A model generated the notes under the pieces. That model did not search any database. It worked only from the letters and a program-made list of their open reading frames with translations, and was not told the origin of the DNA. 32,000 nt of DNA from Desulfoluna butyratoxydans (lineage in GTDB: Bacteria; Desulfobacterota; Desulfobacteria; Desulfobacterales; Desulfolunaceae), in the NCBI RefSeq assembly GCF_900699765.1, contig NZ_CAADHO010000006.1:71770-103769 (forward strand), in the 5' to 3' direction. Positions 1 through 32,000 of the stretch are shown here, one piece after another. The translations under genes and the position numbers were made by a program. How positions within the stretch are numbered: position 1 is the stretch's first letter; each line of letters opens with the position of its first letter.

Positions 1-2010
1 AGGCGATATGCCCACGGGGTGATGAGCCTGGACAAAGGGGTGGGGCACCTCCGGCTTGGCGGGCGGATCTGGATTGTCTCCCACCATGTGTTGCCGGGCA
101 TCGGGTGGGTGCTGGGAAGCGCCGTGCCCGAGGATGCTCTTTTTGCCGGCCTGGAAAAGACCCGGGCCGCCTACGGCAGGGACACACGGCGCATGGGCTG
201 GGAGATCGTGATGGGGGCCGTGATTTTTACCTCCCTGGCCCTGGGGCTCTTCTATTTTGTGCTGAGGGAACGCCTGGTCCGCCCGCTTCGGGTTCTGGAG
301 CGGCAGGCGCAGCGGGTGAGCAGGGGGGATTTCGACGGAAAGACCGTCTCCCTGTCGGGAAAAGATGAGATGGCTCGCCTGGCTTGCTCCTTTAGCAGCA
401 TGATCGATTCGCTCAAAGAGGGGCGGGCTTTTCAGGAGCGGACCACAGAGCACCTGGAGGCCATGGTGCGGTCCCGGACTCGGGAGGTGGAGGAGAAGGC
501 CCGTGAGCTTCACACCGTGGTGACGGAGCTGACCACCATTTTTTCAAACAGCATGGTGGGGATCATGCTGCTCAAGGGGGGGCGGACCCTCTGGAAAGCC
601 AACGACAGAATGGCTGAGATCCTCGGTTACGATACCCCCGGGGAAATGGAGGGGCTCTCCATGAGGGAACTCCACCTCAGCGAAGATGCCTTCAGAAAGT
701 ACGGGGCCCATCATTACGACGCCCTGGTTCACGGGGGCAGGACCCAGATCGAGTACCGCCTGAAACGCCGGGACGGCTCTGCGGTGTGGTGCAGTCTTTC
801 GGGAAAGGCCGTGGATACCCATGTGCCTCCGGATCTCAACAAAGGGGTGCTCTGGGTGGTGGACGACATCTCCGAGCGCAAGGCCTCGGAGCAGGCGATC
901 CGTGAGAGCGAGGAGCGGTTCCGGGAGATGGCCGAACTGCTGCCCTGCATTGTGTGCGAAGTGGACCTGGCCCTTCGAGTCACCTACGTCAACAGCCTGG
1001 CGCTCAAGGCCTTTCAGATTCAGCCGGAAGATTTCGAGACCCCGGGCATCGCCCTTGATCCCTTTCACCCGGACGACCGGCCGCGGGTCATGGGGCGTGT
1101 GGAGATCACCCTGGCCGGAGGGGACGTGGAGCCCGCCGAGTACCGCATGATCAGCCGGGATGGAGAGGAGAGGCGGGTGTTGCTGCACTCGGCCCCCATC
1201 GTCAAAAACAGCGCTGTGGTGGGCATCCGGGCAAGCCTTGCCGATGTGACGGAGTATCGCGCCATGCAGGAGACCCTTCTCAAGCAGGGCAAACTCGATC
1301 TGATCGGTTCCTTTATCGGAGGCATCGCCCATGACTTCAACAACCTGCTTGCCGTCATGGTGGGGCGGGTGGAGCTGGCATCCCTCTGCCTTGATGAGGA
1401 ATCACCGGCCAGAAAGCATCTGGCGACCATGGATGAGGCCGTGCAGCGGGCCCGGGATCTGGTGGAACAGATGATCACCATGTCGAGCCGGGGGGAGAGG
1501 GTGGATGCCACGGTTTCGATTCAGGAGGTGCTTCGTCGGTGCGTGAAGCAGGCCGGGGGCCAGGGGGCCGGTGTGCATCTTGACCTGGAACCCGAAGCGC
1601 CGCCGGTGGCCGTGGACGGGGCCCAGATGGGACAGGCCATCGATGCCGTACTGAAGAATGCCCTGGAGGCCTGCGGCGGGAAAGGGACGGTATGGGTGAG
1701 CTGCGCCTGGTCCGACAGGGGACAGCGGAAGCTGCCTGCTCCCGGCGGGGCGCCTTGTGTGGACGTGACGATACGTGACTCGGGGTGCGGCATCGCCGAG
1801 GAGCATCTGCCCCATATCTTTGATCCGTATTACACGACCAAGGAGCGAAGCTCCCGCAAAGGCATGGGCTTCGGCCTTGCCGTGACCCACGCGGTGGTCA
1901 CACGCCACCGGGGAACCCTTACCGTGGATTCCCGGCCTGGTGAGGGGACAACGGTCTCTATCAGCCTTCCCGTTGAAGGCACCGCCTCCGTGCGCGGATC
2001 AGAGACCTGA
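1..2010 (+). CDS. Sensor histidine kinase (TM-HAMP-PAS-PAS-HisKA-HATPase_c), 5' end probably cut by the window edge
   Basis: ORF 19..2010, and the frame stays open back to nt 1. One TM segment ([15 protein letters not shown]) is followed by a HAMP-like linker and two PAS-like blocks. H-box IAHDFNNLL; ATPase boxes DSGCGI and GMGFGL. The residues before the TM look like the tail of a periplasmic sensor domain, so the true start is likely upstream of the window. Confidence 0.85.
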
Positions 2011-2304
2011 TATGCGGTCCATAAAGGCGGCCATGGCAAAGTCTTTTTCCGTGATCCCCTCGGTGTCGAAGGTGGTGAGGGTGACGTCCACCCGCCCGTA
2101 TACATTGCTCCACTCCGGGTGGTGATCTTCTTTTTCGGCCTTGATGGCCACACGGGTCATGAATCCGAAGGCCGCGTTGAAGTTTTTGAAGGCAAACCGC
2201 TTTTTCAGGGTGTTTCCCTCCAGGTGCCAGGGCACCTGACATGCGTCGTTCAATTCCTCAAGACGCATGCTGATCTCCTCTTGGGACAAACCATTGGACT
2301 TCAT
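1999..2304 (-). CDS. Pterin-4-alpha-carbinolamine dehydratase (PCD/DCoH family)
   Basis: Internal ATG at 2304 lies 4 nt after GGAGG. Product is 101 aa ([10 protein letters not shown]...) with the EDHHPEW motif and a length typical of PCD. The 3' end overlaps the convergent kinase by 12 nt. Confidence 0.85.
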
Positions 2305-2577
2305 GAAACCTCCAGTGTCTGCGGGCGGTCTGTCGCCCTGTCTAACGCATGTCCATGCCGAGACGGCCATACCCTTCGGTCCGAATCTTTCACGAGTCGA
2401 GTGCACCCCACAACAAGCTGTAATGGAACAGGATTGCCCTGGCGCGATCGGTTTTCCATGAAATATCCGGGGGAGGCGGAAGCCGTCCTGTGATTCGCCG
2501 GATTGTCAGTGCTTCCATGAGTAATCAAATGGTGCTGTGGAATCAAGGAGAAATGCACCTTTCCTCTCTTTTTCGGC

Positions 2578-2611
2578 CCGGCCGACCGGAATGAGGGGGG
2601 CGGTCGGCCGG
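2578..2611. other. Perfect 11-bp GC-rich inverted repeat (stem-loop) in a 366-bp non-coding gap
   Basis: ccggccgaccg (2578-2588) and cggtcggccgg (2601-2611) are exact reverse complements, separated by a 12-nt G-rich loop. There is no T-run on the side expected for the flanking minus-strand genes. Confidence 0.5.
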
Positions 2612-2671
2612 AGGCGTGGCATCGGGGCTGCGCGCCCGGTGCTGTTTTCAGGGCGATGGGTGCATCCAGGG

Positions 2672-3211
2672 TCAGAAAGTGTAGATAAGCTTCATGTTCC
2701 AGTCGTGGAAACTGACCAGGGAGAGGTCGTCTATGCCGGCGGTGCCTGCCAGCTCCACTTCGAGGGAGAGGGTGTCGTTGAGGGGCCAGTCAATACCCAT
2801 GTTGCCCCGTGCGCAGGCATCGGAGCGGGAGAGTTTTCCATGGTTGGCGGTGCCGTCATCGCTGACATGGATGTCCAGATAGCCCAGGCCCGCAGAAAGA
2901 TAAGCCCGTGCGCGGTCCGAGGAGACGGGGTACCAGCGGAGCATGACGGCGACCTGCCGGACGTCCACATCGTCGTCGGTAAGGGGGTTGGAGATGTCGA
3001 AATCATCGAGGAACAGGGTCTCCAGGAGCAGGGCCCAGTCGTTGTGGATGTGGTGCCCGGCCACAAAGCTGGCCCCCGAGGATTTGTCGAATTCAAAGTT
3101 TTTGCCGGCAAAGTGGCCTCCCACCCCCATAAAAGTGTCCCCTTTTTCTGCAAAGGCGGGCTGGATGAGCAGGGCGAGCAGGCCGGCAATCAGTAGAACG
3201 CGTCGTGTCAT
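2672..3211 (-). CDS. Small outer-membrane beta-barrel protein (OmpX/OmpW-like, about 8 strands)
   Basis: Signal peptide MTRRVLLIAGLLALLIQPAFA, alternating amphipathic segments, and a C-terminal ...KLIYTF ending in an aromatic residue. GGAGAG RBS upstream of ATG 3211. Confidence 0.7.
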   Translation of the reverse strand: MTRRVLLIAGLLALLIQPAFAEKGDTFMGVGGHFAGKNFEFDKSSGASFVAGHHIHNDWALLLETLFLDDFDISNPLTDDDVDVRQVAVMLRWYPVSSDRARAYLSAGLGYLDIHVSDDGTANHGKLSRSDACARGNMGIDWPLNDTLSLEVELAGTAGIDDLSLVSFHDWNMKLIYTF

Positions 3212-3524
3212 GGTGTCTCTCCTTTTTTAGCGTGGCAGCGGTGAATGTGGTGATAGACCTTTACTGACACGAAGGAAAAGTACACAAAGCGTGCCGGACT
3301 TCTGGTTCCGTGGCTTTTTGCGGAAACGGCGTTGTTTCGCTTTATGGCTGTGTTGATGCGTTTTGTTTCGATTTCAGGGGGATGGGGGCTGGCGAGGCGG
3401 CGCGGAAACGCCACAGGCATCCGCGCCGGGGAAGGCGAGGCGAACACAACGTGGGGAACCCCTTGTTGTCAGGGGTGTCCGTGGGCTTGCCAAGGTGTCG
3501 TGCCCGGGTTGGCACGAGACGGCC

Positions 3525-3986
3525 TCAAGGGGATGGGGCAGGAAAAAGGGCGGTGAAGCGGTGACGCCGGTGGGCAAAAATACGTTCAAGGGTCCTGCGG
3601 ATCACCAGGGCGTGGACCAGCTCGCCCAAAGGGCCGAAGGGAAGGCGGTAGCGCACGGTGTCTGTCATGAGGACACCCCCCGGCACCTCCCGGAGTTCAT
3701 GGTGATGGTACCAGAACCGGTAGGGGCCGAGGCGCTGTTCGTCCACAAAGCGAAACGGGGCCTTGATGTGCTTGATCTCCGTCACCCACCGCCTGCGCCC
3801 GAGAACGGGCAGGCCGATGCGGTACTCGATGATCAGCCCGTCTTCCATGACCTCCGGAACGTCCGAGACGATCTCGAACCGGAGCCAGGGCGGGGTGATG
3901 GTGTCGAGGTTGGCCGGGGCCTGAACAAAGGCCCACGCCTTGTCAAGGGTGGTGGGAAGGAGCTGGCTTTGCCTCAGGGTGTGCAT
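3525..3986 (-). CDS. SRPBCC (START/cyclase-dehydrase-like) ligand-binding family protein
   Basis: Start taken at the internal ATG 3986 (MHTLRQSQLLP...). The block ITPPWLRFEIVS...RFVDEQRLGPYRFWYHHHEL is typical of SRPBCC proteins. The longer N-terminal extension is Arg/Ala/Ser-rich and lies in the preceding intergenic stretch. Confidence 0.7.
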   Translation of the reverse strand: MHTLRQSQLLPTTLDKAWAFVQAPANLDTITPPWLRFEIVSDVPEVMEDGLIIEYRIGLPVLGRRRWVTEIKHIKAPFRFVDEQRLGPYRFWYHHHELREVPGGVLMTDTVRYRLPFGPLGELVHALVIRRTLERIFAHRRHRFTALFPAPSP

Positions 3987-4041
3987 GGCCGTCCTGCCTT
4001 GTTTGACGGATGAGTCGGCCCGGTTTCGGCCGTTGATGAAT

Positions 4042-4347
4042 CTATTGTTCCTCGATGCGCCAGCCGGGGCCGCAGATGATCTTTTTGCCTTTTTCATCGA
4101 TGAAGGAGAAACCGCCGCCGCCACCGCCTTCGGAGGGGAAGGGAAAGACCTTGAAGCGACCCTCCCAGGTCTTTTTCGAGCCGTCGTAGAGGGTGTGGGT
4201 GATGACCCGGTCCAGGCCCACGGCGTCGGCCCTTAAATCCTTGACGCTTTTTTTGATGTCCTCACTGGGGATAAAGAAGGTCCAGGCGATCCATCCGGCG
4301 ATGATGAGCACCACTGCGGCTCCGAATCCGAATTTCCATTTGCTCAT
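4042..4347 (-). CDS. Hypothetical small membrane-anchored protein (N-terminal TM, Gly6 tract)
   Basis: MSKWKFGFGAAVVLIIAGWIAWTFF gives a TM anchor. Same strand as, and 55 nt upstream of, the SRPBCC gene, so likely co-transcribed. I recognise no family. Confidence 0.5.
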   Translation of the reverse strand: MSKWKFGFGAAVVLIIAGWIAWTFFIPSEDIKKSVKDLRADAVGLDRVITHTLYDGSKKTWEGRFKVFPFPSEGGGGGGFSFIDEKGKKIICGPGWRIEEQ

Positions 4348-4664
4348 GGTGTGGCTGTCCTTTTCTCTGACGGGTGTGTCGGGTGGGATCAGTTAAACGC
4401 CCCACGGCTTGATGGCGGGGCCTCTGCATGACCGAAATTTTTCCCAGTATACGGGCGATTTGGCCGGATCGCAAGCTCGGCCGGCGGATTGGGTCCCGGG
4501 GCGGAGAAAAAGGGGCTTGATCCGTTGAGAGGCGTTTGGGTATAGTCATCAGATTCAGAACATGGTGGTTGTCAGATCGACCCGGAGACGTTTCGGGACC
4601 TGGCACCTGCCGGCATTCATACCAACCGCCTGTTCCGTCAGGCTGTGTAGCAAGGGAGCACCAT

Positions 4665-5012
4665 ATGGAGATCAAGCGCTATGAAACCAAGGCCCGCATG
4701 AGCCGCGCCGTGGTTTACAACAACACCGTCTACCTCTGCGGCCAGGTGGCCAAGGACGCCTCAAAGGACATCACCGAGCAGACCGCCACCACCCTCGAAA
4801 AGATCGAGGAACTCCTTGAGAGCGTGGGGTCCGACAAGGACAAGATCCTGTCCGCCACCATCTACATCAAGGACATGGCGTACTTTGCGGACATGAACGC
4901 TGTCTGGGATGCCTGGGTCACCCCGGGGATGGCACCTGCCCGCGCCTGTGTTCAGGCTGCCATGGCACGTGAAGAGCTCCTCGTGGAGATCTCCATCGTC
5001 GCCGCCGTGTAG
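4665..5012 (+). CDS. RidA/YjgF/L-PSP family reactive-intermediate deaminase
   Basis: ATG 4665 lies 6 nt after AGGGAG. Product is 115 aa with [29 protein letters not shown]...ARACVQA...[10 protein letters not shown], which fits the YjgF fold family. Confidence 0.85.
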
Positions 5013-5030
5013 ATGCTCCGGATAAAAAAC

Positions 5031-5069
5031 CGGCCGCAGGGTGCGCGATGCCTGGGGCCGTGTTTTTCC
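5031..5069 (+). terminator. Rho-independent terminator after the RidA gene
   Basis: cggccgcagg (5031-5040) pairs with cctggggccg (5051-5060), 9 of 10 positions, around a 10-nt loop, followed by tgtttttcc. Confidence 0.65.
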
Positions 5070-5359
5070 GGCGGCTTTTTCTGCTTCCTCTGGATTGCCA
5101 GCCTCCCCTTGTTGAACCTTCGAATCAATGCGGAATGCATCTTGCCAGCCCCTGTTTTTTCCGGGTGCACTGTCCTTGTCAGCATAAAATAATGAAAAAA
5201 AGCCGTATAGGGTTCAGAAACGGTGGCGAAAAGCCGATGACTTGAACGGTTTGGTATGTTTTAAGGCCCGTCGCCGTCCTTGCCCCAAGGGTGGCTTTCA
5301 TGTGGCTTTTTTGGTGGGAAATACCGGCACGGGCTTCCCGGGCCGGGTCTGGGGGGGCA

Positions 5360-6775
5360 ATGCATCTTTTACGGAATGGGAGGGCCGGGCATGGTCCGTC
5401 GTTGCTGCTGGGGGCGCTGTGCGTCCTTCTGTCGCCGATCTGCGCCTGCGCTCTGGAGCCGGTGTCCCTTCAGCTGAAGTGGACCCATTATTTTCAATTT
5501 GCAGGGTACTATGCCGCCCTGGAAAAGGGCTTTTACGAAGACGAGGGGCTTGAGGTGACTCTCCTGGAAGGCGGCTCCCGAAAGCAGGGTCCGGTGAAGG
5601 CCGTGACCCAGGGAAAGGCCACTTACGGCGTGGCCGGTTCGGAGCTGCTTTTGTGGCGTCTCAATGGGATGCCCGTTGTGGCCCTTGCTCCGGTGTTCCA
5701 GCACTCTGCCACGGTGATGCTCGTGCGGCAGGATTCGGGGATCTCATCTCCCCAGGATTTTGCAGGGCGTCGTCTCGAAATGGGCGAAAAAGCCAACGAT
5801 GCTGAAGTCTGGGCCATGATCCGGGCCGAAGGGCTGAATCCGGACCAGTTTACACGGGTCCAGAATGATTTTTCAATTGAGGATCTCATCGCAAAACGGG
5901 TGGACGGGCTCTCCACCTACGTCACCACCGATCCTTTTGTGATGCGTCAGAAAAAGATTCCCTACCGCGTGATCCGTCCCCTTCAATACGGCATCGATTT
6001 TTACGGCGATACCCTGTTTACAACCGAAGCGGAAGTGCGCAGGCACCCCGATCGGGCCCGCCGTATGGTGCGGGCGTCCATGAAGGGGTGGCGCTACGCC
6101 TTCGAGCATCCCGATGAGATCATCGACCTCATCCTTGGGACCTACGTCAAAGGGGCGGGCAGCCCCTCCCGCGAGCACCTCGCCTATGAATTCGAGGAGA
6201 TGAAACAGCTTGTTCTTCCCCGTCTGGTGGAGCTGGGCCACATGAACGAAGGGCGCTGGAACCACATGGCCGAGACCCTTGTGCGCATCGGCCTGGCAGA
6301 CCCGGGGTACGATTTGTCCGGGTTCTTCTACAAGGCTGCCGCCCCGCTCCCTTTTAACTGGGACCACTGGGCGGTGAGGGGGGGCGGGGTAGCCCTGATT
6401 CTGGCCGTCTCCGTGGGGGTCTGTCTCTGTTTTTACAATCGGAGGATGCGGGCGGAAATCTGTCGGCGTATCCAGAGCGAGGAGGAGCGCGAGCAGCTCA
6501 TCACAGAGCTGACCCAGGCCCTGGAAGAGGTCCGGGAACTCAACGGGCTGCTCCCCATCTGTTCCAGCTGCTTTAAGGTAAGAAACGACAAGGGGTACTG
6601 GGAGAAGCTGGAGAGCTACATCGAAAGCCACACCAAGGCCCGCTTCAGCCACGGTATCTGCACCGAATGCATGAAGCAGCGTTACCCCTACCTGTTTGAT
6701 GAAGAGGAGGATGCCGACGGGGACGCCGACGCCCTGTACAACGAGGAGTCCGGCACCCTGCCCCCGTCTTCGTAA
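5360..6775 (+). CDS. Transmembrane receptor: periplasmic NMT1/THI5-type (NitT/TauT) solute-binding fold, TM, coiled coil, and a C-terminal Cys/His-rich module of unknown function
   Basis: ATG 5360 gives the signal/anchor LLLGALCVLLSPICACA. The segment LQLKWTHYFQFAGYYAALEKGFYEDEGLEV... resembles SBP family proteins. TM is ALILAVSVGVCLCFY, followed by EEEREQLITELTQALEEVRELNG. The C-terminal module is CSSC-x19-H-x6-H-x2-CTEC (nt 6560-6670), then an acidic tail. Alternative start at 5291. Confidence 0.75.
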   Translation: MHLLRNGRAGHGPSLLLGALCVLLSPICACALEPVSLQLKWTHYFQFAGYYAALEKGFYEDEGLEVTLLEGGSRKQGPVKAVTQGKATYGVAGSELLLWRLNGMPVVALAPVFQHSATVMLVRQDSGISSPQDFAGRRLEMGEKANDAEVWAMIRAEGLNPDQFTRVQNDFSIEDLIAKRVDGLSTYVTTDPFVMRQKKIPYRVIRPLQYGIDFYGDTLFTTEAEVRRHPDRARRMVRASMKGWRYAFEHPDEIIDLILGTYVKGAGSPSREHLAYEFEEMKQLVLPRLVELGHMNEGRWNHMAETLVRIGLADPGYDLSGFFYKAAAPLPFNWDHWAVRGGGVALILAVSVGVCLCFYNRRMRAEICRRIQSEEEREQLITELTQALEEVRELNGLLPICSSCFKVRNDKGYWEKLESYIESHTKARFSHGICTECMKQRYPYLFDEEEDADGDADALYNEESGTLPPSS

Positions 6776-6784
6776 CGATTCGGG

Positions 6785-8590
6785 CTATTCCTCTGTCATG
6801 GCCTGCCGGGCCGGTATGTCAATGACAAAGCTGGCCCCCCCGAGGTCCCCCTGGCCGATGCGGATGGTGCCGTTGTGATCCATGACGATGCGCTGGCTGA
6901 GGCTGAGTCCGATGCCGGTGCCGTCGCTTTTGGTGGTGTAAAACGGGTCGAACACGCAGTCCCGGATTCGCTGGGGCACGCCGGGACCGGAGTCCGAGAC
7001 GCTGATGAGTACCCGTCCCGATTCCATGGTTGTGTTCACCTGGATGACCCGGGGGCCGGGCAGCTCTTCCATGGCTTCGGCGGCGTTGTGGATCAGGTTC
7101 ATCATCACCCGAAGCAGCAGGTTGCTGTCTGCGTAGCAGGGGAGGGGCTCTTTGCTGAGGCTTGTCTCCACGCGGATGTCGTTTTTTCGAAGGGAGGCCT
7201 CGGTGAGCCCCAGGGCATGGGTGACGGGTTCGTTTGCATCCATCACCCTGAACAGGGGCATGCCCGGCTTGAGAAAGTCCATGGCCCGCCTGATGACCGT
7301 TTCAATGTCGCAGGATGCCTCCTTGAGCTGGCGGATGCATTTTTGGGTCTTTTCTTCCTGGCCGGGGTCCCCGGCGACTTTCTCCAGGACGCCCAGGTAG
7401 AGGTTGATGCCGGACAAGGGGTTGCGGATCTCATGGGCGATGCCTGCGGTCACCCGTCCCAGGGAAGCCATCTTGTCCTTGATGCCCACCATGTGCTCCA
7501 GCTCCTTGGCCCGGGTGACGTCGATCATGTTGAGCAGGACAGACTCCTTTTCCTGGTAGACGATGCGAGCCGCCCGGCAGTGGACCCACCTTGTTTTGGG
7601 CCCTTTGTCGCCCTCGGTGGACGGCAGGAAACAGAAGTCGGACTCGTTGCAGGTGACCTCGCCGCTTTGCACCACCTCGATAAACCGTTTGATGCTCTCC
7701 CTGTCGTCATCGTGGGGGGCAATGTGGCTGAAGACGTCTCCGTTGTCCTGCATGGGGCCGAAGAGCCTCTCCTGTTCCGGGTTCTGATAGACCACGCGGT
7801 TGCCCTGGATGATGGAGATGCCCACCGGTGAGTTGACGACCAGGTCAAGGAACTGCTTTCGGCTTGCCTTCAGGGCCTTTTCCGCCCGTTTGAATTCCGT
7901 GATGTCGGTGACAAACCCGTCCACGGAGAGGAACTCGTCCCGGGGGCCGTAAAGCCCCACCCCCTGCTCCCAGACCCACTTTTTTTCCCCTGATGCCGTG
8001 GTGATGCGGTAGATCAGCCGATACGGTTTTTTTTCCGCCAGGGCCTCCATGATGGTCTCCCGGTTGGGACCGATGTCGTCGGGGTGGACCACTTTTTGGG
8101 CGTAACAGAGCTCCATGCCCGGTGCGCACAGGCTCTTGTAGCCGGTGAGCTCCTGGCACCCCTCGCTGGTGTAGTCCATGGGCCAGTTCTCTTTGTCCAC
8201 GCGGTGGCTGAAGGCCATGCCCGGGAGGTTGCTTACCAGGGTGGCCAGCCTGTGGCGGCTCGCCCGCAGCTCTTTTTCCGCGGATTGCCGTTGGGCCAGC
8301 TCAAGGGTGAGCTCCCGGTTTTTTGCATTGAGCCGTTTGCGCAGGGTGAGGTTCCAGGCCATGGCAAGCCCGCATGCGGCAACGGCAAGGAGAAGGGCCG
8401 GGGACAAAGGGGAAGGCGGCTGGGAAAGGGGTGTTTCGGCAAAGGCCGCCCCAGGCAGGAGCGTGGCCGCCAAACCGGTTCCCGCAACTGTGCAGATCAT
8501 GGCACACAGCCTGTTGGTGACAGTGATAAGTGAGCGCATAATATCCTGATATCCCATGATGATGGTGTAAGTATGGCGATATGATGGCAC
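6785..8590 (-). CDS. Sensor histidine kinase (TM, 2 PAS-like, HisKA, HATPase_c)
   Basis: H-box GIAHEIRNPLSGI; ATPase boxes HNAAEAM, DSGPGV and GTGIGLS. N-terminal hydrophobic segments are present. The start is ambiguous: GTG 8590 or ATG 8539 (MRSLITV...). Confidence 0.85.
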   Translation of the reverse strand: MPSYRHTYTIIMGYQDIMRSLITVTNRLCAMICTVAGTGLAATLLPGAAFAETPLSQPPSPLSPALLLAVAACGLAMAWNLTLRKRLNAKNRELTLELAQRQSAEKELRASRHRLATLVSNLPGMAFSHRVDKENWPMDYTSEGCQELTGYKSLCAPGMELCYAQKVVHPDDIGPNRETIMEALAEKKPYRLIYRITTASGEKKWVWEQGVGLYGPRDEFLSVDGFVTDITEFKRAEKALKASRKQFLDLVVNSPVGISIIQGNRVVYQNPEQERLFGPMQDNGDVFSHIAPHDDDRESIKRFIEVVQSGEVTCNESDFCFLPSTEGDKGPKTRWVHCRAARIVYQEKESVLLNMIDVTRAKELEHMVGIKDKMASLGRVTAGIAHEIRNPLSGINLYLGVLEKVAGDPGQEEKTQKCIRQLKEASCDIETVIRRAMDFLKPGMPLFRVMDANEPVTHALGLTEASLRKNDIRVETSLSKEPLPCYADSNLLLRVMMNLIHNAAEAMEELPGPRVIQVNTTMESGRVLISVSDSGPGVPQRIRDCVFDPFYTTKSDGTGIGLSLSQRIVMDHNGTIRIGQGDLGGASFVIDIPARQAMTEE

Positions 8591-8783
8591 ACTTTGTAGT
8601 CAAATAGAATATCAATAATAATTTATTTTATAAAATTTAGTATTCCATGATGACGACCTCTCCGGCATGGCCACCACCCGGAACATGGCAGGGCCGTGAT
8701 TTTTTTCTTTGACTCTCCCCCAGGGGCGGGCTTCAGGGTGGTGGTCATGTGAACGCGGAACAACAGAAAAGAGAAGGCGGAGT

Positions 8784-9584
8784 ATGTACAATATCGGCAC
8801 ATTTTCACGGATCACGGGCCTGACCATCAAAGCCCTCAGGCTCTACCACGAACGGGGCATTCTGGTGCCCCGCTTTGTGGACGAGAAGAGCGGCTACCGG
8901 TACTACAACCGGGACGACGCGGCCAGGGCCCGCGTGGTGGTGGCCTTGAAGGCCATGGACTGCTCCTTGTCGGAGATCCGGCACGTCATGGCCCACTGCG
9001 CCGATGAGTCCGACCTGGTGGGATTCCTCCAGAACAAAAGGGAGACCCTCCAGGCCGAGATCGCAAGGCTCCACGACATCTCTTCTGTCATTGACCGCAT
9101 CATCAACCGAGAAAGAGAGGTCATTAAGATGCAAGGAAAAACATTTGAGGTGGAAGTAAAATGCGTGGAACCCCAGCTGGTGGTTGCCCACCGCTGGACC
9201 GGGGCGTGGCAGGAGATCGGCGAGGTGGTGCTCAAACTGCGGGGCGCAGCGGAACAGGCGATTTCAGGCCCTGTGGTAAACCTCTGCTACAACGATGAGT
9301 ACAAAGAATTCGACGCCGACATTGAGGTGTGCATGCCCCTGTCACAGCCCGTGGAAAGCCCCTGGACCTGCCGCACCCTCGAAGGGGGCGAATTCGCCAC
9401 CCTGCTGCACCGGGGCCCCTTTGAAACCTTGGGAGAGAGCTACCTCCGGGTCTTTGACTGGATCGACGCCTCGGGCCGCAAAGCCGGCCTGCCCACCCGC
9501 CAGGTGGTCCACAAAGGCCCCGGTCCTCTCCTTGAAGGAGACCCGAATAACTACCTGACGGAGGTCCAGGTTCCCCTGATCTAA
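8784..9584 (+). CDS. MerR-family transcriptional regulator with GyrI-like effector-binding C-terminal domain
   Basis: ATG 8784 is preceded by GAAGGCGGAG. The N-terminal HTH MYNIGTFSRITGLTIKALRLYHERGIL is typical of MerR regulators. The C-terminal roughly 150 aa resemble a GyrI-like/AraC-E-binding fold. Confidence 0.85.
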   Translation: MYNIGTFSRITGLTIKALRLYHERGILVPRFVDEKSGYRYYNRDDAARARVVVALKAMDCSLSEIRHVMAHCADESDLVGFLQNKRETLQAEIARLHDISSVIDRIINREREVIKMQGKTFEVEVKCVEPQLVVAHRWTGAWQEIGEVVLKLRGAAEQAISGPVVNLCYNDEYKEFDADIEVCMPLSQPVESPWTCRTLEGGEFATLLHRGPFETLGESYLRVFDWIDASGRKAGLPTRQVVHKGPGPLLEGDPNNYLTEVQVPLI

Positions 9585-9595
9585 GCCCGTTGCCA

Positions 9596-9790
9596 CTGTT
9601 CAGCTCAAAAAAAGCCTCCGGCGGCCCTGCCGGGGGCCAAACTTTTAAAAAGTTTGACAAACAGGTCTTGTGACGGTCTCGGCTCCGCTGAACGTTATCA
9701 GCACGCCGACCGTATCAAACGTATGGGGTCTGTATCGAAATGTTTTTGCGGAGCTTTTTTCAAAAAGCGACCCGCCGGAGGCAACTGAGT
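9596..9790. repeat. Mosaic intergenic repeat cluster R1: M2(+) 9614-9666 and M3(-) 9748-9782, bounded by inverted 12-mers
   Basis: gcctccggcggc at 9614-9625 and the inverse cccgccggaggc at 9771-9782. The M2 module recurs at 11836-11901(-), 18830-18881(-), 28294-28344(+) and 29622-29673(-). M3 is near-identical to 29520-29560(+). Confidence 0.85.
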
Positions 9791-9911
9791 TGGCACACGC
9801 GTTGGCCCTGTTTTAAAAGCGGATTGCCCTTGTGCTTCCCCCATGATTGCGATGCCTGGAAGAATCGACTGGGATGGTTATGAAACAGATTGATTTTTTT
9901 TACCTGATAAG

Positions 9912-9924
9912 CTAGCATGCTAAC
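9912..9924. promoter_or_regulatory. Candidate MarR operator box 1 (CTAGCATGCTAAC, contains the 10-bp perfect palindrome TAGCATGCTA)
   Basis: Lies 52 nt upstream of the marR-like start. The same 13-mer with one R substitution (CTAGCGTGCTAAC) recurs at 10443-10455, upstream of the permease genes. Confidence 0.5.
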
Positions 9925-9975
9925 AAAAAAGTGGATTGGCCATTCTGCCGTCTCATTTTACCCAAGGAAGATATC

Positions 9976-10413
9976 ATGAAAGGGATAGACCCCAACGAAA
10001 GCCTCGGTTTCCAATGCAATCTCACGGTGAAAGCCTTTGTGGGAGCCCTTGAAGAGAAACTCAAAGGGACCGGGGTGTCGCCGTCTCAGCACCGGGCCCT
10101 GGCTCACCTCATCGCCCTGGGGCCTTTGCCCCTCACCGACCTGGTGAAGCGGCTGGGCATTGCCACGCCCACCGGCGTGCGCCTGGTGGATCGCATGGAG
10201 CGGGACGGCTGGGTAACGCGGGAGCCGGACCCCGAGGACAGCAGGCGTAAAATGCTTGTCCCCACGGAAAAGGCCCATGAGGTCTGGGCAACCATCTCGG
10301 TGGTTTCAAAGGAGATGCTGGCCCAGGCCTATCAAGGCGTGGCTCCTGAAGAGATCGAGCGGGTCATCGCGGTGCTTGAAAGGGTGCGTGAAAATCTCTC
10401 CAGTTCCCATTAG
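9976..10413 (+). CDS. MarR-family transcriptional regulator
   Basis: ATG 9976 lies 5 nt after AAGGAAG. The winged-helix segment is LPLTDLVKRLGIATPTGVRLVDRMERDGWVTREPDPEDSRRKMLVPT. Confidence 0.85.
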   Translation: MKGIDPNESLGFQCNLTVKAFVGALEEKLKGTGVSPSQHRALAHLIALGPLPLTDLVKRLGIATPTGVRLVDRMERDGWVTREPDPEDSRRKMLVPTEKAHEVWATISVVSKEMLAQAYQGVAPEEIERVIAVLERVRENLSSSH

Positions 10414-10442
10414 CCTTCGGTCCCCTTTTTTTATTGTAAAAC

Positions 10443-10455
10443 CTAGCGTGCTAAC
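10443..10455. promoter_or_regulatory. Candidate MarR operator box 2 (CTAGCGTGCTAAC)
   Basis: Second copy of the 13-mer, 18 nt upstream of the permease start at 10473. It follows an 8-T run after the marR stop. Confidence 0.45.
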
Positions 10456-10472
10456 ATTACGGGGAAGTGCTT

Positions 10473-10952
10473 ATGTTTAACATCATGTTGTACCTGGCAG
10501 CTTTTGTGCTGCTTCTGGTCTCCTATGCCAAAGACAAAGGAAAGACACGGAAGGCTCTGATGAAAGCCTGGAAGTCGTTTGAGAACCTGATGCCCCAGTT
10601 CCTCGTCATTCTGCTGGTCATCGGGTTTCTCCTGGCGGCCGTCGGCCCAGAAACCATCACACAGCTATTGGGGCAGAATTCCGGCTGGGTGGGGATGGGC
10701 ATGGCAGCCCTCATCGGGTCTGTGACCCTTATTCCCGGCTTTGTGGCCTTTCCGCTTACGGCGGCCCTATACGAACACGGGGGAGGGCTCATGCAGCTGG
10801 CCGTCTTTGTATCCACCCTCATGGGGGTGGGCGTGGTGACCCTTCCCGTTGAAATGGGGATTTTCGGGCTGCGGGTCTCCCTGGCCCGCAACCTGTTAAA
10901 CGTGCTGCTGGCCTTTGGAGTGGCCGTGGTCATGGGGGTGGTGCTTACATGA
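10473..10952 (+). CDS. Membrane permease, first half of a split two-gene permease (predicted-permease/DUF318-like)
   Basis: Four to five hydrophobic helices. ATG 10473 lies 5 nt after GGGGAAG; the GTG at 10467 is less likely. The stop overlaps the next start (ATGA). Family assignment is from memory only. Confidence 0.7.
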   Translation: MFNIMLYLAAFVLLLVSYAKDKGKTRKALMKAWKSFENLMPQFLVILLVIGFLLAAVGPETITQLLGQNSGWVGMGMAALIGSVTLIPGFVAFPLTAALYEHGGGLMQLAVFVSTLMGVGVVTLPVEMGIFGLRVSLARNLLNVLLAFGVAVVMGVVLT

Positions 10953-11473
10953 TACCCTTGCTTAAACGCTACCGTGTTTTTCTTTTGATGCTCGTAGCCT
11001 TGGGTGGCCTTGGTTACGTTAACGCAGACCTTGCAGCACGCTCCCTGGGGCACTCCGTGGATTACCTCGTGGAGATGCTGCTGGTGATTCCACCCATTTT
11101 TGTGCTTTTGGGCATTTTTGATGTGTGGGTGCCTCGGGAAACCATCGTGAGGCTCATGGGCGGGGAGTCCGGTGCCAAGGGCACGCTTCTGGCCCTCTGT
11201 CTGGGCTCGTTTGCTGCAGGACCGCTTTACGCAGCGTTTCCCGTGGCCGGGGTGCTGATCAAAAAAGGGGCGCGCTTTTCGAATATCATGATCTTTATCG
11301 GGGCCTGGTCCACCACCAAGGTTCCCATGCTTCTCTTTGAAGCCTCATCCATGGGCTGGGATTTCATGCTGTGCCGACTGGTGATGAACCTGACGGGGCT
11401 CATGGCCATTGCCCACATTCTGGATGCGCTGTTGCCCGAGGAGCACAAGGCCCTGTCTCCTGCAGGCTCATGA
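10949..11473 (+). CDS. Membrane permease, second half of the split permease
   Basis: Has a 4-nt overlap with the upstream ORF and multiple TM helices. The motif FAAGPLYAAFPVAGVLIKKGARFSNIMIFIGAW is similar in style to the first half. Confidence 0.7.
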   Translation: MIPLLKRYRVFLLMLVALGGLGYVNADLAARSLGHSVDYLVEMLLVIPPIFVLLGIFDVWVPRETIVRLMGGESGAKGTLLALCLGSFAAGPLYAAFPVAGVLIKKGARFSNIMIFIGAWSTTKVPMLLFEASSMGWDFMLCRLVMNLTGLMAIAHILDALLPEEHKALSPAGS

Positions 11474-11585
11474 TGCGCCTGGCGCTCTTCGATGAGGACC
11501 ATGGCGCAACAAGCCGGAAATACGTTCCGGTTGCCGATTGAGAGCATACGACGTGCCAACCAATGTGGAGATGACCTAAATCTTT

Positions 11586-11907
11586 TTGTAACTATTCAGC
11601 TCCAAAAAACAGCCTCCAGAGGCAAGGTGTGCCACCTTGAAAGCAGGTAGCGGAAGTGATTTGACCCTCGTTCCTCGGGGCAAATCACTTCCGCATTTAT
11701 TAATGAGACCGAATCTCAGTCGACATACCCATGGCTTTGGTTGTGATTATATTCAGTGCCTTAGGATCAATCGAATGTCGGGTGTAATATGACCCCATTA
11801 GTAAAACGACATTCATGCAAATATTTTTTTTATGACCTGTTTGTTAAACCCAAGGCATCTAAATTGGCAAAAGTTTAGCCCCCGGCAGGGCCGCCGGAGG
11901 CTTTTTT
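11586..11907. repeat. Mosaic repeat cluster R2: M1(+) 11612-11694 (H1, H2), AT-rich interior, degenerate M2(-) 11836-11901
   Basis: gcctccagaggc at 11612-11623 (2 mismatches). H1 is AAGGTGtgcCACCTT at 11624-11638. H2 has a 14-bp perfect stem at 11650-11694 with the loop accctcgttcctcgggg. gccgccggaggc at 11890-11901. The cluster is flanked by an A-run and a T-run. Confidence 0.85.
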
Positions 11908-11916
11908 CTTTTTTCC

Positions 11917-12623
<707 letters not shown>

Positions 12624-12633
<10 letters not shown>

Positions 12634-13415
12634 GTTTCGCCCTCCTCCTCCTCATCGTCGTCGGTGCCCAGGTAGGCTTCGATGACCTTCTTGTTGGTCT
12701 TTATCTCTTCGGGCAGTCCTTCGGCGATTTTCTTGCCGTACTCAATCACCACCAGTTTTTCGCAGGCCTGCATCACCAGGCTCATGTCGTGCTCGATGAG
12801 AAGCACGGTGATGCCGCGGGCCTTGATGCGGGCGATGATGTCGATTAAGGCGTCGGTCTCCTGTTCGTTCATGCCCCCTGCCGGTTCGTCCAGGATGAGC
12901 AGCTTGGGCTGGGTGGCCAGGGCCCTGGCGATCTCCAGGAGGCGCTGGTTGCCGTAGGAGAGGCTGTCGGACCGGGTTTCGACATCTTCCGAGAGGCCCA
13001 CGAAGTCCAGCTCGGCAAGGGCCAGCTTGATGGCCTCTTTTTCTTCCCGCTTTTGAAAGGGCGTTTTCAGCATGGCGGCGATGGAACCGGACGTCATGCG
13101 GCAGTGGCACCCGGCCAGGACATTTTCCAGGGCCGAGAGGGTCTTGAAGAGCCGGATGGTCTGGAAGGTCCGGGCCACGCCCATGGAGACGATTCTGTTG
13201 GGGGCCAGCCCGTTTAAGACGTGTCCGTTAAAGATCACCTTGCCCTGGTTGGGCACGTAGTTGCCGGTGATGAGGTTGAAGACCGTGGTCTTGCCCGCCC
13301 CGTTGGGGCCGATGAGGCCGAAGACGTCCCCGGCCTCCACGTCGAAGGAGACCTCGTCCACGGCCCGTAAGCCGCCGAAGTCCTTGATGAGGTTGTCCAG
13401 TGTTAACAGGCTCAC
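12624..13415 (-). CDS. livG: Branched-chain amino acid ABC transporter ATP-binding protein LivG
   Basis: Walker A GPNGAGKTT, signature LSYGNQRLLE, Walker B LILDEP. Overlaps livF by 10 nt. Carries an acidic C-terminal tail, DDDEEEEGETCF. Confidence 0.9.
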
Positions 13416-14434
13416 GGCATCTCCTCCCGTATCTTGTCAAGGGGGTACGTCCTGGGCCGTGGAGGCAGGAGCCCTTCGTTTCTGAAAATCATCATGATCA
13501 CCATGGCCGCGCCGAAGATCAGCATGCGGGCCTGGCTGAAGTTCCCGAAGTCCAGGGAGAGGGTGACGCCGAAGTGTGCAAAGAGGCTGTTGATGAGGTC
13601 GCTGACGGCGCTCATGCTTCGGAAGATCTCGGGAAGGCCGATGACGAGAAAGGCCCCTAGGATGACCCCCCGGATGCTGCCGGAGCCCCCTAAGATCACG
13701 ATCATGAACATCACCACCGACTCCCAGAAGTTAAAGGACTCCGGGGCGATGATGGTCATCTTGGCTGCGTAGATGGTGCCCACCATGCCGGCCCACACCG
13801 CCCCCAGCACAAAGGCGATGAGCTTGTAGTAGGTGGTGTTGATGCCGCTGCCCTCGGCGGCCACGTCGTCTTCCCGCAGGTAGTTCAAGGCCCGGCCGAA
13901 CCGGGAGTTTTCCAGGCGGTGGAAGAGAAAGACCGTCACGGCCATGAACCCCCAGATGAGGTAGAAGAACTCGTGGGGTTTTCGGATCTTGAAGCCGAAG
14001 ATGTACGGCCGGTCGATGCCGAAGATGCCGTTGGCCCCTCCGGTGATGCCGAAGACGTTGTTGATGAGGGCGATGCGCACGATCTCCACAAAGCCGATGG
14101 TGACGATGAGGAGGTAATCTCCCCGCAGATGGATGATGGGGCGCGCCACGATCAGGGCCACGAGCCCTGCCATGAGCCCTGCCACGGGCATGAGCCAGAG
14201 CACGGGGATGTCAAAGGTGGTGTTTAAGATGGCGGTGGTGTAGGCCCCCACCGCGTAGAAGGCGGCGTGGCCCATGTGGAACAGGCCGGCGTGGCCCAGG
14301 ATGATGTTCAGGCTCAGGGCCAGCAGGGCGTACATGCCGACGCTGTTCAGCACGTCCACCCAGTAGGCGTTGAGAAAGGCCGGTGAGATGGCCAGCAGTG
14401 ATGCAAGTGCAATGTAAATGGCGTTTCGTTTCAT
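13412..14434 (-). CDS. livM: Branched-chain amino acid ABC transporter permease LivM
   Basis: Polytopic permease that overlaps livG by 4 nt. Start chosen at ATG 14434 (MKRNAIYIALASLL). The longer ORF to 14542 adds an Arg/Pro/Gly-rich, non-protein-like extension. Confidence 0.85.
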   Translation of the reverse strand: MKRNAIYIALASLLAISPAFLNAYWVDVLNSVGMYALLALSLNIILGHAGLFHMGHAAFYAVGAYTTAILNTTFDIPVLWLMPVAGLMAGLVALIVARPIIHLRGDYLLIVTIGFVEIVRIALINNVFGITGGANGIFGIDRPYIFGFKIRKPHEFFYLIWGFMAVTVFLFHRLENSRFGRALNYLREDDVAAEGSGINTTYYKLIAFVLGAVWAGMVGTIYAAKMTIIAPESFNFWESVVMFMIVILGGSGSIRGVILGAFLVIGLPEIFRSMSAVSDLINSLFAHFGVTLSLDFGNFSQARMLIFGAAMVIMMIFRNEGLLPPRPRTYPLDKIREEMP

Positions 14435-14525
14435 ACGGTCATGGCCTCGCTGTAAAAAATTCGGTCCAGGGTTGATAAAGGCGTGGTGGCGGGCCGTGGA
14501 CGGCCCACGTGCGGGACAGGTCCCG

Positions 14526-15431
14526 TCACACTTTTTCCGCAACCCGTTCGCCCAGGAGGCCGGTGGGACGAACGATGAGGATGAGGATCAACACGACAAA
14601 GGCGATGGCGTCCTTCCAGGCAATGGAGATATACGCCGCGCCCAGGGCTTCGATGACTCCCAGGAGCAGGCCGCCGAGCATGGCCCCGGGGATGTTGCCG
14701 ATACCGCCCAGGATGGCCGCGGTAAAGGCCTTGAGACCGTAAATCCAGCCCATGGTGAAGTTGATCTGCCCGTAGTAGAGGCCCACCATGAGACCGGCCG
14801 CGCCCCCTAAGGCCGGACCGATGAGAAAGACGATCATGATGACGGCGTTGACGTTGATGCCCATGAGCTTGGCCGCGCCCTGGTCGATGGCAACGGCCCG
14901 GATGGCTGTGCCTGTTTTGGTCTTCTGGATGAAGAAGTAGAGGGCGGCCATCATCACCACGGAGGTGAGCAGGATCAGGATGCGCAGCAACGGCACGTTG
15001 AGGCCGAAGATGGGGATGACCACCTTGGGCAGGATGTCGTGGGGGTAGACCTGGTAGCGGGCGCCGTAGATGAGCATGACGGCGTTCTGGAAGAAGATGG
15101 AGGCGCCCAGGGCCGAGACCACGGCCGAGAGCCGGTGGGATTCGCGCAAGGGGCGGTAGGCGATGCGTTCCAGGATGATGCCCACCACGGCCACGAGGCC
15201 CATGACCATGATGGCCAGGGCAAGGACCACGCCGAAGGGGCCCAGCCGGTCGGTGAGGCCCAGGGCGGAGAGCAGGGTGAGCCCCAGGTACGCCCCGATG
15301 GTGAAGAGATCGCCGTGGGCAAAGTTGATCAGTTTCAAGACGCCGTAGACCATGGTGTAGCCCAGGGCGATGAGGGCGTAAATGCCCCCCACGGCCAGGC
15401 CGTTGGTCAGCTGTTGAAAAAACAGTTCCAT
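14526..15431 (-). CDS. livH: Branched-chain amino acid ABC transporter permease LivH
   Basis: Polytopic permease starting MELFFQQLTNGLAVGGIYALIALGYTMVYG. ATG 15431 lies after GGAGAAG. Confidence 0.85.
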   Translation of the reverse strand: MELFFQQLTNGLAVGGIYALIALGYTMVYGVLKLINFAHGDLFTIGAYLGLTLLSALGLTDRLGPFGVVLALAIMVMGLVAVVGIILERIAYRPLRESHRLSAVVSALGASIFFQNAVMLIYGARYQVYPHDILPKVVIPIFGLNVPLLRILILLTSVVMMAALYFFIQKTKTGTAIRAVAIDQGAAKLMGINVNAVIMIVFLIGPALGGAAGLMVGLYYGQINFTMGWIYGLKAFTAAILGGIGNIPGAMLGGLLLGVIEALGAAYISIAWKDAIAFVVLILILIVRPTGLLGERVAEKV

Positions 15432-15612
15432 CTTACTTCTCCGGTGGTACGCCACGCGGCAGAGGCACCGGGAACCCGATGCCTCTGATGCGTGTTGGGA
15501 TTTCTATCAACCCGGCGATTGCATGCACCCTTTGATTTAAGGTTGTCGCCGGGGTGATAAGCATGCGAGGCGCCTCGCCGTATTCTGTCTGTCCGGGCGA
15601 GGCTGTCACCCC

Positions 15613-16728
15613 TTACGGCTGCAGCACGAAGCTTCCCTTGCCGTCAACCTTGTAGAGACGGTAGAGATCGCCCACGCGGTCCCCTTTTTCGTTGAAGGAG
15701 AGCTTGCCGGTGAGGCCGGGCATGTCCTTGAGCTCTTTGTGGAGGTATTTGGCAAGGATCTTGGTGTCGGTGGACCCGGTGGCCTTGATGGCGGCTGCGA
15801 TGGCGTTGAACCCGTCACCGGAAAGAACCGCCCAGACTGAGCCGGGGACCCCGTTGTACTTCTTGGTGTAGGCGGCAAGGAAGGCCTTGGCTTCGGCGGA
15901 GTCCAGGTCCTGGGGAACGGGGGGGCTCAGGAAGAAGAAGCCTTCGGCGGCTTTTTTACCGGCGATTTTGACCAGGTCGGGGTTGTTGGTGGCGTCGCCG
16001 CCGATGAAGGGCACATCCCAGCCCATCTCCATCTTCTGGCGAAGGAGAAGGCCCGCTTCGGGGTAGTAACCGGTGAAGAGGACGGCGTCGGGGGCCGAGG
16101 CCTTCATCTTGGTGAGGATGGCGCTGTAATCACGCTCCCCGGCGGTGAGGGCTTCGTAAAAGACGATTTCCGCAGGCTCTTTTTTCAGCAGCGCCTTGGC
16201 TTCGTCGGCCAGGCCCTTGGCGTAGGTGGTGTTGTCGTGGAGGATGGCTACTTTTTTGAAGCCCATGGTCATGAGGGTCTTCACCGCCACCTTGCCCTGC
16301 TCGTCGTCCCTGGGGCAGGAGCGGAAGAAGTAGTCCAGTCCCTTTTCCGAGAGGCGGATGGCCGTGGAGCCGTTGGCGATCTGGATGATCTCCTCTTCGT
16401 CGTAAATGTTCTGGGAGGCTTCGGTGATGGAGGAACCGTAGGTGCCGATGACGGCAATGATGTCGCGGGTGGCCAGGCGCTGGGCGGCCAGGGCGGCCGT
16501 ACGGGGATCGCCGGCATCGTCTTCGGTGATGATCTCCACCTGCTTGCCGAGGAGCCCGCCCTTGGCGTTGACCTCATCGGCCAGGAGCTCGACGATTTGT
16601 TTCATGTCCTGGCCTTCGCTGGCCCAGGAACCGGTGAGGGGACACATGAGGCCGATCTTGATGGTGGCGGCCGCGGCAATGGATGCCGTCAGGGAAAAAC
16701 ACAAGGCAAGAAACAGAACTCTTTTCAT
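15613..16728 (-). CDS. livK: Branched-chain amino acid ABC transporter periplasmic substrate-binding protein (LivJ/LivK type)
   Basis: Signal peptide MKRVLFLALCFSLTASIAAA, then IKIGLMCPLTGSWASEGQD..., typical of type-I periplasmic binding proteins. ATG 16728 lies 7 nt after GGAGA; the GTG at 16734 is too close to the RBS. Confidence 0.85.
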   Translation of the reverse strand: MKRVLFLALCFSLTASIAAAATIKIGLMCPLTGSWASEGQDMKQIVELLADEVNAKGGLLGKQVEIITEDDAGDPRTAALAAQRLATRDIIAVIGTYGSSITEASQNIYDEEEIIQIANGSTAIRLSEKGLDYFFRSCPRDDEQGKVAVKTLMTMGFKKVAILHDNTTYAKGLADEAKALLKKEPAEIVFYEALTAGERDYSAILTKMKASAPDAVLFTGYYPEAGLLLRQKMEMGWDVPFIGGDATNNPDLVKIAGKKAAEGFFFLSPPVPQDLDSAEAKAFLAAYTKKYNGVPGSVWAVLSGDGFNAIAAAIKATGSTDTKILAKYLHKELKDMPGLTGKLSFNEKGDRVGDLYRLYKVDGKGSFVLQP

Positions 16729-17039
16729 AAACACATCTCCTCATTGTTGGTCTCGGTGTGACGGGAGCCGGTCTCTGTCCGGATCCGGGCGGGCAGGCGA
16801 CGAAGGTCATGCAAACCGGTGTCGGCCGGGGGCCGACCGCCTGTTTGCCCTGCCCGGTCATGCCTACTGGTCTCTTTGCGTCAAGTTGTCTCATATTACT
16901 ATTATGCGTTAGTAACGAGATATGACGAGGCCCGTGCATAAGCCGATGAACCCATGGGCACATTGCCACAACGCTTTATGGAAACGGTACGTGGATAGCT
17001 GGATACAGCGTTGGGGTTGGGTTGTCCTTACGAAGGGTC

Positions 17040-17068
17040 ATTTAACTTCTATTTTCATAAAACATCAA
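17040..17068 (-). promoter_or_regulatory. Possible sigma70-type promoter of the liv operon (TTGATG-17-TTAAAT)
   Basis: On the minus strand, -35 is at 17063-17068 and -10 at 17040-17045 with a 17-nt spacer, inside the only AT-rich island of the 620-bp gap. This would give a roughly 300-nt leader. Weak match. Confidence 0.3.
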
Positions 17069-17350
17069 GTTTTTTCTATGGATTGCCCTGTATTGACTTG
17101 CTTAAATGTTCCTTGAATTAAGGCCTTCGTTGTCGGCTTTTTGGTGGTATGGGGTTAATATTATATTTGATTCTTCTGAAGATTTAGAAATTGTGAGGAC
17201 GGGTTGCTCACAGGGCGGGGATGGTAATGATGGGATGGGTGGGGGAACACGCAAAGGGTGGCTTAAGGGTTCCCTTTCCGGGTATACTGAAGTCGGGCCC
17301 GGAATCACAGCCGGGTGACGGTGCCGTTCACAGGTCAAGGAGGTGCTTTG

Positions 17351-17614
17351 ATGAAAGAGCTTCGTCCTGTCGGAAACATGGCAACCCTTGAACTCCACAC
17401 CGACCTTTGTGCGGGGTGCGATTTTTGCATCGTGGTCTGCCCCCAGGGCGACCTTGCCAGGGAGGGGCCTGAAATGCGCGCCACCCGTCAAGACAACTGC
17501 CTGGCCTGCGGGGGCTGCGCCCGGAACTGCCCGGTGGCCTCAGCTTCCGCCAAGCCCGGCGTGGGCTGTGCCGCCTATATTCTCTCCGGCTGGGGCAAGG
17601 TGGGGACGCCTTGA
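17351..17614 (+). CDS. 2x[4Fe-4S] ferredoxin, HgcB-like architecture
   Basis: AAGGAGGTG ends 5 nt before ATG 17351. Two CxxCxxCxxxCP motifs (CAGCDFCIVVCP and CLACGGCARNCP), followed by the PGVGCAAYILSGW tail. Confidence 0.75.
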   Translation: MKELRPVGNMATLELHTDLCAGCDFCIVVCPQGDLAREGPEMRATRQDNCLACGGCARNCPVASASAKPGVGCAAYILSGWGKVGTP

Positions 17615-17624
17615 CATCCTGTGG

Positions 17625-18242
17625 TTACGCATTTCCCTTGTACAAAAGAAATCGCGGATAATAGAGATCCCAGTGGATGGATGCGCATCGCAGGCCAAAG
17701 GCCAGGGCCAGGCCGTAGTAGCGGTTTAAGGCGTGGTCGGGTGCCAGGTGGAGGAGAAGGCAGAAGAGGGAGGCGCCGAGAAGGGCCGGGGTGGCGTAGA
17801 ACTCCCGGCCCAAAAGCAGGGGCATCTTGCCGGTGAGGATGTCGCGGATCATGCCCCCGGCGATGCCGGTGGTCAGGCCCATGAGCACGGCCACCGGATA
17901 GGAAAAGCCCAGGGAGAGGGCCTTTTCCGCGGCGGTGATGGTGAACAGGCACATACCGAAGGAGTCGGCATAGAGAAACAGGGTGTAGGTGTTGCTGACA
18001 AAGCGGATGAAGAAAAAGGCGATGAGGGCGGCTGCCACGGAGACCCAGAGGTAGGTCTCGTCCCCGATCCAGAAGATGGGGTTGGCGTCCATGAGGATGT
18101 CCCGGATGGTGCCGCCGCCAAGGGCCGTCACCACCCCAAGGAGGATGATGCTGAACAGGTCCATGTCCTTTTTGCCCGCCGCCACCACTCCGGTGACGGA
18201 AAAGGCGGCAATGCCCATCATGCCGATAAGATAGATGATCAT
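17625..18242 (-). CDS. Trimeric intracellular cation channel family protein (UPF0126/YadS-like)
   Basis: Seven hydrophobic helices with the duplicated motifs GVVTALGGGTIRDIL and GLTTGIAGGMIRDIL. Confidence 0.8.
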   Translation of the reverse strand: MIIYLIGMMGIAAFSVTGVVAAGKKDMDLFSIILLGVVTALGGGTIRDILMDANPIFWIGDETYLWVSVAAALIAFFFIRFVSNTYTLFLYADSFGMCLFTITAAEKALSLGFSYPVAVLMGLTTGIAGGMIRDILTGKMPLLLGREFYATPALLGASLFCLLLHLAPDHALNRYYGLALAFGLRCASIHWDLYYPRFLLYKGNA

Positions 18243-18274
18243 GTGTCGTAGCCTCAGCTGCGCGTTGGGGGCGT

Positions 18275-18694
18275 CTATTCGTGGGAAACTTTTCCCCGTG
18301 ATTTTTTCAGGTCGCCGCGACGGGTCTTGGCCTTGAGGCGCCTCTCCCTGGCATTTTTCGACGGCCGGGTAGGGCGCCTTTTTTTCGGCGCCGCGGTCAC
18401 CCCCCGGATCAGGCTGATGAGGCGCTCCAGGGCGGCCTGTCGGTTCATCTCCCGGCTGCGGTGCTCCCGGGACTTGATGATCACCATGCCCTCGTCGGTG
18501 ATGCGGTGGTCGGACAGGGCCAGGAGCCGCTCCTTGTACACCTCGGGCAGGGAGGAGGCCCGGATGTCGAACCTCAGGTGAATGGCCGTAGCCGAGGTGT
18601 TGACGTGCTGGCCCCCCGGGCCCGACGCCTTGACGGCGGAGATCTCCACCTCGTCGTCACCAAGGGAGAGTCGCTGTGTGATCATGATTGGCAA
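18275..18694 (-). CDS. arfB: Alternative ribosome-rescue factor ArfB (peptidyl-tRNA hydrolase, YaeJ type)
   Basis: GGQ motif SGPGGQHVNT plus a basic C-terminal tail (KKRRPTRPSKNARERRLKAKTRRGDLKKSRGK). TTG start at 18694 lies 8 nt after GGAG; alternative ATG at 18685. Confidence 0.85.
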   Translation of the reverse strand: MPIMITQRLSLGDDEVEISAVKASGPGGQHVNTSATAIHLRFDIRASSLPEVYKERLLALSDHRITDEGMVIIKSREHRSREMNRQAALERLISLIRGVTAAPKKRRPTRPSKNARERRLKAKTRRGDLKKSRGKVSHE

Positions 18695-18723
18695 AACATG
18701 GACTCCTTTTGGTATCGGTTCAG

Positions 18724-18881
18724 GTAACTATTCAGATCAAAAAAGCCTCCGGCGGCCAGGTGGGGCACCTGGAAACCCTGTGGCGAATGCTTGACGGCTG
18801 ACATCAAGTGGCCGCTTTCGCAGGGAAGGCCTGTTTGTTAAACGTTTCAAAAGTTTGGCCCCCGGCAGGGCCGCCGGAGGC
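18724..18881. repeat. Mosaic repeat cluster R3: M1(+) 18745-18800 (H1 CAGGTGgggCACCTG) and M2(-) 18830-18881
   Basis: gcctccggcggc at 18745-18756 and gccgccggaggc at 18870-18881. The outer flank gtaactattcagatcaaaaaa is shared with R2 and R6. The cluster lies 13 nt downstream of the selU stop. Confidence 0.85.
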
Positions 18882-18894
18882 ATAATTCCCCTGT

Positions 18895-20100
18895 TTATTT
18901 TTTCGCGCTGTGGTACCACGCGGCAATGGCTGCCGCCGCTTCGGCCGGGTCGACGTTGGGCACGGTGAACAGGGGCGGGGCGTCCACGGCCTTGTAGACC
19001 TTGTCGTAGTAGTCCACCATCACCTCATTGAGAAACCCGCGATAGTCCCCGGCGTCGATGGCCGCGCACCATCGCTCCACCGTCTCTTTGCCCACCCGTC
19101 GCGTAAGGAACCGCACCGCGTCCTTGACCATCTCCTCCACCTCTTTGCCCCCTTTGCCGAAGTACTCTTTTTCCAGCCGGGCCAGTCGGGTCTCAAGGGG
19201 GCAGGTGAGGCCGATATGGGTCTCCTTTTCAAGGGCCTTGCAGACGGACGGGGGCAGGTTGAACCGGCCGATTTTGGAGCTCTCCATCTCGGTGAGAAAG
19301 GGGGGCAGGCTGCCGTCGGGGTTTCGGTGCTGCAGGATGTTGACGTAGAGGTTGGTCTCGAAGTCCCGCTGGCTCTTGGCCAGGGACTCCCCCATGAGGT
19401 TGAAGCGGATCTCCCCGAAGACCGAGGCGGCGTGGCCTGCCGCAGCTTCCAGGTGGAGGACGGGCAGGTCCGGGTGGTGAGCCTGGATGTACTCCAGCAG
19501 CTCGGATTTCCCGCAGCCGGTCTGACCGGAAAAGGGGTAGAGGGTCAGCGTGGTTTCGTACAGCATGGTGTGCACCTCTTTGCGGAAGGCCTTTTGCCCG
19601 CCGTTGAGGCGCACGGCGTCGATGCCGTTCTGGTTGAGCATGCTGGTGGTGTAGCGGCTTCGGCCTCCGCCCCGCCAGCAGTAGAGGATCACGGGCCCGC
19701 CCTGGGCCAGCTCCCGGACCTTTTCAAGGTAGGCCTCTTCCTTTTGCCGGGCCAGGTGCCAGGCGTAGGAGAGGGCCAGGTCCTTGTCGTGGCGCTTGTA
19801 GATGAGCCCCACGTTGTGCCGCTCTTCGTTGGTGAGGATGGGGATGTTCACGGCAAAGGGGAGGCGCTCCCGTTCAAACTCGGCCTCGGACCTCACGTCA
19901 ATGAGGGTGTAGGGCCCTTTTTTCCCATGGGCCAGGTCGGTGAGGATCTCCGTGAAGTTTTCCTGGGGCATCACCCGCTCGATGGCGGCGATGTCCTTGA
20001 AGTGGACGTGGGGGAGGTTTAAGGGAAGCACCTGTTTCAGCAGGGCCTCAAGCTCCTCCTTCTGGTCGTGTTCGTGGTTGTCCGTGTCGCTATGGGTCAT
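18895..20100 (-). CDS. selU: tRNA 2-selenouridine synthase (SelU/MnmH)
   Basis: Rhodanese-like domain with CWRGGGRS, followed by the P-loop GQTGCGKS. About 400 aa. Confidence 0.85.
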   Translation of the reverse strand: MTHSDTDNHEHDQKEELEALLKQVLPLNLPHVHFKDIAAIERVMPQENFTEILTDLAHGKKGPYTLIDVRSEAEFERERLPFAVNIPILTNEERHNVGLIYKRHDKDLALSYAWHLARQKEEAYLEKVRELAQGGPVILYCWRGGGRSRYTTSMLNQNGIDAVRLNGGQKAFRKEVHTMLYETTLTLYPFSGQTGCGKSELLEYIQAHHPDLPVLHLEAAAGHAASVFGEIRFNLMGESLAKSQRDFETNLYVNILQHRNPDGSLPPFLTEMESSKIGRFNLPPSVCKALEKETHIGLTCPLETRLARLEKEYFGKGGKEVEEMVKDAVRFLTRRVGKETVERWCAAIDAGDYRGFLNEVMVDYYDKVYKAVDAPPLFTVPNVDPAEAAAAIAAWYHSAKK

Positions 20101-20237
20101 GGGGGGTATCCCTTATTCTTCGGTTCTATGGGTGACGGATGTCACCGCAAAACGAATCAAAGGGTGCGTTGCGATGGCTTCCTGTATCTCTTTGTTGTGC
20201 CCGCTTCTTATCAGAAAGAGGCCGGGGGATGCCACCG

Positions 20238-20264
20238 GAAAAAACAGCACCCCCGAGCCGGGGT
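20238..20264 (-). terminator. Weak rho-independent terminator after the aldolase gene
   Basis: The minus strand reads tgACCCCggctcGGGGTgctgttttttcc. It is a 5-bp GC stem overlapping the stop codon, followed by T6. Confidence 0.4.
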
Positions 20265-20917
20265 CACAGGGTTTGCCGGATTTCGTCCCAGAAGGCCAGG
20301 GCATGGTCCGGCAGGGTGGAGACGGGGCGCCCCGTGGCCAGGGCGCTGTGGTAGACCTTGGCGATTTTTTCGAGGAACTCGGCGTTCCTCAGGGCCTGCT
20401 TGAGGGATCCCCCTAAGTTCAGGGCGCCGTGGTTCTGCATGATAAAGCAGGCGCAGCCATTGGTGACGGCATCGCCCACCTGGGCGGCCAGGGCGTCGGT
20501 GCCGCTGATGGCATAGGGGATCACCGCCACCTGGTTGCCGATGTGCATGGTGATCTCGTCAAAAAGGGGCGGGATGGGGGTGTTGAGCACCGAAAAGATG
20601 CTGGCGTGGAACTGGTGGGTGTGGGCCACAGCCCCCACGTCCGGGCGCGCCTTGTAAATGGCGGCGTGCATCCCCGCCTCGATGGAGGGCTTCAGGTCCC
20701 CTTCCAGCCGGTTGAGGTCGAAGTCCAGCAGGCAGATGTCCTCTGGGGAGAGTTCGTTGTAAGGCACGGACGACGGGGTGACGGCAAAAAGGTTTTCACC
20801 GGGCACCCGCGCTGAAACGTTGCCCCCGGAGCTGAGGTGGGAGCCGAAGTAGTTGTTTTCCGAAAGCCAGAGGGCCGAATCCAGGACCTCCTGCTTGATG
20901 TCGATGGTTGCGTCCAT
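20264..20917 (-). CDS. Class II aldolase/adducin-domain family protein
   Basis: Start at ATG 20917 (MDATIDIKQEVLDSALWLSEN...). His cluster AVAHTHQFH and NHGALNLG are typical of the FucA/AraD-like fold. Confidence 0.8.
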   Translation of the reverse strand: MDATIDIKQEVLDSALWLSENNYFGSHLSSGGNVSARVPGENLFAVTPSSVPYNELSPEDICLLDFDLNRLEGDLKPSIEAGMHAAIYKARPDVGAVAHTHQFHASIFSVLNTPIPPLFDEITMHIGNQVAVIPYAISGTDALAAQVGDAVTNGCACFIMQNHGALNLGGSLKQALRNAEFLEKIAKVYHSALATGRPVSTLPDHALAFWDEIRQTL

Positions 20918-21017
20918 ATGTAGAGAGACTCCTTCCTGGCACCACCCGGGCGATACCGGGAGGCCTTCGTTTTTCAAGGTGGATATCGTGTATCGATGAT
21001 CCATTCAGTTTAAAAAT

Positions 21018-21561
21018 GTCTTCTATGGTTAAAGTTTGGCCCTAAAAGCGTGCCTCCGGCGGCGAGGTGAGCCACCTCGAAAGCTGGTAACCCTTGCGCT
21101 TCGTCCCTCGTTCCTCGGGCCAAAGCGCAAGGGCCTTAGCCTCGGGCTTCGCCCGACATAAACGCTGATGGTTTATGCGAGCTGGTTCACACGCTTCGAA
21201 GTTGGAGGATATGATGTCGCTGCTTGTCCATTATCGACTTAACCGTATTGCCCTGCCGGGGACCCAACGTTTAATCCGCCTTCGCCCATGTCCAAGGGGT
21301 ACGGCGCGACAAGCGAGAGGGAAAGCGCATTCGCCCCCTGTCTTCGAGGTGTCACACCTCGCCGCAGGAGTTATTTCGGTTAAAGGCAAGCGGCTCCCTA
21401 ATGCCCTTCATCGGGTTTGCAGAAAAATAAAATGGGCCTCTCCTGCAAAAGCGGTTGCCATATGTCACAGGCCACGCGAATGCCTCGAAAACGTCAGCAT
21501 GATGTGTCCCTCCATGCATTCGCCATAGGGTTTCCAGGTGCCCCACCTGGCCGCCGGAGGC
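21018..21561. repeat. Mosaic repeat cluster R4: M1(+) 21018-21177 (H1, H2, H3), a degenerate M1-type unit (-) about 21200-21372, and an M1 unit (-) about 21385-21561
   Basis: 12-mers at 21052-21063 (+), 21361-21372 (-, degenerate gccgcaggagtt) and 21550-21561 (-). H1 copies at 21064-21078, 21346-21360 and 21535-21549. H2 at 21091-21133, H3 at 21142-21156. Confidence 0.85.
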
Positions 21562-21765
21562 CTGCTTTTTCAACCCGCTTTATCCATGGAAGGCAATCTG
21601 AACAATGCCCAAACATGTTAGTATAGGCCCCCGGCATGGCACCGTAAAGAAGATTGTGGTGCGGGCTTGTGTCTGCCTGCGGGATACGATAAGAATGGGG
21701 AATTTCTTCGTAAATATCGATTGGATTGCAACAGGGCGGTGACCCATCGCCCGGGGAGTGTCGTT

Positions 21766-23703
21766 ATGTTCGGATGGTGCGGAACCGTGCTTCGTGTGGA
21801 CCTGACCCACGGGACCCTGGAAAAAAAAGAGCTGGACCGTGAGGTGGCCAAGGCCTTCCTTGGGGGCCGGGGCCTCAACGCAAAAACCCTGTTTGACGAG
21901 GTGGGACCCGGAGTGGACCCCCTGGGGCCGGAGAACCTTCTCTGTTTTGCCACCGGCACCCTGACGGCCACCACCATGGGGCTCTCCAGCCGTCTCCATG
22001 TCAGCACCCTGTCCCCTTACAGCGGGATCATGGGGGATGGCAACGTCGGCGGGACCATGGGCAACGTGATGAAGCGCGCAGGCTACGATCAGCTCGTGGT
22101 GAAAGGTGCCTCGGAGACGCCCGTCTATCTCCTCATCGAAGACGGGGAGGTTTCCCTCCATGACGCCGGGGACCTCTGGGGCCTGGACACCTGGGCCACC
22201 ACCGACATCCTTGTGGAGCGTCACGGCAAGGGAGTGAGCGTGGCCTGCATCGGCCAGGCCGGCGAGAACCTTGTGCGCCTTGCCTCCACCATGGTGGACA
22301 AGTACGCCTCGGCCTCCCGGGGCAGCGGGGCGGTGTGGGGCTCTAAAAACCTGAAAGCCATTGTATTGAGGGGCACCGGGCGCCCTGAGCTCTTTGACCG
22401 GCCCGGGTTCCTGGCCCTGTCCAAAGAAGACAAGCAGTTCATGGCCAAGGACCGGGTGCAGCAGGAGGTGGCGGCGGTCTACGGCTCACACTACGGCATC
22501 ACCCACTGGTACCCCGGGTACCGCAACTTTGAAAAGGAACTTTCCCCCGAGGAGGTTCCTGCCCAGATTCGCCACGACGCGTGGAAAGAGTACGAGATCG
22601 ACCGCGTGGGCTGCCAGAGCTGCCACATCAAGTGCAAGAACCTCTATAAGATCCCCAGGGGAGAGCGCAAAGGCGAGGTGGGGGAAGGCCTGGAGTACGA
22701 GGCCGTCTACTGCCTGGGCACCAACTGCGGGGTGGACGACCCGGTGGCCATCATGGAGATGGAGAATCTCTGCGATGCCTACGGCGTGGATGTCATCGCC
22801 ATCGGCAACACCATCGCCCTGGCCAAGGATCTCTACAACCGGGGCATCATCGACGATGAGGTGACGGGCGGCCTCGACCTCTCCTGGGAAAACGCCGAAG
22901 ACCAGGTGGAGCTGGTCCACAAGACCGTCATGCGCGAAGGCTTCGGCAACCTCATCGCTGAGGGCATGTACTCCCTGGCCAAGATCGTGGGCAACGGGGC
23001 CATGGAGTATTGCTACCACACCAAGGGGCTGGGGCGCGGGGTGTACCCTGCTGGCCTCTTCTCCCTGGCCCACGCCATCGCCACACGGGGCGCCGACCAC
23101 CTGCGCGGCCGAAGCTGGTCCTGCGGGGAAAACTCCGATGAGGACGTGCTCAAGGACCTCATGGAAAAAGGCATCATCACCGACGATCCGGTCCACTCCA
23201 TGATCCACGGAGAGCGGGTGACCACCCTGGCCGACACCATCGGGCGCTGCAAAGGCGCGGTGAACACCTGGACCTGCGCCTTGCCCCTTATCTGGAAAGG
23301 GTCCCTCTTCGACGGCCTGGCCGACATGCTCACCAAGGCCACGGGGGTTGCCTACACCGGCGCCATGGTGGAGGAGGTCTCCGACCGCATCGGTGCCGTG
23401 GAGCGCGCCTTCAACGCACGCCAGGGCATCACCATCACCCACGACATGCTGCCCCAGCGCCCGGACTTCAAGCACTCCCCGGAAGGGGCCAAAGAGCGGG
23501 AAGAGCACATGGACCTGGTGCGGTCCTGGTACCGGGAGAACGGTTACGACCCGGACACCGGGTTGCCCACGGCCGAGACCTATGGCCGTTTGGGCATCCG
23601 GGATGTGGGAGACACCCTGGCCCGAGACGAGGCCTACACATCGTGGGACGGTCCCTTGCTGATGGAAGCAGGCGCCTACCCCCGGGGCGGAAAGCGGTTC
23701 TAA
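21766..23703 (+). CDS. aor: Aldehyde:ferredoxin oxidoreductase (tungsten/molybdopterin AOR family)
   Basis: ATG 21766 lies 5 nt after GGGGAGTG. Motifs: MFGWCGTVLRVDLTHGTLEKKELD, GSKNLKAIVLRG and the Cys cluster CQSCHIKC. Product is 645 aa, the typical AOR length. Confidence 0.9.
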   Translation: MFGWCGTVLRVDLTHGTLEKKELDREVAKAFLGGRGLNAKTLFDEVGPGVDPLGPENLLCFATGTLTATTMGLSSRLHVSTLSPYSGIMGDGNVGGTMGNVMKRAGYDQLVVKGASETPVYLLIEDGEVSLHDAGDLWGLDTWATTDILVERHGKGVSVACIGQAGENLVRLASTMVDKYASASRGSGAVWGSKNLKAIVLRGTGRPELFDRPGFLALSKEDKQFMAKDRVQQEVAAVYGSHYGITHWYPGYRNFEKELSPEEVPAQIRHDAWKEYEIDRVGCQSCHIKCKNLYKIPRGERKGEVGEGLEYEAVYCLGTNCGVDDPVAIMEMENLCDAYGVDVIAIGNTIALAKDLYNRGIIDDEVTGGLDLSWENAEDQVELVHKTVMREGFGNLIAEGMYSLAKIVGNGAMEYCYHTKGLGRGVYPAGLFSLAHAIATRGADHLRGRSWSCGENSDEDVLKDLMEKGIITDDPVHSMIHGERVTTLADTIGRCKGAVNTWTCALPLIWKGSLFDGLADMLTKATGVAYTGAMVEEVSDRIGAVERAFNARQGITITHDMLPQRPDFKHSPEGAKEREEHMDLVRSWYRENGYDPDTGLPTAETYGRLGIRDVGDTLARDEAYTSWDGPLLMEAGAYPRGGKRF

Positions 23704-23771
23704 CCGGGTTCCCACATGCGACGTTCCTTCGTTACACCGGAGCATAGACGCAGAGAGTGACGCCTGGTCTT

Positions 23772-23826
23772 AAAATAAAAAGGCCCGTAAGCGGTTCCCG
23801 GAAGGGACCGTCTGCGGGCCTTTTCA
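23772..23826. terminator. Bidirectional rho-independent terminator between the convergent aor and Cys-rich peptide genes
   Basis: The outer stem aggcccg (23781-23787) pairs with cggggcct-type cgggcct (23815-23821). The inner stem cggttccc pairs with gggaccg, with one bulge. An A-run precedes it and ttttcatgttt follows. Confidence 0.7.
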
Positions 23827-23859
23827 TGTTTAATAAAGGAAATAAACGGGAACGCTGTG

Positions 23860-24027
23860 TTACAGCAGCCGCTTGTCGTCGGGGATGTCGCAGGTGTTGC
23901 TGGTACCGCATTGGGAGCAGTCGCAGCTGCACCCTTTCTTTTTACCGGTGAACGTGTGGTAGAGGGACCGCGCGGTAAAGAAAAAAGCGGCGGCCACCAC
24001 CAGAATGACGATAGCTGTGTCAAGCAT
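23860..24027 (-). CDS. FeoB-associated Cys-rich membrane peptide
   Basis: 55 aa from ATG 24027. One TM (MLDTAIVILVVAAAFFFTA), then GCSCDCSQCGTSNTC. This matches the pattern of small Cys-rich peptides found next to feoB. Confidence 0.7.
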   Translation of the reverse strand: MLDTAIVILVVAAAFFFTARSLYHTFTGKKKGCSCDCSQCGTSNTCDIPDDKRLL

Positions 24028-24122
24028 GAAATCGGCCTCTCTATTAAAGGGGTTACGGCCCATGGTGTTGATGGGCACAGGGGCGGTGTAAGCCGCTTGG
24101 CACCCCTTTCGGGTGCATCAGA

Positions 24123-24151
24123 AAGATAGGGGGTGGCAGTGGATGTGTCAA
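24123..24151 (-). promoter_or_regulatory. Sigma70-like promoter for the Cys-rich peptide gene (TTGACA-17-TATCTT)
   Basis: On the minus strand, -35 TTGACA is at 24146-24151 and -10 TATCTT at 24123-24128, with an exact 17-nt spacer. This gives a leader of about 90 nt to ATG 24027. Confidence 0.45.
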
Positions 24152-24186
24152 TGTAAAAAGTTAGGCTATCCAAAAAACATTTTAGA

Positions 24187-24215
24187 AAAAAAGAAGGTCT
24201 TCGGTCTTCTTTTTT
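24187..24215. other. AT-rich perfect 10-bp inverted repeat (aaaaaagaag / cttctttttt), a weak bidirectional terminator-like hairpin
   Basis: The arms at 24187-24196 and 24206-24215 are exact reverse complements around a 9-nt loop, gtcttcggt. It sits between the divergent Cys-rich and feoA promoters. Confidence 0.35.
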
Positions 24216-24316
24216 AAGTGAAGTTTTGTCACAACGATTTGAAATGATGATTTTATTTGTGCGTGGCAGCAGTGCGGGATACCGGGTTGAACGGTTGAAA
24301 TCGTTGAAAAAAAGAG

Positions 24317-24345
24317 TTGCATGGGGTGAAGTGGTGTGCTATCAA
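24317..24345 (+). promoter_or_regulatory. Sigma70-like promoter for feoAB (TTGCAT-17-TATCAA)
   Basis: -35 at 24317-24322 and -10 at 24340-24345 with a 17-nt spacer. Preceded by three GTTGAA direct repeats. Confidence 0.4.
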
Positions 24346-24493
24346 CCCCATAAAAACTTTGGCTTGCCAAAAAAGAGGCTTCCCGAAGGAACCGTGAGGT
24401 CATCGTACCCCGAAGGCACCTCCCCGCAGATGAGAAGCGGCAGGCACGCGGACCGGGGGCGCCTGTCCCGATACGGAGACAGGCAGCGACGGC

Positions 24494-24524
24494 GTGGGGC
24501 ATGAAGCCCCGTTTTATCTTTTCT
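24494..24524 (+). terminator. Attenuator-like hairpin plus U-rich tract inside the feoA leader
   Basis: gtGGGGCatgaaGCCCCgt gives 5 GC pairs plus 2 G:U wobbles, followed by gttttatcttttct. It lies 38 nt upstream of the feoA ATG. Confidence 0.4.
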
Positions 24525-24561
24525 TAACGGCAGTGTGACACTGGCATGAAGTGAGGCAACA

Positions 24562-24804
24562 ATGGCAGAGATGATGAGTTTACGTAAGATGAAGGTGGAT
24601 CAGAAAGGCGTGATCCGCATGGTCACCGGCGAAGGCGAACTGGGCCGGAGGATCCGTGACATGGGCATCGTTCCCAACACCGAGTTTACGGTGGTGGGCA
24701 AGGCCCCCCTTAAAGACCCCGTGGCCATCCGGCTCAGGGATTTTACCCTGACCCTCCGGAACAGTGAAGCGGACTTTATTTTTGTGGACGCCTTAGAGGC
24801 GTAG
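24562..24804 (+). CDS. feoA: Ferrous iron transport protein A (FeoA)
   Basis: 80 aa SH3-like FeoA pattern (GVIRMVTGEGELGRRIRDMGIVPNTEFTVVGKAPLKDPVAIRLRDFTLTLR). GTGAGG RBS 5 nt upstream. Confidence 0.85.
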   Translation: MAEMMSLRKMKVDQKGVIRMVTGEGELGRRIRDMGIVPNTEFTVVGKAPLKDPVAIRLRDFTLTLRNSEADFIFVDALEA

Positions 24805-24900
24805 CACCGGCAGCCCTGCACAAGGCGCTTCGTCTGATTTAATCAAGGAGCGGCCTGGGCGCATGACATGGACATCTTACAGCAGGTAAGCAGAATTATC

Positions 24901-27063
24901 ATGGATAAGCACTTGACGCTGGCACTGGCCGGCAACCCGAACTCCGGGAAGACCACCATGTACAACTCCCTCACCGGCGCACGCCAGAGGGTTGGAAACT
25001 ATCCGGGCATCACCGTGGAGCACCGCGAGGGAGATGCCCGCCATAACGGTCACGAACTCACCATCGTGGACCTTCCCGGCACCTATTCCCTCACCGCCTA
25101 CACCCCCGAGGAGCTCGTGGCCCGGGACTACATTGTGGAGCGTCGTCCCCAGGCCGTGGTAAACATTCTTGACGCCACCAGCCTGGAGCGAAACCTTTAC
25201 TTAAGCCTTCAGTTCATGGAACTCGGGGTCCCTGTGGTCCTGGCCCTTAACATGATGGACGCTGTGAGAAAGCAGGGCAAAGAGATCGACACCGCTCTTC
25301 TCTCCCAGCGCCTCGGGCTTCCCGTTGTGGAAACCGTTGCCCGTACCGGCGACGGCAAAGACCAGCTCATGGAAGAGGCCATCCGGTTTGCCCAAGAGAA
25401 GCAGGGCGAGTGGGCTCCCCTTGCCATCTCCTACGGCCCGGACCTCGACCCTGTCATTGACGAGATGGTGGCCGAAGTGGAGAAGAAGGCCTTCCTGGCC
25501 AACCGCGCACCGGCCCGCTGGGTGGCCATCAAGTACCTGGAGAACGACGAGCAGGTGATCAAGATGGGGGAGAGAAAAGACCCCGAGACCGCCGCCGTCC
25601 TCATCAAGATGGCTGAATCCGTGGCCCGGCATTGCCGCTCCACCTTAAAGATCAGCCCCGAATCCCTCATTGCCGATTACCGGTACGGATACATCGCCGC
25701 CCTGATGAAAGAAGGCGTGGTCCGTGCGGTACGTCCCCAGGCGCGCCTTCAGTTTTCCGACCAGCTGGACAAGGTCCTTACCCAGCAGTTCATGGGGCCG
25801 GCCATTATGGTGGGCATCCTCTATACCATCTTCTTTGCCACCTTTACCCTGGGCGAGATCCCCATGGGATGGGTGGAGAACTTTTTCGCCTGGTTCTCGG
25901 ACGTGGCCACGGCTGTTCTGCCCGAGGGCTTGCTTCAGTCCCTTGTGGTGGACGGCATCATCGGCGGCGTGGGCGGTGTCCTGGGCTTTGTGCCCCTGAT
26001 CATGGTCATGTTTATGATGATCGCCTTCCTTGAAGACTCCGGCTACATGGCCCGTATGGCTTACATGATGGACCGCGTTATGCGCGCCTTCGGCCTGCAC
26101 GGCTCTTCGGTTATGCCCTTTATCGTCTCCGGCGGTATCGCAGGCGGCTGCGCCGTGCCCGGCGTCATGGCCACCCGGACCTTGAGGAGCCCCAAAGAGA
26201 AGCTTGCGACCGTTCTCACGGCTCCCTTTATGAGCTGCGGCGCCAAGGTGCCTGTCATTATCCTCATATCCGCCGCTTTTTTCGAGAACTCCGCCTCGGT
26301 GATGTTCTGGACAGTACTGGGCGGATGGGCCGCTGCCCTGGTGGTGGCCAAGCTCCTGCGATCCACGGTGATCAAGGGCGAGTCCACCCCCTTTGTCATG
26401 GAACTGCCGCCTTACCGTATGCCCACCCTGAGAGGGCTTCTCATCCACACCTGGGAGCGTGCCTGGTCTTACATTAAAAAGGCGGGTACCGTGATCCTGG
26501 GGATCTCCATCCTCATCTGGGCCATGATGACCTTCCCCGGTCTGCCCGAAAACGAGACGGCTCAGTACGCGTCCCAGCGCACGGTGGCAGAATCCACCCT
26601 GAGCGCCGACGCCCTTGAGGCACGTCTCTCCGAGATCGACAACCTCGAGTCCCAGCACGCCCTCAAGCACTCCGTTGCAGGCAGGATCGGCACCGGCATG
26701 GAGTCCCTCACCCAGCTTGCCGGATTTGACTGGCGAACCAACATCGCCCTGCTGGGCGGCTTTGCCGCCAAAGAGGTCATTGTCTCCACCCTGGGCACTG
26801 CCTACTCCCTGGGCGAGGTGGACGCCGAAGAGGCCGAAGGGCTCTCCACGCGACTGGCAGCCGACCCCTCCTGGAGCGTGGCAACCGCCGTGGCCCTCCT
26901 GGTCTTTGTGATGCTCTACGCACCCTGTTTTGTCACGGTGGTGGTCATCGCACGGGAGACCTCCTGGAAATGGGCCACCTTCAGCGTGGTCTTCAACACA
27001 GGCTTTGCCTTTGTGCTCTCGGTGATGGCCTACCAGGTCACCCGGGCCATCATGGGCGGCTAA
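24901..27063 (+). CDS. feoB: Ferrous iron transporter FeoB
   Basis: G-domain motifs GNPNSGKTT, DLPG and NMMD, followed by a polytopic membrane domain. Start taken at ATG 24901 (MDKHLTLALAGNPN); the upstream in-frame ATG 24868 is possible. Confidence 0.9.
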   Translation: MDKHLTLALAGNPNSGKTTMYNSLTGARQRVGNYPGITVEHREGDARHNGHELTIVDLPGTYSLTAYTPEELVARDYIVERRPQAVVNILDATSLERNLYLSLQFMELGVPVVLALNMMDAVRKQGKEIDTALLSQRLGLPVVETVARTGDGKDQLMEEAIRFAQEKQGEWAPLAISYGPDLDPVIDEMVAEVEKKAFLANRAPARWVAIKYLENDEQVIKMGERKDPETAAVLIKMAESVARHCRSTLKISPESLIADYRYGYIAALMKEGVVRAVRPQARLQFSDQLDKVLTQQFMGPAIMVGILYTIFFATFTLGEIPMGWVENFFAWFSDVATAVLPEGLLQSLVVDGIIGGVGGVLGFVPLIMVMFMMIAFLEDSGYMARMAYMMDRVMRAFGLHGSSVMPFIVSGGIAGGCAVPGVMATRTLRSPKEKLATVLTAPFMSCGAKVPVIILISAAFFENSASVMFWTVLGGWAAALVVAKLLRSTVIKGESTPFVMELPPYRMPTLRGLLIHTWERAWSYIKKAGTVILGISILIWAMMTFPGLPENETAQYASQRTVAESTLSADALEARLSEIDNLESQHALKHSVAGRIGTGMESLTQLAGFDWRTNIALLGGFAAKEVIVSTLGTAYSLGEVDAEEAEGLSTRLAADPSWSVATAVALLVFVMLYAPCFVTVVVIARETSWKWATFSVVFNTGFAFVLSVMAYQVTRAIMGG

Positions 27064-27094
27064 GGCTGCAAAAAAAATAAAAGCACAAAAAACA

Positions 27095-27466
27095 GCCTCC
27101 GGCGGCAAGGTGTGCCACCTTGAAAGCAAATTACCGCCGGGCTTTGTCCCTCGTTCCTCGGGTCAAATCCCAGCGGTATTCTGGAGAACCATTGTGTGAT
27201 TATTTATTTCCGACAGCCTGAGCTGGCAAGCGTTCCAGCTTACGCTGAAAGGCCGCACGCAAGATCCGTGGCCTGTGATACCTGAATTTCCTTGATTGAT
27301 TGAAATGCCGTTGTGATGTGCCCATGGGGTGAATCGCAGCGGCATTTTTTTTTGCTTGAAACAAGCGTAACGTCCCCCTTCTCATTGGTTTTTACGGGCA
27401 AAGCCCGTCAGCACATGTGACGAACCCGAGGCACGAGGGTTCGGAGCATGTGCGAACCTGGGAGGC
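27095..27466. repeat. Mosaic repeat cluster R5: M1(+) 27095-27178 (H1, H2), about 200 bp of interior, truncated M1(-) 27394-27466 (H3, H2, partial 12-mer)
   Basis: gcctccggcggc at 27095-27106. H1 AAGGTGtgcCACCTT at 27107-27121. H2 at 27132-27178. On the minus strand, H3 is acgggctttgcccgt (27394-27408), H2 is at 27411-27453, and gcctcc is at 27461-27466. Confidence 0.8.
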
Positions 27467-27506
27467 ATCGCTTGAAAAGGTGCCCTTCCGACTGTAAAAT
27501 ACCCCC

Positions 27507-28280
27507 ATGAATATGAAACTCTTTGATACCCATGCCCACCTTCAGGATCCCCGTGTGGCAGGGGATATGGACGCCATGATGGCCCGGGCCCGCTCCGTTG
27601 GGGTTGCCCGCGTCCTTTCTTGCGGTACCCGGGAAGAGGACTGGGGGGCGCTGGCAGGGCTTGCCGGCCGCCATCCCGAGATCCTTCCTGCGTTCGGGGT
27701 GCACCCCTGGTTCATCGAGACCCTTTCCCCGGACTGGGTCAATGCTTTAGGGCAGCGCATGACAAACGATGCGGCCGCCGTGGGGGAGATCGGCCTTGAT
27801 TTTGCCGTGGACGGCCTGGACCGGGGCAAGCAGGAGGCGGTGTTTCTCTCCCAGCTTCGGCTGGCCAAGGCCTTGAGGCGGCCTGTCTCCATGCACTGCC
27901 GCAAGGCGTGGGGCCGCCTGGTGGAGCTTTTAAAACAGGAAGGGGGCCTGCCCCATGGCGGCGCCATCCATGCCTTCTCCGGCTCCGTGGAGATGGTCCG
28001 TGAGTGCCTGCGCCTCGGCGCCTTTTTCTCTTTTTCCGGCTCCATCACCCGCCCGGCCAACCACAAAGCCAAAAAAGCCGCGGCTGCCGTGCCGGACCAT
28101 CGGCTTTTGATTGAAACCGACAGCCCGGACATGCTCCCGGCTGAGGTTCCCGGGCCTTTGAATGAGCCCGCCCATGTGATACACGTCGTGAACACACTGG
28201 CCGCCGTACGCGAAACCACCCCTGACGAGATCGCCCAAACCACCTGGGAGAATGCGGTGCGGTTGTTTGGAGGTAACTAA
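27507..28280 (+). CDS. TatD-family metal-dependent hydrolase (DNase)
   Basis: Motifs DTHAHL, GEIGLDF, SMHCR, HAFSGS and ETDSPD. ATG 27507 or 27513; no clear RBS. Confidence 0.85.
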   Translation: MNMKLFDTHAHLQDPRVAGDMDAMMARARSVGVARVLSCGTREEDWGALAGLAGRHPEILPAFGVHPWFIETLSPDWVNALGQRMTNDAAAVGEIGLDFAVDGLDRGKQEAVFLSQLRLAKALRRPVSMHCRKAWGRLVELLKQEGGLPHGGAIHAFSGSVEMVRECLRLGAFFSFSGSITRPANHKAKKAAAAVPDHRLLIETDSPDMLPAEVPGPLNEPAHVIHVVNTLAAVRETTPDEIAQTTWENAVRLFGGN

Positions 28281-28606
28281 TCAGCGCCAAAAAGCCTCCG
28301 GTGGCCCTGCCGGGGGGCAAGCTTTTGAAAAGCTTGACAAACAGACTTTAAAATTGCCCCTCCTCCTTGGAGGTAGTCCGGTTAAAGCTGATAATTAACG
28401 AGTTCCGATAATGAATCTTAGCCCTTCAAGGCTTGTCGTATCGCTCGTACAAACCACCAGCATATGTTTCGGGCGAAGCCCGAGCCGAAGGCCCTTGCGC
28501 TTTGGCCCGAGGAACGAGGGGCAAAGCGCAAGGGCTATATGCTTTCGAGGTGGCTCACCTCGCCGCCGGAGGCAGGCTTTTCCATGCACTTTAACCATAG
28601 AAGGCA
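28273..28606. repeat. Mosaic repeat cluster R6: M2(+) 28294-28344 and M1(-) 28440-28606 (H3, H2, H1, 12-mer, outer flank)
   Basis: gcctccggtggc at 28294-28305 and gccgccggaggc at 28562-28573. H1 at 28547-28561, H2 at 28492-28534 (13/13 bp), H3 at 28469-28483. The M1 unit is roughly 85% identical by eye to 21018-21177 in inverted orientation. Confidence 0.85.
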
Positions 28607-28618
28607 ACGATTTCAGAT

Positions 28619-29362
28619 ATGACGACACCAACGCGCCATGCGCGAACAGAGCAGCTTCTCGGGCGAGATGGGCTGGATAGATTGCGGGAAGCCCACGTAA
28701 CCATCTGCGGGCTGGGGGCTGTTGGCTCCTTTGCGGCCGAGGCCCTGGCCCGGGCCGGGGTGGGGAAGCTGACCCTCGTGGACTACGACGTGGTGAGCGA
28801 GAGCAACATCAACCGCCAGCTCTACGCCCTCTCCTCCACGGTGGGCATGAAAAAATCGGCCGTGGCCGAGGCGCGCATCAAGGACATCAACCCGGAGTGC
28901 GAGGTGACGGTCTTCGACTGCTTCATCAACGAAGAGACCACGGACACCATTCTGGACCGTCCCATGGACGTGGTGGTGGACGCCATCGACAGCCTCTCTT
29001 CAAAAGTGTTTCTCATCATCAACGCCAAAGAGCGCAACATCCCCATCGTGGCCAGCATGGGGGCCGCAGGAAAGCTCGACGCCAACCTCATCACCTCCGG
29101 CGACATCTCCGAGACCCGTATCTGCCCCCTGGCCAAGAGCGTGCGCCGACGGCTCCACAAAAAAGGGGTGTTTGACGGCGTCCGCTGCGTCTACTCCACC
29201 GAACCCGCCCGCAAGAATCCCTCCACCACCGGCGAAGAACCCACCGACGACGGCCAGCGCATCGCTCCGGTCCTCGGCAGCATTTCTTACCTGACCGCCA
29301 TTTTTGGACTCAAGGCCGCCGGAGAAGCCATCGGGGTGATTCTGGATGGTCAAAGCGCATAA
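28619..29362 (+). CDS. tcdA: tRNA threonylcarbamoyladenosine dehydratase (TcdA/CsdL, ThiF/MoeB E1-like family)
   Basis: Contains GLGAVGSFAAEALARAGVGKLTLVDYDVVSESNINRQ. Its 247 aa and lack of a C-terminal rhodanese or Cys domain fit TcdA better than MoeB/ThiF. Confidence 0.8.
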   Translation: MTTPTRHARTEQLLGRDGLDRLREAHVTICGLGAVGSFAAEALARAGVGKLTLVDYDVVSESNINRQLYALSSTVGMKKSAVAEARIKDINPECEVTVFDCFINEETTDTILDRPMDVVVDAIDSLSSKVFLIINAKERNIPIVASMGAAGKLDANLITSGDISETRICPLAKSVRRRLHKKGVFDGVRCVYSTEPARKNPSTTGEEPTDDGQRIAPVLGSISYLTAIFGLKAAGEAIGVILDGQSA

Positions 29363-29384
29363 CCTCGGGTCTCCTGTACCTGGC

Positions 29385-29690
29385 TCAGTTTGCCTCCGGC
29401 GGCCAGGGAATGAATTCCCTGGACCCCAGTTCGCACATGCTCCTTCCCTTCGTTCCTCAGGGGCGTCACATGTGCTGGCGGGCTACGCCCGCAGGGTCAA
29501 CGCATTTAAAAATTCAGTTGCCTCCGGCGGGTCGCTTTTTGAAAAAAGCTCCGCAGAAACTTTCCGGTAATAAAAAAAGAAGGGGCTATGCCCTGTAGGG
29601 ACGCATTCTCAAAAAACAAAACCTGTTTATCAAACTTTTCAAAAGGTTGGCCCCCGGCAGGGCCGCCGGAGGCTTGTTTGGCCTGAATGA
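29385..29690. repeat. Mosaic repeat cluster R7: M1(+) 29392-29492 (H1, H2, H3), M3(+) 29520-29554, M2(-) 29622-29673
   Basis: 12-mers at 29392-29403 (+), 29520-29531 (+, gcctccggcggg) and 29662-29673 (-). H1 CAGGGAatgaatTCCCTG at 29404-29421, H2 at 29433-29475, H3 gcgggctacgcccgc at 29478-29492. Confidence 0.85.
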
Positions 29691-29693
29691 TAC

Positions 29694-29733
29694 AAAAAAG
29701 CCCTCAGCCGATCTATGGAGATCAGCCGAGGGC
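29694..29733 (-). terminator. Rho-independent terminator of the alpha/beta hydrolase gene
   Basis: On the minus strand, gccctcggctgatc pairs with gatcggctgagggc over 14 positions: 12 Watson-Crick pairs and 2 G:U wobbles. On the plus strand those two positions would be C:A mismatches, so the hairpin functions on the minus strand. Loop tccata, followed by tttttt. Confidence 0.75.
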
Positions 29734-29790
29734 TTTTGTCTTAGGGGGGCATGGTCACATCCCGGGTCCATGCGGCAGTGGGCTACACGC

Positions 29791-30378
29791 CTACAATTTT
29801 TCCAGGAACCTTACCAGGTGGCGATGGAAGGTTTCGGTCTGGTTGAGGTAGGTGGGGTGACCGCCTTCGGGGAGGATCACCACTTCGCTGTCGGCCAGGA
29901 CGCTGTCCAGGATGTGGGCGTTTTCCACGGGGACGATGGGGTCGTTGTCGCCCCAGATGATGAGGAAGGGCAGGGAGGTGCCCTTGAGGGCGCCGGCGTT
30001 TTCGGGGATGCCCAGGGGCGCGGGAGCCACCACGGCGGCAAAATCCGAGGGGTGCTCGGAGATGACGGGCAGGGCGTACTCGCCGCTGAAGGAGGGGGCC
30101 ACGATGATGGGGGCGGTGACGCCCAGGGCCTCGATGATCAGGGGGAGGACCTGCTCTTTTGCGATGTCGGCGGCAGGGGACTGGCCGTAGCCGGGCAGGT
30201 CCACGGCGATGGCGTCGAAGCCTTTGTCTGCGAGCAGATCAAGGGTACCCAGCTCTTCCCAGTTAAGGGATGAAAAACGCATCCCGTGAAGGAAGATCAC
30301 GCTTTGTTTGTTTTCTTCGCCGCTCCTGCGAAGAAAGATATCGGTTTCCTGGATACGAATGGTCTGATGGTTGGGCAT
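29791..30378 (-). CDS. Alpha/beta-fold hydrolase
   Basis: 195 aa. Oxyanion-region FLHGMRFSS, nucleophile-elbow-like PSFSG, and a C-terminal GGHPTYL histidine region. Confidence 0.75.
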   Translation of the reverse strand: MPNHQTIRIQETDIFLRRSGEENKQSVIFLHGMRFSSLNWEELGTLDLLADKGFDAIAVDLPGYGQSPAADIAKEQVLPLIIEALGVTAPIIVAPSFSGEYALPVISEHPSDFAAVVAPAPLGIPENAGALKGTSLPFLIIWGDNDPIVPVENAHILDSVLADSEVVILPEGGHPTYLNQTETFHRHLVRFLEKL

Positions 30379-30454
30379 GGGTCACATCTCCTCATGGTTC
30401 TGATGTTTAAATAAGCCGGTGTGCCTGTGAGGCGGCTGCATGGATGATGTCGCA

Positions 30455-30479
30455 GTTCTGATATATCAGATATCAGAAC
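30455..30479. promoter_or_regulatory. Perfect 10-bp inverted repeat GTTCTGATAT-N5-ATATCAGAAC, a candidate operator upstream of the hydrolase gene
   Basis: The arms at 30455-30464 and 30470-30479 are exact reverse complements. It lies 77-101 nt upstream of the minus-strand start at 30378. Confidence 0.4.
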
Positions 30480-30724
30480 GGTGTGGAAGCAGACTTTTTT
30501 CAAGGGGGGCTGGCCGAAGGGGCCTCACCTTTCCCCACTGCATGGGGTGGTCGCGCGGAACCCTTTTGTATGATGGCATATGTGGTGTCTGTCATCTCGT
30601 GTGTTCTCATCAAAGCATCATCACAATGTTCAGAAAACCACGAAATCGGCGAAAAACCAAGGACAAAAAGCGGGGCCGGTTGCATCCTTTTAGTGGGGGG
30701 GATATAGATGGCTGAGAGCTGACG

Positions 30725-30794
30725 CTAAGGCAAAAGGCAAAAGGCGAAGGGCTAAGGGCAAAGGGCAAAGGGCTAAGGGCTAAGGGCTAAAGGT
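30725..30794 (+). repeat. Tandem heptanucleotide repeat, about 10 units of NAARGGC (TAAGGGC/AAAGGGC)
   Basis: The units read ctaaggc aaaaggc aaaaggc gaagggc taagggc aaagggc aaagggc taagggc taagggc taaaggt. Six consecutive GGG tracts are spaced by 4 nt (30749-30786). Confidence 0.9.
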
Positions 30795-30862
30795 GGGAGG
30801 TTCGGGTGGCCTTTGATTTTGTTGTTTCATTTTTAACCCCACGATGAGAAACAGGCGGTGGT

Positions 30863-31456
30863 ATGGATGGGTACAGGGTTCCGGTGGGAAGGCACCGGGT
30901 GGAAGAGAAGATCGGGGGGAGCCTGTTTATCGCAACGGCCGAGAGGGTCTCGTCCGCGGAGGAGGCAAAGGGGTTTGTGGATGCCATGAAGCGTGAGTTT
31001 CGAGACGCCACCCACAACTGCCACGCCTTTGTGGCCGGGCCACCGGGGGCTTCGGCCTCGGGCATGGGGGACGACGGAGAGCCCCGGGGCACGGCCGGGC
31101 CGCCCATGCATCAGGTGCTTGTCCATTGCGGCATCGGTGAGATCGCTGTGGTGGTGACCCGGTATTACGGAGGCACCAAGCTGGGCACGGGTGGGCTGGT
31201 GCGGGCATACGGGGGCATGGTAAAACGGTGTCTGGAGGAGATTCCCACCACTTTTTTCGCCACCTCTGAGCCGGTGGCCCTGACCGTGGCCTACGCAGAC
31301 CTTTCGGCGGTGAAGCGGGAGGTGGAGGCCCACGGCGGCGAGGTGCTCAGCGAGTTGTTCACGGCGGTAGTGGGGCTGTCGGTGAGGCTGCCCGAGGAGT
31401 CGAAGACCTTATTTTTAGAGCGCGTATCACGCATGGCAACCATGACGGAGGAGTAG
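30863..31456 (+). CDS. yigZ: YigZ / IMPACT-family protein
   Basis: Motifs SLFIATAERVSSAEEAKGFV, ATHNCHAFV, DDGEPRGTAGPPM and VVVTRYYGGTKLGTGGLVRAY. Confidence 0.8.
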   Translation: MDGYRVPVGRHRVEEKIGGSLFIATAERVSSAEEAKGFVDAMKREFRDATHNCHAFVAGPPGASASGMGDDGEPRGTAGPPMHQVLVHCGIGEIAVVVTRYYGGTKLGTGGLVRAYGGMVKRCLEEIPTTFFATSEPVALTVAYADLSAVKREVEAHGGEVLSELFTAVVGLSVRLPEESKTLFLERVSRMATMTEE

Positions 31457-32000
31457 ATGGCGGTGGATGATTACATCCGGGGCATGACCGGGCACGAGGT
31501 GTTCTCGCACCATATTGCCGCCCACAAGGTCATCCCGGGGCGAGAAGCTTCCCTCGGGGAGCTTAACCCGCCGTTGCCCGGTGCCCTTGATGCAGCGGTA
31601 AAGGGGATGGGGGTGGAGCGCCTGTACAGCCATCAGGTGGCAGCCATCGAGGCCATCAGGCGGGGTGAGCACACGGTGGTGGCCACGCCCACGGCCAGCG
31701 GCAAGAGCCTTATTTACAACCTCCCGGTGATGGAGGCGGTGCTGGAGACTCCCGACACCCACGCCCTCTACCTTTTCCCTCTGAAAGCCCTGGCCCAGGA
31801 TCAGCTCAGGGGCCTTGAGCGTCTTACCTCTGCCGTGTTTGCGGCGGATCCGGTGACGGCGGCCATCTACGACGGTGACACCCCGCCCCATGCGCGCAAG
31901 AAGATCCGCACCCGTCCGCCCCATGTCCTCATGACCAACCCGGAGATGCTGCATCTCTCCATCCTTCCCTACCATGCCTCCTGGGCCACGTTTCTGCGGG
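31457..32000 (+). CDS. DEAD/DEAH-box helicase, YprA/MrfA-like (COG1205 type), 3' end beyond the window
   Basis: Translated manually because the ORF track lacks it (no stop within the window). The ATG at 31457 directly follows the yigZ TAG. Sequence: [10 protein letters not shown]...[41 protein letters not shown]...[14 protein letters not shown]-motif and Walker A are present, and the frame is open to nt 32000. Confidence 0.8.

What the first reader, a model, noticed from the sequence alone, without database searches (positions are those of the whole stretch)
5360..6775. Periplasmic-binding-fold receptor with a CxxC-x19-H-x6-H-x2-CxxC C-terminal module in place of a known output domain
Seen directly. 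The protein has a signal/anchor, a roughly 330-aa NMT1/THI5-type solute-binding fold, one TM helix and a heptad-like acidic linker (EEEREQLITELTQALEEVRELNG). It then carries a 37-aa block, CSSCFKVRNDKGYWEKLESYIESHTKARFSHGICTEC (nt 6560-6670), and ends in an acidic tail. No kinase, GGDEF, HD-GYP, MCP or DNA-binding domain is visible. From memory, similar LPIC-x2-C-K-x-R-D/N-D-x-G-Y-W...FSHG-x-C-P/T-x-C tails occur at the C-termini of PAS and receiver proteins in delta-proteobacteria, and I know of no assigned function. Four Cys and two His suggest a zinc-ribbon-like metal site. The gene is convergent with, and 9 nt from, a PAS histidine kinase (6785-8590), which could be a partner. That pairing is inference.
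Basis: partly seen in the sequence, partly recalled or inferred. Interest (0 to 1): 0.65.

Follow-up and report, generated by a model that had tools for sequence, protein, structure and literature searches.

The report
Undescribed zinc-type output domain on sensor
This gene encodes a membrane receptor whose only cytoplasmic domain is a small, very strongly conserved four-cysteine module that ends tens of thousands of bacterial sensor and response-regulator protein families, has no database model, and was not described in any paper I could find.

Summary
ORF 5360-6775 (+) encodes a signal or anchor sequence, an NMT1/ThiY-type periplasmic binding domain, one TM helix, a heptad linker and the block CSSC-x29-CTEC at nt 6560-6670.

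- **Family size.** A profile of the block finds 24,508 cluster representatives, 20,298 of them at E<=1e-10. The block is almost always at the extreme C-terminus.
- **Spacing and residues.** The spacing C-x2-C-x29-C-x2-C is fixed. All four Cys and one His (S-H-G) are conserved.
- **Partners.** The block follows PAS, GAF, REC, HAMP, MASE, Cache and SBP sensor domains. It never accompanied a known output domain.
- **Output position.** Homologues of this sensor domain carry GGDEF or kinase domains at the same position. HK-[REC-module] operons also exist. It therefore behaves as an output domain.
- **No match.** Pfam, NCBIfam, PDB sequence searches, Foldseek and ten literature searches found nothing.
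- **Coupling.** The PAS-to-module linker is a fixed 35 residues, which suggests a rigid coiled coil driving a paired module.
- **Neighbours.** No conserved neighbour exists. The adjacent kinase is syntenic only within Desulfoluna.

The function remains inferred. The most likely one is a Zn(Cys)4 protein-interaction output acting on a shared target.

The parts
5360..6775 (+). Whole gene: 471-aa transmembrane receptor (NMT1-type sensor, TM helix, coiled-coil linker, C4 module, acidic tail), stop codon included
   Evidence: The ORF and its translation are. Orthologues of 471 aa share 96% identity.
5360..5458 (+). N-terminal signal peptide or membrane anchor (aa 1-33, ...LLLGALCVLLSPICACA)
   Evidence: This is read directly from the translation. 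Whether it is cleaved was not tested.
5459..6367 (+). Periplasmic NMT1/THI5/ThiY-type solute-binding sensor domain (aa 34-336; Pfam core aa 45-253 = nt 5492-6118)
   Evidence: Pfam PF09084 matches at E=7e-50. The closest solved structures are 4nmy, an ABC solute-binding protein (5e-19), and 3ix1, ThiY, which binds formylaminopyrimidine (3e-16).
6368..6433 (+). Single transmembrane helix (aa 337-358, WAVRGGGVALILAVSVGVCLCF)
   Evidence: The hydrophobic stretch is seen in the translation, and coordinates were computed.
6434..6547 (+). Cytoplasmic helical, heptad 'signalling-helix' linker (aa 359-396, YNRRMRAEICRRIQSEEEREQLITELTQALEEVRELNG)
   Evidence: The consensus EEERExLIxELxxALxxVKTLxG is conserved across the family. 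AF2 predicts a helix. The PAS-to-module distance is fixed at 35 aa in 166/172 proteins, and in 19/23 of an independently selected set.
6548..6697 (+). Conserved C-terminal module (aa 397-446, LLPICSSCFKVRNDKGYWEKLESYIESHTKARFSHGICTECMKQRYPYLF). The four Cys are C401, C404, C434 and C437. The conserved His is H431.
   Evidence: The family profile finds 24,508 representatives. The module is the most conserved part of the protein among orthologues, at 90-92% identity against 64-67% for the sensor domain.
6560..6670 (+).
   Evidence: The regex hit falls exactly at 6560-6670. The 29-residue spacing occurs in 283 of 284 modules.
6698..6772 (+). Acidic C-terminal tail (aa 447-471, DEEEDADGDADALYNEESGTLPPSS). 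It is specific to the Desulfoluna-like clade and is not part of the family-wide module.
   Evidence: Alignment A5 shows the tail conserved only in the closest orthologues and absent in P0180, P0185 and P0189.
6785..8590 (-). Convergent neighbour: a PAS-PAS-HisKA-HATPase histidine kinase. It is context only and is not shown to be a partner.
   Evidence: Pfam domains are. Synteny holds only within Desulfoluna and is absent in L081.

Best explanation
The gene encodes a transmembrane, one-component-type receptor.

**What is shown**
- A periplasmic NMT1/ThiY-type solute-binding domain is joined to a single TM helix.
- The TM helix continues into a heptad-repeat helix.
- That helix runs straight into a ~50-residue module, P-I-C-x2-C-K-x-I-R-D/N-D-x-G-Y-W-x3-E-x-Y-...-F-S-H-G-x-C-P-x-C.
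- The module is a widespread, autonomous effector (output) domain of bacterial signalling proteins. This includes phospho-accepting response regulators encoded next to their kinases.

**What is inferred**
1. The four invariant Cys hold a structural Zn(II), or another tetrahedral metal, that folds the mini-domain.
2. The receptor is a parallel dimer, so two modules sit side by side at the end of a coiled coil.
3. Ligand binding outside changes the register or rotation of that coiled coil. This changes how the two modules present their invariant polar surface (K, R, D, D, E, S-H-G, LYP).
4. Output is signal-dependent binding or release of a cytoplasmic macromolecule. That target is the same for all paralogues, so many sensors feed one hub, as in chemoreceptor-CheA/W logic. 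Output is not paralogue-specific promoter recognition.
For: **Output-domain status**
- In 102 representatives the module follows only input or transmitter domains: PAS 78, MASE6 12, REC 9, GAF 7, and also HAMP, MASE3, PocR, CHASE3, dCache and SBP_bac_3. It never accompanies HisKA/HATPase, GGDEF, EAL, MCP or HTH.
- It lies 5-35 residues from the C-terminus in nearly all proteins.
- Homologues of the same NMT1 sensor carry GGDEF or HisKA/HWE kinase domains where this protein has the module.
- Loci L058, L066 and L054 hold adjacent or overlapping HK -> REC-module gene pairs.

**Structural metal site**
- The four Cys are 100% conserved and the spacing is fixed in 283/284 modules.
- Degenerate internal copies in two-unit proteins lose S-H-G and LYP but keep all four Cys.
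- The sequence contexts of both knuckles resemble the structural Zn(Cys)4 site of Fur/PerR proteins. hhalign gives score 34 and P=6e-7, against 12.4+/-3.2 for Cys-fixed column shuffles.

**Rigid helical coupling of a dimer**
- The linker has a conserved heptad pattern.
- The PAS 'DIT' motif to first Cys distance is 35 aa (5 heptads) in 166/172 proteins. It is also 35 aa in 19/23 proteins chosen through the sensor domain alone.
- TM-to-Cys and REC-to-Cys distances cluster at values 7 apart: 32/39/46 and 41/48.

**Shared target rather than DNA specificity**
- The module is 55-67% identical across phyla.
- It is the most conserved segment among orthologues.
- Its mean net charge is -0.8 and its median pI is 6.3.
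- No neighbour gene is conserved in 74 + 8 loci.
Against: - No experiment, solved structure or detectable homologue supports any particular activity.
- Metal binding is untested.
- The two AF2 models (pLDDT 82-83) differ in secondary structure.
- No candidate partner was identified. A hub encoded elsewhere is an assumption.
- The Fur similarity is confined to the two knuckle contexts. Shuffling only the middle leaves the score unchanged at 34.7+/-4.1. It therefore supports only a 'structural Zn site' by analogy.
- The linker-length statistics come partly from hits selected with a profile that included the linker.
- High conservation could equally reflect catalysis or nucleic-acid binding.
Confidence: 0.5

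Rival explanations
1. The module is a small zinc-finger nucleic-acid-binding domain. The protein would then be a membrane-tethered (ToxR/CadC-like) transcription factor. The soluble PAS/REC versions would be ordinary one-component regulators or response regulators that bind DNA or RNA as dimers.
For: - The partner domains (REC, PAS, GAF, HAMP) are the same ones that precede HTH or ANTAR outputs.
- HK -> REC-module operons look like classical two-component pairs, most of which end in DNA binding.
- K7, K8 and R10 are conserved next to the first knuckle.
- Many C4 treble-clef and zinc-ribbon domains bind nucleic acids (general knowledge).
Against: - The module is on average slightly acidic, with net charge -0.8+/-1.8 and median pI 6.3.
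- In this protein it is followed by a strongly acidic tail.
- Residues are nearly invariant among paralogues and across phyla. That leaves no obvious specificity-determining positions for different operators.
- A large share of family members are integral membrane proteins, such as MASE6 and NMT1-TM types.
- No HTH-like or known DNA-binding zinc-finger model matches.
Confidence: 0.12
2. The module is not an output but a redox- or metal-responsive element, or merely a Zn-stapled dimerisation cap. It could be a thiol/Zn switch like Hsp33 or RsrA, or a rubredoxin-like Fe(Cys)4 or Fe-S site. Oxidation or metal loss would change the oligomeric state of the sensor.
For: - There are two CxxC pairs, the second being C-P-x-C at a helix N-terminus.
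- Most carriers among the best 80 genomic loci are anaerobes: Thermodesulfobacteriota, Nitrospirota, Ignavibacteria and Anaerolineae.
- The knuckle contexts resemble the structural Zn site of the Fur/PerR dimerisation domain.
- Internal degenerate copies keep the Cys.
Against: - On this reading, more than 20,000 protein families would consist of inputs only, with no output.
- The invariant non-Cys polar residues and the His that is lost only in internal copies argue for a functional surface beyond metal binding.
- The module replaces GGDEF or kinase domains in homologous receptors.
- It also occurs in lineages such as Chthoniobacteraceae, Bryobacteraceae and Bacteroidota. I take these to include aerobes from general knowledge, which I did not test.
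Confidence: 0.15
3. This particular protein is an accessory ligand sensor for the convergent PAS histidine kinase (6785-8590). On this reading the module docks on the kinase and modulates it.
For: - The genes are 9 nt apart.
- The arrangement is kept in Desulfoluna spongiiphila and in 96%-identical MAG contigs.
- Kinase or PAS genes are the commonest neighbours of module genes, occurring in 13 of 74 loci.
Against: - The orientation is convergent, so there is no co-transcription.
- The kinase is absent next to the 69%-identical orthologue in otherwise syntenic DNA (L081).
- It is also absent in four other NMT1-module loci.
- Of the upstream same-strand kinase neighbours checked, three (L058, L066, L054) are the cognate kinase of a REC-module regulator rather than a target of the module.
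- Signalling genes cluster generally in these genomes.
Confidence: 0.08
4. The paired modules form a minimal catalytic or phosphotransfer site. The invariant S-H-G histidine would act either as a phospho-acceptor downstream of REC or as a catalytic residue with the metal.
For: - Conserved polar residues (K, R, D, D, E, S, H) are unusually dense for a 45-residue domain.
- The His is lost specifically in internal, presumably inactive copies.
- Dimer geometry appears to matter, as it does for GGDEF cyclases and kinases.
Against: - The domain is very small.
- It has no similarity to HPt, His-Me finger or any enzyme family by sequence or fold.
- No nucleotide-binding motif is present.
Confidence: 0.05

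Closest known systems
Transmembrane sensors with a solute-binding-protein-fold periplasmic domain fused to GGDEF or histidine-kinase outputs (NMT1-TM-GGDEF and NMT1-TM-PAS-HisKA-HATPase homologues found here)
   Same: - The sensor domain is homologous, at 40-53% identity.
- The topology is the same, and a helical linker leaves the membrane in the same way.
   Different: - The catalytic output domain is replaced by a ~50-aa C4 module with no known activity.
- 95 of the 121 closest homologues have the module. That makes it the commonest output for this sensor subfamily in this sample.
Structural Zn(Cys)4 site of the Fur/PerR/Zur C-terminal dimerisation domain (e.g. B. subtilis PerR, PDB 2fe3)
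   Same: - Both have two CxxC knuckles in similar sequence contexts: I-C-x2-C-G/K-K-I-x-D ... [SH]-H ... G-I/V-C-x2-C-x-K.
- hhalign gives 92% probability and P=6e-7, well above Cys-fixed shuffles.
- Both lie at the C-terminus of dimeric regulators.
   Different: - The similarity vanishes as evidence once the knuckle contexts are held fixed.
- The spacing is 29 residues against 36.
- There is no winged-helix DNA-binding domain and no regulatory metal site.
- The Pfam FUR model was not among the family matches listed, and Foldseek does not retrieve Fur structures.
CZB (chemoreceptor zinc-binding) domain at the C-terminus of MCPs and diguanylate cyclases (TlpD, DgcZ)
   Same: It is a zinc-binding module found at the C-terminal end of bacterial signalling proteins. 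This rests on my own knowledge. PMC8262984 appeared in the list returned by search.
   Different: - CZB is a four-helix bundle with a 3His/1Cys site. It acts as a sensor and always accompanies a real output domain (my own knowledge).
- The module here is C4 and about 50 aa long.
- It has no Pfam match.
- It is the only non-sensor domain in its proteins.
Zinc-binding anti-sigma domains (ZAS, H-x3-C-x2-C; CsfB/Gin C4)
   Same: It is a small Zn-stabilised domain that works purely by sequestering a protein partner. It is often part of a membrane-spanning sensor. This is a functional analogy for the favoured mechanism.
   Different: - The motif here is H-x2-C-x2-C with an additional N-terminal CxxC.
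- The membrane orientation is opposite, with the module C-terminal to the TM helix.
- No adjacent sigma-factor gene was found.
- Only one of 41 modules gave even a weak Gin hit, at E=0.014.
Signalling helix (S-helix) and PAS-to-kinase coiled-coil linkers
   Same: A heptad helix of discrete length joins the sensor to the effector. The concept follows PMC1592074.
   Different: - The effector is not a kinase or cyclase.
- The PAS linker has essentially one length class (35 aa), rather than several.

Membership tests
NMT1/THI5-like solute-binding fold (PF09084), used as a periplasmic sensor domain | HMM match above the curated threshold | tested here: met
   The score is 170.3 bits against a cut-off of 20.5, with E=7e-50, over aa 45-253.
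NMT1/THI5-like solute-binding fold (PF09084), used as a periplasmic sensor domain | Similarity to solved class-II SBPs of this family | tested here: met
   Hits are 4nmy at 5e-19, 3ix1 (ThiY) at 3e-16, and THI5/THI13 at about 5e-6. The ligand is not predictable from this.
NMT1/THI5-like solute-binding fold (PF09084), used as a periplasmic sensor domain | Extracytoplasmic location between an N-terminal signal or anchor and a TM helix | tested here: inconclusive
   Hydrophobic segments at aa ~14-33 and 337-358 are seen in the translation. No topology predictor was available.
C4 zinc ribbon / treble-clef mini-domain | Two invariant CxxC knuckles | tested here: met
   All four Cys are 100% conserved in 280 unique modules, and the spacing is fixed at 29.
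C4 zinc ribbon / treble-clef mini-domain | Knuckle, beta-hairpin, then a helix whose N-terminus gives the second ligand pair | tested here: inconclusive
The module-only AF2 model (pLDDT 83) shows this order with an extra helix. Foldseek finds no PDB relative; the best E-values are 1.8 and 2.3.
C4 zinc ribbon / treble-clef mini-domain | Stoichiometric metal binding | not testable with these tools
   This needs ICP-MS or a PAR assay on purified protein.
Signal-transduction output (effector) domain | C-terminal to diverse input or receiver domains, and mutually exclusive with other outputs | tested here: met
   See the Pfam survey of 102 representatives, the GGDEF or kinase domains at the same position in sensor homologues, and the HK -> REC-module operons.
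Signal-transduction output (effector) domain | A demonstrated downstream activity or partner | not testable with these tools
   No conserved neighbour was found. No literature was found either.
Known outputs: HisKA/HATPase_c, GGDEF, EAL, HD-GYP, MCPsignal, HTH, ANTAR, PP2C | HMM match in the cytoplasmic part | tested here: not met
   There is no Pfam or NCBIfam hit in aa 359-471 at E<=1, apart from zf-C4pol at E=0.68.
Fur-family C-terminal dimerisation domain | Homology extending beyond the Zn knuckles | tested here: not met
   The hhalign score is 34.0. Shuffling only the 28 columns between the knuckle contexts gives 34.7+/-4.1, and 128 of 200 shuffles score >=34.
Fur-family C-terminal dimerisation domain | N-terminal winged-helix DNA-binding domain | tested here: not met
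   It is absent from this protein and from the 102 surveyed members.
ZAS anti-sigma domain | H-x3-C-x2-C motif and a zf-HC2 model match | tested here: not met
   The motif here is H-x2-C-x2-C. zf-HC2 was not among the family matches listed at E<=10.
Cognate partner of the adjacent histidine kinase | Adjacency conserved across orthologues | tested here: not met
   The kinase is present in L084-L086. It is absent in L081 and L087-L090.

The most novel reading that the evidence does not exclude
The coiled-coil-plus-C4 module defines a previously undescribed output pathway of bacterial signal transduction. Dozens of sensors per genome, both one-component receptors and response regulators, would converge through an identical Zn-stapled mini-domain on a single, still unknown cellular target. 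This would hold across Thermodesulfobacteriota, Nitrospirota, PVC, Bacteroidota/Ignavibacteria, Spirochaetota, Acidobacteriota and other phyla. If so, it is a fourth or fifth general signalling currency alongside phosphorelay, c-di-GMP, chemotaxis arrays and partner switching.
Probability: 0.35. Interest if true: 0.85.

Novelty: new variant of a known kind. Interest (0 to 1): 0.68.

Why it matters
Censuses of bacterial signalling count proteins by their output domains. Proteins that end in this module are currently labelled 'PAS domain S-box protein', 'ABC transporter substrate-binding protein', 'response regulator' or 'hypothetical'. Their output is therefore invisible.

A module with these properties marks a real gap:
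- It has at least 20,000 cluster representatives at 50% identity.
- It is 55-67% identical across phyla.
- Its linker geometry is fixed.
- It substitutes for GGDEF and kinase domains.

Finding its target would assign an output to thousands of orphan sensors. Many of these are in sulfate reducers, syntrophs, nitrite oxidisers and spirochaetes. It could also reveal a new regulatory hub. For this window in particular, the gene is not an ABC-transporter component. It is a receptor for an unknown, possibly pyrimidine-like, periplasmic ligand.

Tried and rejected
- **Pfam and NCBIfam on the whole protein.** Nothing covers the C-terminus.
- **Pfam at E<=10 on 41 isolated modules.**
  - The commonest hit is DUF3039 (30/41), but it covers only 10-11 residues of one knuckle.
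  - zf-C4pol, Zn_ribbon_HMPTM, PhnA and Gin are also below threshold.
  - I rejected all of these as knuckle-level noise.
- **PDB by sequence (phmmer and profile).** Nothing is significant. The best hit is 7yjw_A 'membrane protein' at E=0.035 over 26 residues. It could not be followed up because no paper was found.
- **Two AF2 models with Foldseek against PDB.** No match had E<1.
- **Fur/PerR resemblance.**
  - I recalled this from memory and checked my PerR sequence against 2fe3.
  - hhalign looked promising.
  - A stricter control showed that the signal lies only in the knuckle contexts.
  - It was therefore not accepted as homology.
- **Gene-neighbourhood clustering of 74 loci, plus 8 look-ups of sensor orthologues.** Only generic kinase/PAS and single-REC neighbours recur.
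- **Riboswitch in the 348-nt upstream region.** None was found.
- **Plasmid collection.** There was a single hit, an IS-disrupted gene.
- **Ten literature searches.** These used motif strings, zinc-ribbon and output-domain keywords, S-helix and census papers. None describes the module.
- **Galperin's 2006 response-regulator classification.** It could not be opened under the PMC id I guessed.
Full report
**1. The observation**

ORF 5360-6775 (+) is intact and encodes 471 aa.
- Pfam finds NMT1 (PF09084) at aa 45-253 with E=7e-50, and nothing else above noise. NCBIfam gives only sub-threshold SsuA/SaoX/TAXI solute-binding hits.
- A hydrophobic N-terminus and a second hydrophobic helix (aa 337-358) bracket the binding domain.
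- Downstream lie a heptad linker (aa 359-396) and the block CSSCFKVRNDKGYWEKLESYIESHTKARFSHGICTEC at nt 6560-6670. An acidic tail follows.
- The block is the only such block in the six frames of the window.
- The convergent gene 9 nt away (6785-8590) is a PAS-PAS-HisKA-HATPase kinase.

**2. The block is a real, very large family**
- The last 82 aa retrieve 24 short proteins at E=1e-15 to 1e-26 and 55-67% identity.
- A profile built from their alignment was searched against 1.84 billion cluster representatives. It finds 24,508 proteins at E<=1e-3, 20,298 at E<=1e-10 and 6,890 at E<=1e-30.
- In the listed hits the block lies 5-35 residues from the C-terminus in nearly every protein.
- From 280 unique modules, the spacing C-x2-C-x29-C-x2-C holds in 283 of 284 matches.
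- Conserved positions are the four Cys, Pro1 and Trp16 (all 100%), Gly14 99%, Arg10 98%, Lys7 96%, Tyr22 96%, Asp12 95%, Glu20 94%, Phe31 94%, His33 94% and Ser32 91%.
The site is therefore C4 plus one conserved His, not C4H2.

**3. The company it keeps**
- Among 102 representatives, the domains N-terminal to the module are PAS (78), MASE6 (12), REC (9), GAF (7), HAMP, Tll0287, MASE3, PocR, CHASE3, dCache and SBP_bac_3.
- None has a kinase, GGDEF, EAL, MCP or HTH domain.
- A few proteins are two complete sensor-module units in tandem. Nothing else follows the module in them.
- In those proteins one copy, usually the internal one, has usually lost S-H-G and the trailing L-Y-P. It keeps all four Cys and the K-I-R-D-D-x-G-Y-W hairpin. 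This suggests the Cys are structural and the His face is functional.

**4. The module sits in the output position**
- A search with the whole protein gives 1,691 homologues at E<=1e-10.
- Of the best 121, 95 end in the module. It is joined either directly after the TM helix or through a PAS or GAF domain.
- The 26 without it include ones that Pfam marks as GGDEF proteins, and two marked as histidine kinases of the HisKA or HWE type.
- In loci L058, L066 and L054 a HisKA-HATPase kinase gene is immediately followed, or overlapped, by a REC-module gene. These are ordinary two-component operons in which the module is the regulator's effector domain.

**5. Distribution**

The best 80 come from the following groups:
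- Thermodesulfobacteriota
- Nitrospirota
- Verrucomicrobiota and Victivallales
- Ignavibacteria and Bacteroidota
- Spirochaetaceae
- Acidobacteriota
- Anaerolineae
- Poribacteria
- Latescibacterota
- Hydrogenedentota
- one Altiarchaeota MAG

One Ignavibacteria locus carries up to five module copies in 20 kb.

**6. No known relative**
- PDB sequence searches, both single-sequence and profile, give nothing significant.
- Two AF2 models (pLDDT 82 and 83) give no Foldseek match better than E=1.8.
- Sub-threshold Pfam hits on isolated modules cover single knuckles only.
- I recalled that Fur/PerR proteins have I-C-x2-C-G-K-I-x-D ... G-I-C-x2-C. My PerR sequence was verified against 2fe3.
- hhalign of the module profile against four Fur-family C-terminal domains gives 92% probability and score 34.0. 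Column shuffles that keep only the Cys give 12.4+/-3.2.
- Shuffling only the region between the two knuckle contexts leaves the score at 34.7+/-4.1.
- The resemblance is therefore limited to the two knuckle contexts. It supports a structural Zn(Cys)4 site by analogy, not homology.
- Ten full-text searches found no description of the module. The S-helix paper does not mention it.

**7. Clues to mechanism**
- *(a) Heptad linker.* The linker consensus EEERExLIxELxxALxxVKTLxG has an a/d hydrophobic pattern and is predicted helical.
- *(b) Fixed PAS-to-module distance.*
  - The distance from the PAS C-terminal D-I-T motif to the first Cys is 35 residues in 166 of 172 unique proteins.
  - It is also 35 in 19 of 23 proteins that were selected through their sensor domain only.
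- *(c) Heptad steps elsewhere.* TM-to-Cys distances cluster at 22/29 and 32/39/46. REC-to-Cys distances cluster at 41/48. These are heptad steps, but boundaries are fuzzy and numbers are small.
- *(d) Strongest constraint.* Against 64-67%-identical sensor domains, the module is 90-92% identical. In Desulfoluna spongiiphila the sensor domain has a ~130-aa internal deletion, yet the cytoplasmic part is ~99% identical.
- *(e) Charge.* The module is slightly acidic on average, with net charge -0.8+/-1.8 and pI 6.3.
- *(f) No conserved neighbour.* Clustering of neighbours in 74 loci recovers only PAS/kinase genes (13 loci) and single REC genes (11 loci). Eight look-ups of orthologous receptors show unrelated surroundings beyond the genus.

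**8. Interpretation**

*Shown:* this is a transmembrane receptor whose periplasmic NMT1/ThiY-like domain is coupled by a TM helix and a rigid helix to a widespread signalling effector domain. No model or description of that domain was found. The closest solved structures to the sensor domain are 4nmy and ThiY 3ix1.

*Inferred:*
- The four Cys bind a structural Zn.
- The protein is a parallel dimer, with two modules at the tip of a coiled coil.
- Signalling changes the geometry of this pair.
- Output is binding or release of a cytoplasmic macromolecule common to all paralogues.

The last step rests on near-invariance of surface residues among paralogues, neutral charge, frequent membrane anchoring and the lack of a linked partner gene. 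It is the weakest step.

*Rivals:*
- Nucleic-acid binding.
- A redox or metal switch, or a mere dimerisation cap.
- A catalytic or phosphotransfer role for the conserved His.
- For this gene only, modulation of the neighbouring kinase. The kinase is absent beside the 69%-identical orthologue in otherwise syntenic DNA, and the genes are convergent, so I rate that pairing low.

**9. Origin and context**
- The synteny matches Desulfoluna spongiiphila and related MAGs. The gene order is dCache-HAMP-PAS kinase, pterin-4a dehydratase, OMP beta-barrel, RidA, this gene, kinase, MerR-GyrI, MarR, split ArsP permease and branched-chain ABC transporter.
- Terminator-like hairpins after the RidA gene and the convergent downstream gene suggest a monocistronic unit.
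- No riboswitch is detected upstream.

**10. Verdict**

The two-His detail and the kinase pairing are not upheld. The module is a widespread candidate output domain with no model in the libraries searched and no description that I could find. Its function remains to be discovered.

Noticed in passing
L084:6001-7014 (Desulfoluna spongiiphila LR701292.1) vs window 5360-6775: The D. spongiiphila orthologue (337 aa, annotated 'ABC transporter substrate-binding protein') lacks about 130 aa from the middle of the sensor domain. From the TM helix to the C-terminus it is ~99% identical to the window protein, acidic tail included. The sensor part may be decaying while the cytoplasmic part is kept, or there may have been recent recombination.
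   Followed up: partly
window 6785-11473 vs L081:7408-8817: Relative to the 69%-identical syntenic locus L081, the window and D. spongiiphila carry extra genes in this stretch. The PAS kinase lies between the receptor gene and the MerR/GyrI gene. The MarR gene and two half-size ArsP_1 permease ORFs (10467-10952 and 10949-11473, overlapping by 4 nt) lie between MerR/GyrI and the ABC-transporter genes. The split permease is conserved in L084 and L085, so it is probably a genuine two-gene permease and not a frameshift.
   Followed up: partly
P0037, P0039, P0044, P0045, P0047, P0048, P0063, P0065, P0082, P0163 (internal copies at aa ~150-235); also P0025-P0035: A subfamily of ~500-550-aa proteins carries two modules. 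In most of them the internal copy keeps the four Cys and the KIRDDxGYW hairpin but has lost S-H-G and L-Y-P. In P0031, P0033 and P0035 it is the C-terminal copy that lacks the His. Other proteins are exact tandem duplications of (REC-module) or (membrane sensor-module).
   Followed up: partly
L050:5904-17049 (Ignavibacteriae MAG PMDB01000083.1): Four consecutive same-strand genes for large sensor proteins each end in the module. One copy is disrupted or holds an ambiguous base. They lie downstream of a small kinase and a LuxR-type regulator. This is a local expansion of module paralogues.
   Followed up: no
family-wide: The distance from the PAS C-terminal D-I-T motif to the first Cys of the module is 35 residues in ~97% of PAS-module proteins. 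This is a single linker-length class, unlike the several classes I recall (not checked here) for PAS-kinase linkers.
   Followed up: yes
L091:831-4138 (Dongshaea marina plasmid NZ_CP028898.1): This was the only hit in 72,556 plasmids. A GAF-domain gene appears to have been split from its C-terminal module by an IS21 insertion, and the module remnant is unannotated. It shows the module also occurs in a gammaproteobacterium.
   Followed up: partly
window 19-2010 (+): The HAMP-PAS-PAS-HisKA-HATPase kinase runs off the left end of the window. In orthologous loci it is a 981-990-aa dCache-HAMP-PAS kinase.
   Followed up: no
PDB 7yjw_A residues 17-41: A solved 'membrane protein' of 330 aa has IPICLVCK-IREEKGTYKNLEEALRN, which resembles the first knuckle and hairpin of the module (profile E=0.035). 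No paper citing 7YJW was found, so its identity and relevance are unknown.
   Followed up: partly

Follow-up and report, generated by a model that had tools for sequence, protein, structure and literature searches.

Bacterial MITEs such as Correia/CREE of Neisseria, ERIC, Nezha and Chunjie are small (~130-310 nt), non-coding elements bounded by terminal inverted repeats (TIRs) and target-site duplications, which occur in many intergenic copies, fold stably and show presence/absence at orthologous sites, many copies having decayed to forms without TIRs or duplications (PMC10969869). The pneumococcal repeats BOX, RUP and SPRITE are modular (boxA-B-C), clustered, nested and strongly folding, with SPRITE resembling a rho-independent terminator (PMC10969869). 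IS66 elements feature inverted repeats of 20-30 bp beginning with GTAAGCG and 8-bp direct repeats (PMC11946415). In E. coli, REP/BIME repeats and REPINs with their RAYT consist of inverted hairpin units that are arranged as mosaics between genes, with conserved linkers and in part as tandem arrays. Single-strand transposition by Y1/RAYT enzymes yields neither TIRs nor target duplications.

The traits listed for MITEs, for the pneumococcal repeats and for REP/BIME all recur in a repeat family found in a window of 32,000 nucleotides from Desulfoluna butyratoxydans (contig NZ_CAADHO010000006.1). Taken as a whole, these repeats are most likely, with a probability of about 0.75, a MITE family of Desulfoluna intergenic gaps that a transposase of the DDE type mobilizes in trans.

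Repeats and elements in the window

The 12-mer GCCTCCGGCGGC, reported in an earlier note on this DNA, is a real repeat and all coordinates given for it were correct. With ≤1 mismatch it has 15 matches in the window versus 0.42 ± 0.64 in dinucleotide-preserving shuffles (n = 100; 0/100 reached 15), and with ≤2 mismatches 49 versus 10 expected. Thirteen of the 15 copies are spread over seven intergenic gaps, where they mostly form convergent pairs and adjoin hairpin modules of three or four alternative types; the matches at 1599 and 15940 are chance-level, because they lie inside genes and have no adjacent module. As the note had stated, every real copy is intergenic on a gene map of ORFs and Pfam domains, and Pfam revealed no transposase domain in any window ORF tested. 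The (+) copies start at 9614, 18745, 21052, 27095, 28294 (1 mismatch), 29392, 29520 (1 mismatch) and 11612 (2 mismatches), the (-) copies at 9771 (1 mismatch), 11890, 18870, 21550, 28562 and 29662. The copy at 21361 is a 3-mismatch relic, and at 27461 only ..GGAGGC is left. That the copies always form convergent pairs is nearly true, except that 29392(+) lacks its own closing partner and the cluster 21018-21594 is composite. The three proposed modules M1, M2 and M3 and the outer flank (G)TAACTATTCAG are genuine repeat families, to which a fourth module type, M4 (H1 = CAGGGGATGATCCCCTG; including the unit at 29392), and a second outer module, Fb (GCCTTCTATGGTTAAAGTG; at 21018, 21576(-) and 28587(-)), have to be added. 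The elements are as follows.

9592..9797, no strand assigned: E1, gap between merR-like and marR-like genes; degenerate TIR GCCACTGTTCAG 9592-9603, A-run, 12-mer 9614-9625(+), M2 hairpins 9626-9665, unique core, M3 9748-9770(-), 12-mer 9771-9782(-), degenerate TIR' CTGAGTTGGCAC; terminator-like match at 9633-9618(-)
11588..11901, + strand: E2, gap between the convergent genes arsP and livF; intact TIR GTAACTATTCAG 11588-11599, A-run, degenerate 12-mer 11612-11623, H1 11624-11638, H2 loop 11665-11679, variable region enlarged by a ~150-nt insertion, M2' 11850-11889, 12-mer' 11890-11901, T-run; no right TIR
18712..18881, + strand: E3, gap between arfB and mnmH; two adjoining TIR copies (18712-18723 degenerate, 18724-18735 intact), A-run, 12-mer 18745-18756, H1 variant CAGGTGGGGCACCTGG, short core, M2' 18830-18869, 12-mer' 18870-18881; M2-side TIR lost
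21018..21594, no strand assigned: E4, composite cluster in the divergent aldolase/AFOR promoter gap; Fb 21018-21036, 12-mer 21052-21063(+), M1 (H1, H2, H3) to ~21160, partial M2 21252-21272, degenerate M1' 21303-21372, M1' variant 21522-21549, 12-mer 21550-21561(-), Fb' 21576-21594
27086..27470, no strand assigned: E5, cluster between feoB and tatD; A-run, 12-mer 27095-27106(+), M1 (H1, H2 loop 27148-27162), unique sequence, reversed M4-type H2 (loop 27425-27439), truncated 12-mer relic ~27459-27470
28273..28605, - strand: E6, gap between tatD and thiF; TIR GTAACTAATCAG 28273-28284 overlapping the tatD stop codon, A-run, 12-mer 28294-28305, M2 28306-28345, ~150-nt core, M1' (H2 loop 28506-28520, H1 28541-28560), 12-mer' 28562-28573, T-run, Fb' 28587-28605
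29392..29491, + strand: E7, solo M4-type unit directly 3' of thiF; 12-mer 29392-29403, H1 CAGGGAATGAATTCCCTG, H2 loop 29447-29461, H3; own closing 12-mer absent
29506..29694, + strand: E8, M3...M2' composite of a type recurring in other genomes; degenerate TIR TTAAAAATTCAG 29506-29517, 12-mer 29520-29531, M3 29532-29554, core, M2' 29622-29661, 12-mer' 29662-29673, degenerate TIR' CTGAATGATAC ~29684-29694; adjoined by a native terminator (29694-29740) that is kept between species

Element anatomy, target duplications and turnover

The 12-mers had been taken for the terminal inverted repeats. The true TIR is the sequence GTAACTATTCAG, formerly seen as an outer flank, while the 12-mers are internal inverted repeats or stems. 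The suggestion of MITE-like elements therefore holds for their kind, given TIRs, 8-bp duplications, empty and filled sites and the lack of coding, and fails for the 12-mer as TIR. A complete element runs from the TIR GTAACTATTCAG(C) over a linker of 2-12 nt (often an A-run), the 12-mer GCCTCCGGCGGC, a left body, M2' and the inverted 12-mer to the inverted TIR, the left body being M1, M4/M5 or M3 and the right body M2' being common to all. In the commonest form of ~171 nt, the order is TIR, A-run, 12-mer, H1, H2, a variable H3, M2 hairpins, inverted 12-mer and TIR.

Target duplication was tested by comparing the 8 nt directly outside each end of 19 GTAACTATTCAG...CTGAATAGTTAC pairs. These 8-mers agreed at a mean of 5.05/8 positions versus 2.2 with shuffled partners (permutation p<5e-5), and the signal was found only in the 8-bp register. 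At least 7/8 positions matched in 8 of the 19 pairs, four of which were perfect (loci L018, L033, L084 and L085), and more cases of 8-bp duplication occur in L109, L110 and L108. The targets of traceable insertions are AT-rich 8-mers and not the 12-mer hairpin. The element-rich loci (0.85 Mb) hold 441 12-mer units and 77 TIR motifs (≤1 mismatch). Since most units are thus without a recognisable TIR, many copies are old, truncated or spread by recombination and not transposed. Only 14% of the units are inside called genes versus 77% coding sequence. Tandem arrays feature a conserved 15-nt linker, ATCTTTAACCTGGCT. The M2 24-mer has more than 105 matching stretches as a lower bound, which among the matches listed belong mostly to Desulfoluna species and to MAGs of the Desulfolunaceae; the M2...M2' elements of other Desulfobacterales MAGs have neither such a TIR nor a duplication.

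The comparison of orthologous gaps revealed both presence/absence and 8-bp target duplications. At the mnmH-arfB junction, L110 and L109 have no element and the genes are 12 nt apart or overlap, whereas the window (E3) and D. spongiiphila (L108) have the site filled. The target CAGGAGTC is single in L109 and duplicated in L108 as CAGAAGCC/CAGGAGTC. Of the gaps that can be compared between the window and D. spongiiphila, 4/4 differ in the content or orientation of their elements. In the latter species, the E2 gap keeps the M2' end next to a 5'-truncated M1, the E5 gap (feoB-tatD) holds other units, and the tatD-thiF gap (E6) carries an oppositely oriented element, the order being M2...M1' in one of the two species but M1...M2' in the other. 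The aldolase-AFOR gap (E4) harbors different elements with independent insertion points in L108, L109 and L110. Likewise, the element differs at one site between D. limicola and a MAG with 95% identical flanks. Two strains that are 99% identical have their elements at the same positions over 6.5 kb, the sole difference being one versus two tandem copies.

Fold, presumed mobilization and alternative explanations

The two internal 12-mers pair and thereby close a multi-branch fold (H1, H2, H4). In the 171-nt consensus fold, 96.4% of cells are paired and 15 pairs (99 cells) are changed on both sides, values for pairing and double changes which 0/500 shuffles reached. The compensatory changes are located in H1, H2 and H4, including 10/12 H2 pairs changed on both sides, and both strands fold far more stably than shuffles (z-scores -4.5 and -6.3). 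The 12-mers and hairpin loops are nearly invariant, with the H2 loop UCGUUCCUC being invariant, while TIRs and the H3 region decay; this far better conservation exceeds what pure selfish decay explains. A minimal copy of 39 nt (L022:2333-2371), consisting of 12-mer-H1-12-mer' and a T-run, forms a perfect 18-bp hairpin, an outward-facing A-run occurs at 72% of M1 units, and two of the window's M2' ends are scored as terminators. These features fit the architecture of a GC-rich bidirectional terminator that the earlier note had proposed as insertion site; the proposed mechanism, insertion into its loop, is contradicted by the AT-rich targets of the traceable insertions. Elements are situated 1-35 nt 3' of stop codons, with a depletion in divergent gaps (9/75). 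The elements could plausibly have a terminator-like function or act as RNAs.

Within the MITE reading, insertion duplicates an AT-rich 8-bp target, the two copies of which flank a complete element. Because the elements in the window have no coding capacity and encode nothing, they would be moved in trans, presumably by a DDE-type transposase binding the GTAAC... ends. The GTAA termini and the 8-bp duplication make IS66 the best candidate, and by these hallmarks the presumed parent or mobilizer is tentatively assigned to this family, at slightly less than even confidence. With the IS66 consensus GTAAGCG, the TIR has GTAA alone in common. In the loci, which cover only ~3% of any one genome, no autonomous element bearing such ends was detected: TIR pairs at distances of 0.7-5 kb enclose ordinary host genes, and tblastn with an approximate IS66 TnpC query gave no match, a negative result of little weight at this coverage. 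The resemblance of the fold with its outward A/T-runs to a bidirectional intrinsic terminator may be the reason why insertions directly 3' of stop codons are tolerated or retained. The mosaics may result from insertion of elements into one another, from truncation and from homologous recombination among common 12-mer and module sequences, which is partly shown.

A possible but rather doubtful explanation is that the elements are mobile and that selection maintains their internal fold as a functional device, either a portable bidirectional terminator/insulator or a small or cis-acting RNA. It complements the MITE reading and does not replace it. The fold in question includes the closing helix of the 12-mers, H1, H2 together with the invariant loop, and the M2 hairpins. 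Besides the compensatory changes, the near-invariant 12-mers and loops, the folding of both strands, the terminator-like features and the post-stop sites, this explanation is favored by the 24-nt M2 hairpin, which is identical in Aeromonas, Klebsiella and Pseudomonas plasmids and in Maridesulfovibrio, where the second hairpin differs in sequence and keeps its pairing. However, the orientation relative to transcription is not significantly biased (29:18, p=0.14), G·U pairs (~13) are no more frequent than A·C mismatches (~18) in the smaller alignment A1, so that neither strand is favored, and Rfam gave no match. Moreover, the conserved native terminator beside E8 implies that at least E8 is not needed for termination, and compensatory changes can arise unselected by template switching in quasi-palindromes or from diverged master copies.

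It is improbable that the convergent 12-mers are recombination sites of inverton- or shufflon-like cassettes, flipped or swapped by a site-specific recombinase. Such cassettes would explain opposite orientations at orthologous sites (M2...M1' versus M1...M2' in the tatD-thiF and L039/L061 gaps), the exactly conserved right-hand 12-mer junction next to different bodies in L039 and L061, and the differing M1 subtypes behind an orthologous M2 in E3 and L108. Nevertheless, the opposite bodies are not reverse complements and have diverged well beyond their 95% identical flanks, and are therefore different copies rather than flips. Additionally, no recombinase gene was found nearby in the window, no inversion was seen across four clusters between the two 99% identical strains, and swaps are explained by homologous recombination between abundant repeats. 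Copying by a Y1 RAYT transposase that recognizes the 12-mer hairpins, as in REP/BIME-type repeats (REPINs) and as also considered in the earlier note, is highly unlikely: the inverted hairpin pairs, mosaic linkers, tandem arrays with ATCTTTAACCTGGCT and intergenic position are superficially BIME-like, yet complete elements possess TIRs and exact 8-bp target duplications, the conserved GTAG-type tetranucleotide is absent, and no RAYT-like ORF was detected by Pfam in the window or by rough tblastn in the ~0.85 Mb of element-rich loci. Ordinary, vertically inherited terminators or regulatory leaders, alike by convergence alone, would share the post-stop position and the GC-rich stems with A/T-runs. 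With hundreds of near-identical copies of units that are 50-170 nt in length, this explanation retains hardly any probability, and conserved terminators are refuted by gap contents that differ between congeneric species, by the target duplications and by the empty and filled mnmH-arfB sites.

Relation to known repeat systems

The Desulfoluna family differs from typically AT-rich MITEs by its GC-rich interior, by a further 12-bp inverted repeat that lies inside the element and is much better conserved, by alternative left bodies (M1, M3, M4, M5) joined to the common right body M2, and by the 8-bp duplication and GTAAC... ends. Correia, for comparison, duplicates TA. BOX, RUP and SPRITE are unrelated in sequence and host phylum, and BOX and SPRITE are not known to possess a clear TIR or duplication; the Desulfoluna terminator-like stem is built from two distant 12-mers enclosing the whole element. 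In contrast to REP/BIME, the family possesses TIRs along with 8-bp target duplications and lacks a GTAG motif, and no RAYT was found in the window or the loci. It resembles IS66 in ends beginning with GTAA, in the 8-bp direct repeat on insertion (PMC11946415) and in a ~30-bp inverted terminal region formed by TIR, linker and 12-mer; it differs in that GTAA alone is common to both and that no tnpA/tnpB/tnpC-bearing element with Desulfoluna ends was found in the loci. The family is previously undescribed, and it represents a kind of selfish DNA that is already known rather than a new system.

Composition of the repeat elements

The 12-mer GCCTCCGGCGGC occurs 15 times in the window with at most one mismatch, as against 0.42 ± 0.64 in dinucleotide-preserving shuffles, which confirms the recurrence claimed by the earlier note; with up to two mismatches the numbers are 49 and 10. 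Mapping of the window genes by ORFs and Pfam places 13 of the 15 matches, together with the two-mismatch copy at 11612, in seven intergenic gaps, and the matches at 1599 and 15940 within genes, where no module accompanies them. Elements thus mapped are present in 7 of about 20 gaps of a 20-kb stretch, bordered by genes for merR/marR-like regulators, an arsP permease, the liv ABC operon, arfB, mnmH, an aldolase, AFOR, feoAB, tatD, thiF and a hydrolase. The same note states that the window contains no transposase, and no such domain was detected by Pfam in the ORFs tested. Repeat finding likewise recovered the alternative modules and the common outer flank GTAACTATTCAG described there, and further revealed a fourth body type, M4 (H1 = CAGGGGATGATCCCCTG), and an additional outer module, Fb (GCCTTCTATGGTTAAAGTG). 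Of the composites, one of 171 nt is the most common.

Parts of the 171-nt element, in order (H1 and H2, hairpins; M2, right body)
Part 1: optional terminal inverted repeat (TIR), GTAACTATTCAGC
Part 2: linker, often AAAAAGCNT, with Fb sometimes interposed
Part 3: 12-mer
Part 4: H1 (AAGGTG-TGC-CACCTT), then GAAAGCAGGTT
Part 5: H2, a 14-bp stem varying among copies, with the near-invariant top CCCC-TCGTTCCTC-GGGG
Part 6: variable hairpin and T-run
Part 7: CCTGTTTGTCAAACTTTTCAAAAGTTTGG-CCCCCGGCAGG, which is M2 in reverse
Part 8: inverted 12-mer, then ATAAG-CTGAATAGTTAC

This order makes M2 the right end that copies have in common, with M1, M3, M4 or M5 as alternatives on the left. Element size is 125-310 nt; truncation, nesting and tandem arrangement are common, the tandem forms having a conserved 15-nt linker (ATCTTTAACCTGGCT) in common, and a minimal form of 39 nt consists of the 12-mer, H1 and the inverted 12-mer followed by a T-run. 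The sole ORF inside a cluster (21175-21528) has no Pfam match.

Ends, target duplication and turnover between genomes

Complete copies are bounded by the TIRs GTAACTATTCAG(C) ... (G)CTGAATAGTTAC, which are found, intact or degenerate, at 11588, 18724, 28273, 9592 and 29506 in the window. In 19 GTAACTATTCAG...CTGAATAGTTAC pairs, the 8 nt just outside the TIRs showed a mean match of 5.05/8, compared with 2.2 for shuffled partners; eight pairs matched in at least 7 of 8 positions and four perfectly. This signal of duplication is confined to an exactly registered 8-bp window (p<5e-5), and the targets are AT-rich, e.g., AACAATTA, AAAAAATA and GTTTTTTA. TIRs combined with a target duplication of fixed length point to DDE-type cut-or-copy transposition, and as elements without any ORF of their own the repeats are consequently assigned to the MITEs. 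We give a probability of about 0.75 to this reading, i.e., a family that is new but of a known kind. The proposal of MITE-like elements in the earlier note hence holds for the kind, based on TIRs, an 8-bp target-site duplication (TSD) and empty versus filled sites, and fails for the ends, the true TIR being what had been regarded as a shared outer flank of the 12-mer.

The presence/absence differences and TSDs which that note had suggested looking for in orthologous gaps are found between mnmH and arfB. This site is occupied in the window and in D. spongiiphila (L108), and empty in Desulfoluna sp. Pyr_d60 (L110) and a metagenome contig (L109). The two genes overlap (ATGA) in L109 (5990-6100) and lie 12 nt apart in L110. 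In the window (18650-18930), E3 (18712-18881) stands between them, as does an element in L108. The target CAGGAGTC is present once in L109, and CAGAAGCC and CAGGAGTC flank the element in L108. Between E3 and the L108 copy, the M2 half is orthologous and the M1 half belongs to a different subtype. A MITE insertion parted the once-overlapping genes and left mnmH with a different, shorter C-terminus ending in TAA. For the window arfB, alignment identifies the ATG of ..CAATCATGATCACACAG.. as the real start rather than the TTG given for the ORF further upstream, at 18694.

Another gene end affected is that of tatD, whose stop codon lies inside a MITE TIR at 28273-28284 (GTAACTAATCAG), where the consensus A-T-T is changed to A-A-T, giving TAA; the element thus supplies the end of the reading frame. 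Use of the TAA within the TIR as a routine stop of upstream genes was rejected, being seen in only 2-3 of 77 cases, tatD in the window among them.

The genus Desulfoluna comprises marine sulfate reducers that respire organohalides. When one genome per species was scanned for the M2 24-mer, at least 105 stretches were returned; among the matches listed, nearly all belong to Desulfoluna limicola, D. spongiiphila, a Desulfoluna sp. MAG, a Desulfolunaceae MAG and a low-GC "Aminicenantes"-labelled MAG, and a few to other Desulfobacterales. In 0.85 Mb of fetched loci, 441 12-mer units were counted, only 14% of them in crudely called genes as against a coding share of 77%.

The Desulfoluna of the window is distinct from D. 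spongiiphila, with a gene DNA identity of 82-89% and 92% identity of the MnmH protein. In each of the four gaps comparable between the window and D. spongiiphila AA1, the units or their orientation differ, and one gap is filled in AA1 only. Likewise, D. limicola and a MAG with 95% identical flanks have at one site distinct copies that face opposite ways, with an exactly conserved junction at one 12-mer, and in the aldolase-AFOR gap, the side of a conserved block on which insertions lie varies with the species. Two D. spongiiphila strains of 99% identity keep four clusters in place and differ only in having one or two tandem units, the breakpoint lying within the common 12-mer-H1 segment. Together, these comparisons indicate that mosaics result from repeated insertion into the same AT-rich gaps with subsequent truncation and homologous recombination between shared modules. 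Mosaic turnover takes place on the time scale of species, not of strains.

Several gaps show further peculiarities. The gap after the hydrolase gene contains tandem 7-nt units (GGCAAAG, GGCTAAG, GGCGAAG) at 30729-30784 of the window and, instead, a complete 230-nt MITE with the TSD TGTTTTTT/TATTTTTT in AA1. Upstream of the gene for a tungsten-type aldehyde:ferredoxin oxidoreductase, a block of about 60 nt (TAGTATAGGCCCCCGGCATGGCACCGTAAAGAAGATTGT...; window ~21610-21680, L108, L110) is conserved in three Desulfoluna species amid the turnover, has no Rfam match and may be a candidate cis-regulatory element. In the Gly_transporter-livK interval, D. spongiiphila (L108:12520-15550) has three extra genes (ferredoxin, CdhD-like, ArsR-type HTH) flanked by repeat elements and the window (17100-17620) only an unannotated 129-aa ORF; this difference is a rearrangement bordered by repeats.

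Beyond the genus, the 24-nt M2 hairpin GCCTCCGGCGGCCCTGCCGGGGGC is letter-identical in plasmids of Aeromonas, Klebsiella, Raoultella and Pseudomonas, in one inspected plasmid 14 nt past a gene's stop codon, and is also present in a Maridesulfovibrio chromosome. An example from the Aeromonas and Klebsiella plasmids is NZ_AP024951.1 (14776-14806). A Clostridiales-labelled MAG (L098:351-800) harbors at least three tandem 148-nt units, each opening with the exact M2 hairpin. The second hairpin following M2 differs in sequence in the plasmids, Maridesulfovibrio and this MAG. In the low-GC MAG, a 156-160-nt MITE features a longer TIR (GTAACTNTTCAGTTTTGGAAAAA), a single M2 and perfect duplications. 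Its spread across plasmids and lineages marks M2 as the oldest and most widespread module.

Internal fold and possible host roles

On either strand, the canonical element adopts a multi-branch fold that the two 12-mers close (z-scores, -4.5 and -6.3). In an alignment of 45 elements, 96.4% of the cells are paired across 42 proposed pairs, and in fifteen pairs (99 cells) both partners have changed; the paired and covarying values were reached by 0 of 500 shuffles, and slid controls of the alignment were only 31-50% paired. This shows that the hairpins of the elements are preserved. Most of the covariation falls into H2 (10 of 12 pairs), the 12-mer helix is invariant across the aligned elements, and the proposed P2 helix is weak. 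The internal fold of this MITE family is unusually conserved and modular. Still, compensatory patterns could alternatively stem from diverged master copies or from template switching at quasi-palindromes, and in a smaller alignment (A1) G·U pairs were no commoner than A·C mismatches.

Regarding a host role, elements commonly begin 1-35 nt past a stop codon and are underrepresented in divergent gaps. An outward A-run, which equals a T-run beyond the closing stem, accompanies 72% of the ends formed by M1 and 30% of those formed by M2, and two of the inverted M2 ends of the window are scored as terminators. Orientation relative to transcription showed no significant bias (29:18). E8, the cluster at 29506-29694, is adjoined by a classic bidirectional intrinsic terminator (AAAAAAGCCCTCAGCCGATCTATGGAGATCAGCCGAGGGCTTTTG, 29694-29740) between thiF and the convergent hydrolase gene, which is kept in D. 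spongiiphila despite differing surrounding repeat elements; this native, conserved terminator speaks against the necessity of the element for termination. A real terminator or RNA function in addition to mobility is possible but rather unlikely. Also improbable is a fold selected as a portable nucleic-acid device, which would be made up of the invariant 12-bp closing helix with its anti-SD/SD-like core (CCUCC/GGAGG), of H2 with its loop UCGUUCCUC fixed, and of the double hairpin of M2. Such a device might serve as a bidirectional terminator or insulator, or as a riboregulator sequestering a Shine-Dalgarno (SD) sequence.

The GGAGG of the inverted 12-mer was rejected as a routine Shine-Dalgarno sequence due to flat start-codon distances, leaving an occasional use only. 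At L037:4871, L102:4569, L041, L073 and L083, the outward end of an element (GCCGCCGGAGGC) is located 4-10 nt ahead of a start codon, where its GGAGG could serve as a ribosome-binding site sequestered by the 12-mer helix; in the loci overall, such ends are not enriched at this spacing. Besides, a promoter-like stretch starting right at a 12-mer relic (27472-27509; TTGAAA-17 nt-TAAAAT) precedes the ATG of tatD by 6 nt, with conservation in D. spongiiphila. By its motifs, it would be a good sigma-70-type promoter yielding a leaderless or nearly leaderless tatD mRNA.

Rival readings, mobiliser and related systems

REP/BIME-REPIN elements have neither TIR nor TSD and consist of 20-40-nt imperfect palindromes with a 5' tetranucleotide GTAG, and the RAYT gene is flanked by REPs. 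Mobilization by a RAYT, as considered in the earlier note, is thus unsupported: TIRs and 8-bp duplications are present, GTAG is absent and the window ORFs lack a Y1_Tnp domain. A rough tblastn of all loci with approximate queries for IS66 TnpC and the E. coli RAYT, which is a weak test, gave no matches. An invertible promoter or shufflon might explain opposite orientations at orthologous sites, but these represent different copies whose bodies differ; moreover, strains of 99% identity show no inversion and the window has no recombinase. As to a family of structured RNAs, Rfam 15 covariance models produced no match at gathering and only chance-level ones at E<=5. Searches for tRNA and tmRNA genes and against a phage collection were negative, and literature searches for the 12-mer or M2 hairpin strings revealed nothing relevant and no paper on Desulfoluna repeats.

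For the MITEs, an autonomous IS with the same ends was not found in about 0.9 Mb, which is only a few percent of each genome. TIR pairs 0.7-5 kb apart were rejected as such, enclosing host genes (fumarase, acetolactate synthase, ABC permease, histidine kinase). An IS110-family transposase (DEDD_Tnp_IS110 and Transposase_20) is situated amid repeat units between tatD and thiF in a Desulfolunaceae MAG (L065:1958-3391). It was dismissed as mobiliser since IS110 makes no TIR or TSD and the gene is single-copy in the data. IS110 elements target repeats such as REPs; by analogy, the MITE hairpins may have been a landing site for this one.

The MITE family explains an unusually dense and puzzling intergenic layer in Desulfoluna, and its consensus, ends and target duplication are now at hand for annotation, which averts false calls of ORFs (e.g., 21175-21528), small RNAs and terminators. 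The elements reshape gene junctions, drive local recombination and are useful as markers for strain and species typing. If the conserved fold were functional, the MITE would be a vehicle spreading a functional module across intergenic regions and lineages, and thus a natural example of a transposon distributing terminators or regulatory RNA modules.

Considering the GTAA ends and the 8-bp repeat, the odds that an IS66-family transposase acts as mobiliser seem roughly even, and no other family in the ISfinder table is known to join GTAA termini with an 8-bp direct repeat. The IS66 family features inverted repeats of 20-30 bp starting with GTAAGCG and 8-bp direct repeats (PMC11946415). The MITEs resemble it in ends starting with 5'-GTAA (GTAACTATTCAG), an IS66 feature (PMC11946415), and in the 8-bp direct repeat produced by insertion, but their TIR has only GTAA, i.e., 4 of the 7 bases of the consensus, and a parent element with tnpA-tnpB-tnpC (DDE_Tnp_IS66) was not found in the loci. 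In architecture they resemble a bidirectional intrinsic terminator, one in which the stem of the 12-mer and its inverted copy encloses the whole element (100-500 nt). Among known repeats, the pneumococcal SPRITE is similar to the MITEs in its terminator-like architecture (PMC10969869).

Follow-up and report, generated by a model that had tools for sequence, protein, structure and literature searches.

A mosaic mobile intergenic repeat of Desulfoluna with covarying hairpins and a fixed strand polarity

INTRODUCTION

Whether the hairpins of intergenic repeats, such as REP, BIME, and MITE sequences, are kept for the sake of moving DNA or for the sake of RNA is an old and mostly unresolved question. 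BOX, ERIC, and Correia elements are intergenic repeats of modular or palindromic build; they are co-transcribed, can alter mRNA stability, processing, or termination, and fold mainly from the inverted ends of the element or from one long palindrome. Hairpins of REPINs are kept by compensatory changes (PMC3116915). Inverted repeats of IS66 elements begin with GTAAGCG, and their direct repeats are 8 bp long (PMC11946415). ISDge4, which belongs to the ISBst12 group of the IS66 family, has the TIR GTAACTGCTCAGCA and an 8-bp direct repeat (PMC12898284).

Desulfoluna is a genus of marine sulfate-reducing, organohalide-respiring bacteria. We analyzed a stretch of 32,000 nucleotides of Desulfoluna butyratoxydans (hereafter, the window), for which an initial annotation, made from the sequence alone, had described a repeated module, M1, with three hairpins that keep their base pairing while their sequences change between copies. 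Here, we describe the family to which this module belongs. It is related in kind to MITE and REP-BIME elements; the family itself is new.

RESULTS

Identity and abundance of the repeat

Positions 21052-21156 of the window are one copy of module M1, which comprises a 12-mer and the hairpins H1, H2, and H3. A covariance model built from related copies identified nine M1 copies within the window and gave at least 333 matches in 788 kb of Desulfoluna/Desulfolunaceae DNA. The 12-mer GCCTCCGGCGGC occurs 15 times in the window at ≤1 mismatch (0.42 expected) and 473 times, at the same threshold, in about 815 kb. For the H2 apex, CCCTCGTTCCTCGGG, the window has six occurrences at ≤2 mismatches (0.25 expected). 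These counts establish M1 as a member of an abundant repeat family.

Species-representative genomes were scanned with the H2 apex and four flanking bases as the query, and loci of 8 kb each were retrieved. The scan found at least 101 loci; among the matches listed, nearly all were from Desulfoluna or Desulfolunaceae. The main sources of the listed loci were Desulfoluna limicola, D. spongiiphila, a Desulfolunaceae MAG, a Desulfoluna sp. MAG, and a "Desulfobacteraceae" MAG. Genes of the window, which has a G+C content of 59.7%, were only 76-85% identical to those of the nearest of the listed loci, which places the window in a further species.

All copies of the repeat are intergenic. M1 copies neighbor housekeeping genes (feoB, tatD, thiF, and an aldolase gene) in both orientations and chromosome-wide, and many of them, in the window as in the loci, are decayed. 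The ORF at window positions 21175-21528 matched no Pfam family, and the repeat has no coding capacity. The initial annotation had suggested a search of Rfam; Rfam 15 gave no match at the gathering score over the whole window, and none at E ≤ 10 for window positions 20900-21700. A literature search returned nothing relevant on Desulfoluna repeats or on the 12-mer sequence. The M1 repeat, absent from Rfam and without a published description, is previously undescribed.

Module anatomy

At least three kinds of module carry the 12-mer, namely M1 (with subfamilies A, B, and C), M2, and M3, and it is common to all of them. Inverted 12-mers typically bound intergenic regions. The 12-mer is not the terminus of the repeat, since complete copies reach further out through a linker and a 14-nt TIR. 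Features of the window are listed in Table 1. Every sequence that the initial annotation had quoted for H1 (eight), H2 (six), and H3 (four) was recovered exactly, in position as well as strand, and the region 21052-21156 folds as that annotation had predicted, on both strands.

Several longer M1-bearing subfamilies have differing 5' extensions. In the copy at 21052-21156, the extension lies within a 197-nt inverted repeat with 28385-28581. At the degenerate outer end of the same copy, about 8 of 12 bases agree with the TIR core. The conserved 9-nt loop of H2 reads GAGGAACGA in the RNA sense. Module M2 has two parts, the hairpin GCCTCCGGT-GGCCCT-GCCGGGGGG and, after it, an AU-rich palindrome. 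The hairpin is an imperfect GC-rich palindrome of 24 nt in which one G:T is fixed.

Table 1. Positions of repeat modules and their parts in the window
Feature	Position	Strand	Basis
Degenerate outer end: TIR-like ATCCATTCAGTT plus linker variant TCTTCTATGGTTAAAGT	20996..21043	+	Alignment inference against intact ends GTAACTGTTCAGCTATGCCCTCTATGGTCAACGTG
U-run of the RNA-sense strand; AAAAGCGT on +, ACGCUUUU on -	21044..21051	-	
12-mer GCCTCCGGCGGC; RNA sense GCCGCCGGAGGC	21052..21063	+	Window enrichment and locus counts
H1 hairpin GAGGTG-agc-CACCTC; 7 bp with flanking C-G pair	21064..21078	-	
H1-H2 linker GAAAGCTGGTA	21079..21089	-	
H2: variable 14-bp lower stem, conserved A.G mismatch, CCC/GGG apical stem, conserved 9-nt loop	21090..21134	-	
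H3 hairpin TCGGGC-ttc-GCCCGA	21142..21156	-	
RNA-sense 5' extension, subfamily "A3"	21157..21240	-	Alignment of 17 subfamily copies
H4, further covarying hairpin CATAAAC-gctgatg-GTTTATG	21157-21177	-	In the "A3" extension
M1 copy, RNA sense on +, same subfamily as the 21052-21156 copy	28488..28581	+	Covariance model, 105 bits
M1 copy	11604..11697	-	Covariance model, 103 bits
M1 copy, immediately past the feoB stop codon	27087..27180	-	Covariance model, 103 bits
M1 copy, subfamily B, H1 CAGGGA-atgaat-TCCCTG	29384..29478	-	Covariance model, 63 bits
M1 copy without H1 and 12-mer	27408..27474	+	Covariance model, 34 bits
M1' variant: H2 base, H1, and 12-mer kept; H2 apex different	21473..21569	+	Covariance model, 49 bits
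M1' variant	18737..18818	-	Covariance model, 46 bits
Decayed M1 fragment; junction ...GAAATAACTCCTGCGGC in place of 12-mer	21310..21380	+	Covariance model, 35 bits
TIR-like end GTAACTAATCAGC plus 12-mer plus module M2	28273..28349	+	
TIR-like end plus 12-mer plus M2	9592..9671	+	
M2 module	11850..11913	-	
M2 module; one composite element together with 18724-18818	18826..18893	-	
M2 module	29622..29685	-	

Covariation and conservation of structure

We aligned 145 non-redundant M1 copies from five or more genomes, oriented so as to end with the 12-mer complement, and counted 24 base pairs, of which 14 belong to the lower stem and three to the apical stem of H2 and seven to H1. Only the apical stem was used for copy selection; the lower stem of H2 and H1 played no part in it. 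Standard pairs filled 92.9% of the H1 and H2 cells, versus 35-47.5% when the 3' partners were slid by one to three columns. Two-sided changes affected 22 of the 24 pairs and 406 cells, compared with 91 ± 16 cells after shuffling. None of 500 shuffles attained the observed value, and no shuffle equaled any of the observed measures. The earlier reading that the stems vary yet stay complementary thus holds across all 145 copies, and the covariation is established.

The variation is extensive in H2. Its lower stem was distinct in 135 of the 145 copies, with 58 different basal 8-mers, and the stems are therefore not copies of a few masters, a possibility that the initial annotation had named among those that would refute its reading. 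Along a minimum spanning tree of the 145 copies, 145 double changes exchanged one standard pair for a different one, 119 single changes kept the pairing through G:U, and 148 single changes made or broke a pair. In H1, the closing pair was A-U in 74 copies, G-C in 35, and C-G in 33, and the pair outside it was C-G in 134 and G-C in nine. The covariation claimed for H3 is real but thin: the core CGGGC/GCCCG was near-invariant (63 of 68 H3-bearing copies), and the closing pair alone varied (A-T in 41, T-A in nine, and G-C in nine of the 68). H4, upstream of H3, covaries, as does the AU-rich palindrome of M2.

Among 227 copies defined by the 12-mer and H1, and thus found without using the loop, GAGGAACGA was exact in 153 and had one mismatch in 22, in agreement with the loop conservation reported earlier. 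Unpaired columns vary freely, and the loop stays fixed. Pairing of the hairpins is maintained by selection on a single-stranded form, as the initial annotation had proposed; at least 145 double changes retained it.

Strand carrying the selected structure

From isolated mismatches in the window, the initial annotation had drawn a weak hint that any RNA would be read from H3 toward the 12-mer and end in a T-run. This hint is now strong. On the 12-mer-first strand of 195 copies, C:A or A:C occurred 226 times within positions 2-14 of the lower stem of H2, versus 28 times for G:T or T:G. A C:A on this strand is a G:U on the other, which identifies the other strand, reading H3, H2, H1, GCCGCCGGAGGC, and the U-run, as the one on which the structure is selected. 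The C:A excess was present under every arrangement of neighboring genes. Mutation bias fails to explain the G:U excess because substitutions in unpaired columns lean in the opposite direction (71 C>T plus A>G versus 130 G>A plus T>C). The predicted strand also folded better in 182 of 195 copies, with a mean of -45.0 versus -38.1 kcal/mol. The same sense strand is indicated by the M2 hairpin, where a U:G is invariant, and by an alternative 3' hairpin (described below), which has three G:U pairs; M2 and M1 have one sense strand in common. Strand polarity is thereby established as a property of the family.

A replichore-linked strand bias is expected if transposition of ssDNA is coupled to replication. 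On the D. limicola chromosome, 57 copies were compared and no such bias was present. Three observations together favor RNA over ssDNA as the molecule on which selection would act: the U-run, the wobble pattern, and the absence of a replichore bias.

Terminator-like end and gene context

The 3' part of subfamily A is predicted to fold into a hairpin (-17.8 kcal/mol) whose end coincides with the 12-mer complement and lies 1 to 4 nt ahead of the U-run. The 12-mer complement of subfamily B is only in part contained in a hairpin, at a distance of about 7 nt from the U-run. Four or more T residues were found within 12 nt past the 12-mer complement in 137 of 195 copies (70%), and a simple terminator scanner leaves most copies uncalled. 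The H1-H2 linker of subfamily A can also pair with the 12-mer complement, which yields an alternative terminator-like 3' hairpin (GCUUUC..GGUGGC with GCCGCC-GGAGGC). This pairing fits all of subfamily A and is the predicted minimum-energy fold. As the main structure it was rejected, with zero covariation and a failure to form in subfamily B, and it may possibly be a later folding state. Hairpins of ssDNA, too, tolerate G:T wobbles, a point against the RNA-based reading.

M1 copies are randomly oriented with respect to the upstream gene (77 same and 79 opposite), and this test of a terminator role for the host thus gave no support, with no bias toward the upstream gene. There was a modest excess of copies with the 12-mer end facing the 3' end of a gene (98 versus 63), and the RNA-sense strand was antisense to both neighbors in 56 of 143 cases. 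Given the random orientation and the antisense cases, many copies would need an internal promoter. The sole promoter-like motif was a weakly conserved TTGAAA-18-TAAAAT in M2, on the sense strand. A sigma-70 promoter in M2 was judged unconvincing, given the poor conservation of its hexamers and a -10 hexamer that often lacks the final T. Conservation is also poor in the ~30 nt between M2 and H2. A BLAST search of a complete element against plasmids returned only a 31-32-nt match, to the M2 hairpin, located behind a CDS on IncP-type plasmids.

Complete elements, TIRs, and target duplications

Complete elements are ~210 bp long and consist of the TIR GTAACTATTCAGCT, a linker, the 12-mer, M2, a spacer, M1 (or M3) in the opposite orientation, the 12-mer complement, the U-run, and a second TIR. 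The loci contained 161 TIR matches, each followed by the linker, the 12-mer, and a module. Twenty-one elements of 130-510 bp had the TIR at both ends, as GTAAC(T)ATTCAGCT ... AGCTGAATAGTTAC. Five of these 21 TIR pairs were accompanied by perfect 8-bp duplications (ACATTTGA, CTCCTTTT, CTCGAAAG, GATGCTCT, and CTAAATTC), the chance of a single perfect 8-mer match being about 1.5e-5, and several further pairs had duplications matching at seven of eight bases.

The region upstream of the aldolase gene was compared in four genomes. It is empty in one locus (L104), holds one complete element in a second (L102) and one and a half in a third (L103), and in the window, where it includes the copy at 21052-21156, it is occupied by a 600-bp array of three to four modules. 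Across species, orthologous positions mostly hold different subtypes with unrelated H2 stems, and copies have been gained and lost rapidly between species. These data establish the mobility of the repeat. By their TIRs, 8-bp duplications, presence or absence at orthologous sites, size, and copy number, the complete copies have the hallmarks of a MITE derived from a DDE transposon.

A recognizable TIR was found near only about 15-30% of M1 copies, and 67 of 185 copies were solo M1 modules. If TIRs do not simply decay around a retained M1, then M1 must have a second way of spreading. The TIR agrees with that of ISDge4 at 11 of 14 bases; the elements are probably mobilized in trans by an IS66-family, ISBst12-group-like transposase. 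No pair of TIRs 0.9-4.5 kb apart, as would mark an autonomous parent, was found in the loci, which cover about 13% of a genome. Ten foreign-looking ORFs gave matches to the IS110, Mutator, and group II intron RT families, and none to IS66.

Other mobile elements in the repeat

The repeat itself receives other mobile elements. In two D. limicola copies, a group II intron has its homing site in the H1-H2 linker, just after H1. Class C group II introns home beside terminator stem-loops, and if this intron is one of them, its site would fit a terminator-like end. The junction motif GAAATAACTCCTGCGGC of the decayed window fragment recurs beside an IS110-family gene in another locus (L037), and the repeat apparently serves as a landing site for an IS110-family element. 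REPs of other bacteria are likewise targeted by mobile elements.

DISCUSSION

We place slightly better than even confidence in the view that M1 is a module of a mosaic non-autonomous mobile element whose hairpins are selected on one strand, as an RNA with a terminator-like 3' cassette. According to this model, the ~210-bp elements would transpose, with 8-bp duplications, by means of an IS66-type transposase supplied in trans, and selection would act on the single-stranded form of a defined strand, most likely as RNA. The M1 RNA would fold as a compact 3' domain of two or three hairpins and end in the terminator-like hairpin and a U-tract that faces out of the element, where its likely role would be to stop or stabilize transcripts exiting the element. 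M1 was possibly inherited from the 3' end of the transposase transcript of a parent IS, with M2, a hairpin plus an AT-rich stretch of weak promoter likeness, as the left end, and the ~30 nt of poor conservation that separate M2 from H2 could be the deletion junction. Since M1 is part of a mosaic mobile repeat, and given the random orientation, the antisense cases, the fast turnover, and the decay of copies, selection may act mainly on the propagation of element lineages and less on each copy for the benefit of the host.

It is unlikely, in our judgment, that ssDNA rather than RNA is the selected molecule, with the hairpins serving as recognition structures for a copying machinery (REP/RAYT-like, an IS200/IS605-like tyrosine transposase, or the cis sites of a DDE enzyme). 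The strand asymmetry is independent of the orientation of neighboring genes and would fit an element-intrinsic property of this kind; the M2 hairpin, as a 24-nt GC-rich imperfect palindrome, is REP-like; the repeats are targets of a group II intron and apparently of an IS110-family element; TIRs are missing from most M1 copies; and compensatory changes are documented in mobile REPIN hairpins that were modeled as ssDNA (PMC3116915). Against this stand the 57 D. limicola chromosome copies without replichore-linked bias, and a conserved U-run and terminator-like 3' hairpin that have no obvious role in DNA. Single changes that preserve pairing through G:U were also about as frequent as double changes (119 versus 145), the usual RNA pattern, and TIRs with 8-bp duplications mark a DDE and not a Y1 transposase.

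Alternatively, each complete element could be a small-RNA gene in itself, with a promoter in M2 and a trans-acting transcript of ~130 nt that ends at the M1 terminator, in which the loop GAGGAACGA and a single-stranded GGAGG might titrate a CsrA-type GGA-binding protein or mimic a ribosome-binding site. The arrangement of M2, with its hairpin followed by TTGAAA-18-TAAAAT on the sense strand that it shares with M1, speaks for such a gene. The 9-nt loop is exact in 67% of the copies found without using it, over stems that are free to vary, which suggests a putative trans-acting partner, and GGA/GGAGG can be read in both the loop and the 12-mer complement. The poor conservation of the promoter-like hexamers, the one third of copies that are solo and without M2, the fast gain and loss of copies between species, and the absence of an Rfam match make this reading quite improbable. 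Only a little credence goes, too, to the broader proposition that M1 copies are expressed by the hundreds, as structured small RNAs or as domains of 3' UTRs, and that their loop GAGGAACGA and GGAGG are bound by a global factor. If it were true, with a CsrA-type or anti-Shine-Dalgarno factor, the repeat would constitute a genome-wide layer of regulation or titration in which the H2 stem is a mere scaffold.

That no structural selection is involved, and that complementarity arose through template switching, gene conversion, or a few masters, is very improbable. In its favor, the family is multi-copy and recombining, with stems that are palindromic as DNA, and the unrelated H2 stems at orthologous positions resemble replacement more than gradual change. 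Template-switch correction, however, yields perfect Watson-Crick arms on both strands; it can neither produce G:U in eightfold excess over C:A on a single strand nor maintain the fixed A.G mismatch inside H2 (columns 15-42). Also against this reading are the 135 distinct stems among 145, with their 58 basal 8-mers, and the free unpaired columns beside a fixed loop.

Much of the intergenic DNA of Desulfoluna is a single modular repeat that carries likely terminators beside gene ends, and the M1 covariance model would account for many puzzling conserved intergenic structures in annotation of the Desulfoluna lineage. For the question of whether intergenic hairpins serve DNA or RNA, the family offers unusually clean material, with hundreds of copies per genome, stems that are free to vary, an 8:1 ratio of G:U to C:A that fixes the strand, and the hallmarks of a transposon.

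Some known structured elements did not fit. Integron attC sites were rejected, as the repeat lies in both orientations among housekeeping genes and, on a reading of the sequence, has no RYYYAAC/GTTRRRY cores. Identification as a tRNA-like element, a CRISPR, or an omega or bridge RNA was rejected on the occurrence in both orientations, without an associated ORF and without an Rfam match. The predicted end of the RNA-sense strand, a GC-rich hairpin followed by a U-tract, is like that of an intrinsic terminator. It differs from one in that the U-tract stands 1-7 nt off the hairpin, a large conserved domain (H2 and H3) lies upstream, and the orientation is unrelated to that of the upstream gene. 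From BOX, ERIC, and Correia elements, the present repeat differs in that its fold comes from hairpins inside the element, whose stems vary and whose loop is fixed; it is not known to share sequence with them and has no match in Rfam.

With the REP, BIME, and REPIN sequences of enterobacteria and pseudomonads, the repeat shares an extragenic location, hundreds of copies, GC-rich imperfect palindromes, inverted pairs, mosaics, hairpins preserved by compensatory changes (PMC3116915), and use as a landing site by other mobile elements. REPINs are RAYT-dependent and are without TIRs or target duplications, whereas complete copies here have both, and the repeat is therefore not a REPIN. The module also differs from a REPIN in its length of 95-200 nt, its three to four hairpins, its conserved 9-nt loop, and its polarity toward an RNA with a U-run.

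MITEs that stem from the ISBst12 group of IS66, of which ISDge4 from Deinococcus geothermalis is one member, resemble the complete copies in a TIR that starts with GTAAC (GTAACTATTCAGCT here and GTAACTGCTCAGCA in ISDge4) and in the 8-bp duplication. Like the present elements, they are small and non-coding, have many copies, and are present or absent at orthologous sites. The Desulfoluna family departs from these MITEs in its interior, which combines interchangeable structured modules (M1A/B/C, M2, and M3) into a mosaic, and in its M1 copies, most of which have lost or never had a TIR.

Mobile elements within and beside M1

A group II intron of 2,099 nt is present in D. limicola in two copies that are 100% identical (table below; L-numbers denote related loci used for comparison). 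It carries an ORF with reverse transcriptase and maturase domains, and its Rfam match is group-II-D1D4-3. Both copies interrupt M1, the module made up of a 12-mer and hairpins H1, H2 and H3, at the identical point, the H1/H2 boundary, after GAAAGCTGGTT. The two intron-bearing copies of M1 are distinct, with different H2 stems. Since the same insertion point is used in two different copies, M1 is a homing site for this intron.

Features in the related loci
Feature	Location	Strand	Source
Group II intron, copy 1	L079:592-2690	-	D. limicola
Group II intron, copy 2	L036:5868-7966	-	D. limicola
M1 with unrelated H2 lower stem	L064:4792-4887
M1 with unrelated H2 lower stem	L037:1668-1763
M1 with unrelated H2 lower stem	L097:1831-1918
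IS110-family transposase gene	L037:1958-3391
M1 adjoining the IS110-family gene	L037:3460-3480
Match to the M2 hairpin	L105 (NZ_CP078010.1:1875-1905)		plasmid; also 15 other plasmids

Some H2 lower stems are wholly unrelated in sequence, with up to 19 perfect pairs and an identical loop on top; in one of the three tabulated examples the loop differs as well. Judged from these sequences, H2 seems to change by replacement of the whole stem in addition to stepwise compensation.

Gene ends and neighboring intergenic DNA

The TAA of the tatD-like gene (28278-28280) falls within an end resembling the terminal inverted repeat of complete elements, GTAACTAATCAGC (window 28273-28287), and the stop codon of this gene is therefore supplied by the repeat element. 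As a general pattern, the 12-mer end lies downstream of the stop codon at a median distance of 13-15 nt.

The hairpin of M2, the second module sharing the 12-mer, GCCTCCGGCGGCCCTGCCGGGGGC, has ~97% identity over 31-32 nt to a sequence in IncP-type plasmids, located 14 nt past a CDS; the hosts are Aeromonas, Klebsiella, and Pseudomonas. This likeness may reflect either convergence on a terminator or common origin.

Immediately outside a repeat end lies a candidate sigma-54 promoter close to consensus (TGGCAC-N5-TTGGC, window ~9791-9806), ~125 nt 5' of the ORF starting at 9931. Tandem 7-nt repeats of the GGGCTAA/GGGCAAA type (CCCTTAG on the opposite strand) occur at window 30729-30784 and in the flanks of L010, L011, and L061; they are intergenic, adjoin M1 repeats, and recur across several genomes. 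Window 23700-24560, flanked by an aldehyde:ferredoxin oxidoreductase gene and feoA, yielded no convincing gene call and has unusually low third-position G+C (~0.5 versus 0.74-0.88 in neighboring genes); a small FeoB-associated gene occupies this position in relatives.

The 12-mer and IS110-family elements

In the M1 copy adjoining the IS110-family gene, the 12-mer is truncated (...CCGGAATAA|CTCCGGCGGC), and the junction motif GAAATAACTCCTGCGGC recurs at window 21346-21385 (- strand) and in further loci. Together, the truncation and the recurrent junction suggest that the 12-mer is a target of an IS110-type element. Elsewhere, REPs are targeted by IS110-family elements.
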